In this document: in pieces, positions 1-64,000 of the stretch | Layout: every line of letters starts with the position of its first letter | Numbering within the stretch: the stretch's first letter is position 1 | Source of the DNA: Clostridiales bacterium UBA4698 | GTDB lineage: Bacteria > Bacillota > Clostridia > TANB77 > UBA1234 | DNA length: 64,000 bases | Assembly (NCBI GenBank): GCA_002404755.1 | Contig: DHKI01000007.1 | Location: 79-64,078, forward strand | Direction: 5' to 3' | Made by a program: the position numbers and the translations under genes | The notes under the pieces: generated by a model | What the model saw: only the letters and a program-made list of their open reading frames with translations | Databases searched by the model: none | What the model was told of the DNA's origin: nothing

Positions 1-206
1 ATGACATAATTTGACACAGAAATAGTAGCTTTTTATAGATGTAATCAGAGATTTTGCGGTTGGTGAGAGCAAAACAATGATAGAAAGTGAATTACCAGTT
101 GAATCGGTTACGCGTTATAGTTTTTGAGAGCATAGTATAAGTATTATGAATTAAGGTGGTACCGCGAAGTTTATTCGTCCTTAAATCATAATACTTATTT
201 TGTTTT
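1..206 (+). promoter_or_regulatory. T-box riboswitch leader (tyrosine-type by context) with intrinsic terminator
   Basis: Canonical T-box sequence AATTAAGGTGGTACCGCG at 149-166. AGAGA (47-51) and GGTGAGAG (62-69) stem I-type boxes. A 13-bp terminator stem (137-149 pairing with 186-198) is followed by a T-run at 198-206 and overlaps the T-box, allowing an antiterminator alternative. It lies upstream of tyrS. The 5' end may lie outside the window. Confidence 0.8.
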
Positions 207-267
207 ATACGCAAGAGTTTAATATGGTAGTGTAAATTAACTTATGAAGAAAATAGAATATGCCACA

Positions 268-368
268 AAAATGTAGAGGAGCTTAGGTGTGCTTCATAAA
301 AACTAATTGTTAGCAGTACACAAAAATAGAATTAGAAAAAATATTACAATTGGTGAACACAACCAAAA
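268..368. repeat. Dispersed intergenic repeat, copy A (hairpin GGAGC-N8-GCTTC, then ...TAGCAGTACA..., then ATATTACAATTGGTGAACACAACCAA)
   Basis: AAAATGTAGAGGAGCTTAGGTGTGCTTCATAAAAACTAATTGTTAGCAGTACAC...AATATTACAATTGGTGAACACAACCAAAAAAAGGAGG. Near-identical to 12195-12290 and clearly related to 13046-13130, 4865-4900, 4931-4965 and 10178-10212. It sits between the T-box terminator and the tyrS RBS. Confidence 0.8.
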
Positions 369-381
369 AAAGGAGGAAAAA

Positions 382-1602
382 ATGAAATTATATGATGAGT
401 TAGTCTGGAGAGGACTTATTGAAAGCATTACAGATGAAGAGTTGATTGAAAAAATAAATAATGGAGGTCTTACATTTTATATTGGAACAGACCCAACAGG
501 AGATAGTTTGCACATAGGACATTATTCAACATTTTCAATGGCATTTAGATTAAAACAAGGTGGTCATAATCCAATACTTTTAGTAGGTGGTGGTACAGGT
601 GCAATTGGAGATCCAAAGCCATCAGCTGAAAGACCTATGATTACTATGGAGCAATTAGATTACAATTATAAAAAATTAAGAAAACAAGTTGAAGAGATTT
701 TTGGTTTTGAAGTTGTAAATAATTATGATTGGATAAAAGACATAAATGTATTAGATTACCTAAGAGACTTCGGAAAATTCTTCAATATAAATTATATGTT
801 AGACAAAGAAACTGTTAAACGTAGAATAGAATCTGGTATCACATATACTGAATTTTCATACATGATATTGCAAGCACTAGACTTCTTGCACTTATATGAA
901 ACAAAAGGATGTACATTACAAATTGGTGGTTCTGACCAATGGGGAAATATAACATCAGGTGTTGAACTTATTAGAAAGAAAGTAAATGGAACGGCATACG
1001 GATTAACAATGCCACTTATAACAAAAGCTGATGGTACTAAGTTTGGTAAATCTGAAGGAAATGCAATATGGCTAGATAAGAGCAAAACTTCTGCATACGA
1101 AATGTACCAATTCTTCTTAAATGCAGAAGATGAAAAAGTTATTGAATACTTAAAGAAATTAACATTCTTATCAAAGGAAGAAATCGAAGAGTTAGAGAAG
1201 AAACATGCTGAAAATCCACATCTAAGAGAAGCACACAAAGCTTTAGCAAAAGAGGTTATAACATTCTTACATGGAGAAGAAGAATATAACAAGGCAGTTA
1301 AAATTAGTGAATCACTATTTAGCGGAGATATTAAAGACTTAACACTTGAAGAAATAAACGATGCATTTAAAGATGTACCTAACTTTGAACTTAAAGAAGA
1401 ATCGTTAATAGACATGCTTGTAAATAACAAAATAACAAGTAGTAAACGTGAAGCAAGAGAGTTCTTAAATGCAGGTTCGATAACTTTAAATGGTGAAAAA
1501 GTAACAGATGAAAACATGATGATAAATAGACAAATAGCAATAGGTGGCGAAGCAGTTATTGTAAGAAAAGGTAAGAAAAAATATTACTTTGGTAAATTTT
1601 AA
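382..1602 (+). CDS. tyrS: Tyrosine--tRNA ligase
   Basis: Start taken at ATG 382, 6-7 nt after AGGAGG, not at the TTG 307 of the ORF track. HIGH motif (SLHIGHY), KMSKS-type motif (KFGKS) and a C-terminal S4-like domain (SSKREAREFLNAGSITLNGEKV). Preceded by the T-box leader. Confidence 0.95.
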   Translation: MKLYDELVWRGLIESITDEELIEKINNGGLTFYIGTDPTGDSLHIGHYSTFSMAFRLKQGGHNPILLVGGGTGAIGDPKPSAERPMITMEQLDYNYKKLRKQVEEIFGFEVVNNYDWIKDINVLDYLRDFGKFFNINYMLDKETVKRRIESGITYTEFSYMILQALDFLHLYETKGCTLQIGGSDQWGNITSGVELIRKKVNGTAYGLTMPLITKADGTKFGKSEGNAIWLDKSKTSAYEMYQFFLNAEDEKVIEYLKKLTFLSKEEIEELEKKHAENPHLREAHKALAKEVITFLHGEEEYNKAVKISESLFSGDIKDLTLEEINDAFKDVPNFELKEESLIDMLVNNKITSSKREAREFLNAGSITLNGEKVTDENMMINRQIAIGGEAVIVRKGKKKYYFGKF

Positions 1603-1655
1603 AGTATGCAAAAATATCTAATCAAATATTTTTAATTGTATAGTAATTAGTTGAA

Positions 1656-1707
1656 ATGAATCAAAAATTGTTAGATGAAAGTTTAACAATTTTGGTTCAT
1701 TTTTTTA
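1656..1707 (+). terminator. Intrinsic terminator after tyrS
   Basis: Long hairpin ATGAATCAAAAATTGTTA ... TAACAATTTTGGTTCAT followed by TTTTTTT. Confidence 0.65.
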
Positions 1708-1823
1708 TAAAAAGTATTCACCAATAAAAGTTTAAAAATTTTTTCTTGTACGTTATAATATGGACTTTTAATTATTGATATGGTACTATATTTTTGAAAG
1801 TTATTTTTTCGGGGAGTGAGAGT

Positions 1824-3032
1824 ATGGTTGTGGAATTTGGTGTTTTTACATCGTTAGTTACACTAGCAACGAGGCAGGAAGTTTTAAAGGCTATGCATGT
1901 GGATTTAGATGAAAAAACAAAAGAAAAAATATTGACCGAAGGAATATATCATTTTACTACAAAGGCTTGTGCTGAAAATATAGTAAAAACTGGTTTTTAT
2001 TTACCTAGCAAAGGGCTTATTAATAATCATTTTGCCAAAGGAAAGGATGAAAAATTTGCTAGTTTTGTGTATATGTTTGGAGGTAAACCAGATCCATACA
2101 TGTTTGGAAAAAATCTTAATGACTCTATGTCAGATAAGGATGGTACATTTTATGCGGTAAGGCATTATCCAGATAAATATGATTTAGATAATTACATGCA
2201 AAGAATAGAAGATGGTGCAATAATGTACGAAGGAAGGCTTGATGTAAAGCATAACAAACCGGAAATTGCACGTTTTAAAATGGAGAAAGGAAAAATGGTA
2301 GAGATACCACTTGATGAAAAAGTAGAGGTACCTAATGTAGCCGAAAAAACTAAAAAGGCTATAAAATCTTTTGTAAAAGTGTTTGAAATTGTTGGTTTGG
2401 AAATTAAAGATATAGTACTTTTTAAAGATAAAGAACACAAAGTTAAAAAGTGTAAAATTAGAAGAAAATTAGAAGAGAAAATATTGAAGCAGTATAATGA
2501 AGAAAAAAATGTTAAAATGTATGATGTAACAAAGGACGATAAAAATTACACCGTTTATCTTTGTGATGATGTAGTTATAGATGGAAAAAGATTAACAGAG
2601 GCATTTGTTTGTGGAGATAAGTTTGGTGAAGAGCCACTAAAGAAGGTGTATGTTGAAGCTGGAAAAGAAAAAATATTAAAAGAGAAAAGTATGGCTAAAT
2701 TTTTTGAAAAGGGAATTGACTTTTCTAGTAGTAAAGATGAATATATTGGCGAACCGCAAATATCAAGCGATGGTATTACTATAAAAAAAGACGAGGAATT
2801 CAGCAAGCATTTTATAGGAAAACAAATGGCGACGGAAATAGCAGACAAAAACCATATTGAATATATAACTTCGAAAAATAAGAGAAAAATAGGAATAGAT
2901 TTCTTTAAAAAGATATATGAAAAAGTTTCAGAAAGAAATAGAAATTATGCACGAAATATAATAAAGAAATTTAAAGAAAAAGATATATCTAATGAAAGAA
3001 GTACACAAACAAAAGAGATTGAAGATAGATAA
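1824..3032 (+). CDS. Hypothetical Lys/Glu-rich protein
   Basis: Long ORF. Likely start is ATG 1824 after GGGGAGTGAGAG. No motif recognised. Confidence 0.5.
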   Translation: MVVEFGVFTSLVTLATRQEVLKAMHVDLDEKTKEKILTEGIYHFTTKACAENIVKTGFYLPSKGLINNHFAKGKDEKFASFVYMFGGKPDPYMFGKNLNDSMSDKDGTFYAVRHYPDKYDLDNYMQRIEDGAIMYEGRLDVKHNKPEIARFKMEKGKMVEIPLDEKVEVPNVAEKTKKAIKSFVKVFEIVGLEIKDIVLFKDKEHKVKKCKIRRKLEEKILKQYNEEKNVKMYDVTKDDKNYTVYLCDDVVIDGKRLTEAFVCGDKFGEEPLKKVYVEAGKEKILKEKSMAKFFEKGIDFSSSKDEYIGEPQISSDGITIKKDEEFSKHFIGKQMATEIADKNHIEYITSKNKRKIGIDFFKKIYEKVSERNRNYARNIIKKFKEKDISNERSTQTKEIEDR

Positions 3033-3045
3033 AGGATGATGAATA

Positions 3046-3507
3046 ATGGAGAATTCGGAAGTTAAAGTATATTCAATGGCTTTCGCAGAGATAAGCAAAA
3101 TTATTAGTTTACTGGATAATGAAGTTTTACGCAAAATTCCTAGTGATTTTGTAGAATTTATAAATAGAAATATGGATAGAAATCATACAATATCAGAGCA
3201 AGATATATTGGAAGAAAAGATATTGCCAGAAACGGCTGATATAATAGCCTTGATATATCGTGATTTTCTTTGTGATGATGAGGAAAGAGAAAAGTTAAAA
3301 AAGCAGGATGAGATTGCTTCACAAAAGAGAAGAGTGCAATACACAAATTTATTGGTTCAAAAAATGTCCATTAGTGCAGAAGATGAAATTGCATATAATA
3401 CAAAAATTGTTGAAAAAATAAATCCTTCAAATCAATTGGAAAAAGTGCGAAAATTGAAGTGGTATAACAAGTTTTGGAACAAAATCAAAAGTATTTTTAA
3501 AAAATAG
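3046..3507 (+). CDS. Hypothetical protein
   Basis: 153-aa ORF tightly following the previous gene. No motif recognised. Confidence 0.45.
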   Translation: MENSEVKVYSMAFAEISKIISLLDNEVLRKIPSDFVEFINRNMDRNHTISEQDILEEKILPETADIIALIYRDFLCDDEEREKLKKQDEIASQKRRVQYTNLLVQKMSISAEDEIAYNTKIVEKINPSNQLEKVRKLKWYNKFWNKIKSIFKK

Positions 3508-3529
3508 GAGGCTTTAAAAATAATAATCT

Positions 3530-4838
3530 ATGAAAAAAGTATATATTAAAGTCCTGGGTATGATGTGTAATCATTGCTATCAAACGGTTACAAAAGCAGT
3601 TGAAAGTGAGCCTAATGTTAAAAAAGTTAGAATTCACAGGGATATTGTTACAGTTTGGTATGAAGATGAAATAGATATAGACAAGATAATAGCAAATATC
3701 ATTGAGAGAGGATATGTAACAAAAAAAGAATATGTTTCTGAAAATAAGAAAAAAATAGATAATAGCATTACTTTATTAGAATTTATAATTATTTTTGCGA
3801 GCATAATAATTATTGTTAGTATACTAAATAAAATATTTGGTTTTAATATTTTCAATATGATACCAACGATAGATAATAATATTCAACTTGGAATGTTATT
3901 TATAACAGGTTTGTTTACAAGTATTCATTGCATTTCAATGTGTGGTGCTATAAATTTATACACTTCTGCAAGCTCAGAAGAGGGCATAAAGAGATTTAAA
4001 AATCCTATTTTATATAATGTGGGAAGACTTATCTCGTACACTGTACTTGGGCGGCATTATTGGTGCGATAGGAAATATTTTTAGTATAAATTATGTGGTA
4101 CAAAATTTAATTATTTTAATAGCGGCGATACTAATGCTACTAATGAGTTTATCGATGCTTGGAGTTATAACTATAAGTGGAAAGATAAAAGAGTGTAGAT
4201 GTTTTAAGACCAAGAATCCTTTCTTGATAGGAATATTAAATGGATTTATGCCATGTGGTCCACTTCAAGCTATGCAAGTATATGCTCTTAGCACAGCATC
4301 AATTTTTTATGGTGCGTTATCAATGTTTTTGTTCTGCTTAGGTACAATACCACTAATGCTATTGTTTGGTGGATTTGTGAACTTATGCAAAGGAAAAACA
4401 AAGGTTGTAATAAATAAGATTGCTTCGGTTTTAATATTTATTCTTTCTCTTTTGATGATTGAAAGAGCATTAGTTGGTTTTGGTATAGATATAAAGATAG
4501 AAAGCAATGAGTATAGCGAGTATCAAAAAGCTATTATAAAAGATGATTATCAATATGTGGAATTTGATTTAGACTATGGTAATTTTAAAGATATAATAGT
4601 GCAAAAAGATATACCAGTTAAGATGATTATAAATGCTGATAAAAAGCATTTGAATGGTTGCAATAACGAGCTAATTATAAATGAATATGGTGTTACTAAA
4701 AAAATAGAAATTGGCAAAAATGAAATAGAGTTTATTCCAACAAACGAGGGAGATTACCTGTATTGTTGCTGGATGAATATGATAAAAAATAAAATAAAAG
4801 TCATAGATGACAAGGAGTTTTTTAGTAGCCCAAACTAA
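3530..4838 (+). pseudogene. Frameshifted gene for an HMA-domain / DsbD_2 (TauE-SafE-like) multi-pass membrane protein with a C-terminal cupredoxin-like domain
   Basis: ORF 3530-4084 has an N-terminal heavy-metal-associated fold with a CxxC (GMMCNHC), then TM helices. ORF 4017-4838 continues the TM region (FMPCGPLQ motif) and a soluble C-terminal domain. The frames join if one G is removed from the GGG run at 4049-4051 (...SYTVL|GGIIGAIG...). Confidence 0.7.
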
Positions 4839-4864
4839 TCCGGAAAAAATATAAAACAAATTGC

Positions 4865-4900
4865 AAAATGTAGCGGAGCTTAAGCGAGCTTCGTAAATAA
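4865..4900. repeat. Dispersed intergenic repeat, partial copy B1 (hairpin module)
   Basis: AAAATGTAGCGGAGCTTAAGCGAGCTTCGTAAATAA matches the 5' hairpin module of copies A, C and D. Confidence 0.65.
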
Positions 4901-4930
4901 AAATTATAGTAAGAAATAATTATTAGCACA

Positions 4931-4965
4931 AAAAAGTGACGGAGCTTGAGTGTGCTCCATAAAAA
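4931..4965. repeat. Dispersed intergenic repeat, partial copy B2 (hairpin module)
   Basis: AAAAGTGACGGAGCTTGAGTGTGCTCCATAAAAATG. This is a second hairpin module directly upstream of the copZ RBS. Confidence 0.65.
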
Positions 4966-4989
4966 TGAAAATTTAAGGAGGAAAATAAT

Positions 4990-5196
4990 ATGAAAGAAAT
5001 TAGTTTAAAGATAGAAGGAATGCATTGCACAGGATGTTCAAATAGATTAGAAAAGGTATTAAATAATACAGATGGCGTAGAAAAAGCAACAGTTAGCTTT
5101 GAAGGTAAAAAAGCAACAATAACATTTGATGAAAGCAAAACAAATATCGAAAAAATAAAAGAAGCAATAGAGGATAGTGGATTTAAAGGAGAGTAA
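4990..5196 (+). CDS. copZ: Copper chaperone, HMA domain
   Basis: 68 aa with a GMHCTGC metal-binding motif. Lies immediately upstream of the P-type ATPase gene. Confidence 0.85.
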   Translation: MKEISLKIEGMHCTGCSNRLEKVLNNTDGVEKATVSFEGKKATITFDESKTNIEKIKEAIEDSGFKGE

Positions 5197-5198
5197 AT

Positions 5199-7400
5199 AT
5201 GAAAAAGGTATTACTTAAGATTGATGGTATGACTTGTAGTGCATGCTCTTCAGGACTAGAAAAGTACCTAAACAAACAAGATGGAATAAAAGAGGCAGTA
5301 GTAAATCTAGTAATGAACAATGCAAGCGTAGAATATGATGATACAAAATTAACACTAGAGCAAGTTGAAAAATTTGTTGAAAAAGCAGGCTTTACAAGTC
5401 TAGGAATAGATAATTTTGAAAAAGATGAAAAGAAAAAATCAAATGAAAAGTACAAGCTAATTGGTATAACAATCATTTCACTATTAGTTTTGTATATATC
5501 AATGTCGCATATGGTTGGTTTGCCAGTCATTCCATTTTTACACATGGTAAATCATCCTGTAAATTTTGCGGTGGCGTTATTTATACTTACAACAATAGTA
5601 CTAGTTATGGGAAGAGATATTTTAAAAAATGGATATAAAAATTTGATTCATAAAACACCAAATATGGATACTTTAGTTACTATAGGTGTTTTAGCAAGCT
5701 ATATATATAGTATTTATGGAACGATACAAATATTAAATGGTCAAAAAGAGTATGTAGAAAACTTGTATTATGAATCAGCTGCAATAGTAATTTTCTTTAT
5801 CAAAATAGGTAAGTTTGTAGAAAATAAAAATAAAGACAAAACAAAAGAAGCATTAAAAAGTCTGATGAGTATAACACCAAACAATGCAACAATAATAAGA
5901 GACGAAAAAGAAGTTAAAGTTACAATAGATGAAATTCAAAAGGGTGATATAGTAATTTGCAAACCTGGTGAAAAGATTGCGGTAGATGGTGAAATAGTAG
6001 ATGGAGAGACTCATATAAACGAATCATTTATAACAGGTGAAAGTGTTCCAGTAAAAAGAGTGATAGGCTCAAAAGTAATTGCAGGAAGCATAAATTATGA
6101 GGGGACGATAAAGTATAAAGCTGAGAAAATAGGTAGAGAATCAACTGTATCAGAAATAGTAAGATTAGTTGCTGGAGCTACGGCAACAAAGGCACCAATA
6201 GCTAAAATCGCAGATAAAATAAGCGGATATTTTGTGCCAGTAGTTTTAGTAATAGCAGTAATATCATTTGTTTTGTGGCTTGCCATTTCAAAAGATTTAG
6301 CACATGCAATCAATATATTTGTTAGTATATTAGTAGTTGCGTGTCCATGTAGCTTAGGTCTTGCAACACCACTTGCAGTAGTTATTGCATCTGGTAATGC
6401 GAGCAAAAAAGGAATACTAGTAAAAACAAGTGAAGCACTAGAAAATACTCATAAAGTTAAGACAATATGTTTTGACAAAACAGGAACATTAACAAAGGGA
6501 ACATTAAGCGTATCAAAAATATATAACTATGGCGGAATAGAAGAAAACGAGCTTATTAAAAAAGTGGCAAGCATAGAAAATAAATCAGAACATCCAATAG
6601 CAAGGGCAATAGTAAATTATGCAAAAGAAAAGAACATAGAGCTAGAAGAAGTAAAGGAATTCAAAGCGATTGCAGGTTTTGGAGTTAGTGCAGAAACAAA
6701 CGAAGGAGATAAATATTTAATAGGAAATAGCAAGCTAATGAACAACGAAAATATAGAAATATTAAATGATGAAGATGAGAAAACATTAGTAAATGAAGGC
6801 AACAGTATTTTGTTTGTCAGTAAGAATGGTAAGCTAGTAGCACTAATTGGAGTAAAAGATGTTTTAAAAGAAAATGTGGCAGAAGTAATAAAAGAATTAA
6901 AAGCAAAACATATAGAAATAGTAATGCTAACAGGAGATAATGAAAAGACAGCAGAAATAATAGCAAAGCAAATAGGAATAGATAAAGTAATATCAAATGT
7001 TACACCAAAAGAAAAAGCAGAAAAAATAAAAGAACTAAAAAAAGATGGCTTAGTAATGATGTGCGGAGACGGAATAAATGATAGTGTAAGTTTGGTTACA
7101 TCAGATATAGGAGTTTCAATATCTTCAGGAACAGATATAGCAATGGATTCAGCACAAGTAGTTATAATGAACGATGACCTAGAAAAAATAAATGAACTAA
7201 GAGAAATAAGTGAAAAAACAATAAGAAATATAAAACAAAACTTGTTTTGGGCATTCTTTTATAATGTATGTATGATACCAATAGCATGCGGAATATTAGA
7301 GCCATTTGGAGTAGAAATGAATCCAATGATAGCAGCTTTTGCGATGACAATAAGCAGTTTAACAGTAGTATTAAACGCATTAAGACTTAGAACTAAATAA
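5199..7400 (+). CDS. copA: Copper-translocating P1B-type ATPase
   Basis: N-terminal HMA (GMTCSACS), CPC transmembrane motif (ACPCSLGLATP), the DKTGTLT phosphorylation site and the GDGINDS hinge. Confidence 0.95.
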   Translation: MKKVLLKIDGMTCSACSSGLEKYLNKQDGIKEAVVNLVMNNASVEYDDTKLTLEQVEKFVEKAGFTSLGIDNFEKDEKKKSNEKYKLIGITIISLLVLYISMSHMVGLPVIPFLHMVNHPVNFAVALFILTTIVLVMGRDILKNGYKNLIHKTPNMDTLVTIGVLASYIYSIYGTIQILNGQKEYVENLYYESAAIVIFFIKIGKFVENKNKDKTKEALKSLMSITPNNATIIRDEKEVKVTIDEIQKGDIVICKPGEKIAVDGEIVDGETHINESFITGESVPVKRVIGSKVIAGSINYEGTIKYKAEKIGRESTVSEIVRLVAGATATKAPIAKIADKISGYFVPVVLVIAVISFVLWLAISKDLAHAINIFVSILVVACPCSLGLATPLAVVIASGNASKKGILVKTSEALENTHKVKTICFDKTGTLTKGTLSVSKIYNYGGIEENELIKKVASIENKSEHPIARAIVNYAKEKNIELEEVKEFKAIAGFGVSAETNEGDKYLIGNSKLMNNENIEILNDEDEKTLVNEGNSILFVSKNGKLVALIGVKDVLKENVAEVIKELKAKHIEIVMLTGDNEKTAEIIAKQIGIDKVISNVTPKEKAEKIKELKKDGLVMMCGDGINDSVSLVTSDIGVSISSGTDIAMDSAQVVIMNDDLEKINELREISEKTIRNIKQNLFWAFFYNVCMIPIACGILEPFGVEMNPMIAAFAMTISSLTVVLNALRLRTK

Positions 7401-7415
7401 GAAAGAAGGATAAAA

Positions 7416-7952
7416 ATGAGTAAAAAAACTAAAGAAAATAAAACGAAAAATAATAAGAATAAAAAGCTTATTATAGGAGCAATTATTGCAGTAATCATCG
7501 TGGCGGTTATCGGGATTGTAGTAGCACAACCAAATAATAAAGAAAATTCAGAAAAACAAAATTCAAAAGGAATGGTAATATTACAAGCAAATGAAGATAA
7601 TAACATCATAATGGATGTTTCAGATGTTACAGAAAAAGCAAAATTTTATGCATATAATGTAGATGGAATCGATATAGAAATATTTGCAGTAAAAGCATCA
7701 GATGGAACAATAAGAACTGCATTTAACACATGCCAAGTATGCAGTCCATCACCAAAAGCATATTTCGTACAAGAGGGAAAAGATTTTATTTGTCAAAATT
7801 GCATGAATGCCTTTCCTACAGATAGAATAGGACTAGAAAGAGGTGGCTGTAACCCAATTCCAATATCGTTTGAAGAAAGAAAAGATGAAGATGGCAAGAT
7901 AATATTAGCTAAAGAATTTGTAGAAAGTTATAAAGATAATTTTGATAAATAA
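7416..7952 (+). CDS. Membrane-anchored Cys-rich protein, DUF2318-like
   Basis: N-terminal TM helix and a CQVCS...ICQNCMNAF...GGCNP cysteine pattern, resembling DUF2318/FtrD-like metal-binding proteins. Directly follows copA. Confidence 0.5.
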   Translation: MSKKTKENKTKNNKNKKLIIGAIIAVIIVAVIGIVVAQPNNKENSEKQNSKGMVILQANEDNNIIMDVSDVTEKAKFYAYNVDGIDIEIFAVKASDGTIRTAFNTCQVCSPSPKAYFVQEGKDFICQNCMNAFPTDRIGLERGGCNPIPISFEERKDEDGKIILAKEFVESYKDNFDK

Positions 7953-8271
7953 AGGCAAGGACAAGGTTTTTATAAGAAAAAATAAATGAAGTAGATGTAG
8001 AGTTTTATTCATATGAAAACATGAGATTTGCAAGTTGGAAAACAAAAGAATTTGAATACAGCTATACAACAAATGTAGATGATGCAAACATAACGGAATT
8101 CGTTACAAAGTTAGTAAGCATAGTAAAATAAATTTTAAAAAGGACATTTTAAGTGGAAACTTAGGATGTTCTTTTTTATGTGTATTTTTCTTGAACAAAT
8201 GTGAAATTTTTAAAAAAACTATATAAATTTCAAAAAGTTGAGATATAATATTTGTGGAAGGAGAGGATATT

Positions 8272-9327
8272 ATGAATAAAACAAAAGTATTTCAAGTAGG
8301 AACAGGAAAAATGGCAAGATATACAATGAGGTATGTATTTGAAAAAGGTGGCGAAGTTGTTGGTGCTGCTGATATAAATCCAAATGTTATAGGAAAAGAT
8401 GTTGGCGAAATAATTGGAGCAGAAAACAAAGGTGTTAAAGTTACAGACGCTAAGGAATTAGAAAAAAATTTATTAGAGTTAAAACCTGATGTTTGTATAG
8501 TAGAGACAATGAGCTTATTAAATGATGTTGGCGATGTTTTATTAACATGTGCTAAATGTGGAGTAAATGCAATTACAACATGTGAAGAAGCTTTTTATTC
8601 TTGGAACTCAAATCCAACTCTAACAGCCGAAATAGATAAATTAGCAAAAGAGCATAATTGCACAATTACAGGAACAGGATATCAAGATATATTCTGGGGA
8701 CAACTAATTACTTCACTTGCAGGAGCAACTCAAAAGATAACAAAAATAAAAGGAAGCTCAAGCTACAATGTAGAAGAATATGGTATAGCATTAGCAAGAG
8801 CTCATGGTGCAGGATTAACAAGCGAAGAATTCGAGAGAGATGTTGCATCAGCAGATGAAATAAGCGAAGAAGCAAGAAAAGAACTAATAGAAAGCAGAAA
8901 ATTTGCACCATCATACATGTGGAATACAAATGGCTGGTTATGTTCAAAACTTGGACTAACAGTTAAATCACAAACACAAAAATGCGTACCACAATTTAAT
9001 GATGAAGATATCGAATCAAGCACATTAAACATGACAGTAAAGAAAGGCATGGCAACAGGAATGAGTGCTGTTGTTACAACTGAAACAGAAGAGGGAATAA
9101 CAATAGAGTCAGAGTGCATAGGAAAAGTATATTCTAAGAATGATGTAGATACTAACCAATGGACAATATATGGAGAACCAGATACAACATTAAAGATTAC
9201 AATGCCAGCAACTGTTGAACTTACATGTGCCACAGTAGTAAACAGAATACCAGATGTAATAAAAGCAGAATCAGGCTTTCTTCCAACACACAAATTTGGT
9301 GAATTAACATACAAATTTAAAATTTAA
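8272..9327 (+). CDS. NAD(P)-binding oxidoreductase, DapB-like / amine dehydrogenase-like family
   Basis: Start at ATG 8272 after GGAAGGAGAGG. N-terminal Rossmann GTGKMA. Overall resemblance to the 2,4-diaminopentanoate dehydrogenase/DapB-like family (IGKDVGEIIG, TGTGYQD). The family call is tentative. Confidence 0.5.
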   Translation: MNKTKVFQVGTGKMARYTMRYVFEKGGEVVGAADINPNVIGKDVGEIIGAENKGVKVTDAKELEKNLLELKPDVCIVETMSLLNDVGDVLLTCAKCGVNAITTCEEAFYSWNSNPTLTAEIDKLAKEHNCTITGTGYQDIFWGQLITSLAGATQKITKIKGSSSYNVEEYGIALARAHGAGLTSEEFERDVASADEISEEARKELIESRKFAPSYMWNTNGWLCSKLGLTVKSQTQKCVPQFNDEDIESSTLNMTVKKGMATGMSAVVTTETEEGITIESECIGKVYSKNDVDTNQWTIYGEPDTTLKITMPATVELTCATVVNRIPDVIKAESGFLPTHKFGELTYKFKI

Positions 9328-9338
9328 TTAAAATTTCA

Positions 9339-9384
9339 AAGTCCCTTTTAGAAAGAAGAGTTTCCAAAAGGGACTTTTTGTTGT
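9339..9384 (+). terminator. Intrinsic terminator
   Basis: AGTCCCTTTT ... AAAAGGGACT hairpin followed by TTTTGTT. Confidence 0.7.
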
Positions 9385-9492
9385 ATAATAGTAGAAATGT
9401 GAGTGTTTTATTGTGATATTGCATATATGTTAAAATACGACTATTACAATAAAATATTGTATATTTATATAAGGATGAAAGGAAATGATTAA

Positions 9493-10191
9493 ATGGATTA
9501 TCATTATGCACATGAATACCTTGTCGGTTATAGTGATGTAGACAAAAATAACAAAATGAAATTGTCAAGAATAGTGGATTTACTTCAAGATGTTGCAACT
9601 TGGCATTCAAAAACAGTCGGATATGGAACAGCTGAAATGAAAGAACTAAAACTTGGTTGGCTGGCATTAGCGTGGAGAATAAAAATCTTAAGATATCCAG
9701 AAGCAGATGAATACATAGAAATAAGAACATGGAGCAAAAAGCCAAAAGGACTTCATGCATATAGAGGCTTTGAGATAATAAACAAAAATGGAGAGAAACT
9801 TGTTTTAGTAGAATCTAGTTGGGTTTTGTATGATTTAGTAAATAGAAAACCAATAAAGATGACACCGGAAATGTCGGATGGTTACGGTGTAATTGAAAGA
9901 GATGCAATAGAAGAGGGAATATCTAAAATAAGACCAGAAAAAATAGATGGCGAAACACTAGAAATATTAGTTTCAAAAAGAGATATAGATACAAACAATC
10001 ATGTGAATAATGCAAGATATCTCGATTTCTTCGAGGAAATATTGCCGGAAAATAAAGAAGTGAAAGAAATAGAAGTACAATATAGAAATCAAACTATGCT
10101 TGGAGAAAAACTGCTTTTAACATTCGATGGCACAACATGTACAATGCAAAATGAAAACGGCGAAATAAATGTTATTGTGAAAATATTATAA
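9493..10191 (+). CDS. Acyl-ACP thioesterase
   Basis: N-terminus YSDVDKNNKMKLSRIVDLLQDVATWHS and the second hot-dog half (DIDTNNHVNNARYLDF) are typical of the FatA/FatB-type acyl-ACP thioesterase family. Confidence 0.8.
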   Translation: MDYHYAHEYLVGYSDVDKNNKMKLSRIVDLLQDVATWHSKTVGYGTAEMKELKLGWLALAWRIKILRYPEADEYIEIRTWSKKPKGLHAYRGFEIINKNGEKLVLVESSWVLYDLVNRKPIKMTPEMSDGYGVIERDAIEEGISKIRPEKIDGETLEILVSKRDIDTNNHVNNARYLDFFEEILPENKEVKEIEVQYRNQTMLGEKLLLTFDGTTCTMQNENGEINVIVKIL

Positions 10192-10212
10192 TTGGTGCAC
10201 ACAACCAAAGCA
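10178..10212. repeat. Dispersed intergenic repeat, partial copy E (3' module only)
   Basis: ATATTATAATTGGTGCACACAACCAAAGCAAAAAGG matches the 3' module of copy A (ATATTACAATTGGTGAACACAACCAAAAAAAGG). It overlaps the last codons of the thioesterase gene. Confidence 0.55.
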
Positions 10213-10250
10213 AAAAGGACATGCTCAAACGAAAGCATGTCCTTTTTTAA
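10213..10250 (+). terminator. Intrinsic terminator
   Basis: AAAAGGACATGCT-CAAACGAA-AGCATGTCCTTTTTT. Confidence 0.8.
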
Positions 10251-10345
10251 CGAAAAACCTGAAATAAAAATATTGAAAAAATAGTATATTTTCTGTAATA
10301 TTTTAAATGGTGTAAGCTCTTATATATAAGAAAGGGGGAGAGTTT

Positions 10346-10837
10346 GTGCAAAGCATCGAAGAAGTGTATGTGCAGTATTTTAAGATTGTGTATAAATATT
10401 TGCTTTATTTATCTAAAGGAAATGAGTCAGTAAGTGAAGAAATTACATCAGAAACATTTGCTATAGCAGTAGAAAAGATAAATACATTCAAAGGAAAATG
10501 CAAAATCTCAGTATGGCTTTGTCAAATAGCTAAATTTCTATATTATAAAGAGGTAAAAAGAAACAACAAAATTAAATTTGAGGATATAAATGAAATATGC
10601 CAAAGCGAAAAATTTGAAGATAATTTAATTGAGTTAGAAGATAAAAGAAAGGTGTTTAAAGATATAGAAACTTTAGATAAAGACACAAAAAATGTTATAT
10701 ACATGAGAGTAATAGGCAACTTCACTTTTGAAGAGATTGCTAAAATTACAGGAAAAACTGCAAATTGGGCAAGAGTTAAATATTTCAGAGGAAAAGAAAA
10801 ATTAAAGGAGGGGAATAGAGATGAAGAAAGAATGTGA
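10346..10837 (+). CDS. ECF-type RNA polymerase sigma factor
   Basis: Sigma-70 region 2-like N-terminus and a region 4 HTH (FTFEEIAKITGKTANWARVKYFRGKEKL). Overlaps the downstream anti-sigma gene. Confidence 0.85.
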   Translation: MQSIEEVYVQYFKIVYKYLLYLSKGNESVSEEITSETFAIAVEKINTFKGKCKISVWLCQIAKFLYYKEVKRNNKIKFEDINEICQSEKFEDNLIELEDKRKVFKDIETLDKDTKNVIYMRVIGNFTFEEIAKITGKTANWARVKYFRGKEKLKEGNRDEERM

Positions 10838-11966
10838 AATTATAGAAGATTTGTTACTTGGCTATAGCGATGGAACCCTAAACGCCGAATCTAAAAAGAT
10901 GGTAGAAGAGCATTTAAAAGAGTGTGATGAGTGTAAGAAAAAATTAGAAGAAATCAAAAAAGAAAATGAAAGTACGAATGATGAGGTAAAGGCTTTAAAG
11001 TATTTTAAAAAGTTTAGAAGAAAAAATATATTAAGGACATTTCTTATTATCATTGGAATTTTTATATTGATTATATTAGGAATGTATCTAAGAAAAGTTT
11101 TAATAATATCTAAGATACAAAGAAAAGTCGAAGAACTATATAGCAGAAATAACATATATAGTGAACAAATATCGCTAATGGGCGACGGAAAGACATCTGT
11201 CTTTGAAAAATACTATAAAGATAGAAAAATTAAAGATGTAACAACATTTTATAGTGATAGCGGAGAATTTGTTTTTATGACAAATTATAGCGACTTAGAT
11301 AAGAAAAATACAGTAAAAATCACTAATTATACCAACACATATGAAATCGAAGAAAATAAAAAAATTAACGAAACAACATCAAAAACAATTTATCTAGATT
11401 TATATGATGCACTTTTAACATCAAAGTTTGAACTTGCATTTGCGATGAATATTGATGTGATAGAAAATGAATGGGGCAAATATTATGTTTTTACAGATGT
11501 CCAAGATAAGGCTAAAGAAAATGAGTTTTGGATAGATGTCGAAACTTTACTACCATCAAGGCGTGTCGAAAAAGAATCTAAAATAAGCTTTTATAATAAT
11601 ACCAAAGTTGTAAAAGAAATTTCAGACCAAATAACACTATATAACTATTCTTTTGACACTGTTACGGATGATGATGTAAAACTAGATTTAACAAATGTGA
11701 AAAAACTAGAAGTGCAAAAAACACTTTCACCATTTGGCTTTGCAGGCTCATCACTACATAAAGTAGAGCTATGGACAAATGGAGATGTATATGTAATAGT
11801 ATATGATGGAAGCGGAATAGAAGAAAACAGCACTAGAACACTAATAATGAGAAATGTAGAAGACATAGAAGAGAATAGATCAGAAGATAGGTTTGGTAGC
11901 ATAATAATAAAAGGCGGAGAAAAAGTATCTAGTGGTGAAGAATATGATTGGATAGATTATGAATAA
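10821..11966 (+). CDS. Anti-sigma factor (zf-HC2) with one TM helix and a large extracytoplasmic domain
   Basis: N-terminal HLKECDECKKKLEE zinc-finger-type motif and a TM helix (FLIIIGIFILIILGMYL). Translationally overlaps the sigma gene. Confidence 0.7.
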   Translation: MKKECEIIEDLLLGYSDGTLNAESKKMVEEHLKECDECKKKLEEIKKENESTNDEVKALKYFKKFRRKNILRTFLIIIGIFILIILGMYLRKVLIISKIQRKVEELYSRNNIYSEQISLMGDGKTSVFEKYYKDRKIKDVTTFYSDSGEFVFMTNYSDLDKKNTVKITNYTNTYEIEENKKINETTSKTIYLDLYDALLTSKFELAFAMNIDVIENEWGKYYVFTDVQDKAKENEFWIDVETLLPSRRVEKESKISFYNNTKVVKEISDQITLYNYSFDTVTDDDVKLDLTNVKKLEVQKTLSPFGFAGSSLHKVELWTNGDVYVIVYDGSGIEENSTRTLIMRNVEDIEENRSEDRFGSIIIKGGEKVSSGEEYDWIDYE

Positions 11967-12030
11967 TTGCTTATTTTAACTTGAATTTACACATAAGTAG
12001 TGTTTAAAAGAATATAATTTTAATTAGTAA

Positions 12031-12066
12031 AAGCGCATACTTTATAATAAAGTGATGCGCTTTTTG
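12031..12066 (+). terminator. Intrinsic terminator
   Basis: AAGCGCAT ... ATGCGCTTTTT hairpin. Confidence 0.7.
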
Positions 12067-12194
12067 TAACACAAAAAATTGTACAACATTACTAATTTTA
12101 TGAATTAACTACCTTTTGTTAAACTATTATTATATAATAATGCGTGAAAACGGTAGTGTAAACTAGTTCATGAAAATGTAAAGCATGCTGAAAG

Positions 12195-12290
12195 AATGTA
12201 GAGGAGCTTAGGTGTGCTCCATAAAGACTAATTGCTAACAGTACAATAAAATTGAAAAAATATTATAATTAGTATACACAACCAATAAAA
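12195..12290. repeat. Dispersed intergenic repeat, copy C (full length)
   Basis: AATGTAGAGGAGCTTAGGTGTGCTCCATAAAGACTAATTGCTAACAGTACA...AATATTATAATTAGTATACACAACCAATAAA. Ends just before the RBS of the next gene. Confidence 0.8.
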
Positions 12291-12306
12291 TATGGGGAGG
12301 TTTTAT

Positions 12307-13017
12307 ATGAAAAAAATATTTGTATCGCTTTTTGTTATTTGTGGCTGTCTGATTTGTACAAATGCTTATGCAATAAAATCTAGCGAAGTTGGACTATATG
12401 TAAAAAGAAATGATAGTTATACTAAAGATGGAAAATATGCGATGAGTTTTAAAATGACAAATAATAGTTCAGATAATGAATACTATGTTGAGCCATATGT
12501 TATTAACTCTTCTGGAAAAAAAGTTTTTACTTGGAAAGGTACTAAATTAAATAAAAATGATGTATTAAACAAAAATTATTTAGCAAAGTACTCGAAGCTT
12601 CCTAGTGGGAAATACACATTCGTGCTTAACTTAATAAGCGGTTATACGGCTGAATATGCGGGACCTTATAGAAAGTTCACATGGAAGTACACAGTAAATC
12701 ATAATGCGAGCAAGTTATCATTTGGTTCAACAAGTTACAAGTATGACACAAATGGTAATAAAGCTATTGTCTTTAATGTAGATTATTCGAATTTAAAAGG
12801 CAAAAAGGGAACAATTGAGATATATAATGAATATTCGGAACTAGTATATAAACATACAGGACCTGCTAGAAATACAAATAAAGAAACAGGTTGGTTCAAG
12901 TGGAATTTTTATCCGAGCAAAGGTGGTCTTAAATGTGAATCTGGTAACTACACTGTAAAAATTTCGTGTGATGGAGCAACACCAATTCAAAAAAATTATT
13001 ATCTTAACATAGATTAA
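12307..13017 (+). CDS. Secreted hypothetical protein
   Basis: Start at ATG 12307 (MKKIFVSLFVICGCLICTNAYA signal peptide). No further motif recognised. Confidence 0.55.
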   Translation: MKKIFVSLFVICGCLICTNAYAIKSSEVGLYVKRNDSYTKDGKYAMSFKMTNNSSDNEYYVEPYVINSSGKKVFTWKGTKLNKNDVLNKNYLAKYSKLPSGKYTFVLNLISGYTAEYAGPYRKFTWKYTVNHNASKLSFGSTSYKYDTNGNKAIVFNVDYSNLKGKKGTIEIYNEYSELVYKHTGPARNTNKETGWFKWNFYPSKGGLKCESGNYTVKISCDGATPIQKNYYLNID

Positions 13018-13045
13018 TTTATGAAAAAGACAAAATATGTTGCCA

Positions 13046-13130
13046 AAAATGTAGCGGAGCACATCGTGCTCCATAAAAACTAACTGATAGCAGTACACTA
13101 AAATAAAAAGATATAATTAGTGAACGCTAT
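13046..13130. repeat. Dispersed intergenic repeat, copy D
   Basis: AAAATGTAGCGGAGCACATCGTGCTCCATAAAAACTAACTGATAGCAGTACAC...GATATAATTAGTGAAC. The stem GGAGC/GCTCC is kept while the loop differs. Confidence 0.75.
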
Positions 13131-13152
13131 TCATATACGAGGAGAAGAAAAT

Positions 13153-14190
13153 ATGAAAAAGATATTAAAAGTTTTAATGTTATCTTTGCTAATTATCATC
13201 GGTTGTGTAGGATGTTCAAATAATCCACAAGAGCCACTAGAATTAAATGATGCATGGAAAGATGCTTTAGGTTCTTATTCAAGAGAAGAAAACTCAGAAT
13301 ATAGCAATGGTGTTCTAAATATGAAGTATTTAGGAGATAATGCTGTCATGGCCGAGATAAAACTTATGGAGGGTAGCGAGTCAGAAGAAAATGCAATTCA
13401 AACAGTGATTTCAGGAATTATAACTACAGATAATAACTTAGGAATAATTACATATCAAAATGGTTCAAGTGTCAATTTTGAAATATCGGATGATTTAAAA
13501 TTTGTTCGAATTACACATGATGGAGAATTTGAAATTTCACCTGATGGAAAGTATAACTTTATAGAAGAGGGAATAGAAGTTTCGGATGAATCTGCAGTAA
13601 CGATTTTAAACTATTTACCTAAAGAAGTAACAAAAATAGAAGAGGGATATGTAATAAATCCACCAGAAAGTTTAGTAGGAGAGTGGTTTTATCCAGTAAA
13701 TGTTACGAATGGTGACTCGGTCGTTTCAAGCTTTATAATAGCAAAAGATATGAGCTCAGTTTATAATGTGGATGGTGAGCCAGCATTAATATATGGCTCA
13801 GCTAAAAGCATGATGGAGGCTCAAACATATTCATATTCGGATTTTGAAGATGATGGAGCTAGTGAAAACATAGAAGATGGCGAAGAATTAACAGATAATG
13901 AAACAACATTCGATGAACCTATTTCAATAGTTTCGGTAGAAAGTGAAAATGGAACAATCTACGAAGTAGGTACTACAGGAAAATTAGTTGCAAAATTACC
14001 ATGGGATTTGCCATATGAAATAAAAGCAACATCAAATGATGATTCAATCGCGAAAATCGAAGGTGATCAAATAATAGCAGTATCTGAAGGCGAAACAAGT
14101 ATAACGGGAAAAATAATAATAAACGATGCAGAAAAAGAATTTACACTTGATGTTTTGGTGGTAAACGAAAGTGATGAGGATTTTGAATAA
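13153..14190 (+). CDS. Lipoprotein with a C-terminal Big_2-like domain
   Basis: Start at ATG 13153. Lipobox-like LLIIIGCVGCSNN. C-terminal SNDDSIAKIEGDQIIAVSEGETSITGK resembles a bacterial Ig-like (Big_2) domain. Confidence 0.6.
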   Translation: MKKILKVLMLSLLIIIGCVGCSNNPQEPLELNDAWKDALGSYSREENSEYSNGVLNMKYLGDNAVMAEIKLMEGSESEENAIQTVISGIITTDNNLGIITYQNGSSVNFEISDDLKFVRITHDGEFEISPDGKYNFIEEGIEVSDESAVTILNYLPKEVTKIEEGYVINPPESLVGEWFYPVNVTNGDSVVSSFIIAKDMSSVYNVDGEPALIYGSAKSMMEAQTYSYSDFEDDGASENIEDGEELTDNETTFDEPISIVSVESENGTIYEVGTTGKLVAKLPWDLPYEIKATSNDDSIAKIEGDQIIAVSEGETSITGKIIINDAEKEFTLDVLVVNESDEDFE

Positions 14191-14267
14191 TTATACAAAG
14201 AGAAAAACAGAATAATATTGATTGTATCACTGTATCGTGATACAATGCGAAAAAGGAGGGACCATTT

Positions 14268-14744
14268 ATGTTTCATAAGGTAAAAAGTGTAACGGCACTT
14301 AAAGACTATAAATTATCTGTCCAGTTTTCGGAAGGTATTACGAAAATATATGATGTCAAACCGCTATTAGAAAAGAATGCAATTTTCAATGGCTTGAAAA
14401 ATGAAGACCTATTTCATGAAGTTAAAGTTGATGTTGGAGGATACGGAATTATTTGGAATGACGACATAGATATATCATGTGATGAGTTGTTTGAAAATGA
14501 AAAGCAAGTAAAAACACCATTTGATGGTTTAATGGCTTTTAGTGATGCTACTTTGATTTGGGGGTTAAATGAAAGTACACTTAGAAAAGCAATAGCATAT
14601 GGTAAATTAGTTAATGGTGTTGATGTATGTAAGTATGGTAAGCAATGGATTGTTTCAATTAAGGCTATGGAAAGAGAATATGGAATATCCTCTTATACTG
14701 TATATTGTTCAAGAAAACAACATAAAAAAAGTATTCAAATCTAA
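14268..14744 (+). CDS. DUF2442-like N-terminal domain protein with a C-terminal HTH-like region
   Basis: MFHKVKSVTALKDYKLSVQFSEG...GGYGIIWNDDIDIS resembles DUF2442. Confidence 0.5.
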   Translation: MFHKVKSVTALKDYKLSVQFSEGITKIYDVKPLLEKNAIFNGLKNEDLFHEVKVDVGGYGIIWNDDIDISCDELFENEKQVKTPFDGLMAFSDATLIWGLNESTLRKAIAYGKLVNGVDVCKYGKQWIVSIKAMEREYGISSYTVYCSRKQHKKSIQI

Positions 14745-14970
14745 TAAAATAGTTCAAAATATAGATGTGCATTACGAATTCTACAAAGACTATTTAATAG
14801 AAAAAAATGAAAATGGCGAAATGAAAGTTGAATATTCAAAGTTAGATGAAATAATTGAAACAAAAACAAATTTTTATTTAATGATTGCCAAAAATCAAGG
14901 TTATATGATTTCAAAAGCAGATATGCCAAGTGGATTGGATGAATTTATTAAAAAAATGAGGAAAGCATAG
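14614..14970 (+). pseudogene. Probable YcxB-like gene remnant
   Basis: Only the C-terminal part (YSKLDEIIETKTNFYLMIAKNQGYMISKADMP) looks like a YcxB-like domain. The ORF overlaps the previous gene by about 130 nt and lacks the usual N-terminal TM region. Confidence 0.3.
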
Positions 14971-15154
14971 AAGTTATAAGCTGATAGAGAAGTTGAAATT
15001 TATTAGAAACAAAGAAGAAATATTGAAATGATATTAATTTCAGGGACTATATAATTGTGATTTGTTGAATTATAAAAATAATATATGATATAATCGCGTT
15101 GTGAAAAGTCTGATGGTAAAATTATAAGTTATAAAAAGAAGGTGATGATACAAA

Positions 15155-15940
15155 GTGGATAAGAAAATTATGACAGTTATGAATGTTAATGAAAACGACA
15201 TTAGGGTGATGCGAATAGATGATGAAGATTACATCTCCTTGACGGATTTAGCTAAATATAAAAATCCAAAAGACCCATCTGACGTTATAAAACAATGGTT
15301 AAGTAACTATGATACAGTGGAATTTTTGGGATTATGGGAAGAACTAAGCAATGAAAATTTTAATTCGGCGGAATTCAGCCGAATTAAAATTGAAGCACCA
15401 AAAAAATCTTTTACAATGACACCTAGTCAATGGTGTACAAAAGTAAATGCAAAAGGAATTACTTTTAGTAAAGGAAAATATAGCATAGGAACTTTTGCAC
15501 ATTCGGATATTGCATTAGAATTTGCTTCATGGATTGATAATTTGTTTAAATTATATTTAATTAAAGAATTTAAAAGGTTGAAATATAAAGAAAGTTATCA
15601 AGAAAAAATTGAATGGTCAGTTAGAAGAAGCTTATCAAAAACAAATTATAGAATACATACGGATAGCATAAAAGAAAATATAGTGCCATTATTAACTGAT
15701 AAACAAAAACAATTTGTTTATGCAAATGAAGCGGATGTGATAAACGTAGCCTTATTTGGAATGACTGCTAAAGAATGGAGAGAAAAAAATCCAAATATAG
15801 ATGGTAATATTAGAGATTATACAGATATTTTACATCTCATTGTGTTAAGTAATTTAGAAGTTTTAAATGCAAGTATGATTGAAAATAATATAAGTCAAAG
15901 TCAGCGAATACAGAAGAGAATTAGAATTATTGTCAAATGA
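15155..15940 (+). CDS. KilA-N domain DNA-binding protein
   Basis: N-terminal IRVMRIDDEDYISLTDLAKYKN...VIKQWLSNYDTVEFLGLWE is typical of KilA-N family proteins. The C-terminal end may be frameshifted near 15900, because another frame stays open to about 16007. Confidence 0.65.
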   Translation: MDKKIMTVMNVNENDIRVMRIDDEDYISLTDLAKYKNPKDPSDVIKQWLSNYDTVEFLGLWEELSNENFNSAEFSRIKIEAPKKSFTMTPSQWCTKVNAKGITFSKGKYSIGTFAHSDIALEFASWIDNLFKLYLIKEFKRLKYKESYQEKIEWSVRRSLSKTNYRIHTDSIKENIVPLLTDKQKQFVYANEADVINVALFGMTAKEWREKNPNIDGNIRDYTDILHLIVLSNLEVLNASMIENNISQSQRIQKRIRIIVK

Positions 15941-16064
15941 TAAAAATATTATAGGTATTCAAAATTTAGATAATCAAGAAAATCCGAAATTGATTGATGA
16001 AAAATAAGCATATAATGAATGCAAAAGATGTAGTTGAAAGCAATCATGGTAAGGAAGTGAAAAA

Positions 16065-16331
16065 ATGTTTAAATTGCATTCAAGTTTTGAGCCAACAGGC
16101 GACCAGCCACAGGCTATTGATAAATTAGTTGAAGGAATAAATAAGGGCGATAAATATCAAACGCTTTTAGGTGTTACAGGTTCAGGTAAAACATTTACCA
16201 TGGCGAATATTATTCAAAAGGTTCAAAAGCCAACACTTATATTAGCACATAATAAGACATTAGCCGGACAGTTGTATAGCGAGTTTAAAGAATTCTTCCC
16301 GGAGAATGCTGTTGAATATTTTGTATCTTAG
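16065..16331 (+). pseudogene. uvrB: Displaced 5' fragment of uvrB (88 codons)
   Basis: [28 protein letters not shown]...[13 protein letters not shown]...NAVEYFVS then stop. It is a paralogous, ~80% identical copy of the start of the full uvrB at 62232. Similarity ends abruptly after TATTTTGT (16317-16324). Confidence 0.85.
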
Positions 16332-16466
16332 TATTGTTATGTAAAAATATGGATACTGATTAGTGTTAAACAATACCTCTCAATACCTATTGATTTCAAG
16401 AAAAATTGAGGTTGAAGAAAAAATAACATCGTTTAAAATTACTTAAAATTCTTTAATATTATTTTT

Positions 16467-16500
16467 AATTTGTGACCTTGATTCGTTCCCATTCGTTCCC
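16467..16500. repeat. Left att arm: AATTTGTGACCTTG followed by two tandem ATTCGTTCCC motifs
   Basis: ATTCGTTCCC at 16481-16490 and 16491-16500. The 25-mer 16467-16491 matches 62101-62125 at 23/25 positions in direct orientation. Confidence 0.7.
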
Positions 16501-16528
16501 AAAGTTTTTTACAACTGAAAGGAGAAAA

Positions 16529-17164
16529 ATGGGGAATTTAATAATAAATATGTTATTAGTGTTTCAAATGATAATTGGAAGTACTAATATTGATATAGAG
16601 AACTTAACTTTTTATGAGCTGGGTTCTTTTTTTGATGTATCAAATTTATATATAACTGAAATAAATGATGGAATTGAATGTGTGTATGACCAAAATGAGT
16701 TAAGTTCAAAAGAAATTGTAGTAGAAATATTAAAAGAAGTACCCAAAGAATTGAAAATGGTAGTAAAACAGATTTGTATATATCAAGAATTAAATGGTAA
16801 TGTGGCAGGAGTTGCTAAAGATGAACAAATTGAATTATATAATTTGGAACAATATGATAAAGAAACTCAGAAATATATTGTTTATCACGAAATAGCACAT
16901 TTGTGGGGACGAAAATTGATGCAATATAAAGTGCTAGATTATCATTATACAGATTATTCAGAGGCAGTAAGAAAAGATAATAACTATATTTCAAGCTATT
17001 CAAAGAAATATATTATTGAAAAAAATAATTATTCTGAAGATTTTGCAGATAGTGTTGCAAAGTACTTAATTAGCAATAAAAAGCTATCTAAAAAGTATTC
17101 AAATAGACAAGCATATATTGAGCAAATGCTTGATATAAGCGAGGGTGGACTTGGTAAAACCTAA
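16529..17164 (+). CDS. Putative secreted zinc metalloprotease (HExxH), ATLF/PPEP-like
   Basis: Start at ATG 16529 after AAAGGAG. Hydrophobic N-terminus. HEIAH motif with downstream YSEDFADSVAKY (possible third ligand Glu). The family assignment is tentative. Confidence 0.5.
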   Translation: MGNLIINMLLVFQMIIGSTNIDIENLTFYELGSFFDVSNLYITEINDGIECVYDQNELSSKEIVVEILKEVPKELKMVVKQICIYQELNGNVAGVAKDEQIELYNLEQYDKETQKYIVYHEIAHLWGRKLMQYKVLDYHYTDYSEAVRKDNNYISSYSKKYIIEKNNYSEDFADSVAKYLISNKKLSKKYSNRQAYIEQMLDISEGGLGKT

Positions 17165-17221
17165 TGGTATATCATTAAAGTGTAAAAAGTACATTGAAAA
17201 CTTAATAAGGAGGGAGAGAGT

Positions 17222-20200
17222 ATGTCTTACAAAGAGAGTCTTAAATTTGCAAAAGAAATTTATGATGCACAGTTAGATATAATTCGACAAAATAGTACAG
17301 AATGGAAAAAGTATTTAGATTTTGCTAGTAACTTTTATAAATATTCGTTTGCAGAAACATTACTAATATATGCTCAAAATCCAAATGTAACGGCTTGTGC
17401 TACCATTGAACAATGGAATAGCATAGATAGAATGGTAAAGAGGGGAGAAAAGAGCATAAAAGCCATTTCTGATGATGAAAATGATATAAAAATTAAGTAT
17501 GTTTTCGATGTTTCTCAAACTTGGGGAAACAATAAGACTTTACCTAAAAAATGGACTATTGAGTCAAGCGAAGCAAAAAGAATATTAGCTGAAGTAATGA
17601 ATGTAAGTGAAGTAGTAAAGCTTAAAAGGGCAATTAGAAACAGAATTTATGAGAAATTAATAAATAATACTGAAAATGAAAAAATTGCATTTTCGAGTGA
17701 ATTTATTGAAAATGCAGTAGATACAGTAATGTATGTTATATCTAAAAGGTGTAATTTGAAAATAGAAAATGAAGAAACCTTATTTGAAAATTTTAATGAA
17801 ATTGAAGATATAGGACAATTAAAAAGGTTAGGTATATTTTGTATAAATGAATCTTCTGAATTATTAAGAATGGTTGAATATAAGGTAAAACAAGAATTAA
17901 ATAAAAAGAAAGGGGAAATGAATTATGAGTCTAAATCGTTATGGAATACAAATCAAGCAGTACATCAAACAGGAGTATCCAATGAAGTACCAAGAATTGA
18001 TAATGGAGGGAACTTTAATGGAGAAGTTGGAGGAAAGGCAGCGACAAGTGATGGAATACAGAGAGCAACTAACAATAGAGTTGAAGAACAAGAATCCACT
18101 AACAGAGAACAACTTTATGGACAAAGTACAGTACGAGAGGATGATCCAGAGTCAAGTGGAGGAATTGTTGCAGGAAATGATGTACCAACCATTATAAATA
18201 CGACTAATAAAAGGGTAGAACAAACTACTCTTTTTTCTTTGTTTAACGAATTAGAGATAAACAAACAAAATCCTAAATATGAAATAGGACAAGTTGTATA
18301 TCTGGAAAATGATAGACCTTTTCAAATTGAAGAAATCAAAGAAAGAAATATTGTATTGTTTGATTTGAAATCTTCATATCCAATTTCAAGAATTGAAAGT
18401 ATAGATAATTTTGAAAGGTTATTTAATCAAAATACATTAAATACACCAACAGTAGTAGAAAAGATATCTGATGATGAAATTATAAATGATGTACTACTAG
18501 AAAGTGGAAATAATAGAAAAGCTAGAATTTATAAAGCTTTTTCTGAACTTAAGGGAGTTCCAGAAAAAGTTAAATTCCTAAAATCTGAGTATGGTTTGAG
18601 TGGCAATAGTTATGAGTATAAAAATCTAAAAGGTTTTGTTGATTACAACATAAATTACAATGGTATGAAAATATCTCTTGAGGGATATAAAGAGATAAAA
18701 CTAAATTGGAATAATGTTGCCTCAAAAATTCAAAATCTTATAGATGGTGGTTTGTATTATATTTATGATAATAAAATTGAAAATATGCCAATTAAAGAAG
18801 AAATAAAGGTACAAAAAATAAACTTTAAGATTACAGATGATATAAATTTGTCAGATGGAAATTTGAGAGAAAAATATCAAAAAAATATCAAAGCGATAAA
18901 GTTGATAAAAGAATTAGAATTTGAAAATAGATTAGCAACTGCTGAAGAACAAAAAGTATTAGCACAATATACTGGATGGGGTGGAAATCCAAAAGTATTT
19001 GATGAAAATGCTTTAGAATGGAAAAATGAATATAACGAATTAAAACAACTATTAACTGAAGATGAATATAAACAAGCGAAAGAATCAGTATTAAATGCTT
19101 TTTATACAGAGCCAGAGATAATAAAGGGTATCTATAATGCTTTAGATAAAATGGGCGTGAAAAAAGGTAATGTGTTAGAACCGAGTGCAGGGGTTGGTAA
19201 CTTTTTAGGTATGTTACCAAATAGTTTTGAAAATTCACATATAACAGGTGTAGAGCTAGATAAAATTTCTGGCTCTATTTTAAAGCAATTATATCAAAAA
19301 GCGAATGTTTTTGTGGGAGGTTATGAAGAAACAGAATTGCCAGATGGCTTTTATGATATAGCAATTTCAAATGTACCTTTTGGTAATTATGGAGTATATG
19401 ATCCAAAGTATAATAAAGAGAACTTTTTAATTCACGATTATTTCTTTGCGAAAAGTCTTGATAAGATAAGAACAGGTGGAATAATTACCTTTATTACTTC
19501 AAAAGGCACGATGGATAAATTAAATCCTCAAATAAGAAAATACTTAAATGAAAGAGCAGAACTTATTGGTGCAATAAGACTTCCTAATAATGCGTTTAAA
19601 AGAATAGCTAATACAGAAGTTACGAGTGATATTATTTTCTTAAAAAAGAGAGAAAGTCTTTCTTATGAACACGCAGACTGGCTTGATACAGAAGAATATG
19701 ATGAGGGCATAAATATAAATAAATATTTTGTAGATAATCCTCAAATGATAATGGGAGAACTAAATATTACTACAACACAATTTGGAAAAGATATTGAAGT
19801 TGTACCAAATAGAGATACTTCTTTATCTGAACAACTTAATAAAGCTATTGAATATTTGCCAAGTGATATTTTTGAAGAAGTAGAAATTGATAGAGAATTT
19901 GATACGGAAGATATCAAAACAATTCCTGCTGATATGAATGTTAAAAACTATAATTACACACTTGTTGATGGAGTTATTTATCAAAGAGTTGATTCTGTTA
20001 TGGTTGAACAAAAGAAAGATGGAATAACTGCTGAAAGAATAAAAGGTATGATAGCAATTCGTGAATCGTTAAAAGAATTGATAAATGTACAGTTACTTAA
20101 TAATAATGATGAGGAAATGGCTATTTACCAAAATAAACTGAATGAATTATATGATAAGTTTGTTGATAAATATGGTTATTTGACAAGTAAAGGCAACAAA

Positions 20201-23200
20201 ACTGCATTTTCTGATGATATTGATTATCCGTTATTAACTGCACTTGAAAATGTAGATGAAGCTACAAAAGAAGTAACTAAAAGTGAAATCTTTTACAAAA
20301 GAACAATAAGTCCATATAAAGAGATAACTTCTGTTGAAACTTCTGATGAAGCACTAGTTGTATCGCTTAATCAAAAGGGAAGAGTTGATATAGAATATAT
20401 GAAAACTCTTGTAAATAAAGAGTTTGATGAAATAGTGCAGGAGTTAGAGGGAAAAATATTTAGAAATCCATTAAAGGTAGTTGAAGATAATAGAAATAGT
20501 GGTTGGGAAACTGTTGATGAATATTTAAGTGGAGATGTTAAAGAAAAATTAAAACTCGCAGAAGAATATGCGAAAAGTGATGATAGTTATTCAATAAACG
20601 TAAAATCTTTGACAGAAGTACAACCAATTCCGTTGTCAGCAGAAGATATTGAATTAAAGTTGGGTGCAACTTGGATACCTGCTGAATTTGTAAAAGACTT
20701 TATGAAAGAAAAGTTTAAATATGAAGAATATTCTTTCTCCGCATATAATCCAAGAGTTATATATTCAAAAGAACTATCTAATTGGATTATAGAAAATAAA
20801 CCTTATGCTAGTAATATTGAAACTACTGAAATATATGGAACTAAACGAATGAATGCTTATGACATATTAGAAGCTACTTTAAATTTAAGAAATGCAACTG
20901 TATATGATAAGTTAGATGATGATAAAAGGGTTATTAATAAAAATGAAACCATATTAGCAAGACAAAAACAACAATTATTAAAAGATGAATTTAAGGATTG
21001 GATTTTTGCAGATACAGAAAGACGAGATGTTTTAGTTAAAAGATATAATGATATATTTAATAACATAAGAGAAAGAGAATTTGATGGAAGTAATCTTATA
21101 TTTCAAGGAATGTCGCCAGAAATAAAATTAAGACCACATCAAAAGAATGCAGTTGCAAGAATTTTGTATGGTGGAAATACATTACTTGCTCATTGTGTAG
21201 GTGCAGGAAAGACTTTTGAAGTTGCAACAAGTTGTATGGAACTTCGTAGATTAGGACTTGCAAAGAAACCTTTAATAGTTGTTCCGAATCACTTGGTAGA
21301 ACAATGGGGAAGTGAATTTTATAACTTATATCCATCTGCAAAATTATTAGTTGCTACTAAAAAAGATTTTGAGCCACAAAGAAGAAAAAGATTAATTTCT
21401 AAAATCGCTACTGGAGATTATGATGCAGTAATAATTGCACATAGTAGTTTTGAAAGAATACCAGTATCAAAAGAAACAGAAGAAAAGCACATACAAGATG
21501 AAATAGATGCAGTTACTTTAGCTTTAGAAAATTCAAGAGAAGAAAGAGGAAATAAGAAAACTGTAAAACAACTGGAAACTTTGAAAAAGAATTTAGAGAA
21601 AAACTTAAAAGAATTAATAAAGAGTAAGCCAAGAGATAAAACAATCAACTTCGAGAATTTAGGAGTTGATTATATTTTTGTTGATGAAGCACACAATTAT
21701 AAAAATCTTTATCTTTATACAAAAATGAGTAATATTGCAGGAGTTCAAACAACAAAAGCACAAAAATCATCTGATTTGTATATGAAAATTAAGTATTTAA
21801 TGCAAAAGAATAGAAATGCTAGAGCAGTTACTTTTGCAACTGGTACGCCTGTAAGTAATTCTATGTCTGAGTTATATACAATGCAGAGGTATTTGCAACC
21901 TCAAACACTTAAAAAGTATGGGCTAGAAAACTTTGATGATTGGGCAAGTACTTTTGGAGAAGTTGTTACTAATTTTGAATTAGCTCCAGATGGTAGTGGA
22001 TATAGAACAAAACAAAGATTTAGTAAATTTTATAATACCCCAGAATTAATGAGTTTGTTTAGACAAGTTGCAGATATACAAACTGCTGAAATGTTGAAGT
22101 TACCAACACCAGAGTTGAAAAGTGGAAAACCAATTATAATTTCAACAAAACCTAGTGAAGAATTAAAAGAGTTCATTGATACATTAGTTGAAAGATCCGA
22201 AGCAATAAAACGAGGCGATGTAAAGCCGTATGAAGATAATATGCTGAAAATAACTAATGATGGAAGAAAAGCAGCACTTGATTTAAGGTTGATAGATGAA
22301 TCTTATGGAGATATACCAAATAGTAAGGTAAATTTAGCAGTAGAAAATATTTATAAGATATGGAATGAAACAAAAGAGCAAAAATCAGCACAAATGGTAT
22401 TTTGTGATTTATCTACTCCGACAAACATTGAGGGAAAGTTTGATGTTTATAATGAAATAAAAAATAAATTAATAGAAAGAGGAGTCCCTGCTGAAGAAAT
22501 ACAATTTATTCACGATGCAGATACTGATACAAAGAAAGATAACTTGTTTAAGAAGGTAAGAAGTGGAGAAGTTAGAGTTTTAATGGGAAGTACTGCAAAA
22601 ATGGGGGCAGGAACTAATGTGCAGAAGAAACTTATTGCATTACATCATCTTGATGTGCCGTGGCGACCTAGTGATGTTGAACAAAGAGAGGGAAGAATAT
22701 TAAGACAAGGTAATGAAAACCCAGAAGTACAAATTTATAGATATGTAACAGAGGGCAGTTTTGATGCATATAGTTGGCAAACAATAGAAACAAAACACAA
22801 GTTTATAGCTCAAATTATGAGAGGTAAAGTTATTGGTAGAAATATGGAAGACATTGATGATAGTAGTCTTAATTATGCACAAGTAAAAGCTATTGCAAGT
22901 GGAAATCCTATGATTTTGGAAAAGTTTAAAGTAGATATGGAAGTAAATAGACTGAAAGATTTGAAAAAACAATACAATGGTACGATTTACAGACTACAAG
23001 ATAATTTAACTAAAATATTACCACGAGATATTGAAAGACTTGATAATATGATAAAAAATTTATCAAGTGATGTATTAAAAATAGGGACAGAACAACCAGA
23101 AGAAAACTTTATAATGCAAATAGGCGAAAATGTTTTTAATACACAAAAAGAAGCAGGAGAAGAAATAATAAAACAATCTGAGAAGTATATGGAACTTGAT

Positions 23201-23626
23201 AAAGAATATCATATTTGTAAATATAGAGGATTTGACATAGCTTTGATAAGTAAAAGTAATGTAGATTTCTTTGGAAATGTAAAACTACCAACAAAAGAAG
23301 TACTCATAAAAGGGGAAACAGTACAAAAATTTGAACTTAAACTAATACCATCATTGAATATAACTAAAATCAACGAAAAAATAAACGAATTACCTAAATT
23401 ATTAGATAATGCGATGGAAAGTAAAAAAGACAAAGAAAGGCAGGTGGAACAATGTAAAGTTGAACTTGAAAAGCCATTTAAATATGCTGATGAATTAGAA
23501 AACTTAACTAAAAGACAAGCTGAAATAGACCAAGAGTTGAATGTAGATAAGTATGAAGATGAAATCGGAGCTATTGATGAAGAAGAAACTCAAAGAAGTA
23601 ATGCAGTTTATGAAGCTGAAGTATAA
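17222..23626 (+). CDS. Polyvalent conjugative-element protein: ArdC-N-like ssDNA-binding domain, N6-adenine DNA methyltransferase and SNF2-family helicase
   Basis: 2134 aa. N-terminus [22 protein letters not shown] resembles the ArdC N-domain. MTase motif [12 protein letters not shown] (~19171-19203) and motif IV SNVPFG (~19366-19383). Helicase motif I GAGKT (~21200), DEAH (DEAHNYKN, ~21680) and motif [13 protein letters not shown] (~22680). Confidence 0.85.
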
Positions 23627-23686
23627 AACATAATTTTAAGGGGCTGTTATGGAATAATTTTTTAAATATGAAATATAATAATAACA

Positions 23687-23789
23687 AAAAGTGTGTATAT
23701 ACACAAAAAAAGTAAAAAATAATTGACTAAATTATATTTTATGGATTATAATATTAACGAAAAGTGTGTGCACACACAAAAAAAGTAAA
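23687..23789 (+). promoter_or_regulatory. Promoter flanked by two 30-bp operator-like repeats
   Basis: Two copies of AAAAGTGTGT(AT/GC)... at 23687-23716 and 23760-23789. They differ only in the centre. Each contains a perfect palindrome: TGTGTATATACACA (23692-23705) and GTGTGTGCACACAC (23764-23777). They bracket TTGACT (23723-23728), an 18-nt spacer and TATAAT (23747-23752). Confidence 0.55.
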
Positions 23790-23802
23790 CGGAGAGTGTG
23801 CT

Positions 23803-25056
23803 ATGAATATAGATAGAGAGTTATATTTAACAAAGTTAAAAAATAAAAAAAATAACAAAATGATTAAAATTATTACAGGCTTAAGAAGAAGTGGAAAATC
23901 ATATTTATTAGACCCAATATTTAAAAATTCATTATTAGATGATGGAGTAAAGGAAGATCACATTATAAAAGTTGATTTAGATTCTATTGAAAATAGAGAA
24001 TTGACAACAGATGGCTTAAAATTATATGAACACATTATGTGTAAAGTTAAAGATAATGATATGTATTATATACTTCTTGATGAAATTCAAAAAGTCAAAG
24101 ATTTTGAAAGCGTTTTAAATAGCTTTTTAAGGAAGAATAATTTGGATGTTTATGTAACAGGAAGTAATTCTAAATTTCTTTCTACGGATATTATTACAGA
24201 ATTTAGAGGCAGAGGAGATGAAATAAGAGTTTATCCTCTTTCATATTCAGAATTTTATAATGCATACGAAGATAAAAAAAGAGCATTAAAGGATTATATG
24301 ACTTATGGAGGAATGCCATATACATTATATTTAAGAACAACAGAAGAAAAAAGTGCATATTTAAATGATTTATTTAAAAATACTTATTTAAACGATATTA
24401 TTGAAAGAAATAAAATTCAAAGGGAAGACATATTAGAAACTATTATCAATATGTTATCTTCATCTGTAGGTTCTTTAACAAATCCGAAGAAATTGTGTGA
24501 TACTTTTATAAGTAGTGGATATACAGATGTAAATAGAAATACAATAAATTCATATATAAATTATTTACAAGATGCATTTTTAATAAATAAGGCAGAAAGA
24601 TATGATATAAAAGGGAAAAAATATATTACAACACCTTCTAAATATTATTTTACGGATATTGGCTTAAGAAATGCAAGGCTAAATTTTAGACAACAAGAAG
24701 AAGACCATTTGATGGAAAATGTAATTTATAATGAATTATTAGTTAGAGGATACAATATTGATGTAGGAGTTGTTGAACGTTTTGAAAAGGATAGTACGGG
24801 AAAAACAATAAGAAAGCAACTAGAAGTAGATTTTGTATGTAATCAAGCAAGTAAAAGATATTATATTCAATCTGCCTTTGCTATTCCGAATAAGGAAAAG
24901 ATGGAACAAGAGCAAAAATCTTTAGTTAATATAGATGATAGTTTCAAAAAAATAATTATTGTTAAAGATGATATAAATCTTTGGAGAAATGAAGAAGGAA
25001 TTTTAATAATAAGTTTAGAGGAATTTTTGTTAAACAAAAATAGTTTAGATTTATAG
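23803..25056 (+). CDS. AAA-type ATPase with a C-terminal DUF4143 (PD-(D/E)xK-like) domain
   Basis: Start at ATG 23803 after GGAGAG. Walker A GLRRSGKS, Walker B ILLDEIQ, C-terminal QLEVDFV motif. Has its own promoter and terminator. Confidence 0.75.
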   Translation: MNIDRELYLTKLKNKKNNKMIKIITGLRRSGKSYLLDPIFKNSLLDDGVKEDHIIKVDLDSIENRELTTDGLKLYEHIMCKVKDNDMYYILLDEIQKVKDFESVLNSFLRKNNLDVYVTGSNSKFLSTDIITEFRGRGDEIRVYPLSYSEFYNAYEDKKRALKDYMTYGGMPYTLYLRTTEEKSAYLNDLFKNTYLNDIIERNKIQREDILETIINMLSSSVGSLTNPKKLCDTFISSGYTDVNRNTINSYINYLQDAFLINKAERYDIKGKKYITTPSKYYFTDIGLRNARLNFRQQEEDHLMENVIYNELLVRGYNIDVGVVERFEKDSTGKTIRKQLEVDFVCNQASKRYYIQSAFAIPNKEKMEQEQKSLVNIDDSFKKIIIVKDDINLWRNEEGILIISLEEFLLNKNSLDL

Positions 25057-25073
25057 TTTATAGAGTTCTTTAC

Positions 25074-25106
25074 ACACTTACTGAAAAATCAGTAGGTGTT
25101 TTTTTA
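25074..25106 (+). terminator. Intrinsic terminator
   Basis: ACACTTACTGA-AAAA-TCAGTAGGTGT followed by TTTTTTT. Confidence 0.75.
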
Positions 25107-25132
25107 TGCTCAAAATGAAAGGAGGAAGATAA

Positions 25133-25390
25133 ATGTTGCAAGTTAACTATGAAGTAAGATATAGACATATTTATATGAAAATCAGCGAGTTTGTGGCTTC
25201 AGCAGGAAAAATTGAAGTGTATAAAAATTTCTTGATTTCTATTATTAAAAAAATACTAAAGAATTACACTAGATTTAGAAAAGAAATCGTTGATAAACAA
25301 GAAAGAAAAGTATGTGATGAGTACATACAAAGTATTAGAAAAATCTTAATTTTATTAGAAAAGAAAACAAGATGTTACGAATATAATTGA
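25133..25390 (+). CDS. Hypothetical small protein
   Basis: 85-aa ORF with an AAAGGAGGAAG RBS. No motif recognised. Confidence 0.4.
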   Translation: MLQVNYEVRYRHIYMKISEFVASAGKIEVYKNFLISIIKKILKNYTRFRKEIVDKQERKVCDEYIQSIRKILILLEKKTRCYEYN

Positions 25391-25440
25391 GAAAATGAAC
25401 TTGATTAGAGTAACATCTTTTTATTTAGGAGGTATGTTTT

Positions 25441-25923
25441 ATGGGATTTAAAGAAAAATTGTTTAATGGAGAATTAAAGATATATCCAGTAGAAGATGTA
25501 TATAGAATTTACGGCAAGACTTTTGAAGATAAGGATGAAATAAAAGAGCTTGGTGGAGTATGGAATAGTGAAAGAAAAGTTTTTGAAATAACTAGAGAAG
25601 CTTTTGCAAAATTAGAGCCAGAAGTAAGAGATAAAATTATACATCTAATACTGCAAGAAAAAGTCAAAAGTAAAAAGGTAATTGAAGAAAATATCTTAAA
25701 CGATAATCTTAAACTTTATTTGAAAGATGATGTTTATAGAGTTTATGGAAAAACAAAGGAAATTTATAAAGACTTAATAAATACAGGGTTTCACTTCGTT
25801 GATGGTAAGTATGAAATTGGTATTGAAATTTTTAGTGCAGGATTTTGTGATGAAGCTAAAGAGAAAGTTATGCAACTTGTAAATGAGCCACCACAAGTAG
25901 AAGATGAAGAAATGGAGGCGTAA
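25441..25923 (+). CDS. Hypothetical protein with two DUF5710-like repeats
   Basis: Internal duplication: VYRIYGKTFEDKDEIKELGGVWNSERKVFEI and VYRVYGKTKEIYKDLINTGFHFVDGKYEI. The pattern resembles the ...EKDEAK.LGA.WD...K.W module seen on primase/topoisomerase-associated proteins. Acidic tail. Confidence 0.5.
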   Translation: MGFKEKLFNGELKIYPVEDVYRIYGKTFEDKDEIKELGGVWNSERKVFEITREAFAKLEPEVRDKIIHLILQEKVKSKKVIEENILNDNLKLYLKDDVYRVYGKTKEIYKDLINTGFHFVDGKYEIGIEIFSAGFCDEAKEKVMQLVNEPPQVEDEEMEA

Positions 25924-25925
25924 AA

Positions 25926-26354
25926 ATGGGGTATAAAACAGATGTAAGACTTATAACTACACTAAAAGGTTTTAGAGAAATAAAAAAATTTGCAGGACAA
26001 AAAATTGCAGAAAATGATGAAGGTGCAGAAATATTAAAAGAGCCAGATATAGAGCAAAAGTATAAAGACATTATAAAGCTTGGTTGGAATGATATGCGAG
26101 GAAATGAAGTAGAGCTTTTACAAGAATGTATGATTGAGTTTATGGAAAAAGATATAACATATAGAGCGATGTATCTTGGCGAGAATATTGAAGATATAGA
26201 AGAAAATTCATACACAAGTCCGAAAGATAATAAAAAATTTATACCATATCCAAGCATAACTAGAGAGTTTGATGAGGAGGAAGATGAAAGACAATTAAAC
26301 CAGTACTTAAAAGAAATTGAAAATAAAAAAGAGGAAGAAATGGAGTATGAATAA
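25926..26354 (+). CDS. Hypothetical acidic protein
   Basis: 142-aa ORF, translationally coupled to its neighbours, with a strongly acidic C-terminus. Confidence 0.5.
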   Translation: MGYKTDVRLITTLKGFREIKKFAGQKIAENDEGAEILKEPDIEQKYKDIIKLGWNDMRGNEVELLQECMIEFMEKDITYRAMYLGENIEDIEENSYTSPKDNKKFIPYPSITREFDEEEDERQLNQYLKEIENKKEEEMEYE

Positions 26355-26356
26355 TT

Positions 26357-27253
26357 ATGGGGATACCTAAAGAATTAATATTTGGTGGCAAAAAAACAAC
26401 GCCAGAAATTAAAGATGATATAAACAATATAAAAAATATAGAGATAAGTAAAATGGTTGATTTTAGATTAGGTCAGCCATTTTCTTTATATACAGAAGAA
26501 AAAATGGAACAAATGAAAGAAAGCATTTCTCGTAATGGTATTTTAACTCCTATTATTGCAAGGCAAATAGAAGAAGATAAATATGAAATTATTGCAGGGC
26601 ATAATAGAGTTAAATGTGCTAAAGAATTAGATTTTAAAACTGTGCCTACAATGATTGTTGATGTCGATGATGATAATGCAAAATTAATAATGCTAGAAAC
26701 AAATCTTTGTCAAAGAGATGATATACTACCAGTTGAAAAAGGTATTGCATATAAAATGCAACTTGAAACATTAAAGAAAATTCGAGAAAAAGAGGCTGAC
26801 CACATTGGTCAGGGGTATAGCGTAGAAAAAATTGCAGAGCAAACTACTGATTCAAAAACAACAATACAAAGATTAATAAGATTAACAGAACTTATCAAAC
26901 CTTTACAAGAAAAAGTAAATACAGGAGAACAAATATCTATTTTAGCAGGAGTTGAACTATCGCATATAAATAAGGATGAACAAGAAATTGTTAATAAGAT
27001 AATTGAGGAAAATAATTTAAAAATATCAATAGCGCAAGCAGAAGAAATAAGAGCTATTAAAGGGACTATTACAGAAGAAAGTATTGTAGAAATATTTGCT
27101 CCTAAACCTAAAGAAAAACAAGTCAAATTTACTGGTAAAATTAGCAAAAATACATTTCAAAAATATAAGGAGAAATTTAATAGCAATGAGGAATTTGATG
27201 AATTAGTAAATATGTTATTAGAGGACTATTTTAAAGAAAGTGAAGTCAATTAG
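26357..27253 (+). CDS. ParB N-terminal-domain (ParB/Sulfiredoxin-like) protein with HTH
   Basis: ILTPIIARQ...YEIIAGHNRVKCAKEL (ParB box), then an HTH-like GYSVEKIAEQTTDSKTTIQRLIRLTEL. Confidence 0.8.
   Translation: MGIPKELIFGGKKTTPEIKDDINNIKNIEISKMVDFRLGQPFSLYTEEKMEQMKESISRNGILTPIIARQIEEDKYEIIAGHNRVKCAKELDFKTVPTMIVDVDDDNAKLIMLETNLCQRDDILPVEKGIAYKMQLETLKKIREKEADHIGQGYSVEKIAEQTTDSKTTIQRLIRLTELIKPLQEKVNTGEQISILAGVELSHINKDEQEIVNKIIEENNLKISIAQAEEIRAIKGTITEESIVEIFAPKPKEKQVKFTGKISKNTFQKYKEKFNSNEEFDELVNMLLEDYFKESEVN
26786..26814. repeat. 29-bp exact repeat, copy 1, inside the ParB-like gene; contains palindrome CTGACCA-CAT-TGGTCAG
   Basis: GAAAAAGAGGCTGACCACATTGGTCAGGG is identical to 29242-29270. 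The palindrome lies at 26796-26812. In frame, it reads EKEADHIGQG. Confidence 0.9.
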
Positions 27254-27267
27254 TTATAGCAAGATTC

Positions 27268-27287
27268 CTATTCGTGTACACAAATAG
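27268..27287. promoter_or_regulatory. 20-bp near-perfect palindrome upstream of mobC (candidate oriT inverted repeat or operator)
   Basis: CTATTCGTGTACACAAATAG: arms of 10 nt with one mismatch. It is in the 76-nt gap between the ParB-like gene and mobC/relaxase. Confidence 0.35.
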
Positions 27288-27329
27288 ATTGTTGGAAGTA
27301 TCCCATACCCTCTTGAAAGTAGGTGGAAA

Positions 27330-27641
27330 ATGAAAAAAGACATACACATAAGAATAACAGAAGATAATTATCGAAGATTAAAAAAGAAATCAAAAGAATT
27401 ATTAATAACTCAAACAGAGTTTATAGAAAGATTTATAAGCAATGGGCAAATCATAGTTATAAATGACTTGGTAGAAATGCAAAGACAATTAAGATACATA
27501 GGAAATAATTTGAATCAACTTACTAAATTGTGCCACGAGGGTAGAATAGAGTGTTTAAATTTGGCAGAAACAAAAAAGGAAGTGAGTAAGATATGGCAAT
27601 TATTAAATTTATTAATTCAAAAACAAAACTTGAAACTTTAA
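27330..27641 (+). CDS. MobC-like relaxosome accessory protein
   Basis: 103 aa. LRYIGNNLNQLTKLCHEG is the typical MobC-family motif. Overlaps the relaxase start. Confidence 0.75.
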   Translation: MKKDIHIRITEDNYRRLKKKSKELLITQTEFIERFISNGQIIVINDLVEMQRQLRYIGNNLNQLTKLCHEGRIECLNLAETKKEVSKIWQLLNLLIQKQNLKL

Positions 27642-28504
27642 TAAACTATGTAACTAAAAAGAGTAAGGTTTTTGCAGTTGATGGTAAGGACTGTTTAGTA
27701 GATAGTGCTTTAGATGAAATGATTTCTGTAAAAAAAGCTTTTCAAAAAGAAGGTGGCAGAGAGTCAATTCATATAATTCAATCCTTTTCTCCAGATGATA
27801 ATATTACACCAGAGAAAGTACACGAGTTAGGTATTAAATTAGCAGAGTATTTTAAAAACCACCAAGTTCTGGTTGCAACACATATTGACAAAGAACATTT
27901 ACATAGTCATTTAGTTGTTAATTCTGTAAATTTTGAAACTGGTGCAAAGTATCAACAAAGTAAGCAAGAGATGGAACAAATAAAGGAATATTCAAGAAAG
28001 CTATGTTTGGAAGCAGGACTCAAAGTGATTACGCATAAATCAAAAGTAACAGATATAAAAATAAATGAATATAAAGCTATTGAAAAGGGAAATAGCTGGA
28101 AGAAAAAGTTGGCAGAAGACATTGAAAATACAATGGAAATAGCCCAAAGTAAGTATGAGTTTATCAGAGTAATGAAAGAAAAAGGATATAAAGTTACTTG
28201 GCGAAAAGAAAGAAAATATATTACATATACAACTCCAGACGGAAAGAAATGTAGAGATAACAAATTACACAACGAAAAATACTTGAAAGAAAATATGAAT
28301 GCATATTTTGAAGAGAAAAAGATGCAAAAAGAAACAAAAGAGATTACTGGAAAAATAGTAAATACTATCGCATATAATTCAAAACAAAATTCAAATTCAA
28401 GAAAGGTAAATTATAAGGGCGATTTATCTAAACAGGCACAGAAAGAATATGCATTAAAGAAAGCAAATGCTAGTAGTATTTCTTGGGAAGAAAATGAAAT
28501 GTAA
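27593..28504 (+). CDS. Relaxase/mobilisation nuclease (MobA/VirD2-type, MOBQ-like, short form)
   Basis: HIIQSFSPDD and the histidine triad ATHIDKEHLHSHLVVNSV are typical of the relaxase domain. Confidence 0.85.
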   Translation: MAIIKFINSKTKLETLINYVTKKSKVFAVDGKDCLVDSALDEMISVKKAFQKEGGRESIHIIQSFSPDDNITPEKVHELGIKLAEYFKNHQVLVATHIDKEHLHSHLVVNSVNFETGAKYQQSKQEMEQIKEYSRKLCLEAGLKVITHKSKVTDIKINEYKAIEKGNSWKKKLAEDIENTMEIAQSKYEFIRVMKEKGYKVTWRKERKYITYTTPDGKKCRDNKLHNEKYLKENMNAYFEEKKMQKETKEITGKIVNTIAYNSKQNSNSRKVNYKGDLSKQAQKEYALKKANASSISWEENEM

Positions 28505-28516
28505 GGAGGAGATGAT

Positions 28517-28870
28517 ATGGAGGAAAATAGATATATAGAAGTATTGCTTAAGAAACCAAACCGACACCCCAAAAAAGTAACTATTGAAAATTCACTTGAA
28601 GCAATGCAAAGATTGGTTGGTGGAAATATTGAAGTAGTACAATTATATGATGCACTTCTTGTTTGTAATGAGGAGGGAAAGTTAAAAGGACTAGAGCCAA
28701 ATGTTGTTATTGGAGATGATACAATATGTGGTTCTTTTTTTATTGCAGGAGATGATTATGAAAATGCAGACTTTGTGAGTATTTCTAAAAAGCAATACAG
28801 AATGTTTGAAAATAAATTTTCAAGACAAAGACAGAAAATAAATGAAATGGAGGTTGAAGAAATGGAATGA
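28517..28870 (+). CDS. DUF3846-like protein
   Basis: KKVTIENSLEAMQRLVGGNIEVVQLYDALLVCNEEGKLKGLEPN resembles DUF3846, which is common next to ICE coupling proteins. Confidence 0.55.
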   Translation: MEENRYIEVLLKKPNRHPKKVTIENSLEAMQRLVGGNIEVVQLYDALLVCNEEGKLKGLEPNVVIGDDTICGSFFIAGDDYENADFVSISKKQYRMFENKFSRQRQKINEMEVEEME

Positions 28871-30735
28871 GAAAGAAACTAATAATATTTTTAATAATGT
28901 TAATAGTTACAATACCTATATGTGCATATATCTCAACAATAGTACATTTGAATTTAATAAAAGAATTTACGAGCATATCAGATATAAACAGTCAAACTGT
29001 AATACAAAGTATAGTTGGAAGTGAGAAACATCTTCAATTGTATATGTTATTACAGTTTTTATTTATGCTATTCATAGTGTTAATTGTTTTCGTAGAAACA
29101 ACTAATATTTTTGAAAGTAAATTAGGTAATGTAACAGATAAGATTAAAACTCCATTTATCGTAGGGCAAGGACAACACGGAACTGCGAGATGGTTAAAAG
29201 ATAATGAGTATGAAAAGGTTTTTGACAAAAATATTTTGTATGAAAAAGAGGCTGACCACATTGGTCAGGGCAAAAGTGTTGAAAAGATTAATTTTAAAGA
29301 TGGTGGATTAGTAGTTGGTTATAAAAAGAAAAAAGATAGTGAAGAAATTTATTACATAGGAGATAATACACATTCTTTAACTGTCGGAGCAACAAGAAGT
29401 GGAAAAACAAGAACTATTGTATTACAGACCATAGGAAATTTAGGACTAGCAGGAGAGAGTATGATTATAAGTGATCCAAAAGGAGAAATATATGATTATA
29501 CATCGAAATTTCTAGAAGATATAGGATATGAAACAATAGTAATAGATTTTAAAAATCCACAGAAAAGTAATAGATATAACTTTTTACAACCAGTAATAGA
29601 TGCAGTTAATAAGGAAGATTACAGAAAGGCAGAAGAATATGCGTGGGACATAACTTCAAGTTTAGTTGGTAACGAAGATAGCAGAATGGAAAGAATATGG
29701 AAAGATGGCGAAATGAGTATTATTGCAGGAGCTATAATGGCAGTTGTTTATGAAAATAAAGAACATCCAGAATTTCAAAATTTAACAAATGTGTATTCGT
29801 TTATTTCTGAAATGTGTAGAACAGAAGATGGGCAAATGCCAATTAATGAATACATAAATGACTTAGATGAAAATAATCCTGCAACTAGAATTTTTAATAT
29901 TGCTAGAATTGCACCAGAAAAAACTAGAGGTAGTTTTTTTACTTCGGCACTTACAACATTAAAATTGTTTACAAGTGAAAGCATATATGGAATGACATCT
30001 GATAGTGATTTTTCGTTAAAGGATACCAGTGAAAAGAAAAGGGCTATTTATATAATTCTTCCAGATGAAAGAGTAACTTATTATTCATTAGCCAGTTTGT
30101 TCGTAAACCAACAATACACTAATTTAGTTGAAGTTGCAGATGGCAGAGGTGGAGAACTGAAGAAAAGGACTAATTTTGTATTAGATGAGTTTGGAAATTT
30201 TACTACAATACCTGCATTTGCAAATATGCTTACTGTTGGTGGAGGCAGAAAAATTAGATTTAATATATTTCTACAATCGTTTGCACAATTAGAACAAAAA
30301 TATACAAGAGAGGGTGCAGAGAATATATTAGATAATTGTCAAACTTGGATTTATCTTAAAACTGCAAATATGGAAACTGCAACGAAAATTATGCGTAAAC
30401 TCGGAAATTATACAACTTCGAGTTATTCAAAAAGTAGTTCGTATAATAGACACCAAGCAGGTAGTAATTCTGAAAGTATGAATTTAATATCAAGACCTCT
30501 TTTAACTGAAGATGAAATATTAAGAATTGAAAGACCTTATGTACTTGTTATAAATGCAGGAAATTATCCTGCAATAACTAAAATTCCAGACCTCTCAAAA
30601 TGGAGATTTAATAAACTTTATGGACTTGGAGATAAAGAACATAATAGAGCAGTTCGCGAAGAAAGAGAAAATAGCAGAAAAGTAAGAGAACTAAAGAAAA
30701 TGCAGTTGTGGGGTGTGTGGAATGAATATAGATAA
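28867..30735 (+). CDS. Type IV coupling protein (VirD4/TraG family)
   Basis: Two N-terminal TM helices, Walker A GATRSGKTR and Walker B FVLDEFGN. 622 aa. Confidence 0.9.
   Translation: MRKKLIIFLIMLIVTIPICAYISTIVHLNLIKEFTSISDINSQTVIQSIVGSEKHLQLYMLLQFLFMLFIVLIVFVETTNIFESKLGNVTDKIKTPFIVGQGQHGTARWLKDNEYEKVFDKNILYEKEADHIGQGKSVEKINFKDGGLVVGYKKKKDSEEIYYIGDNTHSLTVGATRSGKTRTIVLQTIGNLGLAGESMIISDPKGEIYDYTSKFLEDIGYETIVIDFKNPQKSNRYNFLQPVIDAVNKEDYRKAEEYAWDITSSLVGNEDSRMERIWKDGEMSIIAGAIMAVVYENKEHPEFQNLTNVYSFISEMCRTEDGQMPINEYINDLDENNPATRIFNIARIAPEKTRGSFFTSALTTLKLFTSESIYGMTSDSDFSLKDTSEKKRAIYIILPDERVTYYSLASLFVNQQYTNLVEVADGRGGELKKRTNFVLDEFGNFTTIPAFANMLTVGGGRKIRFNIFLQSFAQLEQKYTREGAENILDNCQTWIYLKTANMETATKIMRKLGNYTTSSYSKSSSYNRHQAGSNSESMNLISRPLLTEDEILRIERPYVLVINAGNYPAITKIPDLSKWRFNKLYGLGDKEHNRAVREERENSRKVRELKKMQLWGVWNEYR
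29242..29270. repeat. 29-bp exact repeat, copy 2, inside the coupling-protein gene
   Basis: GAAAAAGAGGCTGACCACATTGGTCAGGG. Same codon phase as copy 1 (EKEADHIGQG). Peptide similarity continues (G-K/Y-SVEKI) using different codons. Confidence 0.9.
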
Positions 30736-30764
30736 AAAATTAAAAAAGAAAGGAAAGAAAAAAT

Positions 30765-31097
30765 ATGAGAAAATTACAAGAAAAATTAGCAAAGATATTG
30801 GGAGCAAGTTTAATAATGGTGTTAGCATTTACAAGCTCTTGTTTTGCAACTGGAATACAAGGAACAACACTAGTAACAGGAACTCAAAATCTAATAACTG
30901 ACTTAACAAATTGGCTCTTAATAATTGCACCAACATTAACGATTTTACTTGTTGGTTATTATTTAATGAGAAAATCAGCATCAGATGAAATGGATGCGAA
31001 AAGATGGGATAGTAGGGTTAAAATTGCAATTATATGTTGTATTGGTGTAGTAGTTGCAAGTGGATTAATTAATGTTTTAATTGGCTACTATCAATAA
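30765..31097 (+). CDS. Small secreted/membrane protein (possible VirB2-like component)
   Basis: Signal peptide plus two hydrophobic helices. Position between the T4CP and the VirB6-like gene. Confidence 0.45.
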   Translation: MRKLQEKLAKILGASLIMVLAFTSSCFATGIQGTTLVTGTQNLITDLTNWLLIIAPTLTILLVGYYLMRKSASDEMDAKRWDSRVKIAIICCIGVVVASGLINVLIGYYQ

Positions 31098-31111
31098 GGA
31101 TGTGAGTATGT

Positions 31112-31963
31112 ATGGAGAAACTATTAACGAATTTAATAGCTACGATTATTGGCTCGGTTGATAATTCTATAAATACTGTGTTTGGTGGACTAATAGATAT
31201 GTGCTTTAATTCTGAAAATTATATTTCTCAAATATTAGGGAATGAAGTAATGAATTTTGATGGGTTAAGAACAATTATTTTATCATTTGCAATAGCACTA
31301 ATTATATTGAAGTTTCTGAAGAAAGGTTTTGATACATACATTATGTGGGTTGAGGGCGATAATGATACTCCACCTATAACTTTTGTAACATATTTTGCAA
31401 GGGCTTTGGTAATGGCAGTATCATTTCCGATTTTGTATGATTGGCTAATAACAGTTGCTAAAGATTTAGGAAATCAAGTAATGGTTGCTTTGAATTTGGG
31501 AGAGCAATATTCATTGACAACTGCAATAGCAAGTTTGGCGATTATGAATATTTTTGCTGCAATAGTAGGCTTGATAATTATTATAATGTTATTCCTTTTA
31601 TATATTCAATTCATAATGCGTGGTGTAGAAATGCTAGTATTAAAGTTAGGTTTTCCACTTGCTTGTGTAGGACTAGTTGATTCTGATAAAGGAATATTTG
31701 CACCATATATGAAGAAGTTTTTTCAAAGTATAACAACAGTAATCGTACAAATTGCTTTAGCAAAATTAGCCATATTGCTTATAATGACTGGACAGATGAT
31801 ACAAGCAGTAGCAGTTTTATTAGTCGCATTAAGAACACCAAAATTCTTATCAGAATTTATGATAATAGCAAATAGTGGAGGAAGTGGAATTAGTACACTA
31901 GCTCATAATACAAGCCGAACAATAGAACTTGCAAGACATATAAAGAATTTTGCAGGTAGGTGA
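31112..31963 (+). CDS. Polytopic membrane protein, VirB6/TrbL-like
   Basis: Six or more predicted TM helices within T4SS gene context. Confidence 0.55.
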   Translation: MEKLLTNLIATIIGSVDNSINTVFGGLIDMCFNSENYISQILGNEVMNFDGLRTIILSFAIALIILKFLKKGFDTYIMWVEGDNDTPPITFVTYFARALVMAVSFPILYDWLITVAKDLGNQVMVALNLGEQYSLTTAIASLAIMNIFAAIVGLIIIIMLFLLYIQFIMRGVEMLVLKLGFPLACVGLVDSDKGIFAPYMKKFFQSITTVIVQIALAKLAILLIMTGQMIQAVAVLLVALRTPKFLSEFMIIANSGGSGISTLAHNTSRTIELARHIKNFAGR

Positions 31964-32178
31964 TGTCAATGGATACAATAAACGAATTAATAAATGTGTT
32001 AAAAATATTAATAGCACTTGGTGTAATAATGCGAGTTATATTTTGCTTGATAAAGATGATGTATTCTGAAGATGACAGAAATGCTTATAAAAGAAAAATG
32101 ATAAATATAATAATTTTTGGAGTAATAGCAGAGCTATGTTTAGTTATTAAAGATGTAATAATGTTTTATTATCAGTAA
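31960..32178 (+). CDS. Small membrane protein
   Basis: 72 aa with two hydrophobic helices. Overlaps the previous stop codon. Confidence 0.45.
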   Translation: MMSMDTINELINVLKILIALGVIMRVIFCLIKMMYSEDDRNAYKRKMINIIIFGVIAELCLVIKDVIMFYYQ

Positions 32179-32256
32179 TGAATTGTATTTGCACTACCGA
32201 TTAGTAAAAAATATGATATAATCAAATGTGTTCTAATGAAAAGGAGTGTGTAAAAT

Positions 32257-33885
32257 ATGATGGAAGAAGATGTACTTTATTATCAAAATAGAAATAATAA
32301 AAGGGTTGCTAATAAAAAAGACTGGATCAAAATATTAGAAAGCGAAGAAAAAATAGAGAATAATAAAGTATTAGAAATTTTATTTTTCTTATATGACTGT
32401 AAAAATTACACTTCTACTGGAAAAAATATAGCAAAATATTTTGAAACTGAAGTAGCTGCGATTAATAGTTATGTAAGTCATTTTGGAAAAAGAATAATTG
32501 ACTTACTGGGTATTGAAGAACAAGAAAATTCAAGAGGAGGAAGCTTGAGATGGAATATTCCTTTTGAAACAATACCAGAACTAAACCAAGCTAGTGCTTT
32601 TACTTGGAAGTTAAGGGATGAGTTGGTAGAAGCAATGGCTGAAAGATATGATTTGTTGCCTAAAAAAACAGATACAATAGAAGATAAGATAAAACAATTT
32701 ATAGAAAAAAGACCATACGCTGAATATATGCAAAGTATCACAGATGATTTACAAACAAGAAATGAATTTGTAGAAAAGTTTAATATTAATCGAATTATGA
32801 ATATGCAAATTGATGACTTCGTAATAGGAAGATTAAACTTAGATGAAAAAGGTAAAGAAAGTTTTTGTTATGTATTAGAAACTCGTATGACAAACTTGGG
32901 AGAAATGCGAGGAGCTTTTGTATCTAAATTTGGAGTGTGGTATAGTGCTAAAAACGGGGAATATGATTTCTCAAATAAGTACGGAGAAACTTTAGAAGAA
33001 GCATTTTTGAAATTAAAGCAAGAAATTTGCTCGTTACTAATTAGTGGAAACAACAAAGATTATAATGAAATACAAGAAAATATGATAGCACCTATTTTTA
33101 AGGGAAAAATATTATCTACATATTATCCAGAAAAATATTTGGCAATGTTTAATGAAGATGATGTAAATAAATTTTTAATAGAGCTAAATATAGATTATGA
33201 TGTTAATTTGGTTGATACACTAGAAAAGAAAAAAGCATTGTTGAAAGAGTTTAAAGAAAATCAAAAAGAATTAAAAGACAAATCTGATTATTACTTTATA
33301 GCTTTTTTATATGACACATTTAGAGATGCAGTAAAAGAAAAAAATACAGTATCTGGTGCAATTGATTACAATATAGAATTTGTTGATTTTAATTACATAC
33401 AAAGACACGAAGCGAAAAAGAAAAATGAATATAGGTCTAGAAGTACAGATTATGAGAAAATAAGTAGAAACAAAAAAGATGTAGGTAATAGAGGAGAACA
33501 AGCAGTTTTAAAATATGAAAAGAATAAACTTATTAGTTTAGGAAAAGAAGAATTAGCAGAACAAGTATATATATGTGAAAATGATGCTATTGGCTATGAT
33601 ATTGTATCTTATGACGAAATGGGTAAAGAAATACATATTGAAGTAAAAACCAATAGTGGCAATCAAAAGTATTTGGATTTCTATATTAGTGATAATGAAT
33701 TAAATACAATGTTAATAGATGATTCGTATTATATTTATTATTTATTTAATATAAAAGGGAAACCAAAATGTCATATAATTAATAAACAAAAGATTTTAGA
33801 AAGAAAAGAAGAATTTTTCCAACCTGTTATTTACAAGGTAAATATAGATGTAGAAAAAGTAGATGAATTGAATAAAAACGACTAG
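32257..33885 (+). CDS. DUF3883-type (PD-(D/E)xK nuclease-like) C-terminal domain protein with an unknown N-terminal region
   Basis: C-terminal GNRGEQAVLKYEKNKL...GYDIVSYDEMGKEIHIEVKTN...FYISDNELN fits the DUF3883 D...E.K pattern. Extended -10 TGATATAAT at 32214-32222 upstream and a terminator at 33884-33914 downstream. Confidence 0.6.
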   Translation: MMEEDVLYYQNRNNKRVANKKDWIKILESEEKIENNKVLEILFFLYDCKNYTSTGKNIAKYFETEVAAINSYVSHFGKRIIDLLGIEEQENSRGGSLRWNIPFETIPELNQASAFTWKLRDELVEAMAERYDLLPKKTDTIEDKIKQFIEKRPYAEYMQSITDDLQTRNEFVEKFNINRIMNMQIDDFVIGRLNLDEKGKESFCYVLETRMTNLGEMRGAFVSKFGVWYSAKNGEYDFSNKYGETLEEAFLKLKQEICSLLISGNNKDYNEIQENMIAPIFKGKILSTYYPEKYLAMFNEDDVNKFLIELNIDYDVNLVDTLEKKKALLKEFKENQKELKDKSDYYFIAFLYDTFRDAVKEKNTVSGAIDYNIEFVDFNYIQRHEAKKKNEYRSRSTDYEKISRNKKDVGNRGEQAVLKYEKNKLISLGKEELAEQVYICENDAIGYDIVSYDEMGKEIHIEVKTNSGNQKYLDFYISDNELNTMLIDDSYYIYYLFNIKGKPKCHIINKQKILERKEEFFQPVIYKVNIDVEKVDELNKND

Positions 33886-33914
33886 AGTAGGGATTTTTCT
33901 CTACTCTTTTTATT
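33884..33914 (+). terminator. Intrinsic terminator
   Basis: AGAGTAGGGA-TTTT-TCTCTACTCT followed by TTTTATT. Confidence 0.7.
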
Positions 33915-33930
33915 ATTAAGGAGGTTAGAT

Positions 33931-34257
33931 ATGGAAGAAAAACAAAATGAATTGTATATCCCTTCTAACATAAAAATTCGATTAGAGTTTTTCAAAGGTT
34001 ATGGAGTTAAAGAGATGATCATTACACTAGTTGTAATGATTTTTTCTTTACCTATTGCTTTTGCATTATATAAGTTTAAAGGAACATTGTTAGCAGTTGT
34101 TTTTCTTTTTATTATTGTTGCAGGAACAGTAGTATCAATAGTAAAAGATGATAATAACTTGTGTGTATCAAAACAAGTAGGTTTTATGCTGAAGAACTTA
34201 AATATGCAAAAAATATATAAGTATAAATATTACGATAAAAGGAGGGAGATTAAGTGA
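33931..34257 (+). CDS. PrgI-family (VirB3-like) membrane protein
   Basis: YIPSNIKIRLEFFKGYGVKEMI, then two TM helices. Immediately precedes VirB4-related ORFs. Confidence 0.6.
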   Translation: MEEKQNELYIPSNIKIRLEFFKGYGVKEMIITLVVMIFSLPIAFALYKFKGTLLAVVFLFIIVAGTVVSIVKDDNNLCVSKQVGFMLKNLNMQKIYKYKYYDKRREIK

Positions 34258-34865
34258 GTACATTTAAAAATTTATTTGGAAATAAAGAAAAAGAAAAAAC
34301 TTGTAATGAAGAAATAAATGTTAAAGATATAAGAAATAACTTCTTATATACAAATGATAACAAAGTAATGTGTTATATAAAGATACATCCTCTTAATTTA
34401 TATTTGCTTTCAAATAAAGAAAAAGAATCAATAATGAAACAATTATCAGCAGAGTTATCTAGTGAAACAAAGGCAATGAAATTCTTTTCAATAGCAAGAC
34501 CAGTTGAGGTATCTTCTGTTTTAGATGATTTGAGAGGCTTGCAAAATGAAGCACTTAATCAAGTACAGAAAGTTTTAATAAGACTACATATAAACGAAAT
34601 TTTAAGATTAACACTTACTGGAGATAGAGTTGAAAGGCAAAACTTTTTAATAATATGGCAAGAAGTAAATGATTATGCAGAAAAGGATTTGTTAAAAAGA
34701 GCAATGGAACTTACGAATAAATTTGCTACTTGTAATATAAAAACAGAAATACTAGATGAACAACAGATAATACAGTTATGTAGTAGTTTTACTAATATGA
34801 ATTATGCGTATAAAGAAGATAGCGATTATGAAGATAATTTGCCTATGATAAGATGGGAGGTTTGA
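34254..34865 (+). CDS. Probable N-terminal segment of VirB4 encoded as a separate ORF
   Basis: GTG start overlaps the PrgI stop. VKDIRNNFLYTNDNKVMCYIKIHPLNLYLLSNKEKESIMKQL resembles the extreme N-terminus of Gram-positive VirB4 ATPases. 203 aa. Confidence 0.5.
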   Translation: MSTFKNLFGNKEKEKTCNEEINVKDIRNNFLYTNDNKVMCYIKIHPLNLYLLSNKEKESIMKQLSAELSSETKAMKFFSIARPVEVSSVLDDLRGLQNEALNQVQKVLIRLHINEILRLTLTGDRVERQNFLIIWQEVNDYAEKDLLKRAMELTNKFATCNIKTEILDEQQIIQLCSSFTNMNYAYKEDSDYEDNLPMIRWEV

Positions 34866-34869
34866 TTTT

Positions 34870-35445
34870 ATGATATTAGAAAAAGATGTAAAAAGTATTA
34901 TTAAAACTATTGAAGAACATTATAAAAATATGGAACTAGCAACTTATGTTCTCAATAAAGATGAAAAGTGTATTGATATTGCTTTATATGATGATATAAG
35001 AACAAGTGAAGTTTTTGGTAGATACTTTGGAAGTAACAACTTAAGAAATACCGAAATAGCTTGTCCAGATATGACAGATAAGCAACTAGAAAGAGTTAAA
35101 AGGGCATTAGAAAAAATGGGAATAAAAGAAAATACATTATATGAGCCAACAATAAACGAAACTGTATATAATATAGGAGATGTTGTTTTATATGAAAATG
35201 ATAGTTATGGAAAAATTGTTGATATAGATAGAAATGATATGGGAAAAGAAAATACATATCCTTATGGAATTGTATTTCCAGACATATATTTGGAAGATAG
35301 ACCGTTTTGGGCAGAAAGGACAGAGATAAAACCTGTACTAGATAAAGAAAAAATTAAGGAAATAAATGAATGGTATAGCGAAAATAAAACTAGTATAGAC
35401 AGAGATATTAAAGAGTTGCAAGAAGAAATGGAGAGTGACTATTAG
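34870..35445 (+). CDS. Hypothetical protein lying between the two VirB4-related ORFs
   Basis: 191-aa ORF. It starts 4 nt after the previous stop, and its stop abuts the ATG at 35446. No motif recognised. Confidence 0.5.
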   Translation: MILEKDVKSIIKTIEEHYKNMELATYVLNKDEKCIDIALYDDIRTSEVFGRYFGSNNLRNTEIACPDMTDKQLERVKRALEKMGIKENTLYEPTINETVYNIGDVVLYENDSYGKIVDIDRNDMGKENTYPYGIVFPDIYLEDRPFWAERTEIKPVLDKEKIKEINEWYSENKTSIDRDIKELQEEMESDY

Positions 35446-37281
35446 ATGAAAAAGAGTGAAGTAAATCGAGTACAAACAAATCACAATCTATTAAATATAA
35501 TTACACCAATAACTGGAATGGAATATAAGCAAAGCAGAATGAGAATAGGAGATAATTTTGCGAAGATTTATACCGTTATTAAATATCCGAAAAATGTTAA
35601 AGTTGGGTGGTTATCAAAACTCTCTAATATACCTAACACAATATCAGTACAACTATTTGAGCCATCAGACAATACCTTACTTATCGAAAATATGTCAAGA
35701 GGCATCAGACAAAGTGAAATGATTTATGATAGCAGTAAAGATGCATTAGTCAGAAAGAGAGCTTTAAGAGAAATAGATGACGGACAAGAGATTCTTGAAA
35801 AAGTAGAAGTAAAGGGCGAAACTGTTGGATATATGACTAATATGGTTATGGTTGTTGCTGAAGATGAAGAAACATTAAATAAAAGGTGTAAAAGAGTTGA
35901 AAGTATTGTTTGTGGTATGCAATTAAAAATGAGAAGTTTAGCATATTGCATAAAACAAGCATTTCAAACAATATCTCCATTTCATACAGGAAATGAAGAT
36001 ATTTTGAATGTTGCAAGAAGAAATATCTTAATGTCAGACTTCATTGGTGGTTTCCCATTTGGTGGTGGAGGATTAAATGATGGCAAAGGTTTTTACTTAG
36101 CTAAAGATACTAATGGTGGAATTGTAATACTTGATACTTGGAAAAGAGGTTTAGACAGGACAAATAGTAACTATGTTGTAATGGGTACTTCTGGTGTTGG
36201 TAAATCAACGGCAGTAAAACATATATTGCTTAATGAGTATATGAGAGGAACTAAAATACTTGTCATAGATCCAGAAAGAGAATATAAGACTTTGTGCCAA
36301 AATTTAAAAGGGGATTGGATAAATGTTATAGGTAAAAATGGGCAAATGATAAATCCATTGCAAATAAGACCAGTACCACTTGATGATGAAGATGAAGAAA
36401 TCGCAGGGATAAAAGATGAGGGAAACGGACTAGGTGCTATGGCTTTGCATATACAAAGTATAAGACCATTTTTTAAGTTGCTATTTCCAGAGATAACTCA
36501 TAGTCAATTATCAATATTAACTTCTGGTTTAGAAGATGTTTATAACAAATTTAATATATTTTGGGATACAGATATAACAACTATTCCAAATAACAAATTC
36601 CCAATAATGAAAGATTTGTATGAGTACATTAGTGAAAAAATAGAAGAACTAGAAAAGAAAAAAATAGACTTAACAGATTATAAAACAGTACAAGGACTAC
36701 TTCGAGATGTAGCAGTAGGTGCAGATAGTGATATATTTAATGGTTATACAACTGTAAAAACAGATTCAAGATGTGTAGTGCTAGATACATTCAATTTACA
36801 AAATAGTGATGAAAGAATAAAGAAAGCACAGTATTACAATATACTTACATATTGTTGGGAACAAATTGCCAAAGATAGAGATGAGAAAATATTACTTGCA
36901 TGTGATGAGAGTTATTTAATGATAGATACACAAGTACCACAATGTTTAGTGTATTTAAGAAATATAGCAAAAAGGTGTAGAAAGTACTCTGGAGGAATAA
37001 TTATTATTTCACATTCTGTTGTAGATTTCCTTGATCCAAGCATAAAGATGTATGGACAAGCAATTCTTGATATGGCTTGTTATAAGGTCTTAATGGGGGC
37101 AGATGGACAAAATTTAGAAGAAATGAAAGTCTTGTACAAACTTACTGAAGCAGAAGAAGATTTAATATATGCAAGACAAATGGGAGTAGCTTTGTTTATG
37201 GCAGGTACTAGTAGGTTAAGTGTGAAGTTTGATATTTTCCCTTATGAGTTTGAGTACTTTTCAAACAAGAAAGGAGGGTAA
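35446..37281 (+). CDS. VirB4-like conjugative ATPase (lacking about the first 200 aa of typical homologs)
   Basis: Walker A GTSGVGKST at about residue 238 and Walker B LLACDESY. The N-terminal YPKNVKVGWLSKL motif is typical of the region after the first ~200 aa of VirB4. Confidence 0.9.
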   Translation: MKKSEVNRVQTNHNLLNIITPITGMEYKQSRMRIGDNFAKIYTVIKYPKNVKVGWLSKLSNIPNTISVQLFEPSDNTLLIENMSRGIRQSEMIYDSSKDALVRKRALREIDDGQEILEKVEVKGETVGYMTNMVMVVAEDEETLNKRCKRVESIVCGMQLKMRSLAYCIKQAFQTISPFHTGNEDILNVARRNILMSDFIGGFPFGGGGLNDGKGFYLAKDTNGGIVILDTWKRGLDRTNSNYVVMGTSGVGKSTAVKHILLNEYMRGTKILVIDPEREYKTLCQNLKGDWINVIGKNGQMINPLQIRPVPLDDEDEEIAGIKDEGNGLGAMALHIQSIRPFFKLLFPEITHSQLSILTSGLEDVYNKFNIFWDTDITTIPNNKFPIMKDLYEYISEKIEELEKKKIDLTDYKTVQGLLRDVAVGADSDIFNGYTTVKTDSRCVVLDTFNLQNSDERIKKAQYYNILTYCWEQIAKDRDEKILLACDESYLMIDTQVPQCLVYLRNIAKRCRKYSGGIIIISHSVVDFLDPSIKMYGQAILDMACYKVLMGADGQNLEEMKVLYKLTEAEEDLIYARQMGVALFMAGTSRLSVKFDIFPYEFEYFSNKKGG

Positions 37282-37283
37282 CT

Positions 37284-37787
37284 ATGGATTTTAGAACTTT
37301 TAGTATTGCTAAAAGATTTAGAAATAACAAATACTTTACTGATTTAGAGGATTATATAAACGAAAGAGTTAAAGAAAAAAAGTTATCGTATGATGATTTG
37401 AAGTATTTATATAAAAATTTATACAGAGGGCATTCGCTATATGTAAAGCAAAACATTTTTCCAGTTGGAGAATTTTTGTCAAAAGGTTTTTCAAGTGCTG
37501 AAGCAGAAAAAATTGCCAAGTTGTTGCCAGATGCAAAGAAATATACTGTTTTTTGCTACGATGAAAAAGAATGTGGCTATGCATATAATAAATTGTTTAG
37601 AGATTTACAATATGCTTATTTCAAATATGAAAGAATTTATAATAACTGTAAATCGAAAGATGAAGCCTTTGAAAAAGTAGAGAAGTTAATTGAAAAGACA
37701 GATGTACAATCTAGAGAAAATTTTATGGAAAAACTTGAAAATAGAGGAAAGTCAAAAGAGAGTGAAAATGAGTTGGAACTAGAATAA
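37284..37787 (+). CDS. Hypothetical protein
   Basis: 167-aa ORF within the T4SS operon. Confidence 0.5.
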   Translation: MDFRTFSIAKRFRNNKYFTDLEDYINERVKEKKLSYDDLKYLYKNLYRGHSLYVKQNIFPVGEFLSKGFSSAEAEKIAKLLPDAKKYTVFCYDEKECGYAYNKLFRDLQYAYFKYERIYNNCKSKDEAFEKVEKLIEKTDVQSRENFMEKLENRGKSKESENELELE

Positions 37788-37797
37788 GGAGGTAGAT

Positions 37798-38523
37798 ATG
37801 GCTATAAAGACTGTTTTAATCGCACAGGCATTAAAGATAATTGCTGAAGAAGAAAAACGAAATACCTTAATATTAGGAATAACAATTTTTGTATCACTTT
37901 TTATAGTGATTATTTTTATGCCAATTTATTTACTTTTACATCCACTTGAAACTTTATCAATGTTCTTTGGTGGAGATGAGTTTGCAAGTGTAGAGCAATT
38001 ACACGCAGATTATCCTTATATTCTTGAAACAAGTACAACTAGTAGTAATGGAAGATTTCCAGTACCTTTAGAGGGAACGATTACATCTGATTATGGTATG
38101 AGAATACATCCTGTAACTGGTTTATTATCAAAACATACTGGAATTGATATATCTGGGAAACATAGAGATAATGTTATAGCTATATATGATGGTGTTATTA
38201 CTATTGCAGAAATACAAAAAGGTTTTGGAAATTGTGTAGAGATAAAACACGAAATAGTAACTTACGAAATAGTTACTGATGAAGAGGGAAATGAGAAAAG
38301 AGTAAAACATACAGAAATATTTTATAGCTTTTATGCCCATTTAAGTAGAATAGATGTAGTAGAGGGAATGCGAGTAATGCAAGGAAATGTAATTGGAATT
38401 GAGGGAGGAGATCCAAAGAAAGATCCAAATGCAGGAACTTCAACAGGACACCATCTACATTTTGAGATAAGAACAAAGAGTGGATATGGAAATGATGTTA
38501 ATCCAAAAGACTATATAATGTGA
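37798..38523 (+). CDS. Membrane-anchored M23 peptidase (T4SS cell-wall hydrolase)
   Basis: TM helix. HTGIDISG (HxxxD) and GHHLHFEIR (HxH) M23 motifs. Confidence 0.85.
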   Translation: MAIKTVLIAQALKIIAEEEKRNTLILGITIFVSLFIVIIFMPIYLLLHPLETLSMFFGGDEFASVEQLHADYPYILETSTTSSNGRFPVPLEGTITSDYGMRIHPVTGLLSKHTGIDISGKHRDNVIAIYDGVITIAEIQKGFGNCVEIKHEIVTYEIVTDEEGNEKRVKHTEIFYSFYAHLSRIDVVEGMRVMQGNVIGIEGGDPKKDPNAGTSTGHHLHFEIRTKSGYGNDVNPKDYIM

Positions 38524-38615
38524 TTTATTGAAGAATCTATAATTGTATGCTATAATTTTTAATATAAAATTATAAGTCGCAGAAATTACAAATCCTATAT
38601 AGGAGGGATAAAAAG

Positions 38616-39110
38616 ATGAAAATTAATTTTGATATTAAAAATAAAAAAGCAGGATTAGAAGCAGATGTTGAGAAGATTGTAGAAAAAGGTATGGAAAACC
38701 ACAAAGAAGAATGGAAAGATAAATTTAATACTAAATATACTGCCAAAAAAGAAATGCTAGAGATGAAGCACAAGCATAAAATGGAATTTGAAGAAAAGAA
38801 ACATAATAAGAAGAATTGGATACAAAAGATTCAAGAGGATAAGCTAAAGAAAAAAGAATTAGAGTTAGAAGCAATACGACTAAAAGACGAAGAAAAAAAG
38901 AAAATATTAAAAATAAAAATAATAGCCTCTGTGGCATTGGGAATAATTGGAATCACAATGATGAGTGTTGGAGGTCTTTTGGGAGCAGCATCTGGAGATC
39001 CTAATTCTGGTTGGCATATGATATCTGTTATTGGACTTTTTCCTTTAATTAGTGTAGGGTTTGTTTGGACAAGTGATTCTGATAAAAAAAGAAACTTATT
39101 TGACAAATAG
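38616..39110 (+). CDS. Lys/Glu-rich protein with C-terminal TM helices
   Basis: 164-aa ORF with a charged coiled-coil-like N-terminus and two C-terminal hydrophobic segments. Confidence 0.5.
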   Translation: MKINFDIKNKKAGLEADVEKIVEKGMENHKEEWKDKFNTKYTAKKEMLEMKHKHKMEFEEKKHNKKNWIQKIQEDKLKKKELELEAIRLKDEEKKKILKIKIIASVALGIIGITMMSVGGLLGAASGDPNSGWHMISVIGLFPLISVGFVWTSDSDKKRNLFDK

Positions 39111-39149
39111 TTGAATAAGTTTCTTTTTTTTAGAAAGGAGGTTTTAAAA

Positions 39150-40265
39150 ATGATTATCGCAGTAACAAGAGATAATGAGAATCTAATAAATCAAGTATGT
39201 AATACATTAGGTAATGATGTGCAGATAATGACTGGAGTTACTAATATAAAAAGGTTTGCTATTCAAGAAATGAGAAATTTAAATAATTACTCGAATATAA
39301 TAATTGATTTAGTTGGCTTGGTAGATAGCGAAGATGATATTGTTGATGCAGTAGTTGCACTAAAATCGATGTATAGCATAAGAATAACAATAATAGCAAC
39401 TGGTTATCAGTATGGTAATAGTTTATTAGCAAAACTATTTAATGAGGGAATATATAATTTTGTAACTAGTATTGATATTAGAAAACAAGAGAAAGAATTA
39501 TACCAATGTATTAGTGGAGATGGAAAACAGTATAAAGACTCTATAAGATATAGAAATACCGAGAATTTATCAACTGGAGATAAGATAATTGTTAAGAAAG
39601 AATATAAAAAGCTAAAGCAATGTGTAACAATAGCTATTGCAGGTACAGAAAAACATATAGGAGTTACAACACAAGCACTTGCAATAACAAAGTTCTTAAA
39701 TAACTTAAATATGAATGCTTGTTATATTCAAGCTAATAAAAAGCAAGATATAGAAACTTTAGAAGCCTTTTTTGATGTAGAAGTCAAAGAGGGCTTTATT
39801 AGTTATAGTGGAATTGATATATACAACAAAGATAAAACAGTTAATGCAATAGAATATGGATATGATTTTTATATTTATGATATGGGTAATTTCAACGAAA
39901 TAACTGATTTAGATAGCTTTCTTACTAAAGATGTAAAAATTATAGTTAGTGGAACAAAATCTTGGGAACAAGACAATTTGATGCTTGTCTTTGACAAACT
40001 AGGCATAGTCAATAATATTAATTACATTTTTAACTTTGCACCCGAGATACAAAAGTTAGAAATAACTGAAAATATGGGCAAACTTGGAATTAGAACAGTT
40101 TTCTCAAATTATATGCCAGATCCATTTGTGGTAGATGCTAACGAAAATGAATATCAAAAGATTTTAAGTGATTATATAGCAGAAAAATCAACAAAGACAG
40201 AGATTATACCTATTCAAAAGAAAAAAGGTTTTTTAGCAAATTTAATGGAAAGGAGGAATAAGTAG
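39150..40265 (+). CDS. Hypothetical protein; possible receiver-like N-domain plus a degenerate ParA/CpaE-like P-loop domain
   Basis: Start at ATG 39150 after AAAGGAGG. VTIAIAGTEKHIGVTTQALAI resembles a deviant Walker A that lacks the Lys. Assignment is weak. Confidence 0.35.
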   Translation: MIIAVTRDNENLINQVCNTLGNDVQIMTGVTNIKRFAIQEMRNLNNYSNIIIDLVGLVDSEDDIVDAVVALKSMYSIRITIIATGYQYGNSLLAKLFNEGIYNFVTSIDIRKQEKELYQCISGDGKQYKDSIRYRNTENLSTGDKIIVKKEYKKLKQCVTIAIAGTEKHIGVTTQALAITKFLNNLNMNACYIQANKKQDIETLEAFFDVEVKEGFISYSGIDIYNKDKTVNAIEYGYDFYIYDMGNFNEITDLDSFLTKDVKIIVSGTKSWEQDNLMLVFDKLGIVNNINYIFNFAPEIQKLEITENMGKLGIRTVFSNYMPDPFVVDANENEYQKILSDYIAEKSTKTEIIPIQKKKGFLANLMERRNK

Positions 40266-40534
40266 TGAAGAAAAGTTTTTATGAACTGTATTTAGAAAGA
40301 CAAAGAAGTAATAATGATACGAAAATATTAGAACAAGAAATACCTAAAATAAGAAGTCCGAGCAGAAACAGAGTAATAGTATCATATTATTTGTGGCAAA
40401 TAACAAAAATTATAGTTTTAATTGTTATTTGTTTGTTAGCAACGATAGGTTGCATATCAATATTAAATGAAAATATTAAAAATCAAATTATAGAGCTGCT
40501 TTTTAGTAGTTCTTTTTTTGATACCTTAATTTAG
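40265..40534 (+). CDS. Small membrane protein
   Basis: 89 aa with one TM helix. The GTG start overlaps the previous stop. Confidence 0.4.
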   Translation: MKKSFYELYLERQRSNNDTKILEQEIPKIRSPSRNRVIVSYYLWQITKIIVLIVICLLATIGCISILNENIKNQIIELLFSSSFFDTLI

Positions 40535-40549
40535 AAAGGGGAAAATTAA

Positions 40550-41626
40550 ATGAAGCAGTTTTTTAGAATGATGTTTATTTGCTTAATGCTTGTAGTGATA
40601 AACACAACAGCTTTTGCAGTAAACTTTGAGCCGATTAGTACAGTAATAACAAATGAAAGTGGAGATACATATATAATAAGAACATATACAGTATCTGAAG
40701 CTGATAATGAGTTATTTAAGCCTGGTATAATTCAAAAGTTTAGCGAGGGGGGACATAGTTATTCATTAGACAGTATTAAACAGACTGGTGGAAATGTAGT
40801 GCTAAACAAAGAAGAAACACAGATTAAGATTGTTGAAACAGATACAGATGATAGTATTGAAATCTTAAAACAATTACCTGCAAGTATCGATTATGAGGAA
40901 GATGGTTATGTAGGAGAATTGAATTTAAATAATAATTCAATACTTACAACAAAAGTTTCAAATGGCACTTATACAAAACAATATACAGTTAGTGAAGATG
41001 TGAATTTTTCAAATTTTACACCAAATGATTTATACGACGTGCCAAAAACGAAAGTAAAAAATGGTGTAACAATGAAATTACTAAATGTAGATTGGAAAGT
41101 TCAAACTAGCGAATATGTTGCAGGTAGTCAAGTGCCAGTCTATTATAGTGGAATTGCACATTACGCAGGAATAGGAACAAGAGTAGTAGAAAGTACTGCA
41201 AAATATTCAACGAGTGCTGAGTATAAAGGAAATATTGTTAAAGAGGAAACATATCCAATTACCTATACTATTAAGTACAAACAAGATAGCACAGGATTAG
41301 TAGTCGGTATTTTAGTGGCAATATTATCGGCAGGGTTAATTGCTTTAGCGATGTTCTTTATTTTTAGAAAGAGTGTAAAAATATATAATGCTCAAAATGA
41401 TGAGTATGTACTTATAAATAAACGAAATATAAATTACTCAAATCCAGTAATAAATTTAAGTAATTTAATACAAAAGAGTATGAGTAATATGTATAAGATT
41501 ATTTTAAGTAAGAATGCGACTAAAAAGTTGTATGGTACAAAAATTAAAGTTGTAGGAAATAATAAAACTACAAATCATTTAGTAAATGCTTATGATACAG
41601 AATATAGTTTTGAAGTAATTATATAA
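40550..41626 (+). CDS. Secreted protein with a C-proximal TM anchor
   Basis: Signal peptide (MFICLMLVVINTTAFA) and a TM helix (LVVGILVAILSAGLIALAMFFIF). Confidence 0.5.
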   Translation: MKQFFRMMFICLMLVVINTTAFAVNFEPISTVITNESGDTYIIRTYTVSEADNELFKPGIIQKFSEGGHSYSLDSIKQTGGNVVLNKEETQIKIVETDTDDSIEILKQLPASIDYEEDGYVGELNLNNNSILTTKVSNGTYTKQYTVSEDVNFSNFTPNDLYDVPKTKVKNGVTMKLLNVDWKVQTSEYVAGSQVPVYYSGIAHYAGIGTRVVESTAKYSTSAEYKGNIVKEETYPITYTIKYKQDSTGLVVGILVAILSAGLIALAMFFIFRKSVKIYNAQNDEYVLINKRNINYSNPVINLSNLIQKSMSNMYKIILSKNATKKLYGTKIKVVGNNKTTNHLVNAYDTEYSFEVII

Positions 41627-41643
41627 AATGAGGAGGAATTAAA

Positions 41644-42372
41644 GTGAAAATGGGAATAACAGTAGGATTAGCAATTCTCTTGATAATTGGAGGAGTTGCT
41701 ATTTTTTTATCTGGAAATAGTGAGGATATAACATCTAATAAAGCTATTGTAATAGATAGTCATTTAGAGAAGTCTGGCGAAAAAACTGATGAATTTGAAA
41801 ATACTACAAGTGGCGAAAATCAAGAAGAAGTTAACCAAGAAACTGTTGAGAATAACGAGGTTAAAGCAACAGTTAAACAACAAAATAGTACAGTTACAAC
41901 ACTAGCACAAACAACAACTAATACAACAGTAGAAGAAGTTGTAATCCAAGAAGAAATTATTGAAACAGTTATAGATAATACAGTAATACCTAGTGATAGT
42001 GTAGGTCTATTAACTATACCTAAACTATCAGTAAAACAAGCAGTTTTAGATGGACATTCTTTAGAAGTGTTAAAAAAAGGACTAGGACATTTTGATGATA
42101 CTGCATATTGGCAAGGAAATATTGGAATTTTAGGACATAACTCTGGAAGTGCAGGGTACTTTGAAAAATTAAAAAGTTTAGTTGTGGGCGATAGTATAAG
42201 CTATACCACAGAGCATGGAACTAGAAATTATAAAGTATCTTCAATTACTGAAATTGCAGATACTGATTGGAGTGTACTTGCAAATACAACAGATAATAGA
42301 ATTACTCTTATTACTTGTGTAAAAGGAGTACCAGAGAAAAGACTTTGCATACAGGCAAAAGAAGTTTTTTAG
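41644..42372 (+). CDS. Sortase-family transpeptidase
   Basis: N-terminal TM helix, GILGHNSG (catalytic His region) and RITLITC (TLxTC Cys motif). Confidence 0.8.
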   Translation: MKMGITVGLAILLIIGGVAIFLSGNSEDITSNKAIVIDSHLEKSGEKTDEFENTTSGENQEEVNQETVENNEVKATVKQQNSTVTTLAQTTTNTTVEEVVIQEEIIETVIDNTVIPSDSVGLLTIPKLSVKQAVLDGHSLEVLKKGLGHFDDTAYWQGNIGILGHNSGSAGYFEKLKSLVVGDSISYTTEHGTRNYKVSSITEIADTDWSVLANTTDNRITLITCVKGVPEKRLCIQAKEVF

Positions 42373-42389
42373 AATGGAGGAAATGAGAT

Positions 42390-45300
42390 ATGAAGAAAAA
42401 ATTTTATAATAGATTTATTAGTTTTTTATGTGCAGTAATAACAATGTTGAATCCGTTTACTGCATTTTTTAGTAGCACATCTTATGCAAAGACAACAGAT
42501 GATTTTATTGATTCACGAATACTATTAGTAGACAAAGGGACTTGTGGTAAATTTCTAACTTATGATGGAGAAGAAATTAAAGCAACATTTGTAGTTTATT
42601 CTACTAGTGATGGGAAAGAATATCCTGCTTATTGTAATGAGCCATCATTTCAAGGAGTTGGAACTGGCGATATATCTTATGGCGAATATATTGTAAAAGG
42701 AAAAATTAAAGATGATAGGTTGTGGAGAGTTGCAACGAATGGCTTTCCATATAAAAATCCTAGTGAGATGGAAGTGAATGGTGAAAGAGAGGCTTTCTTT
42801 ACAACAAAACAAGCAATATATAGAACTTTAGATGATGAGGGAATAGAAAAATATGGCTCACTAAATTCAGAGGGCGAAAATATGCTTGAAAGTATGAATG
42901 AGTTATATGAAATCGGATTAAATGGTAGTGATGGGTATGTAGAGCCAGAACTTACAGTTAAAGCCGAAACAAAAGAAACGGTGCTAGATGAAAATGCTCC
43001 ACGATATAAATCACAAGTATTTAGTGTAACTGGTAACTGTGAATTTGATAGTTATGAAGTGTCTTTTGAATTAAGTGATTTACCATTAGGTACAAAGATT
43101 ACTGATGAGAATGGAATAGAGCGAACTACTTTTTCTTCAGATGAAAAATTTAAAGTTATGATACCAGTTAATGAAAACAATGCGACTAGTTTTAAGGTAA
43201 ATGTAAAAGCTGATTTAAAGAGTATGCCAGTTTATTATGCAGAGTGTGATAATATTAGAATGCAAACAATGTTAATTACTGCAAATCCTTATGAAACTGT
43301 AACAACAAATGCAACAGTAAAATTAAATCCAATTACTGCTACAATAGAGATTCGAAAAAGAGATAGTGTTACAAACGAGAAATTAGGAAATGCAACTTTT
43401 GAAGTAACCAAAGTAGATGGGCAAATTGTTGGTACTTACGTTACAGATAAAAATGGAAGTGTATTTATAGATGTAACAGAGAGTGGTTATTATAAAGTAA
43501 CCGAAATTGAAGCCCCTGATGGTTATTTACTATCTGATAATGCGAGTGAAAATGAGCAAATTATATTAGTTGAATTTAATAAAGAAAATGTTCTTACTTT
43601 CTTGAATGATAAAAAGGCAGGAATTGAAATTTTGAAACTTGATAAGGAAACAAGTAAACCACTTGCTAATGCAAGATACAGAGTTAGTAAGGCAGATGGC
43701 ACTTTAGTTGGCGAATATACAACAAATAAAAGTGGAACTATAAATATTCAAGATTTAGAAATAGGAACTTATGATGTAGAAGAAATAGAAGCACCTACAA
43801 ATTATTTAATAGATACAACTGTACATAAAGTTAATGTGATAGAAAATGAAGTAACAAAATTAGTTTTAGCAAACAAGAAACTTATGGGAATACAAATTAT
43901 CAAAAGAGATAGTTTAACAGAAAAACCACTTGCAAATGCAACTTTTGAAGTAGTTTTAATTAATAGCAGTTATTCAAATACAAAGTATATAGGCGATTTT
44001 ACTACTGATGAAACAGGAACAATAACAATTCCTAATTTGTATCCAGGAGTATATGGAATTACAGAAATAAAAGCACCAAGAGGGTACAATATGGATGTTG
44101 AGCAGAAGTTAATTGAAGTATCAATAGAAAATGATGCAATAGTTGAATTGACTAATACTGCAAAGGCGGGGGTGCAAATTAAAAAAGTAGATGAGAATAC
44201 AGGAGAGCCACTTGCTAATGCAAAATTTAGAATAACAAATATTAATGGACAAGCAGTTGGCGAATATACAACTACAAGAACTGGTTTTATAAATGTACCA
44301 GAACTAGAGGCAGGATTTTACATTGTAGAGGAAACACAAGCACCAGATGGTTATATTTTAGATAATACTCCTAAAACAGTTGAGGTTAGAGAAAATGCAC
44401 CTACGATTATTGAATTTGCAAACAAGCAGAAAGGTGGAATACAAATATTAAAAGTAGATGCAGTTACTGGTACACCATTAAAAGGAGCTAAATTTAGAGT
44501 AACTACTAAAAATGGTTTGTTTATTGGAGAGTATGAAACAGATAGACTAGGACATATCAATTTACCAGAGTTAGATAACGGTTGGTACACGATTTTAGAA
44601 ATTGAAGCACCAGAGGGGTACATATTAGATGAAGTAAAACAAGATGTAGAAGTAACTAGTTATAAGACTCAAATAGTTGAATTTACAAACAAAGCGAAAG
44701 CAGGAATTCAAATTATAAAGAGAGATAGTGTTACAAAAGAGGGTATTAAAGGAGTGCAATTTGAAGTAACAAAAATCAATGGCGAATTGGTTGGTAGATA
44801 TATGACAAATGCAGGAGGACTAATTAGTATATCTGACCTTGATGAGGGGTGGTATATTGTTACTGAAACAAGTACAGTTGATGGCTATAAAATTGATGCT
44901 ATACCAAGAAATGTAGAAGTTAAATCGAATGTACCTGCTATTGTTGAGTTTGAAAATGAGCCATTTGGTACACTTATAATTCAAAAAATTGATAGTGTCA
45001 CAGGTAAAGGTTTAGCAAAGGTAAAATTTAATATAACAAAAGAAAATGGTGAGTTTGTAGGTAACTTTACTACTGATGAATTTGGACAAATAAAATTATC
45101 AAAAACACTTACACCTAGTACATATTTAGTAAAAGAGATTAGTACAGTTGATGGTTATAAAATTGATAATACTATTCAAAAAGTAGATATAAATTGGGGA
45201 GATAATAAACTTGTTCAAATAAAGAACAATCCTTATGGATCTTTAAGAATAACCAAAATAGATAGTAAGACAAAAGAAAATTTAGAGGGAGTAAGATATA

Positions 45301-46346
45301 GATTAGAAACAGAAGATGGAGAGTTAGTAGGTAAGTATACTACAAATGAAGATGGACAAATCTTTATCGAAAAGAAATTAGAAGCAGGAATATATTATTT
45401 AAGAGAAATTGATTCACTAGATAATTATGTTGTTGATACAGAAAAGCACAAAATAGAAATTAATTGGGGTAAGACAACAACATTACAATTAAAAAATACA
45501 GAGATAACAGGAAAAATTCAAATAGTAAAAAGAAGTATCGATAATAATGCTTATACAGGAAAAATTGCAGGAACATTATTAAAAGGTGCTACTTTTGAAG
45601 TAAGAAATGAGGAAAAAGAAGTTGTAGCAAAAATTACAACTAATTATGATGGTGTAGCAACAACAAAAGAATTACCTTATGGAATTTATAAAGTAAAAGA
45701 AATTGTTGCACCAGAATATTACTTGAAATCTGATAGAGAATTTGAAGTTGAAATCTCTGAGAATGGTAAAGTGGAAATTTTAGAAGTGTATAATGAAAGT
45801 TTAAAATTAGCGACAAGTGTAAATAAAACAGGTGTAAGAGAAACACAATGTAAAGACGTTATTAGATATGATTTTACAAATATTGCAAACAACTCAAATA
45901 CATCATTAAATACCTTTGTATGGCACGATGCATTGCCAATAGAAACAAAATTGCAAAAAGTGTTTACTGGAACTTGGAACGAGAATTTAACTTATACAGT
46001 ATCGTATAAAACAAATTTAGATAGCAATTATAAAGTGTTTAGAACAAATCTATTTACAAATCAAATTTATGAGTTAGATTTTACAAGTATACCTTTACAA
46101 GTTGATGAGTATATTACAGATTATATTTTTGAATTTGGTACAGTAAAAGCAGGATTTACACAAGTGGAAGCACCATTCATATTTGTAGAGGTTAATAATT
46201 ATTTAGCAGATGGCAGAGAATTTATTAATTATACTGAAGTAACAGGAAATTATAAAGAAATCATAGTATCTGCAAATTCTTCTTGGAAAACAATAATTTA
46301 TAACAAAACTTTAAAACCTGTTAAATTGCCTAAAACAGGCAATTAG
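42390..46346 (+). CDS. Surface adhesin: signal peptide, thioester-type domain, nine CnaB/SpaA-like repeats and a C-terminal LPKTG
   Basis: YPAYCNEP (Cys) plus FFTTKQAIY (TQxA-type Gln) suggest a Cys-Gln thioester domain. Nine ~88-aa repeats fit the pattern [IL]x[IL]xKxDxxTxxPLxxAxFxV...GxY.[IV].E..AP.GY (about 43320-45800). The ORF ends LPKTGN-stop. Confidence 0.85.
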   Translation: MKKKFYNRFISFLCAVITMLNPFTAFFSSTSYAKTTDDFIDSRILLVDKGTCGKFLTYDGEEIKATFVVYSTSDGKEYPAYCNEPSFQGVGTGDISYGEYIVKGKIKDDRLWRVATNGFPYKNPSEMEVNGEREAFFTTKQAIYRTLDDEGIEKYGSLNSEGENMLESMNELYEIGLNGSDGYVEPELTVKAETKETVLDENAPRYKSQVFSVTGNCEFDSYEVSFELSDLPLGTKITDENGIERTTFSSDEKFKVMIPVNENNATSFKVNVKADLKSMPVYYAECDNIRMQTMLITANPYETVTTNATVKLNPITATIEIRKRDSVTNEKLGNATFEVTKVDGQIVGTYVTDKNGSVFIDVTESGYYKVTEIEAPDGYLLSDNASENEQIILVEFNKENVLTFLNDKKAGIEILKLDKETSKPLANARYRVSKADGTLVGEYTTNKSGTINIQDLEIGTYDVEEIEAPTNYLIDTTVHKVNVIENEVTKLVLANKKLMGIQIIKRDSLTEKPLANATFEVVLINSSYSNTKYIGDFTTDETGTITIPNLYPGVYGITEIKAPRGYNMDVEQKLIEVSIENDAIVELTNTAKAGVQIKKVDENTGEPLANAKFRITNINGQAVGEYTTTRTGFINVPELEAGFYIVEETQAPDGYILDNTPKTVEVRENAPTIIEFANKQKGGIQILKVDAVTGTPLKGAKFRVTTKNGLFIGEYETDRLGHINLPELDNGWYTILEIEAPEGYILDEVKQDVEVTSYKTQIVEFTNKAKAGIQIIKRDSVTKEGIKGVQFEVTKINGELVGRYMTNAGGLISISDLDEGWYIVTETSTVDGYKIDAIPRNVEVKSNVPAIVEFENEPFGTLIIQKIDSVTGKGLAKVKFNITKENGEFVGNFTTDEFGQIKLSKTLTPSTYLVKEISTVDGYKIDNTIQKVDINWGDNKLVQIKNNPYGSLRITKIDSKTKENLEGVRYRLETEDGELVGKYTTNEDGQIFIEKKLEAGIYYLREIDSLDNYVVDTEKHKIEINWGKTTTLQLKNTEITGKIQIVKRSIDNNAYTGKIAGTLLKGATFEVRNEEKEVVAKITTNYDGVATTKELPYGIYKVKEIVAPEYYLKSDREFEVEISENGKVEILEVYNESLKLATSVNKTGVRETQCKDVIRYDFTNIANNSNTSLNTFVWHDALPIETKLQKVFTGTWNENLTYTVSYKTNLDSNYKVFRTNLFTNQIYELDFTSIPLQVDEYITDYIFEFGTVKAGFTQVEAPFIFVEVNNYLADGREFINYTEVTGNYKEIIVSANSSWKTIIYNKTLKPVKLPKTGN

Positions 46347-46436
46347 AGAAAATGGAGAATGCTGAAAGCTAGTAATGGCGTGGGGTTGAGTAATAACAAT
46401 ATGTAATGTAGTATGTAGATAAGGATGGTGGTCTGT

Positions 46437-46586
46437 ATGAAACAATATATTGTTAGGGATGTTGATAATCCAAAGAAAGCTGAAGCATTGATGAATCAAA
46501 TGGCACAAGCAGGTTGGAATGTAAAATCCACTTGTTATTGGCAAACTTCACTTTCATACAAGATAGTGATTACTTTTGAAAAATAA
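46437..46586 (+). CDS. Small DUF4177-like protein (49 aa)
   Basis: MKQYIVRDVDNPKKAEALMNQMAQAGWNVKSTCYWQTSLSYKIVITFEK. Below the ORF-track size cutoff. GGATGG lies upstream. A terminator-like hairpin lies at ~46600-46640. Confidence 0.4.
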   Translation: MKQYIVRDVDNPKKAEALMNQMAQAGWNVKSTCYWQTSLSYKIVITFEK

Positions 46587-46654
46587 ATAGATTAAATTTT
46601 TAGGGCGAAGTTGGAAAATACTTTGCCCTTATTTTTTTATAAGGAGGTAGAGCG

Positions 46655-47506
46655 ATGAATGTAATAAAATCGTCAGAAATAATAAAGTACCAGTTTTATT
46701 CAATGCCTAAAGAATTATTTGCAGATAAATATAAAGATTTAAGTTTAGAAGCTAAAATGATATACACATTATTTATTGATAGATTAGAATTATCAAAGAA
46801 AAATAATTGGGTTAATGAAAATGGAGAAGTATATTTGATTTTTAAACGAAGTGAAATCGGTGGTAAATTAAACTTAACTGATAAAACAGTATCTAAAGCA
46901 ATAAAAGATTTAAAGAATTTTAATTTAATCTATGAACAAAGACAAGGATTGGGCAAAGCCAATTTGATATATATAGGAAAGTTAAATTTGGATAATCAAG
47001 ATACGGAAAAATCACCTTTCTTGAACGGTAAAATTTCCGATTCAAGACACGGAAAAAATCCGACTCAAGATACGGAAATTTTCCGACCAAGTAATACTAA
47101 TATAAATAATACTAATTTTAATGATACTGATGTCAGTCAGTCGGTAATAGATGAGGAGTTAGAAAGAATAAAGCAGAAGTGTGAATTGCACTTGCTAGAA
47201 GAAGTAGATAGCAGAGGTAATATAAACACAAAGTTGAGAGAAATAATAGAAAATGCAATCGAAATGATGTACTACTCATCATCTATAACTGTTGGTAATG
47301 CAGTAATACCACAGTATATCGTAAGAAGTAAAATGAAACAGTTAAATGGGGCAAAAATATTTTATGCGTTAGAAAAATTAAAAAATAATTTAAAAAACAC
47401 AGAAAATTTTTCAAATAGTTCAAAATATATAATAAGTTGCCTGTATAACGCAATAAATGAGTACTTTAGCGATGCAGAGATACAGTTTAGAATAGACACA
47501 AATTAA
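46655..47506 (+). CDS. Replication initiator, RepA_N family
   Basis: KYQFYSMPKELFADKYKDLSLEAKMIYTLFIDRLELSKKNNWVNENGEVYLIF is typical of the RepA_N N-terminal domain. Confidence 0.7.
   Translation: MNVIKSSEIIKYQFYSMPKELFADKYKDLSLEAKMIYTLFIDRLELSKKNNWVNENGEVYLIFKRSEIGGKLNLTDKTVSKAIKDLKNFNLIYEQRQGLGKANLIYIGKLNLDNQDTEKSPFLNGKISDSRHGKNPTQDTEIFRPSNTNINNTNFNDTDVSQSVIDEELERIKQKCELHLLEEVDSRGNINTKLREIIENAIEMMYYSSSITVGNAVIPQYIVRSKMKQLNGAKIFYALEKLKNNLKNTENFSNSSKYIISCLYNAINEYFSDAEIQFRIDTN
46996..47086. repeat. Four tandem ~22-bp iteron-like repeats inside the rep gene
   Basis: Units: TCAAGATACGGAAAAATCAC, CTTGAACGGTAAAATTTCCGA, TTCAAGACACGGAAAAAATCCGA and CTCAAGATACGGAAATTTTCCGA. The last contains the palindrome CGGAAA-T-TTTCCG. 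Confidence 0.6.
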
Positions 47507-47584
47507 CTTCAATGCATTGAAGTAACTGGGGTGGACTTCTCTTTTAATACTACCTTATAATTTGCTTATAAGGAGGTATTAAAA

Positions 47585-47869
47585 ATGGAAAAATTAAAAA
47601 GTATGTTAACTGAAATTTTTGACTCAAGAATTGATAATATTGCAAGTGTAACTCCAGAAGAAAGGGAACAAATCAGAGAATTAAAAAATTATGTTGATAC
47701 GGAGGAGTTTTTCCCAGATGCAACAAAAAAAGAACTTGAAAGAATTGAGGAGTTTGCTGATATAGTAACTGAAAATATGGCAAGTGAAATGGGATTCTTT
47801 AATGAAAAATATTATAAAACAGGTTTTGCAGATGCAGTAAAATTAATAATGGAATGTATGAAAATGTGA
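47585..47869 (+). CDS. Hypothetical acidic protein
   Basis: 94-aa ORF with a AAGGAGG RBS. Confidence 0.45.
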   Translation: MEKLKSMLTEIFDSRIDNIASVTPEEREQIRELKNYVDTEEFFPDATKKELERIEEFADIVTENMASEMGFFNEKYYKTGFADAVKLIMECMKM

Positions 47870-47988
47870 TAAATAGGCGAATAATGTAAAAAGACAACTT
47901 CAATTTGTTGAATTAAAAAGCCCAATATGGTATAATAGTTCTGATAGTATAAAATTATCGGAAGTTATATTATCTTGGGGGTGGTAGT

Positions 47989-50298
47989 ATGGAAAACTAT
48001 TATGAATTATCTGAAGAAGATACAAGAGCCAAATTCATAGATGGAAGTCTGAAAGCTAAATGGGCTGAAAGTCAAATAAGAAGAGAAACACCATTTACTG
48101 ATGGAAGAATAACAGTAAGAGGTAAAATGGTGTCAAGAGGGACTAGAAAAAGAACAGACTATATTTTATATAATAAATCTAATAGTCCTTTAGCGATAGT
48201 GGAAGCAAAGAAATACAGTGAACCTGTTGGTAAAGGTATGCAACAGGCGATAGAGTATGCCCAAATACTTGATATACCATTTGCTTATTCTACTAACGGT
48301 AGGGGATTTTTAGAGCATAATATGCTTACTGGAGAAGAAAGAGAGTTCTCAATGGGTGAGTTCCCAACCCCAGAAGAATTATGGGACAGATACAAAAATG
48401 CAAAAAGTATTTCCGAAACAGAAGAACAAATAATAAATGAGCCATATTATTATCAAGCAGGAGAAAAACACCCAAGATATTATCAGCGAATTGCAATAAA
48501 TAGAACTGTTGAAGCAGTAGCTAAAGGTAAAAATAGGATTTTATTAGTAATGGCAACAGGTACAGGAAAAACATATACTGCGTTCCAGATTATATATAGA
48601 CTTTGGAAATCTGGAAAAAAGAAAAAAATATTATATTTGGCAGATAGAAATGTCTTGATAGACCAAACAATGTCGCAAGACTTTCAACCATTTTCTAAAG
48701 TAATGACCAAAATTGAACACAAGAAAATGGATAGTTCTTATGAAATATATATGGCGTTGTATCAGCAATTAATAGATGGTAATGGAAATGATGTATTTAA
48801 AGAATTTGATAAAGATTTCTTTGACCTAATTATTGTTGACGAATGTCATAGAGGTAGTGCTGCTGAAGATTCAAATTGGAGAAGAATTTTAGAATATTTT
48901 GAAAGTGCTACACAAATTGGTTTAACTGCTACTCCAAAGGAAACAAAAGAAGTATCAAATATTTCATACTTTGGAGAGCCAATATATACATATAGCTTGA
49001 AACAGGGAATTGATGATGGATTTTTAGCACCATATAAAGTTATAAGAGTAAATTTAGATAAAGATTTACTAGGCTACATTCCAGAAGCAGGAAAGTTAGA
49101 TATGTACGGCAATGAGATTGAGCAAAGAGAATATAACACAAAAGATTTTGATAAAAATATAATTATTGATGATAGAACTAAAAAAGTTGCAGAACAAATT
49201 ACTGAAATTTTAAAAGAAAATGATAGATTTGCAAAGACTATTGTATTCTGTGTGGACATTGAACACGCAGAAAGAATGCGTCAAGCATTGGTAAATGAAA
49301 ATGCCGATTTAGTAAAAGAAGATCCAAGATATATAATGAGAATTACTGGAGATAACAATGAGGGAAAAGCACAATTAGACAATTTTATTGATGTTGAAAG
49401 CAAGTATCCTACTATTGTTACTACATCGAAATTAATGACAACAGGTGTTGACTGTAAAACTTGTAAATACATTGTAATTGATTCTTTAATAGCGAGTATG
49501 ACAGAGTTTAAACAAATAATAGGTCGTGGTACTAGAATTAGAGAAGATTATGGAAAATCATATTTCACAATAGTAGATTTTAGGAATGTAACTCGACTTT
49601 TCCAAGACAAAGACTTTGATGGAGAGCCGGTTGTAGTAGAAGATTTCCCAAAACCTAAAGGTACTGGAGATGATACTGAAAATGGTAATAGTGGAGGAGA
49701 TGGAACAACACCAGTTGATCCACCTATTGAGCCAAAGACACAAAAATACAGAGTTAATGATGTAGAAGTAGAAATAATCAATAAAATGGTACAGTATTAT
49801 GGGAAAGATGGAAAGCTTACAACAGAGTCTTTGGTTGATTTCTCAAAAAGAAGTATTTTGAATGAATATGCTGATTTGAATACATTTATTAATAGATGGA
49901 ATAGTGAAGAAAAGAAACAAGCTATAATTGATGAATTAAAGGAACACGGAATATTATTAGAAGCATTAAGAGAAGAAGTGGGTAAAAAAGATATAAGCGA
50001 CTTTGATTTAATACTTCATATTGCTTATGATAAAAAACCATTAACCAAAGCAGAAAGAGCAAATAAAGTAATGAAAAAAGGTTATTTGTATAAATATTCT
50101 GAACAAGCACAACTTGTATTATCAATGTTGTTACAAAAATATCAAGATAGTGAAATATTAGATTTATCTGATACGAGAGTTTTACAACTTCGTCCATTTG
50201 ATGGGTTAGGTGGACCTCTAAAAATTGTAAAATTATTTGGAGGAAAAGAAGAATATGTGAAAGCTGTGGAAGAATTAGAAAATGAATTATATGCGTAA
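47989..50298 (+). CDS. hsdR: Type I restriction enzyme R subunit
   Basis: N-terminal PD-(D/E)xK (DYILY...AIVEAKK), helicase motif I MATGTGKT, motif II DECHRG and motif VI QIIGRGTR. Confidence 0.9.
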   Translation: MENYYELSEEDTRAKFIDGSLKAKWAESQIRRETPFTDGRITVRGKMVSRGTRKRTDYILYNKSNSPLAIVEAKKYSEPVGKGMQQAIEYAQILDIPFAYSTNGRGFLEHNMLTGEEREFSMGEFPTPEELWDRYKNAKSISETEEQIINEPYYYQAGEKHPRYYQRIAINRTVEAVAKGKNRILLVMATGTGKTYTAFQIIYRLWKSGKKKKILYLADRNVLIDQTMSQDFQPFSKVMTKIEHKKMDSSYEIYMALYQQLIDGNGNDVFKEFDKDFFDLIIVDECHRGSAAEDSNWRRILEYFESATQIGLTATPKETKEVSNISYFGEPIYTYSLKQGIDDGFLAPYKVIRVNLDKDLLGYIPEAGKLDMYGNEIEQREYNTKDFDKNIIIDDRTKKVAEQITEILKENDRFAKTIVFCVDIEHAERMRQALVNENADLVKEDPRYIMRITGDNNEGKAQLDNFIDVESKYPTIVTTSKLMTTGVDCKTCKYIVIDSLIASMTEFKQIIGRGTRIREDYGKSYFTIVDFRNVTRLFQDKDFDGEPVVVEDFPKPKGTGDDTENGNSGGDGTTPVDPPIEPKTQKYRVNDVEVEIINKMVQYYGKDGKLTTESLVDFSKRSILNEYADLNTFINRWNSEEKKQAIIDELKEHGILLEALREEVGKKDISDFDLILHIAYDKKPLTKAERANKVMKKGYLYKYSEQAQLVLSMLLQKYQDSEILDLSDTRVLQLRPFDGLGGPLKIVKLFGGKEEYVKAVEELENELYA

Positions 50299-50313
50299 GA
50301 TAAGGAGATAGAA

Positions 50314-51798
50314 ATGGGTATTGGAAATGTAATAAAAAGATTAAGAGATATAATGTGGAAAGATGATGGAGTCAATGGAGATGCACAAAGAATAGAGCAA
50401 ATTGTATGGATTTTATTTTTGAAAGTTTATGATGCACAAGAACAACAATGGGAACTAGATGAAGATAATTATGAGTCAATAATTCCAGAAGAATTAAGAT
50501 GGAGAAATTGGGCAGTAGATTTAAAAGACGGTAAAGCATTAACTTCTGAAGCTTTGTTAGATTTTGTAAATAATAAGTTGTTTCCAACCTTAAAGAAATT
50601 AGATGTAAATGAAGAAACACCAAAGAAAAAAGCAATAGTAAAATTTATATTTGAAGATATTAACAACTATATGAAAAATGGGATTTTGTTAAGACAAGTA
50701 ATTAATACTATTGACGAAATTGACTTTACAGACACAAATGAAAAACACGAATTTAATGAAATATATGAAACGATGTTAAAAGAATTGCAAAGTGCAGGTA
50801 GTGCAGGAGAATTCTATACACCAAGACCAGTAACAAACTTTATGGTTGAAATGGTTAGTCCAACTTTAGATGATAGAATTGCAGACTTTGCTTGTGGTAC
50901 AGGTGGTTTCTTAACTTCTGCTTTAGATTTCCTAGATAAACAAGTAGATAATTTAGAAGATAGAAAGAAATATAATAATTCTATATATGGAATTGAAAAG
51001 AAATCACTACCATACTTACTTTGCGTTACTAATATGCTATTTCATAATATTGAAGAGCCTAATATTGAACATAAAAATAGCTTAAGTAAGAATGTTAGAG
51101 ATTATTCCATTGATGAAAAATATGATGTTATAATAATGAATCCACCTTATGGTGGCTCTGAATTAAAAAATATTCAAGCTAATTTTCCAATGGAATTAAG
51201 AGGCTCTGAAACTGCTGATTTATTTATGACACTTATTTTATATCGTTTAAGAAATAATGGTAGAGTAGCAGTTATCTTACCAGATGGATTTTTATTTGGT
51301 ACAGATAATACAAAAACAAATATTAAAAAGAAAATATTAGAAGAATGTAATTTACATACAATAGTTAGAATGCCTAGTAGTGTATTTGCACCATATACTT
51401 CTATAACAACTAATATTCTTTTCTTTGATAAAACAAAGAAAACTGATGAGGTATGGTTTTATAGAATGGATATGCCAGAAGGATATAAGAATTTCTCAAA
51501 AACGAAACCTATAAAGAATGAACACTTTGATAAAGTAAGAGAATGGTGGAACAATAGAGTAGAAATCAAAGATGAAAAAGAAGATGAAAGTTCTACTGAA
51601 ACGTATAAATCTAAAAAATATACTGCTGAAGAAATTGTTAATTTGAATTATAACTTGGATTTGTGTGGTTATCCACATAAAGAAGAAATAATATTAGAGC
51701 CAAAAGAACTTATAAGCCAATATCAAGAAAAAAGAGCGAACTTAAATGCAGAGATTGATAAAATTTTAGATGAAATAAGTAAAATGTTGGAGGAATAA
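50314..51798 (+). CDS. hsdM: Type I R-M N6-adenine DNA methyltransferase subunit
   Basis: Motif I DFACGTGGFL and motif IV NPPYGG. Confidence 0.9.
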   Translation: MGIGNVIKRLRDIMWKDDGVNGDAQRIEQIVWILFLKVYDAQEQQWELDEDNYESIIPEELRWRNWAVDLKDGKALTSEALLDFVNNKLFPTLKKLDVNEETPKKKAIVKFIFEDINNYMKNGILLRQVINTIDEIDFTDTNEKHEFNEIYETMLKELQSAGSAGEFYTPRPVTNFMVEMVSPTLDDRIADFACGTGGFLTSALDFLDKQVDNLEDRKKYNNSIYGIEKKSLPYLLCVTNMLFHNIEEPNIEHKNSLSKNVRDYSIDEKYDVIIMNPPYGGSELKNIQANFPMELRGSETADLFMTLILYRLRNNGRVAVILPDGFLFGTDNTKTNIKKKILEECNLHTIVRMPSSVFAPYTSITTNILFFDKTKKTDEVWFYRMDMPEGYKNFSKTKPIKNEHFDKVREWWNNRVEIKDEKEDESSTETYKSKKYTAEEIVNLNYNLDLCGYPHKEEIILEPKELISQYQEKRANLNAEIDKILDEISKMLEE

Positions 51799-51799
51799 A

Positions 51800-53380
51800 A
51801 TGACTGCACAAGAATTAAAAAATTCTATTCTTCAACTAGCTATACAAGGCAAGTTAGTTCCACAAGATCCAAATGATGAACCTGCAACTGTGTTGCTAGA
51901 GAAGATAAAAGAAGAAAGAAATAAGTTAATAAAAGAAAAAAAGATAAAAAAAGAAAAATATTCTGAAATATATAAAGATGAAACCGATAATCATTATTAT
52001 GAGAAGTTTGAAGATGGGACCGTAAATGATATTACTGAAGAGATACCGTTTGATATACCTGATAATTGGAAATGGGTACATTTTGAAAATTTAGGATATT
52101 TCATTTCAGGTTATACCCCAAAAAGAGAAGAAATATCATCCAATGGTAATATACCATATTTTAAAGTTTCAGATATGAATACCAATGGTAATGAGATCTA
52201 TTTAATATATACAGATAATTATTTATGTACTAACAAGTATTATCCAAAAAACACTATTGTTTATCCTAAAAATGGCGGAGCTGTTTTTACTAACAAACGA
52301 AGAATATTAAAATATGATTCTGTCGTGGATTTGAATACAGGTGGTTTTTGTTGCTATAGTTTTGCTTATCTAAATTTTATGTTCTTATTATTCAGCAACA
52401 TTGATTTTAGACAATATTATAAAGGAACAGCATTGCCTACTTTGGATATGGATAAAATAAAAAGAATATATATTCCATTTCCACCACTTAATGAACAAGA
52501 GAGAATAAAAAATAAAATAGAAATACTAAATCCAATTATAAACTTATATGATTCAAAATATAATGAAATCGAAGCTTTAAATACCTCTTATAAAGAAGAA
52601 CTAAAGAAATCAATATTGCAATATGCTATTCAAGGAAAATTAGTAAAACGAGATCCTAATGATGAACCGGCAGAAGTTTTGATTAATAAAATTCTTGAAG
52701 AAAAAAGAGAGTTAATAAAAACAAAGCAAATTAAAAAAGAGAATTTGTCTGTAATATATAAAGATAGTACAGATAATCAATTTTATGAGAAGTTTGATGA
52801 TGATACGATTGTCAATATTACAGATGAAATTCCTTTTGATATACCAAGCAATTGGTGTTGGACAAAATTAAGAAATATCGGCGTATATAAAAAAGGTCCA
52901 TTTGGTAGTGCATTAACAAAAAGTATGTTTGTACCTAAATCTAATGAAACAATAAAAGTTTATGAACAAAAAAATGCAATTCAGAAAAACGCTACTTTAG
53001 GAGAATATTATATAACAAAAGATTATTTTGAAAGGAGTCTGACAGGATTTGAAATTTTTCCAAATGATATAATTGTTAGTTGTGCTGGTACAATTGGAGA
53101 GACTTATGTTATGCCTAATGAAATGGAAAGAGGAATAATAAATCAGGCATTAATGCGAATGAGAATATTAGAATTATTTCCTAAAGATTACTTTTTATTA
53201 TATTTTGATTATGTATTAAAAAAATCATCTGCCAAAAAAAGTAGTGGTTCCGCAATTAAAAATATTCCACCATTTGACATTTTCAAAGAATTCCTTGTAG
53301 CAGTACCACCAATAGCAGAGCAAAAACGTATTTTAGGAAAGTTGAATATAATGTTTAATATTATCAAAACAGCTGAATAA
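51800..53380 (+). CDS. hsdS: Type I R-M specificity subunit (expressed copy), arranged CR-TRD1-CR-TRD2
   Basis: Two variable target-recognition regions separated by duplicated conserved regions (LQxAIQGKLV..DPNDEPA...IPFDIP.NW.W). Start overlaps the hsdM stop. Confidence 0.9.
   Translation: MTAQELKNSILQLAIQGKLVPQDPNDEPATVLLEKIKEERNKLIKEKKIKKEKYSEIYKDETDNHYYEKFEDGTVNDITEEIPFDIPDNWKWVHFENLGYFISGYTPKREEISSNGNIPYFKVSDMNTNGNEIYLIYTDNYLCTNKYYPKNTIVYPKNGGAVFTNKRRILKYDSVVDLNTGGFCCYSFAYLNFMFLLFSNIDFRQYYKGTALPTLDMDKIKRIYIPFPPLNEQERIKNKIEILNPIINLYDSKYNEIEALNTSYKEELKKSILQYAIQGKLVKRDPNDEPAEVLINKILEEKRELIKTKQIKKENLSVIYKDSTDNQFYEKFDDDTIVNITDEIPFDIPSNWCWTKLRNIGVYKKGPFGSALTKSMFVPKSNETIKVYEQKNAIQKNATLGEYYITKDYFERSLTGFEIFPNDIIVSCAGTIGETYVMPNEMERGIINQALMRMRILELFPKDYFLLYFDYVLKKSSAKKSSGSAIKNIPPFDIFKEFLVAVPPIAEQKRILGKLNIMFNIIKTAE
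51983..52020. repeat. Inverted repeat IR1, left copy (38 bp, exact)
   Basis: ACCGATAATCATTATTATGAGAAGTTTGAAGATGGGAC is the exact reverse complement of 55624-55661. Confidence 0.9.
52651..52746. repeat. Inverted repeat IR2, left copy (96 bp, 2 mismatches)
   Basis: Reverse complement of 54871-54966, with mismatches at 52667 and 52706. Lies in the central conserved region of hsdS. Confidence 0.9.
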
Positions 53381-53395
53381 TCAGCTGTTTTTTGG

Positions 53396-54199
53396 CTACC
53401 AATCAATTATTTTATTTACTATTTCTTGCTGTTCGGTGCTAGTTCTTCTTAAATAAATTCTAGTAGTTTCTATACTTTCGTGTCCCATTAAATCAGCTAG
53501 TAACGAAATGTCATTGAATCTTTCTAAAAAGCTTTTAGCAAATCGATGTCTAAATGAATGAGGGTAAATCACGTTAGGATTTAATCCATATTTTTTCCCT
53601 AGTTTTTTTAGTTCTCCTGCAATTCCCCTTGCAGTAATTCTTTTTCCAAATTTGTTTTTAAATATGAACCCATCTGTAATTTCCTTTTCTTCAAACCATT
53701 TCAATGCTTCTTCTTGAAGTTTTTGTGGAATATATATTCTTCTTAATTTTCCACCTTTTGAATATAAATCAAAATATCCAATTTTCACATGTTCTACTTT
53801 GAATTGTATTAACTCGCTAATTCTAGCACCTGTTGCAGTAATAAATCTTATAACAAAATACCAGTACATTTCCTTCTCATTTTTCAAACATTTCTTAAAA
53901 TATTCATAATCAGCTTCGCTAATTACATTTTCTAAAAAATTTTTTTGTTGTAATTTTAAAAGCGGTAATCTCAATTTATCTTTTTTTAAATATTTTAAGT
54001 AAGAATTTATTGCTTGAATTCTTAAATTTACAGTTTTTATCTTATAATTTTCAACAAGAAATGTTTTATAAGCTTGTAAATTTTTCTTGTTTAAAATCAA
54101 ATATTTTGATTGGTATTGTTTAACTGCAAACAGATAAGATTTTATGGTATTTTGAGAAAGATTTTTCTTTTTTAAGTATTCTTCAAAAGAAAAAACCAT
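53396..54199 (-). CDS. Tyrosine site-specific recombinase (XerC/D-like) located between the hsdS copies
   Basis: ATGARISE (Arg), HSFRHRF (HxxR) and GHESIETTRIY (His...Tyr) catalytic signature. 267 aa. Confidence 0.85.
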   Translation of the reverse strand: MVFSFEEYLKKKNLSQNTIKSYLFAVKQYQSKYLILNKKNLQAYKTFLVENYKIKTVNLRIQAINSYLKYLKKDKLRLPLLKLQQKNFLENVISEADYEYFKKCLKNEKEMYWYFVIRFITATGARISELIQFKVEHVKIGYFDLYSKGGKLRRIYIPQKLQEEALKWFEEKEITDGFIFKNKFGKRITARGIAGELKKLGKKYGLNPNVIYPHSFRHRFAKSFLERFNDISLLADLMGHESIETTRIYLRRTSTEQQEIVNKIIDW

Positions 54200-54870
54200 A
54201 CTGAAAACCTCCTTTCCAGTATGGAATTATATAATATTATAGTTTATCAAATAAAATTTCTAATCTTTCTGTGATTTGTATTTGCTCATTAATAGGTGGA
54301 AGTGGAATTAATATATTCAAGACTGTATCAGAGCCTATATTACCTTGATTAGCAGTTCCTGTTTCTTTTGAAAAGACTTGATCCAATACAAATTTTGATT
54401 TTAATATCTTTATTAAAAAAGAAACCTCAATACTTTTATTGTTCCTAAAAGCACCTACCCTTTGATTAAGATATAAATTATAATTTACCAAATCATCTTC
54501 TTTAACAAGCTTCGAGAAAAAGTAATCTCTTTTATTTTTTGTGCCTGTCATCGTTATTAATATATCATTCATTTTTATTAAGTATTTTTCTGTTTCACTC
54601 GCTAAATCATCATTTATATATACAGGATTTGCTTCATACAAAATTTTATCATTTTTTACATTTCCCAAGCGTATAATTAAATTTGAGGATTTACTTATAT
54701 AAGTAGTACTTTTGTATGCATATCCACCTAATAGAGTACCTACATTTTTCAATCTAGTCCAACACCAACTATCTGGTATTTCAAAAGGAATTTCATCTGT
54801 AATATTGATAATCGTACCATCATCGAACTTCTCATAAAATTGATTATCAGCATCTTTATAGATGATAGAT

Positions 54871-54966
54871 AAATTCTCTTTTTTAATTTGCTTTGTTTTT
54901 ATTAACTCTCGTTTTTCTTCAAGAATTTTATTAATCAAAACTTCTGCCGATTCATCATTAGGATCT
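54871..54966. repeat. Inverted repeat IR2, right copy
   Basis: See 52651-52746. Confidence 0.9.
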
Positions 54967-55623
54967 TGTTTTACTAGCTTACCTTGTATTGCATATTGTA
55001 AAATAGATTTTTTTAACTCTTCTTTATAAGAAGAATTTAAAAATTCAATTTCATTATATTTTTTATGATATATATTTATAATAGATTCTAATGAATCAAT
55101 TTTGTTTTTTATACGATGTTGTTCTTTTAATGGTGGTAATGGAATTAAATATTTTTTAACATTATCTAGTTTAAGAAACATTTGATTAGTAGAACCTTCA
55201 GCACTTTTTTCTATTTGAAGTCTATTTAATTTTAAATAATATAATAAATAATAAGATATTACTTCATTTATGTTCCTAAAAACAAATAAGTGGCCATCTG
55301 TAATATATTTATTATCTTCTAAATTAAAGATTCCAGATCTTCCAACAGTACCACCACCAAGAGTATTTAATAGAACATCATTTTTCTTTAAATAAAATTC
55401 TTGTGGATAATTTGCACTAAAATCATCAGTGCAATATTTAATTCCGTTTAAATCAATTCCATAATCTTGATTATTTCTTTGACCTAACACCAAGTTATTA
55501 TTAAGCGCTTTTGAGTATTTAGGACTTTTCCCAGAAAATGCAAACAAACAAATATTTTCTAATCTTGCCCAACACCAATTACTTGGAATCTCAAAAGGAA
55601 TTTCATCCGTAATATCATTAATA

Positions 55624-55661
55624 GTCCCATCTTCAAACTTCTCATAATAATGATTATCGGT
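55624..55661. repeat. Inverted repeat IR1, right copy
   Basis: See 51983-52020. Confidence 0.9.
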
Positions 55662-55710
55662 GGTTAAATATAAAAAATACACGATTATTGAAATCGTGTA
55701 CTTACTTTTA

Positions 55711-55947
55711 TTAGTCAGCTTCAACATCCTTAAATAACGGATGAGTAAAGAACTCTCCGAGAGTGATTCCAAATCCCTCACAGATATGAATCAAAGTATC
55801 TAGTTTGATTAATGAAGTCTTTCCATTCATAAAGGTTGTAATTGTTGAACAAGGAACACCAGTTTCTTTGCACAAATCCCAGATTTTCCAACCTTTTTCT
55901 TTAAGTAAAATTGTAATTCTTTTTCTAATTGCTTCTGATAAATTCAT
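55711..55947 (-). CDS. XRE-family HTH transcriptional regulator
   Basis: 78 aa. LLKEKGWKIWDLCKETGVPCSTITTFMNGK is a classic Cro/C1-type HTH. Confidence 0.8.
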   Translation of the reverse strand: MNLSEAIRKRITILLKEKGWKIWDLCKETGVPCSTITTFMNGKTSLIKLDTLIHICEGFGITLGEFFTHPLFKDVEAD

Positions 55948-56007
55948 TTCAACCTCCCTCCTTATGTAAAAAGCATAGCAAAGGAAGTTTAAAAACCACT
56001 TGGGCGA

Positions 56008-56066
56008 GTTGAAGTAAAACGAAAATATTTCGATTTATCGAAGTACTTCGTTGCGTTGAAGTAAAA
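56008..56066. promoter_or_regulatory. Divergent control region with operator-like repeats
   Basis: Direct repeat GTTGAAGTAAAA at 56008-56019 and 56055-56066, flanking the perfect 12-bp palindrome CGAAGTACTTCG (56039-56050). Confidence 0.4.
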
Positions 56067-56120
56067 AAGATGATATTATTACTGTGCGTGAGTGGTAATT
56101 TAACTCGGAGGTGTAATGAT

Positions 56121-56456
56121 ATGAAAAAATTAAATAGTAAATTGAAAGGTTTTATTGATTCATCTGTATTGTTATCTAGTTCGCATTTGATGATAATTTC
56201 TGAGGGAGAAATTATTTATTGGAAATCTCCACAAGGTAATGATAATGTAGTATGTGCAAGATTGAGTAATGATATACGAAGAATTTTAAACAAATTTGAG
56301 AGGAAAACAAATTCTACAAAAGAACTTTTTATAAAGAATGTGGAGGATACCATTCCTTTATTTGAAAATGATTCAACAGTATATGGAGGACAGTTTTTTT
56401 GCCTATTTGGTATAAAAATAAGTTGGAGATGGTACTTGTATATTATAGGACAATAG
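56121..56456 (+). CDS. Hypothetical protein
   Basis: Start at ATG 56121 after GGAGGTG. Divergent from the XRE gene. No motif recognised. Confidence 0.4.
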   Translation: MKKLNSKLKGFIDSSVLLSSSHLMIISEGEIIYWKSPQGNDNVVCARLSNDIRRILNKFERKTNSTKELFIKNVEDTIPLFENDSTVYGGQFFCLFGIKISWRWYLYIIGQ

Positions 56457-56774
56457 GTGGTTATATTGAAAGTAGCACTAAAGTAATGAAAACAACGGCA
56501 AGTTTTGTCCCTAGATTTATAGAATTATATGGATAGGAGATGTATATGGGATTAAAAGAAGATGTTGAAGAACTAAAAAAAAATAAAAGGCAAAAAGGCA
56601 GAAAAAAAGCTAGACGAAATATTGATAAAATATGCAGATGAAATTTTTGCGTCTTTTTTTGAGGAAGAAGATGAGTTGCCAGAAGAAAAACATATTTTTT
56701 CTGAAGAACACGAACGAAGAATGGAAGAAATATTTAGAAGCTTAAAAGAACGAGATAAATGAATCTCGTTCTTT

Positions 56775-57497
56775 TTATAAGAGCTTTTGTGCCTTTGCTT
56801 TGTATAAAGCTACTGTTATTACATATTTAGGTGGTGGCTTTTTACCATCATAGTATGGATACCATTTCTTTATATCTGCTGTTTTTGAATAACGATACAT
56901 TGATTTAATTGCTTTTTCTATATTCCATTTAGCATTTCTAACAGTAGTATGATTTTTCTTTGCAATATCTTCGTAGATTTTATTTATAGAAAATGCATTA
57001 ATGTTATTTTTATATAGATACTCAACAGTATCAATTATATATGTTGTTCCTATATTGGCAAAGTTAAAACCTAGTTGTAGTACTGCGTTTTCACACACTT
57101 CTCTACAACTAGGTTTTTTGTTCGTTACTTTATATATATTGTGAATGCAGTCAAGTAGAGTAGGTAAATCAAAAGGTTTTTCAAAAACTCGGAAAACTTT
57201 TGAAGTATATCTGAACTTGAAGTCTGCTAGATTTCCAGAAATGACAATGATGTTGCATTTTTGAGAGTCAGTTCCGTTTTGAGTGCATAAGGTATCCAGA
57301 ACTTGAATTCCATTCTTGTTTGGCATTTTTAAATCTAAAATCATAACATCTGGAGCGTAATTAAGATAGGAGTTTATTGCACTTTCTCCATCGTTAGCAA
57401 TATTAACAACTTTAATCGCATTATCTTTTGTAAGGTAAGATGATACAAGAGTAGCTAACTCTAAATTATCATCAGCAATTAAAACTGATATTGACAT
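56775..57497 (-). CDS. Orphan response regulator with a Spo0A-like C-terminal DNA-binding domain
   Basis: Receiver domain (LIADDN...VMILDLKMP). C-terminal YEDIAKKNHTTVRNAKWNIEKAIKSMY and KPPPKYVITVALYKA parallel Spo0A_C ([42 protein letters not shown]). No adjacent kinase gene. Confidence 0.7.
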   Translation of the reverse strand: MSISVLIADDNLELATLVSSYLTKDNAIKVVNIANDGESAINSYLNYAPDVMILDLKMPNKNGIQVLDTLCTQNGTDSQKCNIIVISGNLADFKFRYTSKVFRVFEKPFDLPTLLDCIHNIYKVTNKKPSCREVCENAVLQLGFNFANIGTTYIIDTVEYLYKNNINAFSINKIYEDIAKKNHTTVRNAKWNIEKAIKSMYRYSKTADIKKWYPYYDGKKPPPKYVITVALYKAKAQKLL

Positions 57498-57576
57498 TTT
57501 TCCACCTCATATTAAAATCTGAAAAACTTGAACTGCCCATATTATATCTCAAATTATAGAAAAAATCTATATGTTA

Positions 57577-57622
57577 TAGAAAATATATTACAAAAAAGTG
57601 TAGAAAATATATTACAAAAAGT
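57577..57622. repeat. Tandem direct repeat TAGAAAATATATTACAAAAA(A)GT, two copies, in a divergent intergenic region
   Basis: 57577-57600 and 57601-22. TGTCTTTTTTCCA also occurs twice (57655-57667 and 57685-57697). Confidence 0.7.
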
Positions 57623-57914
57623 AAAAAAATCATCGACAACTTTCGACAAAACAATGTCTTTTTTCCAATTTTTTCGGCTTTTTGTGTCTTTTTTCCACTT
57701 TCCACATTTTTTGAATTGAAAATAATATCATCTCATTAAGGTTGATAGTGTCAACTAAAAGAGATGAATACGAAAGAATTTTAAGGTACTAAAGAGGTAA
57801 AATAAGTTCATTTCTTTTTGTTGTCGCTATTTTTTATTGAGAGGAGGGTTGAATTTAATATACATCATCTCTTTCAAGTGGCATATCAGCCAATTTTGAG
57901 AAAGAGGTGTTGAT

Positions 57915-58352
57915 ATGTATATTAGTAAGGAAGAAAGAGAAGATTACGAAAGAAGATTTAATGGGTACATTATGCGAATAATAAAAAACGAGTATATTAG
58001 ATACTCTAAAAACAAAGCAAAAGAAAGAAGAGTTTCATCTTTGAATGAAATTTCTTGTGATGGTATTGAATGTATCCAAAACTTAATTGGAGAGAAAGAT
58101 GTATATATAGAAGAAGTTTTCGCCCCTGAAGAAATCGAATTGATATTTGAAAATGCATCTATTTATAGAGCCGTTAAATCGCTAACTAGAAAGGAAAAGT
58201 TAGCGATTTTTTTGTGCTTTATTTTAGAAATAGATAAAAGCGAAGTTGCTGAGATAATGGGATATTCGAGTGGACAATCTGTATATAAAACTTGTGAAAG
58301 AGCCATAGTGAAGATTAGAAAAAATTTAAAAGGGGGTTTTTTCAATGATTGA
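57915..58352 (+). CDS. Sigma-70-family-like protein (region 4 HTH), conjugative-transposon regulatory type
   Basis: LTRKEKLAIFLCFILEIDKSEVAEIMGYSSGQSVYKTCERAIVKIRKNL is a region 4-type HTH. Confidence 0.6.
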   Translation: MYISKEEREDYERRFNGYIMRIIKNEYIRYSKNKAKERRVSSLNEISCDGIECIQNLIGEKDVYIEEVFAPEEIELIFENASIYRAVKSLTRKEKLAIFLCFILEIDKSEVAEIMGYSSGQSVYKTCERAIVKIRKNLKGGFFND

Positions 58353-58521
58353 TTATAAAACTATTCAAAAAGCTAAAAATGGCGACAATGAAGCTATTGA
58401 AACTATTTTAAATCATTATGTGAAAAAGATTAAATCATTTTCTAAAGATGAGGAGTTCGTAAATATTTGCTTGGTTAGAGTGTTAGAGGGAATTGAAGGA
58501 TTTAAAAATAAAAAATATTAA
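58345..58521 (+). CDS. Small helix-turn-helix/sigma region 2-like protein (58 aa)
   Basis: MIDYKTIQKAKNGDNEAIETILNHYVKKI... resembles the conjugative-transposon HTH_16-type small regulators. ATG overlaps the previous gene. Below the ORF-track cutoff. Confidence 0.45.
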   Translation: MIDYKTIQKAKNGDNEAIETILNHYVKKIKSFSKDEEFVNICLVRVLEGIEGFKNKKY

Positions 58522-58559
58522 AAAAGTTGTCTAAAATTTTTACAAAGTTGACTCCTATA

Positions 58560-58880
58560 TAGGCGAAAGGCGAAAAAAAGAGCCTTTCGCCGAACTTTGA
58601 AAATTGAATAACAAAAGTTACAGTACGTTATCTGCGTAACCTACAAAAGGAAAGCTCCAAGAAGTCCAGCTATTCGTGACAGATAGCAATAGGAATATAA
58701 AGAGGGAAAAATCATTTGATGGTAAGAATGAGTGGCGATGACTTATGCAGAGAAAATAATGATACTTCTACCTAGCTAACGAGATGTCAAGGGGTAGCCT
58801 GTCGATTAGGGAGGAGGCAAGTGATAAAGACTTGACCTATGTGATTACCAAATCAACTGTAACCTATAAATAATAAATTT
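58560..58880 (+). ncRNA. Candidate structured non-coding RNA (family not recognised)
   Basis: No ORF of 60 aa or more in any frame. Local GC is about 35-50% against about 28% around it. A perfect 9-bp hairpin GGCGAAAGG/CCTTTCGCC lies at 58572-58601. Several further helices are possible, including GTTACAG (58628) pairing with CTGTAAC (58866). The strand is assumed from the flanking genes. Confidence 0.25.
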
Positions 58881-58963
58881 ATATGACCACAGATAATGCC
58901 ATTAATAATTTTGAACTTATTAGTGGTATCAATGTGTGGTCATTTATATGGGAGGTAATGAAA

Positions 58964-59116
58964 ATGATTGATTATATATTTTGGTTTGCTTTTGGTTTTG
59001 TATTGGGTTTCTTATTTTTTATATTTATGAAATTGATAAAAAATTACTTATATCAAAGAAGTAAGAGATTAAGACGCAAAGCATTTAGAGAAAAAATGGA
59101 TAATTTGATGAAATAA
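58964..59116 (+). CDS. Small single-pass membrane protein
   Basis: GGAGG at 58951-58955, 8 nt before ATG 58964. MIDYIFWFAFGFVLGFLFFIFMKLI, then a basic tail. Confidence 0.35.
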   Translation: MIDYIFWFAFGFVLGFLFFIFMKLIKNYLYQRSKRLRRKAFREKMDNLMK

Positions 59117-59275
59117 ATTCAAAAAAATAATTTTACGAAAAGAGCGAAAAATATGAATTACTTAAAATTTAAAATCGTCAAATGCTTGAAAAATAGCAGG
59201 GTGGACAGATTTGTTCTATTGAAAATATAATATTTAAAAGAAGATAGTCTGTCTTTTACCCAGAAAGGAGACAGA

Positions 59276-59464
59276 ATGTCTGAAGAAACAAAAATTGTTT
59301 ATGAAGTTATAGATATAATGAATATCTTAAATATAGGAAGAAATAAAGCTTACAATCTCGTGAAAAAAACTTATGAAGATAAAGCACCATTTGTTGTTAT
59401 AAAGATAGGACAAGAATATAAAATTCCTAAAGAAAGTTTTATGAAGTGGTTACAGGGTGGATAA
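59276..59464 (+). CDS. xis: Excisionase-type HTH protein
   Basis: 62 aa. ILNIGRNKAYNLVKK...IKIGQEYKIPKESFMKWL fits the MerR/excisionase HTH_17 pattern. Directly upstream of the integrases. Confidence 0.7.
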   Translation: MSEETKIVYEVIDIMNILNIGRNKAYNLVKKTYEDKAPFVVIKIGQEYKIPKESFMKWLQGG

Positions 59465-59489
59465 AAAGAAATGTCGGGAGTGATAGGAG

Positions 59490-60677
59490 ATGACAAATGA
59501 ATATAAAGGCGAAATTGCATATTTTTTGAAAAAAAGTTGGTATCATAACAAAAAGGAATTACAAGAAGATGGAACAATAAAATATGGTAGGGTTGGAGGT
59601 TTTAAGACTCCAGAGGAAGCAGAAAAAAGCTATTATGAGATGCAACAAGTTTTTGAGGAAAAAATGCGAAATCGTATAACTCCCACAATAAATAAAGAAA
59701 TAATGCTAAAAGATTACTTGATATATTGGTTTGAAAATATCTATTCTTCAAGAATAGAAAGCACAACTAAAATGCTTACTTCTTATACTTTATATAAAAT
59801 TATAATTCCTAATATTAAATATGATATAAAGTTAAGATTAATTACAACTGATTATTTGAATGAATTGCTAGAAGAATGTGCTAAATGTAGTAAATCGGCA
59901 GGAAATAAGTCAAGAGAAACATTGTTTTTAGCTTTTAAAGATGCAGTAAAAGATAAATATATAACAGTTAATTCGGTAATTACTACAAAACAATATAGAA
60001 GAGAAAAGTCAAATATAACAATATTAAAGAAAGAAGAGATTAAAAAGTTGCTTGATGCGACAAAAAATAGTAATTGGTATTTGGAAATTTTACTTGGATT
60101 GTTTTGTGGACTCCGTAAAGGCGAAATTTTAGGACTTAAATTTTCTGATTTTGATATTGAAAAAAGTACAGTAAGAATAAATAAGCAACTTGCTTTAGAA
60201 TATGAATTAGAACAAAAAGACTTTTTAATAAAGAATAGAGTTTTTAAAATTAAAGATCCAAAAACGGAAAATTCTTTTAGGACACTTAAAGTACCACAAA
60301 TAATAATTGATGAATTGATAAAAAGAAGAGAGAAAATAGAGGTATTGAAATCGAACAGAACAGATTTTATTGATAATGATTATATTAGCTGTCAAGAAGA
60401 TGGGTTACCACATCATCTTTCTTCTTTGAATAAATTTTTATCTAAAGTTTGTTCTAGAAATGGATTACCAAAAGCAACTGTACACGGATTAAGACATATG
60501 TATGCAACGATTTTGATAGAGCAGGGTGTTAGTATTGCAAAAATTTCTGCATTATTAGGACATAGTTCTATTCATACTACTTTTGATTTTTATTGTGATG
60601 TGATGTCAGAAAAAGAAAAAATGATTGCATATATGAATAATACATTTTGTATTAGTGAGGAGGAAGAACTAGAATGA
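59490..60677 (+). CDS. int: Tyrosine integrase 1 with an N-terminal arm-binding (AP2-like) domain
   Basis: GLRKGEILGL (Arg), HGLRHMYAT (HxxR) and LGHSSIHTTFDFY (His...Tyr). N-terminal GGFKTPEEAEKSYYEMQ. Confidence 0.85.
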   Translation: MTNEYKGEIAYFLKKSWYHNKKELQEDGTIKYGRVGGFKTPEEAEKSYYEMQQVFEEKMRNRITPTINKEIMLKDYLIYWFENIYSSRIESTTKMLTSYTLYKIIIPNIKYDIKLRLITTDYLNELLEECAKCSKSAGNKSRETLFLAFKDAVKDKYITVNSVITTKQYRREKSNITILKKEEIKKLLDATKNSNWYLEILLGLFCGLRKGEILGLKFSDFDIEKSTVRINKQLALEYELEQKDFLIKNRVFKIKDPKTENSFRTLKVPQIIIDELIKRREKIEVLKSNRTDFIDNDYISCQEDGLPHHLSSLNKFLSKVCSRNGLPKATVHGLRHMYATILIEQGVSIAKISALLGHSSIHTTFDFYCDVMSEKEKMIAYMNNTFCISEEEELE

Positions 60678-61972
60678 TTTGTTTAGATAAGAGTAACTAT
60701 ATTGATTTTAAAGTGTATGGTGTAACCACTATTAAGAAAAAGTATGGATTTAGAATAACTTTGATATATAGTGATGGGACTGATAAAACAATTCAAAAAT
60801 CTGGTTATAAAACCAAGAAAGAAGCTAATGCAGAAAGAGAAATAGCGATTGCAGAGTTACACAATAATACATTTGTTATTGAAAAAGCTTTAAGTACAAA
60901 AGAATTTTTTACATATTGGCTTGAAGATGAAATGAAACCAAGAATAACCTCGTGTTCGTATGATTCGTATAAAAATGTAGTTTATAACCATATAATACCT
61001 GCAATGGGAAGTATGAAAATCTCAAATATAACTCGTGGAGATATACAAAAGTTTCTAAATAAAAAAGTAGAATATTCACACAATATTGCCAAGCTATGTA
61101 AAACAGTTTTGAATACTGCCTTTAATTATGCAGTATCAAATAAACTTGTATCAGCCAATGTTGTTAATGATGTTGATTTATCAAAACAAGTAAAAGTAAA
61201 ACCATATAGGACAAGAGAGATAAATACTCAAAAAATACTTAATGAGGAACAAACAAAACTTTTAATTAAAGAAGCAAAATCAACACCTATTTATTTACAA
61301 GTATTATTTGCAGTTTTGATGGGATTAAGAAAACAAGAAATAAATGGACTAAAATATGAAGATATTGATTTTATACATAGAAAGTTAAAAGTTCAAAGAC
61401 AACTAGGAGTAAAACCAAATGAAGATAATCGTAATTTAAAAAAAGGGGAATATACCAAGCAGGAGATAAAAGTAAAAACCTATTCGAGTAATAGAGAATT
61501 ATATATTCCAGATATATTGTTTGAAGCAATATTAGAAGAAAGAGCAAAATACGAAAAAAATAGAAATAGAAGAATAAAGGATAAAACGAATCCATTTAGA
61601 GATTATGGTTTTATATGTTGTTCTACTTATGGAAATCCAAGAAGTAAATCGTTTCATTTTAAGTATTGGAAAGCTTTACTAAAAAAATGCAATTTGCCAG
61701 ATATAAGGTTTCACGATTTAAGAGCAACACATTGTACTTTACTTGTAAAAAAGAATTTCAATTTGAAAGCTATATCAAAATTAATGGGACACGCTTCTGA
61801 AATAATCTCAGTAGATGTTTATACAGATAAAGATGAGATTATAAATGATTGTGTTGAAGAAATAGAGGCTTTTATAAACGAAGTTATTCCACAAGAAGAT
61901 AATAATATAGAAGAAATTATATGCGATGAAGAATTAGAAATAATTAATAAATTTATAGAAGATGTTGTATAA
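60674..61972 (+). CDS. int: Tyrosine integrase 2 with an N-terminal arm-binding (AP2-like) domain
   Basis: GLRKQEINGL, HDLRATHCT and MGHASEIISVDVY. N-terminal SGYKTKKEANAEREIAIAEL. Its ATG overlaps the stop of integrase 1 (ATGA). Confidence 0.85.
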   Translation: MICLDKSNYIDFKVYGVTTIKKKYGFRITLIYSDGTDKTIQKSGYKTKKEANAEREIAIAELHNNTFVIEKALSTKEFFTYWLEDEMKPRITSCSYDSYKNVVYNHIIPAMGSMKISNITRGDIQKFLNKKVEYSHNIAKLCKTVLNTAFNYAVSNKLVSANVVNDVDLSKQVKVKPYRTREINTQKILNEEQTKLLIKEAKSTPIYLQVLFAVLMGLRKQEINGLKYEDIDFIHRKLKVQRQLGVKPNEDNRNLKKGEYTKQEIKVKTYSSNRELYIPDILFEAILEERAKYEKNRNRRIKDKTNPFRDYGFICCSTYGNPRSKSFHFKYWKALLKKCNLPDIRFHDLRATHCTLLVKKNFNLKAISKLMGHASEIISVDVYTDKDEIINDCVEEIEAFINEVIPQEDNNIEEIICDEELEIINKFIEDVV

Positions 61973-61978
61973 ATATTA

Positions 61979-62186
61979 GGGAACGAATTTTCATTAAAGA
62001 GGAGTTTTATAGCTTCTCTTGTTTTTATGCTTAAAAAGTGTTAAAATACACAATATAAAAGGACTTGATGTTAAGTAGTGTTAATTAGTTTGAAAAAATG
62101 AATTTGTGACTTTCATTCGTTCCCAAAGAAAAAAATGAATTTAATCAGACAAAATTTGATTCGTGGGAACGAATTTGGGAACGAAT
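61979..62186. repeat. Right att arm: four copies of the ATTCGTTCCC motif (one direct, three inverted)
   Basis: GGGAACGAAT at 61979-61988, 62165-62174 and 62177-62186. ATTCGTTCCC at 62115-62124, within the 25-mer AATTTGTGACTTTCATTCGTTCCCA (62101-62125). Confidence 0.7.
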
Positions 62187-62231
62187 TGATGGTTAGATGT
62201 AATCATAATAAATAGGTAAGGAAGTGAAAAA

Positions 62232-64000
62232 ATGTTCAAATTGCATTCTGAATATAAACCAACTGGCGACCAACCACAAGCAATAGAAAAGCTAGTTGAG
62301 GGTATTAATAAAGGCTTGAAACACCAGACTTTACTGGGTGTTACGGGAAGTGGTAAAACTTTTACAATGGCTAATGTAATAGCAAAAGTAAATAAACCTA
62401 CTCTGGTTTTAGCACATAATAAAACATTAGCTGGACAATTATATAGCGAGTTCAAGCAGATGTTCCCAGAGAATGCAGTGGAGTATTTTGTGTCATATTA
62501 CGATTATTATCAACCAGAAGCCTATATGCCACAAACTGACACATATATAGAAAAAGACTCGGCAGTAAATGATGAGATAGACAAGCTTCGTCACTCTGCA
62601 ACAGCTGCACTTTTTGAGAGAAAAGATGTTATTATTGTTGCCAGTGTTTCTTGTATTTATGGTTTAGGTGACCCCGAAGATTATAGTGGTCTTACACTTT
62701 CTTTAAGACCGGGTATGCAAATGGAAAGAGATGATTTGCTTAGAGCACTTATAGATAGGCAATATGATAGAAATGAGATTGAATTTAAACGTGGTAAGTT
62801 TAGAGTTAGAGGGGATACAGTTGAAGTGTATCCATCTAATGAAAATGAAAAGGCAATTAGAATTGAATTTTTTGGAGATGAAATAGAAAAGATTTCTGAA
62901 ATACAACCGCTTACGGGTCAAAAATTAGGAGTTAGAAATCATGTGCTTATCTTTCCAAACTCACATTATGCAACATCTAAAGAAAAAATGGAAAAGGCAA
63001 TTGGCACAATTGAAATTGAGTTAGAGCAAAGAATTAAAGAATTTAAAGAAGAAGGAAAACTAATTGAGGCACAAAGAATAGAACAACGAACAAATTTTGA
63101 CATCGAGATGATGCGTGAAACAGGCTTTTGCCAAGGAATAGAAAACTATTCAAGACATATAAGTGGAAGAGAGCCAGGAAGTGCACCATACACACTTATG
63201 GATTATTTTCCAAAAGATTTTCTTTTGCTTATAGATGAATCACATGTTACAATTCCTCAAGTTAGAGCAATGTATAATGGAGATAGAGCTCGTAAAGAAA
63301 GTCTAGTTAATTATGGTTTTAGATTGCCCTCTGCTTACGATAACAGACCATTAAAATTTGAAGAATGGGAAGAAAGAATAAATCAAGTAATCTTTGTTAG
63401 TGCAACACCAGCAGATTATGAAAAGGCACACTCACAAAACACAGTAGAGCAAATCATAAGACCAACAGGACTTTTAGATCCTAAAATAGAAGTTAGACCA
63501 TCTGAAAATCAAGTTGATGATTTGATTGGAAGAATAAATGAAACAGTCGAAAAAGGTGAAAGAGTACTTGTTACTACACTTACAAAGAAAATGGCAGAAG
63601 ACCTAACAGCATATTTAAAAGAACTAAATATAAAAGTAACCTACATGCATTCAGATATTGACACACTAGAGAGACTAAAAATATTAAAAGAATTAAGAAT
63701 GGGTAAATATGATGTATTAGTTGGAATTAACCTATTAAGAGAAGGGCTAGATTTGCCAGAGGTTTCACTAGTTGCAATATTAGATGCAGACAAAGAGGGC
63801 TTTTTAAGATCTGAACGCTCGCTAATTCAAACAACAGGGCGTGCAGCAAGAAATTCAGAGGGAAAAGTTATAATGTATGCTGATGAATTAACAGATTCTA
63901 TGGAAAAAGCAATAAAAGAAACAAATAGAAGAAGAAAAATTCAAATGGCTTATAACGAAGAGCATGGAATAATTCCGCAAACTATTCATAAAGCAATAAG
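62232..64000 (+). CDS. uvrB: Excinuclease ABC subunit B (3' end beyond the window)
   Basis: [28 protein letters not shown]...[13 protein letters not shown]...[10 protein letters not shown]... The ORF stays open to the window end. Helicase motifs and the beta-hairpin region are present. Confidence 0.95.

Follow-up and report, generated by a model that had tools for sequence, protein, structure and literature searches.

Results

Genes and repeats at the locus

In the window, the whole 64-kb stretch of DNA analysed here, a repeat search identified a 293-nt direct repeat whose copies lie 46,167 bp apart and are 75% identical without gaps. Each copy holds the start of a uvrB gene; the left one ends after 88 codons, and the right one runs past the end of the window, its full product in the source contig (P0001) being 649 aa long. 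Over the 88 codons the copies share 73.5% of their nucleotides and 86.4% of their amino acids. The first-pass annotation had rightly recognized a diverged pair, but its estimate by eye of about 80% identity was too high. As each copy is in frame and codes for the conserved N-terminus of UvrB, with saturated synonymous sites (pS 0.87) and a pN of 0.11, the repeat pair is not due to chance. The copies are identical at 22 of 22 nt in GGTAAGGAAGTGAAAAAATGTT (16048-16069 and 62215-62236), which spans the ribosome-binding site (RBS) and ATG; 5' of it, their likeness is only patchy and gapped. At the other end, similarity stops directly behind TATTTTGT. These landmarks, like the ICE genes between the copies and the tyrosine integrases beside the right one, had all been named in the first-pass annotation and were found at the coordinates it gave.

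16048..16340 (+): left repeat copy, attL region, with host-native uvrB RBS and first 86-88 codons; 95.0% nt identity to the empty-site uvrB of L081-L083
16065..16331 (+): truncated uvrB stub, 88 codons; its TAG stop comes from the element's left end (GTA TCT TAG)
16317..16324 (+): core TATTTTGT in attL, uvrB codons 85-87, putative crossover or overlap region; host-like sequence switches to element-like here in the window, L088 and L090-L092
16325..62483 (+): ICE body, low-GC Clostridia, 46,159 bp between core copies (46,167 bp with one core included); empty sites L081-L083 lack it
16482..16500 (-): two tandem GGGAACGAA within the element, ~160 bp from its left end, proposed as arm-type sites for the integrase (P' arm); conserved also in L088-L093 and L099
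16529..17164 (+): first element gene, 211 aa, beside the stub in L087-L092; 71-100% aa identity in other attL and attP contigs; no family match in Pfam and NCBIfam
17222..23626 (+): ArdC-N/SNF2-helicase protein, 2134 aa (PF08401, PF00176, PF04851, PF00271)
26357..27253 (+): ParB-like protein (PF02195)
27593..28504 (+): relaxase, MobA/VirD2 type, MOBP-like (PF03432, 1e-34; NCBIfam relaxase matches weak, below cut-off)
28867..30735 (+): type IV coupling protein, VirD4/TraG type (PF02534, 2e-65; PF12696)
31112..31963 (+): TrbL_4/VirB6-like channel protein (PF19597, 5e-89)
35446..37281 (+): VirB4-like conjugation ATPase (PF19044, PF12846, PF03135)
37798..38523 (+): M23 peptidase, a cell-wall hydrolase of the transfer apparatus (domain match)
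41644..46346 (+): sortase and 1318-aa SpaA/thioester-domain surface adhesin (domain matches), with internal repeats D4-D9
46655..47506 (+): RepA_N/DUF6017 replication initiator-like protein (domain match)
47989..55781 (no single strand): cargo, type I restriction-modification genes hsdR, hsdM and two hsdS, the second inverted, with a small tyrosine recombinase between the hsdS pair
57915..58521 (+): sigma-70-like small protein (145 aa; sigma-70 matches below cut-off) and 58-aa HTH_16-type protein, a regulatory pair upstream of xis/int
59276..59464 (+): excisionase-like HTH_17 protein, 62 aa (PF12728, 4e-7; TIGR01764 weak)
59490..60677 (+): Int1, tyrosine recombinase, 395 aa (PF00589; R/HxxR/H/Y residues readable)
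60674..61972 (+): Int2, heterobivalent-type tyrosine integrase, 432 aa, adjoining attR (arm-binding PF14657; PF14659, PF22022, PF00589)
61979..62185 (both strands): four GGGAACGAA (61979+, 62116-, 62165+, 62177+), putative arm-type sites (P arm); conserved in L084, L097 and L099
62005..62048 (+): captured uvrB upstream segment with extended -10 (TGTTAAAAT), putative promoter of the restored uvrB; 38/43 to native upstream
62215..62507 (+): right repeat copy, attR region, with element-borne RBS and first ~86 codons fused to host uvrB (repeat search; identity to L084 and L097)
62484..62491 (+): core TATTTTGT in attR (junction alignments)
62232..64000 (+), cut by the window end: chimeric uvrB, codons 1 to ~86 from the element and the remainder from the host

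The gene set is complete, with all signature ICE genes present as intact ORFs. For the 58-aa ORF, a homologue in L084 has PF12645 on record. The cargo region also contains inverted repeats I1-I6, between 51810-52881 and 54739-55661.

Origin of the two uvrB 5' ends

The left 5' copy is native to the host. Its product is identical at 88/88 residues to the most widely sampled UvrB N-terminus of the species (P0011 and others), and this N-terminus recurs, exactly or nearly so, in 46 of 49 same-species UvrB proteins. In same-species contigs that lack the element (L081-L083), a left-type 5' end is contiguous with the host gene body: these empty sites match the left copy at 249/262 nt (95.0%) and the right copy at only 190/262 nt (72.5%), and the rest of their uvrB matches that of the window at ~1444/1505 positions (95.9%). 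Five differences from other hosts fall within the last 20 nt of the left copy in the window lineage, an observation that we count against integration.

The right 5' copy, by contrast with this native end, is element-borne, and the same element is present in hosts of different species. Aligned with L084, from a different host species, the element's right end is identical at 5266/5438 nt (96.8%) and uvrB nt 1-235 at 227/235 (96.6%), and nt 263-1767 match at only 1204/1497 (80.4%). L097 likewise shares 95.7% of uvrB nt 1-235 with the window, and its uvrB body only ~80%. At the protein level, P0052 and P0053 carry all 88 right-type residues on UvrB bodies from other species, and a near-identical N-terminus is found likewise in P0050. 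The right-type end of L084 stands directly behind the same Xis-Int1-Int2 module, bearing out the earlier claim that the element brings its own uvrB 5' end. Compared among different elements, the element-borne codons show pS of 0.13-0.24 and pN of 0-0.01; they are under strong purifying selection.

Four independent comparisons place the identity switch at TATTTTGT, within codons 85-87 (E-Y-F-V). L006, which has the integrase pair upstream, and its relative L005, with no integrase detected in the 10 kb upstream, are 80.3% identical upstream of codon 88 and 93.5% downstream of it, with the change at TATTTTGT; for L071 and L068, the values are 95.1% before the switch and 75.7% after. AttL junctions from other samples read from the host 5' end through TATTTTGT directly into ATCTTAG. 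In L084 the change from element-like to host-like sequence comes ahead of nt 236-262, where 21/27 positions agree, so the crossover can be placed in TATTTTGT or the preceding 27 nt but no more narrowly. In the public contig L099, the right end of a related element (97.2%) is joined to its left end (82.4%) over GAATATTTTGT followed by ATCATAG. This is an attP-type junction of a close relative, and the 1.2-kb contig fits a circle or a tandem array alike. Integration had been proposed at about codon 86, and the attL and attP-type junctions map to this predicted core.

We thus consider it very probable that a ~46.2-kb ICE has entered uvrB by tyrosine-recombinase site-specific integration and that its own 5' end restores the gene as a hybrid, leaving the host's as a fragment. 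This was the main model of the first-pass annotation, and the empty sites, the junctions and the travelling right copy all support it.

The recombination module and signs of mobility

Int1 and Int2, whose genes overlap by 4 nt, are 28% identical over 358 aa and are paired in L006, L057, L063, L071, L084 and L098. In all the related loci observed, the gene immediately 5' of uvrB or of a uvrB stub is an Int2 homologue, including L100/L101, from which Int1 is absent. GGGAACGAA has six exact copies in the 64 kb, all at the two ends of the element, with 0.11 expected by chance.

The element could instead be a fixed, immobile island, its replaced 5' end a fossil of an old event and its repeats no longer att sites. 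Decayed forms do exist, given that all that remains of the element in L097 is its final ~240 bp with the right-type 5' end, no integrases lying upstream, and that the decayed or nested arrangement of L100/L101 lacks Int1. Moreover, a search for the excised or circular form found only the relative's junction in L099 and none for the exact element of the window. We nevertheless regard a fixed island as unlikely. The signature genes are all intact, and the lack of any amino-acid change in the left stub (0/88) points to a recent insertion. Presence is polymorphic, with most same-species contigs empty; the right end is nearly identical in L084 despite the distant uvrB body of that host; and the attP-type junction occurs in a close relative.

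The captured upstream region

Upstream of the right copy, a captured segment is identical at 38/43 positions to the region from -95 to -53 of native uvrB in L083 and includes an extended -10 (TGTTAAAAT). A consensus promoter scan did not call this proposed promoter, owing to its weak -35, and a terminator-like hairpin (61997-62020) overlaps the start of the segment. The earlier statement that the element carries its own promoter draws its support from the homology to the host upstream region, which makes the segment a putative promoter.

A further possibility is that integration inactivates or silences uvrB, so that the hybrid ORF would not serve as a repair gene and nucleotide excision repair would be regained only on excision, as for SpyCI in the 5' end of mutL, a precedent cited in PMC4701971. 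The upstream region is indeed replaced, the promoter-like segment lies ~140 nt from the RBS with three of the four right-end repeats in the gap, and 12 of 88 residues differ. However, the ORF is full length and keeps the Walker A motif (GSGKT) as well as every invariant residue of the N-terminus, it still has an RBS and an extended -10 homologous to those of native uvrB, and the purifying selection on the element-borne codons would be unexpected for an unused fragment. We judge silencing to be quite improbable.

Other origins of the repeat

The first-pass annotation had offered as its alternative a crossover at the 22 identical bp that span RBS and ATG, with the left fragment an element-borne relic and the right gene entirely of the host. 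The run does stand out from its 75% background; by a rough estimate, ~0.1-0.3 such runs would arise by chance in 290 nt. Yet the left-type end is continuous with the host body at the empty sites, the same integrases precede right-type ends joined to the gene bodies of other species, and most host strains match only 19/22 nt while the same element still has its junction at TATTTTGT. These results refute a crossover at the 22 bp, which we regard as extremely improbable.

Homologous recombination, gene conversion or assembly error in place of site-specific integration is scarcely credible: reciprocal chimeras of N-terminus and body do occur on single short contigs with no integrase nearby (P0049/L095, P0054/L096), and of the 12 sites that set the window's left copy apart from other hosts, 7 resemble the right copy, but identity between the copies is just 75% and their synonymous sites are saturated, independent assembly of 13 contigs from several samples gave the same junction and an identical 88-aa stub product, the switch point is the same in distant element-host pairs, and integrases, Xis and end-specific repeats are all in place.

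Discussion

In the mechanism that we propose, the element would insert into the sequence encoding the invariant E-Y-F-V motif, with TATTTTGT as core. Its attP would carry, just 5' of this core, a uvrB 'cassette' consisting of the upstream copy with the extended -10, the RBS and codons 1 to ~86. At attR, the cassette would become joined to host codons ~87-649, yielding an intact chimeric uvrB with 12 of its first 88 residues altered and a new upstream region. At attL, the host promoter region and first 86 codons would remain as a stub, to which the element's left end would add two more codons (V-S) and then TAG to close the 88-codon ORF. The most likely catalyst is Int2, with its arm-binding domain and its constant place beside the cassette; it may act together with Xis, probably with Int1 too, and with the GGGAACGAA repeats as arm-type sites on both arms. 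The element may still be capable of transfer.

Because the element brings a promoter-like region, an RBS and the first ~86 codons, carriers apparently make a hybrid UvrB, and, judged from the sequence, uvrB has apparently been kept working despite a 46-kb conjugative element inside it. Related elements do the same in many gut Clostridia. The principle of gene restoration after 5'-end integration is already known; uvrB as a target, the swap of 86 diverged codons and the broad distribution of uvrB stubs seem not to have been described.

Streptococcal ICEs are known in the 5' ends of the essential genes ftsK, rbgA and ebfC, with the product preserved (Ambroset et al. 2016, PMC4701971). As there, the conserved 5' end of a housekeeping gene serves as the target of a site-specific tyrosine integrase, and the element restores the coding sequence; some of those ICEs also replace the upstream or promoter region. 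They differ in having repeats of 12-54 bp and an N-terminus described as unchanged, compared with 293 nt at 75% identity, 86 codons, 12 changed residues and two paralogous integrases here; uvrB is not among the 18 targets reported (PMC4701971). SpyCI, as cited in the same paper, likewise occupies the 5' end of a DNA-repair gene and interrupts mutL expression until it excises, whereas our element provides a complete substitute 5' end that is under purifying selection. Integration into the 3' end of protein genes is exemplified by ICESt3 in fda and by the targets rplL, rpsI and guaA (PMC4701971). With such 3'-end integrators, in tRNA or protein genes, our element shares an attP that holds a copy of the displaced part of the target, which keeps the gene intact. 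The geometry is the mirror image, however: the part displaced here comprises promoter, RBS, start codon and Walker A ATPase motif, so that more than a terminal tail is exchanged, expression signals and protein sequence alike.

By its domains, the element bears the signature of the Tn5252/Tn1549 superfamily: a MOBP relaxase (PF03432), a coupling protein (PF02534 and PF12696) and VirB4 (PF12846), following the conjugation-module classes defined in Table 2 of PMC4701971. Members described there rely on one integrase, with rbgA, rplL or rumA as its target, or else on a serine-recombinase triplet (PMC4701971), in contrast to the two integrases found here. The order at one end of our element, with a sigma-like protein, a small HTH_16 protein, an HTH_17 excisionase and an arm-binding integrase, resembles that of Tn916, as do transfer genes all on one strand that begin at the opposite end. 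In Tn916, the module consists of sigma-like orf7, orf8, xis and int, and expression is coupled to circularization. Unlike Tn916, the element has a relaxase and coupling protein that are not MOBT or FtsK-like, integrates site-specifically and possesses a second integrase. A large SNF2/ArdC protein, an M23 hydrolase, a sortase with adhesin and RepA_N are typical of Tn5252/Tn1549-type elements.

Paired tyrosine recombinases are also found in Tn554, as TnpA and TnpB. Like these and XerC/XerD, Int1 and Int2 are encoded side by side, are paralogous and both appear catalytically complete; the core TATTTTGT has no visible dyad symmetry. Compared with these pairs, L100/L101 keep the Int2 homologue only, and both proteins of our element are long and lambda-Int-like, Int2 having an arm-binding domain.

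An integrative element between two diverged uvrB 5′ ends

The window holds an 88-codon UvrB N-terminal ORF at 16065-16331, closed by a TAG stop, and a second uvrB start at 62232 whose gene runs past the window end, both as the first-pass annotation had described them. In a repeat search of the window, the two copies form one long direct repeat (16048-16340 and 62215-62507) of 293 nt, with a spacing of 46,167 bp. The diverged repeat proposed earlier thus exists, although its ungapped identity of 75% is lower than the ~80% estimated by eye. Over the 88 codons, the left and right copies are 73.5% identical in nucleotides and 86.4% in amino acids, with 12 of 88 residues different; synonymous sites are saturated (pS 0.87), and pN is 0.11. 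Both copies contain the 22/22 identity GGTAAGGAAGTGAAAAAATGTT noted before, and their similarity does stop right after TATTTTGT (16317-16324 and 62484-62491), hereafter the core.

The conjugation, integration and cargo genes reported between the copies make up a complete ICE in Pfam and NCBIfam scans, with nearly all genes from 16472 to 53380 on the plus strand:

16529-17164, 211-aa protein with no assigned function
17222-23626, 2134-aa ArdC-N/SNF2 protein
26357-27253, ParB-like protein
27593-28504, MobA/VirD2 relaxase (PF03432)
28867-30735, VirD4-type coupling protein (PF02534 and PF12696)
31112-31963, TrbL_4
35446-37281, VirB4-like ATPase (PF19044, PF12846, PF03135)
37798-38523, M23 hydrolase
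41644-46346, sortase and SpaA/thioester adhesin
46655-47506, RepA_N protein
47989-55781, type I R-M system with invertible second hsdS
56775-57497, minus strand, Spo0A-like response regulator
57915-58352, sigma-like protein
58345-58521, small HTH_16-type protein
59276-59464, HTH_17 excisionase-like protein (Xis), just upstream of the integrases
59490-60677, Int1, tyrosine integrase (PF00589)
60674-61972, Int2, tyrosine integrase overlapping int1 (PF00589, arm-binding and SAM-like domains)

As is typical of ICEs, recombinase genes lie at one end, a relaxase, a coupling protein and a VirB4-type ATPase are present, the bounding att repeats have an unoccupied counterpart in relatives, and an attP junction occurs in a relative (contig L099).

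Within the R-M cargo (51800-55781), two hsdS genes in opposite orientation share inverted repeats I1-I6 (110-315 nt, 72-87% complementarity) and enclose the gene of a 267-aa tyrosine recombinase (53396-54199, minus strand), a layout characteristic of a phase-variable, shuffling specificity locus. A ~72-nt intergenic repeat stands upstream of four host genes (260-331, 4923-4994, 12185-12256, 13037-13108), with additional coordinates at 330-371, 10172-10213 and 12249-12290; it consists of a GGAGC...GCTCC hairpin followed by ATAAAAACTAATTG.TAGCAGTACAC and occurs near an ECF sigma/anti-sigma pair (10346-11966). A recognised T-box is present only at 3-185.

The left copy is the host's original 5′ end

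Relatives represented by one genome per species (L001-L080) could not type the copies, both being ~75% identical to all of them, and typing needed same-species sequences from a large protein collection. A left-type N-terminus with at most two mismatches is found in 46 of 49 full-length UvrB variants that have the window-species body, and the most widely sampled of these match it at 88/88 residues (for example, P0011, on 56 contigs). The remaining three are the window's own right-type protein and two variants of other types. Three same-species contigs without the element (L081-L083) were then compared with the window over nucleotides 1-262 of the gene, where the left copy is identical at 249/262 positions (95.0%) and the right copy at 190/262 (72.5%); over nucleotides 263-1767, the window's uvrB is identical at ~1444/1505 positions (95.9%). 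The genes of the window's left flank are the upstream genes of the empty sites, at 93-95% identity. These identities and the matching flank genes identify the left stub as the original 5′ end of the host gene. The empty attB that the first-pass annotation had proposed seeking is present in L081-L083, which carry the left-type 5′ end and reconstruct attB from the window's two flanks.

The left stub also has peculiarities of its own. At 16296-16316, the final 20 nt ahead of the core carry five differences from L081-L083 and L088-L092, each of them synonymous, and its first 236 nt differ from other hosts at only seven positions, six of which have the right-copy base; patchy gene conversion or recombination between lineages may account for these differences. 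Directly upstream of the stub lies a 1.4-kb segment (14627-16051) with a KilA-N gene (15155-15940), which takes the place of the native uvrB upstream region in the window lineage and likewise in L089 and L093; it is absent from the empty sites L082 and L083, and L081 has another gene there. Upstream of the native uvrB of L083 (~5895-5925), a direct repeat of two GTCCCTGTTTGT units is found just upstream of the segment captured by the element.

The right copy travels with the element

In variants P0052 and P0053, UvrB bodies from other species carry exactly the 88 residues of the right type; P0050 has them with two mismatches. In three carrier contigs from another species (L084-L086), the same Xis-Int1-Int2 module lies directly upstream of uvrB. 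Between the window and L084, identity is 96.8% over the 5.4-kb right end of the element, 96.6% over uvrB nucleotides 1-235 and 80.4% over nucleotides 263-1767. Comparison of element-borne copies from different elements gives pS of 0.13-0.24 and pN of 0-0.01; the fragment is therefore under purifying selection, the pattern to be expected of codons translated within UvrB.

Several loci depart from this arrangement. In L097 (9497-11692), a species-B-like uvrB has, besides the right-type 5′ end, the final ~240 bp of the element, GGGAACGAA repeats included; no integrases lie upstream, and the gene of a 1758-aa SLH protein stops 11 bp short of the similarity. This locus looks like a fixed element remnant. 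In L100/L101 (6453-12591), an Int2 homologue, an 88-codon right-type uvrB stub and a 2.5-kb insert (DUF1016_N, YhcG_C and two small ORFs) precede a 606-aa uvrB called without its 5′ end, which may represent a second insertion into the element-borne 5′ end or a decayed tandem. L095 (P0049) and L096 (P0054) are reciprocal chimeras, with the sister-species native-type N-terminus on the window-species body and the reverse; no integrase is nearby, and an IS200-like Y1 transposase lies upstream in L095. As each is a single short contig, they could be recombinants or assembly chimeras.

Crossover site and att junctions

Integrase pairs 50-55% identical to Int1 and Int2 lie directly upstream of uvrB in L006, L057 (Dorea), L063 (Limivivens) and L071. 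Between L006 and its close relative L005, in which no integrase was detected in the 10 kb upstream of uvrB, identity is 80.3% on the 5′ side of codon 88 and 93.5% on the 3′ side, the switch falling exactly at TATTTTGT; L071 and L068 switch at the same place, TATTTTGT, from 95.1% to 75.7%. In attL contigs of other samples (L088, L090-L092), the host 5′ end ...GAGTATTTTGT is joined directly to ATCTTAGTATTG..., and in L084 the final 27 nt preceding the core are already host-like (21/27). The switch points, the attL junctions and L084 therefore place the crossover in TATTTTGT or the preceding 27 nt. The core codes for Y-F-V of an invariant 13-residue motif, identical in 66/66 uvrB loci translated, in a segment that precedes the UvrB β-hairpin tyrosines, and the same single insertion site is used across many hosts. 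The other reading put forward in the first-pass annotation, a crossover at the 22-bp identity that would make the left fragment an element-borne relic, is rejected in spite of the perfect match between the copies: most host strains share 19/22 of these nucleotides, and the identity is part of the shared ancestry of the upstream regions, not the crossover site. The annotation's main reading, an ICE inserted in uvrB that supplies a replacement 5′ end, is backed by the origins of the copies, the junctions and the empty sites; the case is clean, well supported and apparently widespread.

For the window element, attP would be expected to read ...CAGATGTTCCC...TATTTTGT followed directly by ATCTTAGTATTG, and attB to read host-5′...TATTTTGT followed by GTCATATTACG. 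An attP-type join is seen in L099, a contig of 1236 bp (Logan SRR22923251) whose nucleotides 1-424 are identical to window 62068-62491 at 412/424 positions and whose nucleotides 425-1236 match 16325-17137 at 666/808. It runs from the right end to the left end across TATTTTGT, with ...GCAGTTGAATATTTTGT adjoining ATCATAGTATTGTTATACC..., and with identities of 97% (right end) and 82% (left end) comes from a close relative of the window element. The join is the predicted attP junction of that relative, although a 1.2-kb contig equally fits a tandem array; chimeric assembly is unlikely, because the sequence shared at the join is far shorter than the assembler k-mer. An attP-type junction, suggested earlier as a check, was thus recovered in this relative but not from JGI metagenome contigs, in which a strict-pattern scan requiring GTATCTTAG gave no predicted attP junction; the L099 junction, from a Logan assembly, reads GTATCATAG, unlike the GTATCTTAG of the scan pattern. 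Separately, GTATCTTAT after the core of L081 was considered as an excision scar and dropped, as the same bases occur in the native-type 5′ end of a related species (L095).

The sequence GGGAACGAA has six copies in the 64 kb (16482, 16492, 61979, 62116, 62165 and 62177), where 0.11 are expected by chance; all lie at the element ends only, and conservation of the repeats extends to L084, L097 and L099. We regard them as putative arm-type integrase sites. Segment 62005-62048, which contains an extended -10 (TGTTAAAAT), matches the -95 to -53 stretch ahead of native uvrB at 38/43 nucleotides, so the element carries a captured uvrB upstream region. In carriers, the uvrB transcript would be expected to start just downstream of 62048. 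Inserted between the captured segment and the RBS are ~140 nt with three GGGAACGAA repeats. The proposed captured promoter was not among the calls of a consensus scan, which did return a terminator-like hairpin at 61997-62020, after int2. Inspection by eye showed no LexA box ahead of uvrB in the window species, in either its native or its element-borne form; GAAC-N4-GTTC boxes stand upstream of uvrB in other Clostridia loci (L042, L075).

In four other relatives (L007, L008, L028, L032), GGTCACAA(A)GGAGGAAA occurs immediately before the uvrB start (25 nt upstream); AGTCACAAATGGAGG is present in the element-borne copies of L071/L068, and the reverse complement TTGTGAC flanks the window's GGGAACGAA repeats (16466, 62103). 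The GGTCACAAAGGAGG motif upstream of uvrB in these four relatives hinted at further elements; among the upstream ORFs tested in L007 and L028, 0/7 were integrases.

The integrase pair

Int1 and Int2 are paralogues, 28% identical over 358 aa, and the catalytic residues of heterobivalent (lambda-Int-type) tyrosine integrases, R, H-x-x-R, H and Y, can be read in the two sequences (Int1, GLRKGE...HGLRH...GHSS...FDFY; Int2, GLRKQE...HDLRA...GHAS...VDVY). The arm-binding domain of Int2 is PF14657; Int1 aligns with this region at 28% identity, with no Pfam match there. In an obligate recombinase pair of the XerC/D or Tn554 kind, both genes would be conserved together and both required. The pair is kept in L006, L057, L063, L071, L084 and L098, and L100/L101 have the Int2 homologue (80% aa) with no Int1. 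Between the window and L084, Int1 is 99.7% and Int2 91.7% identical in amino acids, and against L098 the lower value is that of Int1 (94.1%) and the higher that of Int2 (97.5%), so the recombination module is a mosaic.

Spread of uvrB stubs

With the right-type 88 residues as query, 120 short UvrB N-terminal fragments were among the matches listed. Although their N-terminal sequences are very different, 43 of these 120 end exactly at ...EYF(V)S and a stop. Some such stubs lie on long contigs: P0148 is found on 62 contigs and P0181 on 19, of up to 307 kb. The host context of P0181 is unrelated, and a ParB/ParA/RepA_N-DUF6017 element comes after its stub. Other tails recur among the fragments listed (YYENT[LS], YCF, YYGSTL, YYRNTL, YYDVST, YYDYYRK), and ~17 just continue as native sequence, probably as contig-end truncations. 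Among P0124-P0240, many stubs diverge 1-6 codons past EYFVS, with the recurrent tails YYENTLNPVIFSVV, YCF, YYGSTLKTV.FSTVKC, YYRNTLK.LLFQ, YYDVSTFP.LFSVI, YNDYQQK and YYDYYRK. These patterns suggest that several other element families use neighbouring crossover points, in the next few codons, of the same uvrB motif. Because the target codes for the invariant E-Y-F-V-S-Y-Y motif, the potential host range of the element family is very broad, with which the 43/120 listed fragments ending at ...EYFVS are consistent.

Proposed mechanism and implications

Int2 with Xis, and probably with Int1, would recombine attP with attB inside uvrB. At attR, this would place the cassette of the element (a promoter-like segment, the RBS and codons 1 to ~86) before host codons ~87-649, yielding a chimeric, intact uvrB whose product is presumably functional; at attL, two more codons and the element's TAG would come after the host's promoter region and its first 86 codons, giving the 88-codon stub. 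The element may well be mobile still; an indirect sign of transfer is its 96.8% identical right end in L084, a host with a uvrB body of only 80.4% identity. A conjugative element can thereby replace 86 codons at the start of a core DNA-repair gene, Walker A motif included, together with the promoter region, with natural inter-species hybrid UvrB proteins as the outcome, so that part of a core gene is exchanged horizontally through site-specific recombination. In annotation, a uvrB stub or a 'paralogous' 5′ end marks an element of this sort and does not indicate gene decay. The target site of the predicted Int2/attP pair occurs in uvrB of many Firmicutes, which gives the pair potential value as a tool.

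A terminator scan gave no terminator-like site between the stub and the first element gene, so transcription from the host uvrB promoter could run on into the ICE. We think it rather improbable, although worth setting out, that the uvrB site is more than a safe harbour and serves as a regulatory tap and allele-swap route for a core gene. Were this true, the host uvrB promoter would read through the stub into the ~37-kb same-strand ICE gene array, and ICE expression could follow host uvrB (DNA-damage) regulation; in the circle, both the captured uvrB promoter and the int operon would be directed at that array. Host UvrB would rely on an element-borne promoter, with integrase/Xis repeats in its 5′ leader, and, should the element decay as in L097, a core repair gene would be left for good with a foreign promoter and N-terminal ATPase segment, across species.

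Comparison with known systems

No description of uvrB as an ICE or island target was found in the literature searched, a negative that amounts to absence of evidence and nothing more. A GBS paper locates an ICE 'between uvrB and secA', with no further detail. For paired tyrosine integrases in ICEs, the search gave only Xer systems and actinophage notes. Streptococcal ICEs inserted in the 5′ end of ftsK, rbgA and ebfC have been described (Ambroset et al. 2016, PMC4701971), with repeats of 12-54 bp, an unchanged N-terminus and an upstream region that is sometimes replaced; uvrB is not one of the 18 targets reported there. Like those ICEs, the uvrB element has a tyrosine integrase and enters the conserved 5′ end of a housekeeping gene whose ORF stays intact. 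Unlike them, it has a 293-nt repeat at 75% identity in place of short near-identical repeats, changes 12/88 residues and has a captured promoter region and two integrases.

The ConjTn5252/Tn1549 superfamily is defined by a Rel-II relaxase (PF03432), a CP-IIa coupling protein (PF02534 and PF12696) and a VirB4 with PF12846 (PMC4701971, Table 2). All three are present in the element, a placement by domain content. The Tn916 family has a MOBT Rep_trans relaxase, an FtsK/TcpA-type coupling protein and low-specificity integration, whereas the element has a PF03432 relaxase, a VirD4-type coupling protein and one insertion site. By domain content, its transfer module thus fits the Tn5252/Tn1549 superfamily and not Tn916, and its mechanism is an extension of known 5′-end integration.

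Follow-up and report, generated by a model that had tools for sequence, protein, structure and literature searches.

Why should two unrelated genes, one on each side of a MOB module, carry the same 29-bp sequence in frame? The question arises in a 64-kb stretch of DNA from Clostridiales bacterium UBA4698 (the window), where the 29-mer GAAAAAGAGGCTGACCACATTGGTCAGGG occurs exactly twice, once in the gene of a ParB-like protein and once in that of a VirD4/TraG-type coupling protein (T4CP).

The repeat and its genetic surroundings

The features of the locus are listed in Table 1. No additional match to the 29-mer was found with up to three mismatches and none occurred in 100 dinucleotide-preserving shuffles; by chance, no pair of copies is expected. 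Both copies are read in the same codon phase and encode EKEADHIGQG. Their 17-bp core is a perfect inverted repeat, CTGACCA-CAT-TGGTCAG, of which no third copy with up to three mismatches is present in the 64 kb. In copy 1, this contains the 5-N5-5 core TGACC-ACATT-GGTCA. Past the 29-mer, six residues are alike between the copies (Y/K-S-V-E-K-I) and have different codons, with 88% identity over 48 nt. The two exact copies, their common phase and peptide, the inverted repeat and the similarity of the six further residues had been put forward in a preliminary description of the locus, together with the statement that the copies flank mobC, the relaxase gene and the DUF3846 gene, and were confirmed by sequence search, shuffling and ORF and Pfam annotation. 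The same description held that the flanks had drifted synonymously. Drift was indeed seen, but it is not restricted to synonymous positions, since non-synonymous changes and a 9-nt indel are present. The arrangement of the window is repeated in two independent assemblies from other samples (L092 and L093), which excludes an assembly artefact.

Table 1. Features of the repeat-bearing locus (positions in the window).
Feature	Position	Strand	Remarks
Orphan ParB-like protein gene	26357..27253	+	298 aa; Pfam ParB_N E=2e-19
Copy 1 of the 29-bp repeat	26786..26814	+	ParB-like gene, codons E144-G153; 17-bp core 26796-26812, 5-N5-5 core 26797-26811
Codons of predicted recognition helix K167-E178	26855..26890	+	DS-KTTIQRLIRLTE; DSSP helix 167-178
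Candidate oriT in the 76-nt ParB-mobC spacer	27258..27320	+	Between the two palindrome copies; inverted repeat 27268-27287
MOB module (mobC/nikA-like, relaxase, DUF3846)	27330..28870	+	Bracketed by both sites
mobC/nikA-like gene	27330-27641	+	Between the two palindrome copies
Relaxase gene, MobA/VirD2-type	27593-28504	+	Between the two palindrome copies
DUF3846 gene	28517-28870	+	Between the two palindrome copies
T4CP gene (VirD4/TraG-type coupling protein)	28867..30735	+	622 aa; T4SS-DNA_transf, TraG-D_C; hosts copy 2
Copy 2 of the 29-bp repeat	29242..29270	+	T4CP (VirD4-type) gene, phase as copy 1; 17-bp core 29252-29268

The ParB-like protein and its palindrome

The ParB-like protein consists of a ParB N-terminal domain (Pfam PF02195, E=2.3e-19, 69.7 bits against a cut-off of 26.3) with a GxxR motif (G81-R84), the site-bearing loop, a helix-turn-helix (HTH) and a helical C-terminal part. 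A family profile matched the structures of Noc (7nfu) and ParB at E=4e-24, with the alignment running through the HTH, and that of KorB weakly (E=1e-3). The best fold matches of the AlphaFold model (pLDDT 85) were Noc, ParB-CDP/CTPgS, Spo0J and KorB, with E values down to 5e-13. As modelled, the protein is of the ParB/Noc/KorB-type fold with an HTH. This HTH region corresponds to the predicted helices 156-162 and 167-178, the latter assigned by DSSP; Pfam HTH_ParB by itself stayed under its cut-off (19.9 vs 22.6 bits). Copy 1 encodes loop 146-155, which joins the final N-terminal-domain helix to the first HTH helix; residues 150-152 of this loop have a pLDDT below 50. In the HMMER alignment to Noc, K167 is aligned with Noc Q158 and ParB R173. 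This position (R173/Q173) has been experimentally defined as a specificity residue (PMC7383237), and it is occupied by the K/R that varies in the ParB-like family.

Box II reads GHNRVKCA (canonical GERRxRA), G81 and R84 being invariant in 34 homologs, and Box III reads E114-T-N-L-C-Q-R120, requiring a one-residue gap against Noc ENLQRE (ENxxR motif). Because Box II is GHNR and not GERR and the spacing of Box III differs, CTP-clamp behaviour is uncertain; in a distant relative from an E. faecalis plasmid, Box II is GQRRVRA. A classical partition role is unlikely, since a six-frame search of the 64-kb window gave no ParA-type Walker A motif (KGGxGK[ST]). Pfam annotation of the neighbouring genes in relatives likewise gave no ParA partner.

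In homologs of 33-100% identity, the DNA of the pre-HTH loop nearly always contains a palindrome with a 5-N5-5 core, also in the homolog on an E. faecalis tet(O) plasmid. Perfect arms of at least 7 were present in 29 of the 49 distinct ParB linker regions, compared to 12% of random windows of the same size from the same loci, and the longest perfect arms measured 13. The palindrome of the window is 7-3-7, those of relatives are 8-1-8 up to 13-1-13 and also 12-0-12. Over 35 distinct cores, the arms were complementary at 92.7% of positions, against 52% (maximum 62%) with shuffled right arms, each arm position using two to four Watson-Crick pair types. Pairs at 1 and 2 nt from the centre were complementary in 26/32 and 31/32 cores, respectively. 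The encoded loop peptide varies widely among homologs (ADHIGQ, ATQIEQ, NSTEWN, SQYWEK, LTCGQVGHKL and others). The suggestion in the preliminary description that selection acts on the DNA and not on the peptide is supported by this variety of peptides with retained dyad symmetry, by the low confidence of the loop and by the absence of the peptide from T4CPs below about 75% identity. When relatives were checked for the palindrome at these positions, it was conserved at the position in parB and, beyond the window's own clade, not at the position in the T4CP gene. By sequence comparison, copy 1 is an old feature of the whole ParB-like family.

The half-sites vary together with the predicted recognition helix. 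Helices of the type DSKT.. pair with TGACC or TGCCC half-sites and DSRAT.. with TGCTC, and Ala at helix position 4 accompanies CTC in three separate backgrounds. In pairwise comparison of the homologs, the mean half-site distance was 0-0.26 for identical helices and about 2.2 for helices differing in one or two residues, in all flank-identity bins including 80-100%. In a partial Mantel test of helix versus half-site, none of the 2000 permutations reached the observed value. Predictions from the peptide were confirmed in the DNA of L089 (TGCTC-N5-GAGCA) and L094 (two tandem TGCTC sites); that for L088 was only roughly correct, with helix DSKTTIQR and TGCCC instead of TGACC. These comparisons support a half-site that tracks the recognition helix and not overall relatedness. 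A stretch of only 40-60 nt separates helix and site in parB, and some of their covariation may come from both having been transferred together in a single recombination tract. The remote copies alone, in T4CP genes or intergenic, are free of this caveat, and the lineages in which both copies are known number only four close and two distant ones.

Probable origin and possible role of the second copy

The site types in the four close lineages were CTGACCA-CAT-TGGTCAG, CTGACCGA-A-TCGGTCAG and CTGCTCAA-A-TTGAGCAG, and both copies alter jointly. The arms change in a compensating fashion and the flanks drift, with gain or loss of codons. Over 23 nt, the distances between the copies within an element were 0, 0, 1 and 3, compared to 5-9 between elements of different site type. 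Overall identity between the T4CP genes of the window and L002 is 95.2%, yet they differ at 5 of the 17 site positions, where each agrees with its own ParB copy. Both genes of L003 and L004 show His CAC replaced by Arg CGA together with a synonymous change of ATT to ATC. The T4CP copy lies within an in-frame insertion of about 13-16 codons that is specific to the clade; this insertion occurs only in T4CPs with at least about 86% nt identity and is missing from homologs of about 75% identity or less. L041 and L048 carry their identical second copy between genes, immediately 5' of the ribosome-binding site of a prgI-like T4SS gene, and a second site thus need not be coding. These copies and the tandem duplication in L094 make multiplication of the site look recurrent. 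The second copy appears dispensable, because only one site is present in most relatives over some 6-10 kb to each side and the insert palindrome is lost in a close T4CP, P0122 ('ETINNNQL').

The probable explanation of the locus is that the 17-bp palindrome is a putative binding (nucleation) site, parS/bisS-like, of the adjacent orphan ParB-like protein, comparable to parS (ParB), NBS (Noc), OB (KorB) and bisS (BisD). A parS-like pair was among the initial hypotheses, and is favoured by the joint change of the copies in four lineages and by the half-site following the helix. A ParB dimer would read two 5-bp half-sites (TGACC-N5-GGTCA) with the recognition helix starting at K167. The site would be written into the codons of a weakly constrained loop immediately 5' of the HTH codons, and through this location in parB, gene and site would travel together as one unit. 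Copy 2 would have originated in a recent ancestor of the clade, through in-frame insertion of about 48 nt of parB at a variable part of the T4CP gene, and would have been kept matched to the ParB specificity since. The candidate oriT would be flanked by one site 0.47 kb upstream and the other 1.97 kb downstream. In the manner of KorB and BisD, ParB may load at both sites and spread or slide over the co-oriented genes of the oriT-mob-T4CP stretch, regulating its own gene and transcription of the transfer genes and/or organising the oriT region. Counting against a binding site is the central N5 spacer, which is also identical between the copies of each element, beyond what selection for half-site recognition alone requires.

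The shared spacer is what gene conversion would produce, and it may be that the parB copy alone is functional, with the T4CP copy a parB fragment carried as a passenger in a coupling-protein loop that tolerates it, its similarity maintained by occasional conversion or recent ancestry. The single site in most relatives, the restriction of the insertion to the closest T4CPs and the loss in P0122 agree with this. It is nevertheless rather unlikely, as the T4CP flanks have diverged, with non-synonymous changes and the 9-nt indel, while the 17-23-nt core is perfect and palindromic. Conversion altering the five central bases would be bordered by identical sequence of just 12 nt and 5 nt, a very small target for homologous recombination, and an exact second copy is independently maintained at another place in L041 and L048, L094 having duplicated its site in tandem. 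A hairpin in single-stranded nucleic acid, either an RNA stem-loop (e.g. an antisense intrinsic terminator) or a hairpin of the transferred strand, would fit the compensating arm changes as well. A 7-bp stem with a 3-nt loop is predicted at -9 to -9.7 kcal/mol, CCUCUUUUUC follows the stem on the minus strand and a terminator scan flags both copies. The symmetry, however, includes the pairs 1-2 nt from the centre, impossible in a hairpin, and many family members are perfect 8-1-8, 13-1-13 or 12-0-12 palindromes; since these central pairs are usable by a dimer on double-stranded DNA, symmetry up to the centre favours a duplex site. The folding z-scores are ordinary (-1.2 to -2.7), the T-rich flank is unconserved in relatives (GAAATAGAGG, GAAAATGGTG) and lacking in L041 and L048, and the commonest non-Watson-Crick pair, A/C, has an inconsistent orientation between loci, making a hairpin improbable. 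A search of Rfam matched no family. The minus-strand intrinsic terminator was rejected, its tail being interrupted and not conserved in L001, L002, L041 and L048.

Two further hypotheses of the preliminary description fared poorly. The position of the palindromes on both sides of the MOB module, and the usual presence of inverted repeats at oriT, would suit relaxosome or oriT sites for the relaxase or the MobC/NikA-like accessory protein. The 29-mer varies between close relatives, and it was rejected as oriT. The ParB-mobC spacer instead holds an inverted repeat, CTATTCGTGT/ACACAAATAG, followed by a conserved GGAAGTATCCCATACCCTCTTG, and is almost invariant in L088, L089 and L091, of which the ParB is only 58-62% identical; L091 has a compensatory change within the inverted repeat. 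From its sequence, this repeat would be the better oriT candidate. The N-terminal strand of MobC is nearly the same in the window and L001 despite different site types, and quite different between L002 and L001 with the same site type. The site also stays with parB beside other relaxase types, MobL in L090 and another non-standard relaxase with a faint Pfam Relaxase match in L094. With a better oriT candidate in the spacer and a MobC that does not track the site, a relaxosome role is very improbable. Recombination between the 29-bp direct repeats, exact and in one frame, would delete or excise the 2.46-kb MOB module and yield a ParB-N::T4CP fusion, and the T4CP ORF of L005, which is broken precisely at the repeat's 5' boundary and runs into a partial serine recombinase, hints at a fragile spot. 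This is extremely improbable and unsupported, because no protein of fusion length was found among the 120 best hits of ParB (all at most 319 aa) or of T4CP (443-622 aa). All recovered relatives keep the full module, and recombination leaves the family-wide single parB site and its link with the recognition helix unexplained.

Comparison with known ParB systems

The closest precedent for a site pair within genes is BisD of ICEclc in Pseudomonas, a ParB-like CTP clamp that loads at two identical palindromes inside inrR and ssb (PMC12409273). Both cases combine an orphan ParB-like protein, an integrative conjugative element and two identical palindromes within unrelated genes, and the bisS sites are loading points for acting on transfer genes (PMC12409273), a role that the window sites may share. 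BisD differs by an extra activator domain and its partner BisC, nothing similar being seen for the window protein; it is proteobacterial and without close sequence relationship to the latter, and its sites are 11-bp repeats outside its own gene. Binding, CTP use and sliding were demonstrated experimentally for BisD, and are presumed for the window protein. In the conjugative plasmids RK2/RP4 (KorB-OB) and NAH7 (ParB-parS(NAH)), ParB-family proteins control transfer genes through scattered short palindromes (PMC12421886). KorB is likewise a ParB-family protein of a conjugative element, with structures among the fold matches of the model. It has the partners KorA and IncC (a ParA), whereas a ParA-type motif was not found in the window, and the OB sites are mostly at promoters and not embedded in korB. 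HerB/YfjB, a leading-region protein of F, is likewise ParB-like and orphan, has both a CTP pocket and an HTH, and is encoded beside oriT, presumably on the leading side; its targets are regions of the host chromosome and no parS-like motif was found for it (PMC13370423). In contrast, the window family has an obvious putative cognate palindrome.

ParB/Spo0J-parS and Noc-NBS are the best matches in sequence and fold, with 16-bp dyad-symmetric sites read by the HTH. Lin & Grossman (1998) reportedly placed one B. subtilis parS inside spo0J itself. The sites of the window family differ from chromosomal parS and NBS in being 5-N5-5, 15-17 bp and of odd length. Throughout a family of mobile-element proteins they occupy one fixed place, the codons of the pre-HTH loop, and their sequence diversifies quickly while chromosomal parS is nearly universal. 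The window protein further differs from chromosomal ParB by the lack of a ParA and by GHNR instead of GERR in Box II. In ParB-parS of plasmids P1 and P7, a few protein residues and a few site bases co-change fast, which is usually explained by avoidance of incompatibility. The rapid paired change of protein and site between close relatives is similar here, but P1/P7 ParB belongs to another class, with a ParA and with parS outside the gene, and for the window element the incompatibility rationale is only presumed. If the proposed explanation is correct, helix and site changing rapidly in concert among near-identical elements would prevent cross-reaction.

The repeated palindrome and its host genes

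The 29-mer GAAAAAGAGGCTGACCACATTGGTCAGGG was found in exactly two places in the window, in a gene for a ParB-like protein (parB) and in a gene for a coupling protein (T4CP). A search for a third copy in the window at up to three mismatches gave none and shuffled sequences gave no matches, which confirms the preliminary description of an exact 29-bp repeat lying in the same phase in two unrelated genes. Both copies encode EKEADHIGQG in identical phase, followed by six residues that are alike and encoded by different codons. The core CTGACCA-CAT-TGGTCAG likewise occurs nowhere else in the window, and its half-site TGACCA/TGGTCA is not enriched (12 occurrences vs about 15 expected). The palindrome has a G+C content of 53%, vs about 28% for the window. 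The arrangement was also present in two independent assemblies (L092 and L093).

Coordinates of features in the window and in the compared loci of relatives (L numbers)
Feature	Sequence	Position	Remarks
29-mer, copy 1	window	26786-26814	+ strand
29-mer, copy 2	window	29242-29270	+ strand
ParB-like gene	window	26357-27253	298 aa, ParB_N; hosts copy 1
Coupling-protein gene	window	28867-30735	622 aa, VirD4/TraG-type; hosts copy 2
Genes between the copies (MOB module)	window		MobC/NikA-like, MobA/VirD2-type relaxase, DUF3846
Candidate oriT in ParB-mobC spacer	window	27258-27320	spacer of 76 nt
68-nt tandem direct repeat	window	23649-23789	78% identity; at or before AAA_14/DUF4143 gene start
160-aa ORF	window	25441-25923	two genes upstream of parB
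NOV_C gene	window	32257-33885	inserted
RepA_N replication initiator	window	46655-47506	
hsdR, hsdM, hsdS	window	47989-53380	type I restriction-modification system, after RepA_N
Tyrosine recombinase	window	53396-54199	opposite strand, after hsd genes
Second site copy	L041	10998-11016	spacer just upstream of ribosome-binding site of prgI-like T4SS gene
Second site copy	L048	14072-14092	as in L041
Tandem palindromes	L094	10456-10503	within ParB loop codons
T4CP gene with intron	L006	1622-4155	group II intron
T4CP frame with junction	L005	4225-5529	junction near 4600
Palindrome in parB	L098	7328-7346	E. faecalis plasmid LR962508.1, near tet(O)

Some further features were recorded in the window. 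Each unit of the 68-nt tandem repeat holds a palindrome of the GTGTGT..ACACAC type, possibly an operator or promoter. The conserved 160-aa ORF is internally duplicated (two repeats around 'DDVYR[IV]YGKT'); together with the next ORF of 142 aa it accompanies parB in most close relatives. Neither ORF has a match in Pfam, and both could encode partners of the ParB-like protein. The hsd genes and the tyrosine recombinase may form an hsdS shuffling arrangement, and the G+C skew reverses at about 52-56 kb.

To survey the family, 80 loci from species-representative genomes were collected via the ParB alignment and supplemented with further metagenome loci. Almost every homolog, at identities of 33-100%, has a palindrome in the stretch of DNA from the end of the N-terminal domain to the helix-turn-helix (HTH), for example GTGACCTAATAGGTCAC, ATTCCACTGAGTGGAAT, AGTTCCCAGTGGGAACT, CCTGCTCAAGTTGAGCAGG, TTCCCAATATTGGGAA, GTGATTCCCTAATTAGGGAATCAC and the 27-mer AACTTGTGGCCAAGTTGGCCACAAGTT. 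Perfect arms of at least 7 nt occurred in 29 of the 49 distinct linker regions vs 12% of equal-size random windows from the same loci, and arms of at least 11 nt in 12% vs 0.5%. Most sites share a 5-N5-5 core, made up of two 5-nt half-sites. Among 35 distinct cores, 92.7% of arm positions were complementary vs 52% (maximum 62%) with the right arms shuffled, and each arm position showed two to four Watson-Crick pair types. The peptides encoded by the sites are mutually unrelated among homologs. In an AlphaFold model (pLDDT 85) the segment forms a loop (residues 146-155) in which pLDDT drops under 50 at 150-152.

The palindrome is also present in a homolog of 34% identity on an E. faecalis tet(O) plasmid (L098), so that the feature reaches elements in clinical enterococci. 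There, TCGTCACAAGTTGTGACGA lies in the codons for 'LTSSQVVTKL' and belongs to a 27-nt near-palindrome, and the protein carries a canonical GQRRVRA motif. A megablast of window positions 26000-31000 against PLSDB plasmids gave no match. Querying JGI metagenome contigs with the ParB protein turned up just three relatives, all distant (35-38% identity), and added no close lineage.

The ParB-like protein and the half-sites

The family profile matched Noc and ParB structures (E=4e-24) in an alignment running through the HTH, with Noc, CTP/CDP-bound ParB, Spo0J and KorB as closest fold matches; the protein is a genuine ParB/Noc/KorB-type protein. In its putative CTP-pocket motifs, Box II reads GHNR and the spacing of Box III differs. 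The window encodes a RepA_N initiator and no ParA-type motif; because of the latter, classical partition is unlikely.

Across the aligned sequences, the half-site tracks the predicted recognition helix, starting at K167. Helix DSKT[TQ]IQ[RK] was accompanied by half-site TGACC (window, L003, L008, L010) or TGCCC (L088), DSRATIQR by T[G/A]CTC in ten loci (ParB identity to the window protein as low as about 50%), ESRATVQR by GTCTC in a 36%-identity clade, both TSLAQIYR and ESTAQIYR by TTCTC, DSRTQIQR by GTTCC and EGKSQIYN by TTCCA. Pairs of loci with the same helix had nearly identical half-sites in all bins of flank identity (mean distance 0-0.26 of 5), and pairs with one or two helix residues changed were about 2.2 apart, also where the flanks were 80-100% identical. 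In a partial Mantel test of helix against half-site, 0 of 2000 permutations reached the observed value. The half-sites of L089 (TGCTC-N5-GAGCA) and two tandem sites in L094 (TGCTCACAGTGAGCA and TGCTCACAATGAGCA, 33 nt apart) were forecast from the peptides before the DNA had been seen and then confirmed, while the forecast for L088 was met only roughly, with TGCCC instead of TGACC. The variable K/R residue of the helix aligns with Noc Q158 / ParB R173, an experimentally demonstrated specificity-switch residue (PMC7383237). Within parB, helix and site are only 40-60 nt apart, so one recombination tract could carry both; second copies far from the helix are free of this objection.

Most relatives carried only the parB-embedded site within the fetched flanks (6-10 kb on either side). 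In L041 and L048, whose ParB proteins are 45% and 42% identical, the parB-embedded site recurs without change about 5.6 kb downstream; these second copies are intergenic, and such a copy can thus be non-coding. The equivalent position in the window is taken by the NOV_C gene. Considered with these copies, the tandem palindromes of L094, an in-frame site duplication, indicate that site multiplication is recurrent. Judging from their peptides, homologs of the type LVHSEQ...DVHDEQ...DVHSEQ probably have three sites each. A sequence about 7 kb downstream in the EGKSQIYN clade, AGTCCAATAGGTGGAAT, with two mismatches, was not accepted as a second site because only one half-site matches and it apparently lies within coding sequence.

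Paired change of the two copies and rival readings

The additional segment in the T4CP gene is confined to the closest relatives, with T4CP genes of about 85% nucleotide identity or more, and T4CP homologs of 75% protein identity or less are without it. The site of the window is shared by L006, where the T4CP gene is interrupted by a group II intron encoding a reverse transcriptase, maturase and HNH protein. L003 and L004 have CTGACCGA-A-TCGGTCAG in both genes, in L001 and L002 the T4CP gene carries CTGCTCAA-A-TTGAGCAG and parB carries CTACTCAA-A-TTGAGCAG, and L007 has CTATTCAA-A-TTGAACAG. At every switch of variant both arms were altered in compensating fashion: in both genes of L003 and L004, a His-to-Arg change (CAC to CGA) is accompanied by the synonymous change ATT to ATC. 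Over 23 nt, the parB and T4CP copies inside one element showed 0, 0, 1 and 3 differences, and copies from elements of unlike site type 5-9. Window and L002 share 95.2% identity in the T4CP gene, but differ there at 5 of 17 site positions, each agreeing with its own parB copy. The peptide at the site was variable in both protein families in protein searches and alignment. By these comparisons the short core evolves in concert under a symmetry constraint, and peptide conservation is not the cause; selection on the DNA and not on the peptide, as proposed earlier, is borne out by the paired compensating changes and the unrelated peptides among homologs. The flanks of the T4CP insert have diverged, with a 9-nt indel independent of site type. 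A close T4CP homolog, P0122, has lost the palindrome, and the T4CP copy is therefore not indispensable. The main rival explanation, a possible one, is that this copy is a passenger maintained by conversion.

The preliminary description had also offered an oriT or relaxosome accessory site, a reading which is unlikely. Within the ParB-mobC spacer, an inverted repeat of 10 bp, CTATTCGTGT/ACACAAATAG, is followed by a conserved GGAAGTATCCCATACCCTCTTG block; the repeat has one mismatch in the window and is perfect in relatives. Repeat and block are nearly invariant in relatives with ParB only 58-62% identical, with one compensatory change in L091, and by this pattern the spacer is the better oriT candidate and a likely oriT. 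Moreover, the palindrome remains with parB in loci of another relaxase type, and MobC was rejected as its binder because MobC variation does not follow the site. A hairpin is unlikely, and a minus-strand terminator was rejected. A terminator scan does match the palindrome copies on the minus strand, but the T-rich flank behind the match is not conserved in relatives. Folding gives a modest stem, at about -9.7 kcal/mol with z-scores between -1.2 and -2.7. Symmetry extends to the positions 1 and 2 nt from the centre, complementary in 26/32 and 31/32 cores; this is of no use to a hairpin and is what a dimer bound to double-stranded DNA would call for. An E-value-mode Rfam search of 25-31 kb yielded nothing relevant. 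Recombination between the direct repeats, suggested to yield an in-frame ParB-N::T4CP fusion, found no support: there was no fusion-sized protein among the best ParB and T4CP hits listed, and the MOB module is retained in all relatives.

In L005, a close relative, the T4CP frame loses its T4CP sequence precisely at the repeat's 5' edge (..NILYE|NQYYIREHH..) and passes in frame into the C-terminal portion of a large serine recombinase. The junction may have been left by a deletion or made by chimeric assembly, and it might mark the palindrome as a fragile spot.

Proposed role and relation to known systems

Comparison of the loci establishes, at the level of sequence, a dyad-symmetric DNA element under selection that is co-inherited and covaries with a ParB-type HTH, and of which two matched copies surround the candidate oriT and MOB region. 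The copies are rather likely to be a pair of binding sites for the ParB-like protein, in line with the parS-like pair first suggested, which gains support from the paired change of the copies and from the half-site following the helix. A ParB-like dimer would nucleate at the sites and, by analogy with KorB and BisD, might spread or slide over adjacent DNA in the co-oriented gene array. The result would be transcription control, its own gene included, and/or organisation of the oriT region, and joint diversification of helix and site would prevent cross-reaction between related elements.

A broader model is put forward tentatively, as somewhat less than an even case. The orphan ParB-like proteins of Firmicutes conjugative elements may be a large family with a putative site in their own reading frame, in disordered-loop codons before the DNA-reading helix; protein and site would be one portable cassette because of this location. 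Specificity would change fast, with two or three residues of the helix shifting together with two bases of the half-site, under a natural 'recognition code' (K-T:TG[A/C]CC, R-A:TGCTC, ..IYR:TT...). New sites would arise when loop codons are copied in frame, either as a tandem repeat or into a different gene. The coupling-protein gene would be one such target, and there the two sites would fence off oriT and the relaxosome genes.

One parS of B. subtilis reportedly lies within spo0J. The nearest known system is BisD of ICEclc: this ParB-like clamp loads at two identical palindromes, which lie inside inrR and ssb (PMC12409273). The wider family comprises KorB-OB, NAH7 ParB (PMC12421886), Noc-NBS and chromosomal parS, and HerB, a ParB-like protein of the leading region, has yielded no motif (PMC13370423). 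A literature search gave no earlier account of a family-wide site in the loop codons of ICE ParB-like genes, nor of in-frame site transplantation into a coupling-protein gene. A ParB-like clamp with two palindromes inside genes is known from BisD; what appears new is a site fixed in loop codons of its own gene and copied into the T4CP gene.

The CTP switches of the ParB family that plasmids and ICEs carry (KorB, BisD, HerB) attract much current work. On Gram-positive conjugative elements, most orphan ParB-like proteins have no site or role assigned yet. The reading yields sharp, cheap predictions. If true, the cognate site of hundreds of such proteins could be read directly from their own gene, and natural helix/half-site pairs would be ready for specificity-change studies with single-residue swaps (K167R, T168A). 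As the family reaches clinically relevant elements such as the E. faecalis tet(O) plasmid, sites and protein could matter for transfer control or stabilisation. The reading would also supply a clear case in which a DNA site with a regulatory role constrains protein-coding sequence and is itself copied as such sequence.

What the first reader, a model, noticed from the sequence alone, without database searches (positions are those of the whole stretch)
47989..55781. ICE-borne Type I R-M system with an invertible hsdS shufflon (predicted four specificities)
hsdR-hsdM-hsdS (plus strand) is followed by a tyrosine recombinase on the minus strand (53396-54199). After that comes a second hsdS on the minus strand that lacks a start, an RBS and the N-terminal conserved region. 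The two hsdS copies share exact or near-exact inverted repeats at the two conserved regions: IR1 of 38 bp (51983-52020 versus 55624-55661) and IR2 of 96 bp with 2 mismatches (52651-52746 versus 54871-54966). All four target-recognition domains differ. Inversion at IR1 would swap both TRDs and inversion at IR2 would swap TRD2 only, giving four HsdS alleles. This is the architecture of known phase-variable Type I systems in Mycoplasma pulmonis, Streptococcus pneumoniae (ivr locus) and Bacteroides. Here it is cargo on a conjugative element, so the methylome/defence switch is horizontally mobile.
Basis: partly seen in the sequence, partly recalled or inferred. Interest (0 to 1): 0.7.

Follow-up and report, generated by a model that had tools for sequence, protein, structure and literature searches.

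The report
Invertible Type I restriction specificity switch on an ICE

Summary
hsdR, hsdM and hsdS lie on the plus strand, followed by a tyrosine recombinase and an N-terminally truncated hsdS' on the minus strand. IR1 is 38/38 exact and IR2 is 94/96. I also found a third repeat, IR3 (23- and 28-bp exact runs). The four TRDs share only 16-30% identity.

The recombinase is 55% identical to annotated PsrA and keeps all catalytic residues. The IR1/IR3 core, TTATGAGAAGTT, matches inversion sites mapped experimentally in Treponema denticola and Streptococcus agalactiae.

Contigs from other metagenome assemblies carry the same DNA, 100% identical segment by segment, in two other arrangements. Three of the four predicted states were seen. 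Junctions fall exactly at IR1 and inside IR2/IR3.

The locus lies inside a ~46 kb ICE inserted in the 5' end of uvrB.

It is not a new kind. Thousands of hsdS invertons are catalogued, including plasmid- and prophage-borne ones, and a 63%-identical recombinase sits in the same layout on the conjugative plasmid pRUMAL02. Switching within one clone and the methylation motifs remain untested. Verdict: new member of a known kind, modest interest.

The parts
47908..47936 (+). Promoter-like site upstream of hsdR (TTGAAT-17-TATAAT with TG). It overlaps a variant of the palindromic motif at 47896-47916.
   Evidence: Consensus scan and repeat family D3. This is a consensus match only.
47989..50298 (+). 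hsdR, 769 aa, EcoAI/FtnUII (type IB-like) family
   Evidence: Pfam HSDR_N_2, ResIII, Helicase_C and EcoEI_R_C. NCBIfam NF046051, 1152 bits, end-to-end match.
50314..51798 (+). hsdM, 494 aa
   Evidence: Pfam HsdM_N plus N6_Mtase, E = 1e-70.
51800..53380 (+). Expressed hsdS, 526 aa. The ATG lies 1 nt after the hsdM stop. Layout: N-terminal conserved region 51800-51982, TRD1 52079-52480, central conserved region plus linker 52481-52864, TRD2 52865-53305.
51983..52020 (+). IR1, left arm (38 bp, exact). It contains the core GATAATCATTATTATGAGAAGTT.
   Evidence: Recombinant junctions lie exactly at its edges in L002, L003, L008, L009, L012, L013 and L016-L018.
52651..52746 (+). IR2, left arm (94/96; exact runs of 16, 38 and 40 nt)
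   Evidence: The crossover in the silent copy of L002 maps to 52707-52746.
52772..52881 (+). IR3, left arm (87%; exact runs of 23 and 28 nt). It is a paralogue of IR1, with core GATAATCAATTTTATGAGAAGTT.
   Evidence: Complementary crossovers in L004 and L005, which come from different assemblies, both map to 52772-52794.
53366..53392 (.). Bidirectional terminator-like hairpin between the hsdS stop and the recombinase stop. It lies inside the invertible segment and travels with TRD2.
   Evidence: Fold: -13.9 kcal/mol on + and -16.2 kcal/mol on -, z about -4.5.
53396..54199 (-). PsrA-family tyrosine invertase, 267 aa, inside the invertible segment
   Evidence: PF00589. R126, K151, H214, R217, H240 and Y249 are present. 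55% identity to annotated PsrA and 63% to the pRUMAL02 recombinase.
54196..54224 (-). Hairpin enclosing the recombinase Shine-Dalgarno sequence and AUG, followed by a U-run and preceded by a conserved TATAAT
   Evidence: -16.3 kcal/mol, z = -3.0. Conserved in relatives, with one compensatory pair.
54240..55661 (-). Silent hsdS', lacking the N-terminal conserved region. Layout: TRD2' 54300-54755, central conserved region 54756-55136 (IR3' 54739-54848, IR2' 54871-54966), TRD1' 55137-55565, IR1' 55624-55661.
55675..55703 (-). Terminator-like hairpin after the HTH gene, immediately upstream of the silent hsdS'
   Evidence: Fold -13.2 kcal/mol, z = -4.75.
55711..55947 (-). XRE-type HTH gene (78 aa) flanking the silent copy. 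Its role is unknown.
   Evidence: Pfam HTH_26. It stays adjacent to the silent locus in every contig that carries it.
16048..16331 (+). Left ICE junction: a truncated 5' copy of uvrB (88-aa ORF at 16065-16331)
   Evidence: 22-bp exact direct repeat, and about 80% homology to 62215-62497.
62215..62497 (+). Right ICE junction: the start of full-length uvrB (649 aa), just after the two integrase genes (59490-61972)

Best explanation
This is a PsrA-type hsdS inverton, that is, a phase-variable Type I R-M system, carried as cargo on a ~46 kb ICE integrated in the 5' end of uvrB.

Only the hsdS copy joined to hsdM and to the 61-residue N-terminal conserved region is expressed. The second copy has no N-terminal region and sits behind a terminator, so it serves only as a reservoir of two further TRDs.

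The locus-encoded tyrosine recombinase pairs inverted repeats that lie in the hsdS conserved regions.
- Exchange at IR1 flips 52021-55623 and swaps both TRDs.
- Exchange in the central repeats (IR2 or IR3) flips the segment carrying TRD2, the recombinase gene and TRD2', and swaps TRD2 only.
- Together these give four HsdS alleles: T1+T2, T1'+T2', T1'+T2 and T1+T2'.
- Each allele is expected to direct HsdM and HsdR to a different bipartite target.

Shown: the anatomy; an intact invertase related to PsrA; the ICE context; and three of the four arrangements in nature, with junctions at the repeats.

Inferred: that the recombinase catalyses the exchanges; that switching occurs within clones; that the alleles have different specificities; and that the hairpin over the recombinase start keeps switching rare.
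For: Anatomy and domains.

Recombinase:
- The catalytic residues R, K, H-x-x-R, H and Y are all present.
- It is 55% identical over 99% of its length to a protein annotated 'tyrosine-type DNA invertase PsrA'.
- It is 63% identical to the recombinase of the R. albus pRUMAL02 locus, which has the same gene order.

Rearranged copies:
- Contigs that carry the exact recombinase, HsdM or HTH protein come from other assemblies and are made of segments 100% identical to the window, in different order.
- L003 is a pure IR1 inversion with 1 mismatch in 3300 nt, and ends in 17 nt of the silent-side flank.
- L002, L004, L005 and L008 show T1' in the expressed gene with T2, and T1 with T2' in the silent copy.
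- The recombinant IR1 junctions 'N-terminus | IR1 | T1'' and 'flank | IR1 | T1' occur in 9 contigs, exactly at the 38-bp edges.
- IR1 is shorter than the assemblers' k, so reads must span these junctions.

Central crossovers map to 52707-52746 and 52772-52794. The two products in 52772-52794 are complementary, and come from different assemblies.

Hints of mixtures within a sample: L010 stops at 52020 and L014 at 55624, the exact inner edges of IR1.

The core GATAATCA(T/A)T(A/T)TTATGAGAAGTT:
- It is present in IR1 and IR3, and in the repeats of relatives whose recombinase is at least 86% identical, in all that have hsdS on both sides.
- It overlaps experimentally mapped inversion repeats: T. 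denticola TTGTTATTATGAGAAGTT and S. agalactiae GAAACCTTATGAGAAGTT (PMC7672463).
- All four copies use the minority codons GAG and AAG, which make up about 20% and 23% of Glu and Lys codons.

In relatives the recombinase has hsdS on both sides wherever the contig extends far enough, and its orientation relative to hsdM varies, as expected for a gene inside an invertible segment.
Against: - No read-level data were available. All alternative arrangements come from different assemblies, some of which may be re-assemblies of the same reads. Switching within a clone is therefore not demonstrated.
- The fourth state (T1+T2') was not found, and predicted full-length alleles of three states — T1'+T2', T1+T2' and a second T1'+T2 junction variant — are not in the protein collection; the T1'+T2 allele itself is present as P0002.
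- Central crossovers are spread over at least two intervals, with gene-conversion-like patches (for example site 52706). A single fixed tyrosine-recombinase core would not produce that pattern, so homologous recombination probably contributes.
- In pneumococcus, inversions at the long repeats persist without PsrA (PMC7096588, PMC6620402).
- Nothing is known about methylation or restriction activity here.
Confidence: 0.8

Rival explanations
1. The rearrangements come from general (RecA-type) homologous recombination and gene conversion between the repeated conserved regions. The adjacent recombinase is not needed, or serves another purpose.
For: Central crossovers fall in different intervals, and the repeats show mosaic patches: site 52706 is the active-copy allele in both L002 copies, and sites 52747-52771 are the silent-copy allele in both. 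PsrA-independent inversion at long repeats is documented in S. pneumoniae and E. coli (PMC7096588; PMC6620402).
Against: Exchange at the 38-bp IR1 is the commonest event seen, in 9 contigs. The recombinase is intact and is conserved between hsdS copies in the relatives with hsdS flanks. The IR1/IR3 core matches experimentally mapped invertase sites and is kept with rare codons. In pneumococcus the short IR1 inversion depends strictly on PsrA (PMC7096588).
Confidence: 0.1
2. The arrangements are fixed differences between strains, old rearrangements that no longer switch. Each strain then has one stable specificity.
For: Each arrangement comes from a different assembly. The window's 128-kb contig runs through the locus without a break. 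No same-sample pair of alternative junctions was recovered.
Against: All segments, including hsdM, the TRDs and the flanks, are 100% identical between arrangements. Rearrangement has therefore outpaced point mutation. Several contigs end exactly at repeat edges, as happens at assembly-graph branches. The recombinase is intact.
Confidence: 0.12
3. The second hsdS is not silent. It is expressed on its own as a truncated specificity subunit, so two specificities coexist in one cell.
For: Gene callers predict a 481-aa product, and an in-frame GTG ORF exists.
Against: The candidate starts lie inside the HTH gene or its terminator hairpin, and I saw no Shine-Dalgarno-like sequence upstream of the repeat (by eye). 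The 61-residue N-terminal conserved region that each expressed relative carries is missing.
Confidence: 0.04

Closest known systems
Streptococcus pneumoniae SpnD39III / cod / ivr locus with invertase PsrA (CreX, IvrR)
   Same: Same logic: hsdR-hsdM-hsdS, silent hsdS copies in inverted orientation, and a locus-encoded tyrosine invertase. The inverted repeats lie in the 5' and central conserved regions of hsdS, and only the copy co-transcribed with hsdM is functional (PMC7096588). The recombinase is 55% identical to an annotated streptococcal PsrA.
   Different: Pneumococcus has two silent copies, three repeat pairs (15, 298 and 85 bp) and six alleles, on the chromosome. This locus has one full-length silent copy, repeats of 38 bp, about 96 bp and 23-28 bp, four predicted alleles, and sits on an ICE.
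Ruminococcus albus 7 plasmid pRUMAL02 Type I inverton (NC_014825.1)
   Same: Same gene order: hsdR, hsdM, hsdS, recombinase, inverted hsdS'. The recombinase is 63% identical and the repeats contain a similar core. The plasmid is typed as conjugative (MOBP, MPF_T). Huang et al. 2020 cite it as a plasmid-borne inverton.
   Different: It sits on a 353-kb plasmid rather than an integrated ICE. It has an extra hsdS fragment and different TRDs.
Streptococcus suis SsuCC20p four-way switch
   Same: Two hsdS genes of two TRDs each, a locus-encoded recombinase and four alleles. It is located on a mobile region (a prophage region) and was acquired horizontally (PMC10790761; PMC7394358).
   Different: Prophage context rather than ICE. 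Sequence relationship was not tested here. Inversion of the recombinase gene itself was not seen in S. suis assemblies, whereas here and in relatives its orientation varies.
Treponema denticola and Streptococcus agalactiae (Sag515I) invertons (Huang et al. 2020, PMC7672463)
   Same: Their experimentally mapped inversion repeats, TTGTTATTATGAGAAGTT and GAAACCTTATGAGAAGTT, share the TTATGAGAAGTT core with IR1 and IR3 of this locus.
   Different: Different phylum or class, shorter repeats (14-27 bp), and different numbers of silent cassettes.
Chromosomal relatives in uncultured Clostridia/Clostridiales MAGs (e.g. MBE5820721.1; loci L019-L025, L029-L037)
   Same: Recombinase 87-97% identical, HsdM about 75% identical, the same HsdS scaffold and the same repeat core.
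   Different: No gene of this ICE was found within 7-8 kb of them. L019-L025 sit among other defence genes (AAA_15/21 ATPase, GmrSD, DUF4011 helicase) and have only a half-size, one-TRD silent cassette.
Mycoplasma pulmonis hsd loci and the Bacteroides fragilis phase-variable Type I system; the R64 pilV shufflon
   Same: Same principle: recombinase-driven inversions reassort variable gene segments.
   Different: According to Huang et al., the M. pulmonis and B. fragilis invertases belong to other clades with only marginal homology to PsrA. The R64 shufflon in the strict sense (Rci, sfx sites, pilV) is a different system, so 'shufflon' applies here only as an analogy. Neither comparison was tested by sequence here.

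Membership tests
Type I restriction-modification system (EcoAI / type IB-like) | HsdR with an N-terminal nuclease region, an SF2 helicase motor and a C-terminal domain | tested here: met
   Pfam HSDR_N_2, ResIII, Helicase_C and EcoEI_R_C. NCBIfam NF046051, 1152 bits against a cut-off of 550, covering residues 7-769 on model positions 1-768.
Type I restriction-modification system (EcoAI / type IB-like) | HsdM N6-adenine methyltransferase, and an HsdS with two TRDs separated by conserved regions | tested here: met
   N6_Mtase E = 1e-70 plus HsdM_N. HsdS has two Methylase_S stretches.
Type I restriction-modification system (EcoAI / type IB-like) | Methylation and ATP-dependent restriction at a bipartite target | not testable with these tools
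   Needs methylome data or biochemistry.
hsdS inverton / phase-variable Type I R-M (PsrA type) | At least two hsdS copies in inverted orientation, only one linked to hsdM and able to be expressed | tested here: met
   The silent copy starts at the equivalent of residue 61 and lies behind a terminator hairpin.
hsdS inverton / phase-variable Type I R-M (PsrA type) | Inverted repeats inside the conserved hsdS regions, flanking distinct TRDs | tested here: met
   IR1 is 38/38, IR2 is 94/96, IR3 has 23- and 28-nt exact runs. Shuffles never exceeded 22 nt. TRDs share 16-30% identity.
hsdS inverton / phase-variable Type I R-M (PsrA type) | Locus-encoded site-specific recombinase with intact catalytic residues, related to PsrA | tested here: met
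   PF00589. R126, K151, H214, R217, H240 and Y249 present. 55% identity over 99% of its length to annotated PsrA. NCBIfam has no dedicated PsrA model; the best hits are Xer models, all below their cut-offs.
hsdS inverton / phase-variable Type I R-M (PsrA type) | Alternative DNA configurations exist, with junctions at the repeats | tested here: met
   Three of four configurations occur in public assemblies, built from identical segments. This is evidence between samples only.
hsdS inverton / phase-variable Type I R-M (PsrA type) | Reversible switching within a clonal population | tested here: inconclusive
   Contigs L010 and L014 end exactly at the IR1 inner edges, which suggests assembly-graph branches. 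No reads were available, and no same-sample pair of alternative junctions was found.
hsdS inverton / phase-variable Type I R-M (PsrA type) | Each allele gives a different methylation motif | not testable with these tools
   Needs SMRT or nanopore motif calling on phase-locked strains.
Integrative and conjugative element | Conjugation module: relaxase, type IV coupling protein, VirB4-like ATPase and mating-pair formation proteins | tested here: met
   Relaxase 27593-28504, T4SS-DNA_transf 28867-30735, TrbL_4 31112-31963, TraG P-loop ATPase 35446-37281, M23 peptidase, sortase plus SpaA adhesin.
Integrative and conjugative element | Integrase at one end, and integration in the chromosome with a duplicated target | tested here: met
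   Two tyrosine integrases at 59490-61972 and a possible excisionase-like gene (weak HTH_17 hit) at 59276-59464. The uvrB 5' end is duplicated at 16048-16331 and 62215-62497. Chromosomal genes lie on both sides.
Integrative and conjugative element | Excision and transfer, or empty target sites in related genomes | tested here: inconclusive
   All contigs that reach the left junction carry the ICE. No empty site was found. Transfer cannot be tested here.

The most novel reading that the evidence does not exclude
The inverton may be wired into the ICE's own biology rather than being passive cargo.

- The hsd operon promoter overlaps a variant of a palindromic motif (ACTTCAATGCATTGAAGT) that also precedes neighbouring ICE genes and brackets the cassette.
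- The invertase start is locked in a conserved hairpin.

If these are regulatory, specificity switching and restriction would be coupled to ICE activation or establishment. Sibling hosts would then split into mutually restricting methylome classes that gate further ICE and phage traffic.

Separately, the TTATGAGAAGTT core, kept with rare codons from Treponema and Streptococcus to Clostridia, could be a universal PsrA-family crossover site embedded in the HsdS linker.
Probability: 0.1. Interest if true: 0.55.

Novelty: new member of a known kind. Interest (0 to 1): 0.3.

Why it matters
It adds an ICE-borne example, from uncultured gut-type Clostridia, to the catalogue of invertible Type I specificity switches. 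It also shows that the flipped forms can be recovered from ordinary metagenome assemblies.

For annotation, three points follow. The minus-strand hsdS is a silent cassette, not a gene. The 267-aa 'integrase' is an invertase, not the ICE integrase. Assemblies will break or differ at this locus.

Biologically, one conjugative element can deliver a defence and methylation system whose specificity varies between the assemblies examined and may vary among cells of a recipient lineage. The principle is already established for plasmid- and prophage-borne systems.

Tried and rejected
- A megablast of the whole locus against PLSDB plasmids gave no match.
- An exact scan of the metagenome-contig collection for the 40-nt IR2 run gave nothing.
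- A second scan with the 30-nt IR1 core found 16 related loci but not this element. Pairs of contigs from the same sample or sister samples (Ga0247611, UMJJ01, Ga0256404/06, JAEEG*) gave no same-sample alternative junctions. They were different strains or simply broke at IR1.
- I built the predicted full-length alleles (T1'+T2', two junction variants of T1+T2', and a second junction variant of T1'+T2). None is in the protein collection as an exact sequence.
- I searched for an empty uvrB site, or for ICE variants without the R-M cassette, using neighbouring proteins (RepA_N, the Spo0A-like protein, KilA-N, DUF2442). Only the same arrangement or short contigs came back, and KilA-N was not on record with my start codon.
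- I considered whether the rearranged contigs are assembly chimeras and rejected it for IR1, because 38 bp is below the assemblers' k. For the central repeats, the L002 mosaic needs at least three switches and L004/L005 are complementary, which single mis-joins would not produce.
- I considered genetic code 4, because some relatives are labelled Tenericutes or Bacilli. I rejected it: all long ORFs are intact under table 11, and HsdR matches its model end to end.
- SPAdes coverage values are too low (2-6x) to read isoform fractions from them.
- I did not identify the host beyond 'low-GC Clostridia-like'. The evidence is the tyrS T-box, a Spo0A-like regulator, a sortase, 29% G+C, and closest relatives in Clostridia/Clostridiales MAGs.

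Full report
**1. The observation**

- hsdR, 47989-50298 (+), 769 aa. It carries HSDR_N_2, ResIII, Helicase_C and EcoEI_R_C, and matches the NCBIfam EcoAI/FtnUII HsdR model end to end (1152 bits, cut-off 550).
- hsdM, 50314-51798 (+), HsdM_N plus N6_Mtase.
- hsdS, 51800-53380 (+), 526 aa, two Methylase_S stretches. Its start lies one base after the hsdM stop.
- A 267-aa phage-integrase-family protein, 53396-54199 (-).
- A second hsdS at about 54240-55661 (-).

IR1 (51983-52020 vs 55624-55661) is 38/38 identical. IR2 (52651-52746 vs 54871-54966) is 94/96.

Homology runs over 315 nt at 83%. After a 3-nt indel it continues as IR3 (52772-52881 vs 54739-54848, 87%), which has exact runs of 23 and 28 nt.

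The longest exact inverted matches are 40, 38 and 38 nt. In 100 dinucleotide shuffles the longest match averaged 15.6 and never exceeded 22.

The four TRDs are 16-30% identical to one another.

The minus-strand copy aligns with the expressed gene only from residue 61. In-frame upstream codons run into the terminator hairpin of the neighbouring HTH gene (55675-55703; -13.2 kcal/mol, z = -4.75) and then into that gene itself. It is a truncated copy with no upstream promoter-like site in the scan, and most likely silent, even though ORF finders and the metagenome gene caller give it a start.

**2. The recombinase**

Alignment to solved Xer-type recombinases shows the full catalytic set: R126, K151, H214, R217, H240 and Y249.

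tblastn against plasmids gave 20 hits, each covering at least 97% of the protein.
- 63% identity to the recombinase of Ruminococcus albus 7 pRUMAL02.
- 61% to a set of Enterococcus faecalis plasmids.
- About 59% to Mycoplasmopsis records.
- 55% to a Streptococcus dysgalactiae protein annotated 'tyrosine-type DNA invertase PsrA'.

The pRUMAL02 locus has the same order: hsdR, hsdM, hsdS, recombinase, inverted hsdS. It sits on a plasmid typed as conjugative.

The recombinase's 90%-identity cluster has 96 members.

In GTDB genomes and in metagenomes, relatives at 86-97% identity have hsdS on both sides wherever the contig reaches far enough. Two (L035, L040) show no hsdS match. The recombinase lies on the same strand as hsdM in some (L029, L030, L063) and on the opposite strand in others (L032, L033, L064). 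That is expected for a gene inside an invertible segment.

**3. Direct evidence that the segments move**

I looked up contigs that encode exactly the window's recombinase, HsdM or the 78-aa HTH protein and aligned them to the window.

The window is bases 175-64174 of ENA contig ERZ27300238 k119_257985. The contigs from other assemblies consist of segments 100% identical to the window, in a different order. I label the arrangements as follows.

| State | Expressed gene | Silent copy | Where seen |
|---|---|---|---|
| A | T1+T2 | T1'+T2' | the window |
| C | T1'+T2' | T1+T2 | L003, L009 |
| B | T1'+T2 | T1+T2' | L002 with L012; L004, L008, L013; L005 |
| D | T1+T2' | T1'+T2 | not found |

- L003 (ERZ808241) matches 55282 to 51983 with one mismatch in 3300 nt, and then continues with 17 nt of the silent-side flank (55662-55678). 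That is exactly the product of inversion at IR1. L009, from the same assembly, shows hsdM, the N-terminal region and IR1, followed by T1'-specific bases.
- L002 is a 6.1-kb contig spanning the whole locus (ERZ808243). L004, L008 and L013 are from ERZ27300200, and L005 is from ERZ27300195. State B is the product of IR1 plus a central inversion.
- L016, L017 and L018, from three further assemblies, join the silent flank to T1.

Altogether nine contigs carry recombinant IR1 junctions, and the switch occurs exactly at the edges of the 38-bp repeat. IR1 is shorter than the assemblers' k (55 for SPAdes as I understand its default, 119 for MEGAHIT from the contig names). These junctions therefore need reads that span them and cannot be assembly chimeras.

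**4. Where the central exchanges occur**

I scored the sites that distinguish the two central conserved regions.
- The silent copy of L002 switches between 52706 and 52747, inside the 40-nt exact run of IR2.
- The silent copy of L004 and the expressed copy of L005 both switch between 52771 and 52795, inside the 23-nt run of IR3, in complementary directions. They come from different assemblies.
- The expressed copy of L002 is a mosaic: silent-type up to 52667, active-type at 52706, silent-type at 52747-52771, and active-type from 52795.

This mosaic needs several exchanges or a gene conversion. It is not what a single mis-join would give.

So at least two central intervals are used. The pattern suggests that general recombination or gene conversion acts on the long repeat alongside site-specific exchange. 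This matches pneumococcus, where the short IR1 depends strictly on PsrA while the longer repeats still invert at low rate without it (PMC7096588; PMC6620402).

**5. The likely crossover core**

IR1 and IR3 are paralogues. The N-terminal linker and the central linker of HsdS both encode (T)DN(H/Q)(Y/F)YEKF, and they share GATAATCA(T/A)T(A/T)TTATGAGAAGTT.

The same core lies in the inverted repeats of close relatives, in all that have hsdS on both sides. Recognisable variants occur in the R. albus and S. dysgalactiae loci and in a Flavobacteriaceae MAG (L039).

Huang et al. 2020 mapped inversion repeats by PCR and sequencing. They found TTGTTATTATGAGAAGTT and ATAATTGTTATTAT in Treponema denticola, and GAAACCTTATGAGAAGTT in Streptococcus agalactiae (PMC7672463). 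These overlap the core found here.

In this 29% G+C sequence, GAG makes up 19.5% of Glu codons and AAG 22.7% of Lys codons. All four copies nevertheless use GAG-AAG. The copies are paralogues, so this is only suggestive of selection at the DNA level.

Short cross-matches also exist between IR3 of the expressed gene and IR1' of the silent gene (15 and 17 nt). Aberrant products, such as three-TRD genes, cannot be excluded. None was seen.

**6. Hints of mixtures within a sample**

L010 (MEGAHIT) ends at 52020 and L014 (SPAdes) ends at 55624. These are the exact inner edges of IR1. L003 ends 38+17 = 55 nt from the start of IR1. This is how contigs end at graph branches.

Coverage is only 2-6x, however, and I had no reads. 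I rate within-population switching as likely, not shown.

ERZ808243 and ERZ27300200 break at the same two positions (52087 and 52099). They may be re-assemblies of the same data, so the number of independent samples is uncertain.

**7. Context**

Left of about 16 kb lie chromosomal genes: a tyrS T-box leader (3-185), tyrS and a copper ATPase.

From 17 kb to 47 kb lie the ICE genes.
- A 2134-aa protein with a weak ArdC-N match and an SNF2 helicase region.
- ParB.
- A MobA/VirD2-type relaxase.
- A type IV coupling protein.
- TrbL_4.
- A VirB4-like ATPase.
- An M23 peptidase.
- A sortase with a 1318-aa SpaA-repeat adhesin.
- RepA_N.

After the R-M locus come a Spo0A-like regulator, a possible excisionase-like gene (62 aa, weak HTH_17 hit) and two tyrosine integrases (59490-61972).

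Full-length uvrB starts at 62232, and a truncated 88-aa copy of its 5' end sits at 16065-16331. The two copies are about 80% identical over 16048-16331 and 62215-62497, and begin with a 22-bp exact repeat. Ordinary chromosomal genes follow uvrB.

The element is therefore a ~46 kb ICE inserted in the 5' end of uvrB, and the R-M locus lies inside it. Close chromosomal relatives of the locus are not on this ICE. L019-L025 sit among other defence genes and have only a one-TRD silent cassette.

**8. How it most likely works**

Transcription starts at a promoter-like site upstream of hsdR (47908-47936) and runs through hsdR, hsdM and the hsdS copy fused to the N-terminal conserved region.

A hairpin (53366-53392) follows TRD2. 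It would stop transcription when TRD2 occupies the expressed site.

The silent copy is shielded by the HTH-gene terminator.

The recombinase start codon and Shine-Dalgarno sequence are enclosed in a hairpin (54196-54224; -16.3 kcal/mol, z = -3.0). A U-run follows it and a conserved TATAAT precedes it. The hairpin is kept in relatives, with one clearly compensatory pair (CG, AU, UG). My inference is that it limits invertase synthesis and so keeps switching rare.

Inversion at IR1 exchanges both TRDs. Inversion at IR2 or IR3 exchanges TRD2 and flips the recombinase gene. The predicted products are 526 aa (T1+T2), 534-535 aa (T1'+T2), 535 aa (T1'+T2') and 526-527 aa (T1+T2').

That each product recognises a different bipartite target follows from established knowledge of Type I HsdS subunits. 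It was not tested here.

**9. Comparison with what is known, and novelty**

This is the architecture of the pneumococcal SpnD39III/cod locus and of the four-way S. suis SsuCC20p switch. Systematic surveys found thousands of such loci across phyla (PMC7672463, PMC7394358, PMC9881135).
- 61 of 3292 multi-hsdS loci in REBASE were plasmid-borne, pRUMAL02 among them.
- SsuCC20p lies on a prophage region.

In the held library I found no explicit description of an ICE-borne inverton. That is a small extension of carriage on a conjugative plasmid.

The finding is real and well interpreted, but it is a new member of a known kind. I set interest at 0.3.

Noticed in passing
window 16048-16331 and 62215-62497: The ICE is inserted in the 5' end of uvrB. 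A truncated 88-aa uvrB copy sits at the left junction, and the intact 649-aa gene starts just after the integrases at the right junction. The two copies are about 80% identical and begin with a 22-bp exact repeat (GGTAAGGAAGTGAAAAAATGTT). This is consistent with (but does not show) an element that carries a replacement 5' end for its target gene.
   Followed up: partly
window 54196-54224 (- strand); also L019, L029-L034, L036, L037: The recombinase Shine-Dalgarno sequence and AUG are enclosed in a 12-bp hairpin followed by a U-run, with a conserved TATAAT a few bases upstream. The hairpin is conserved in relatives and has one compensatory pair (CG, AU, UG). It may limit invertase synthesis.
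   Followed up: partly
window 47505-47525, 47896-47916, 56044-56064: A palindromic motif, ACTTCAATGCATTGAAGT, occurs before a small ICE gene. Degenerate variants occur just upstream of hsdR (overlapping its promoter-like site) and just beyond the HTH gene, so the motif brackets the whole R-M cassette. 3 matches were found where 0.02 are expected by chance. The genes that follow at 47585 and 56121 share a similar first 14 codons. It could be an operator, or a scar from cassette insertion.
   Followed up: partly
window 17222-23626: A 2134-aa ICE protein with a weak N-terminal match to ArdC-N (24.6 bits, no stretch significant on its own) and an SNF2/ResIII helicase region. It could be an anti-restriction function carried on the same element as a restriction system.
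   Followed up: no
window 52667-52795; loci L002, L004, L005: The two central repeats carry different mosaics of the same polymorphisms in different assemblies. For example, site 52706 is exchanged independently of its neighbours. This looks like repeated gene conversion between the expressed and silent copies.
   Followed up: partly
L012/L013 end at window 52087; L002/L004 start at window 52099: Contigs from two different assemblies, made with different assemblers, break at the same two positions and leave an 11-nt gap. This is unexplained. The assemblies may derive from the same reads, or there may be a local polymorphism.
   Followed up: no
window 56775-57497 (- strand): A Spo0A-like response regulator (receiver domain plus Spo0A_C) is encoded inside the ICE, between the R-M cassette and the integrases.
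   Followed up: no
window 3-185: A T-box leader (Rfam RF00230, 95.7 bits) lies upstream of tyrS. It is ordinary chromosomal context.
   Followed up: yes
L019-L025 (relatives of the locus): A chromosomal relative with a recombinase more than 90% identical has only a one-TRD silent cassette (149 aa). It sits among other defence-type genes: an AAA_15/21 ATPase, GmrSD and a DUF4011 helicase.
   Followed up: partly
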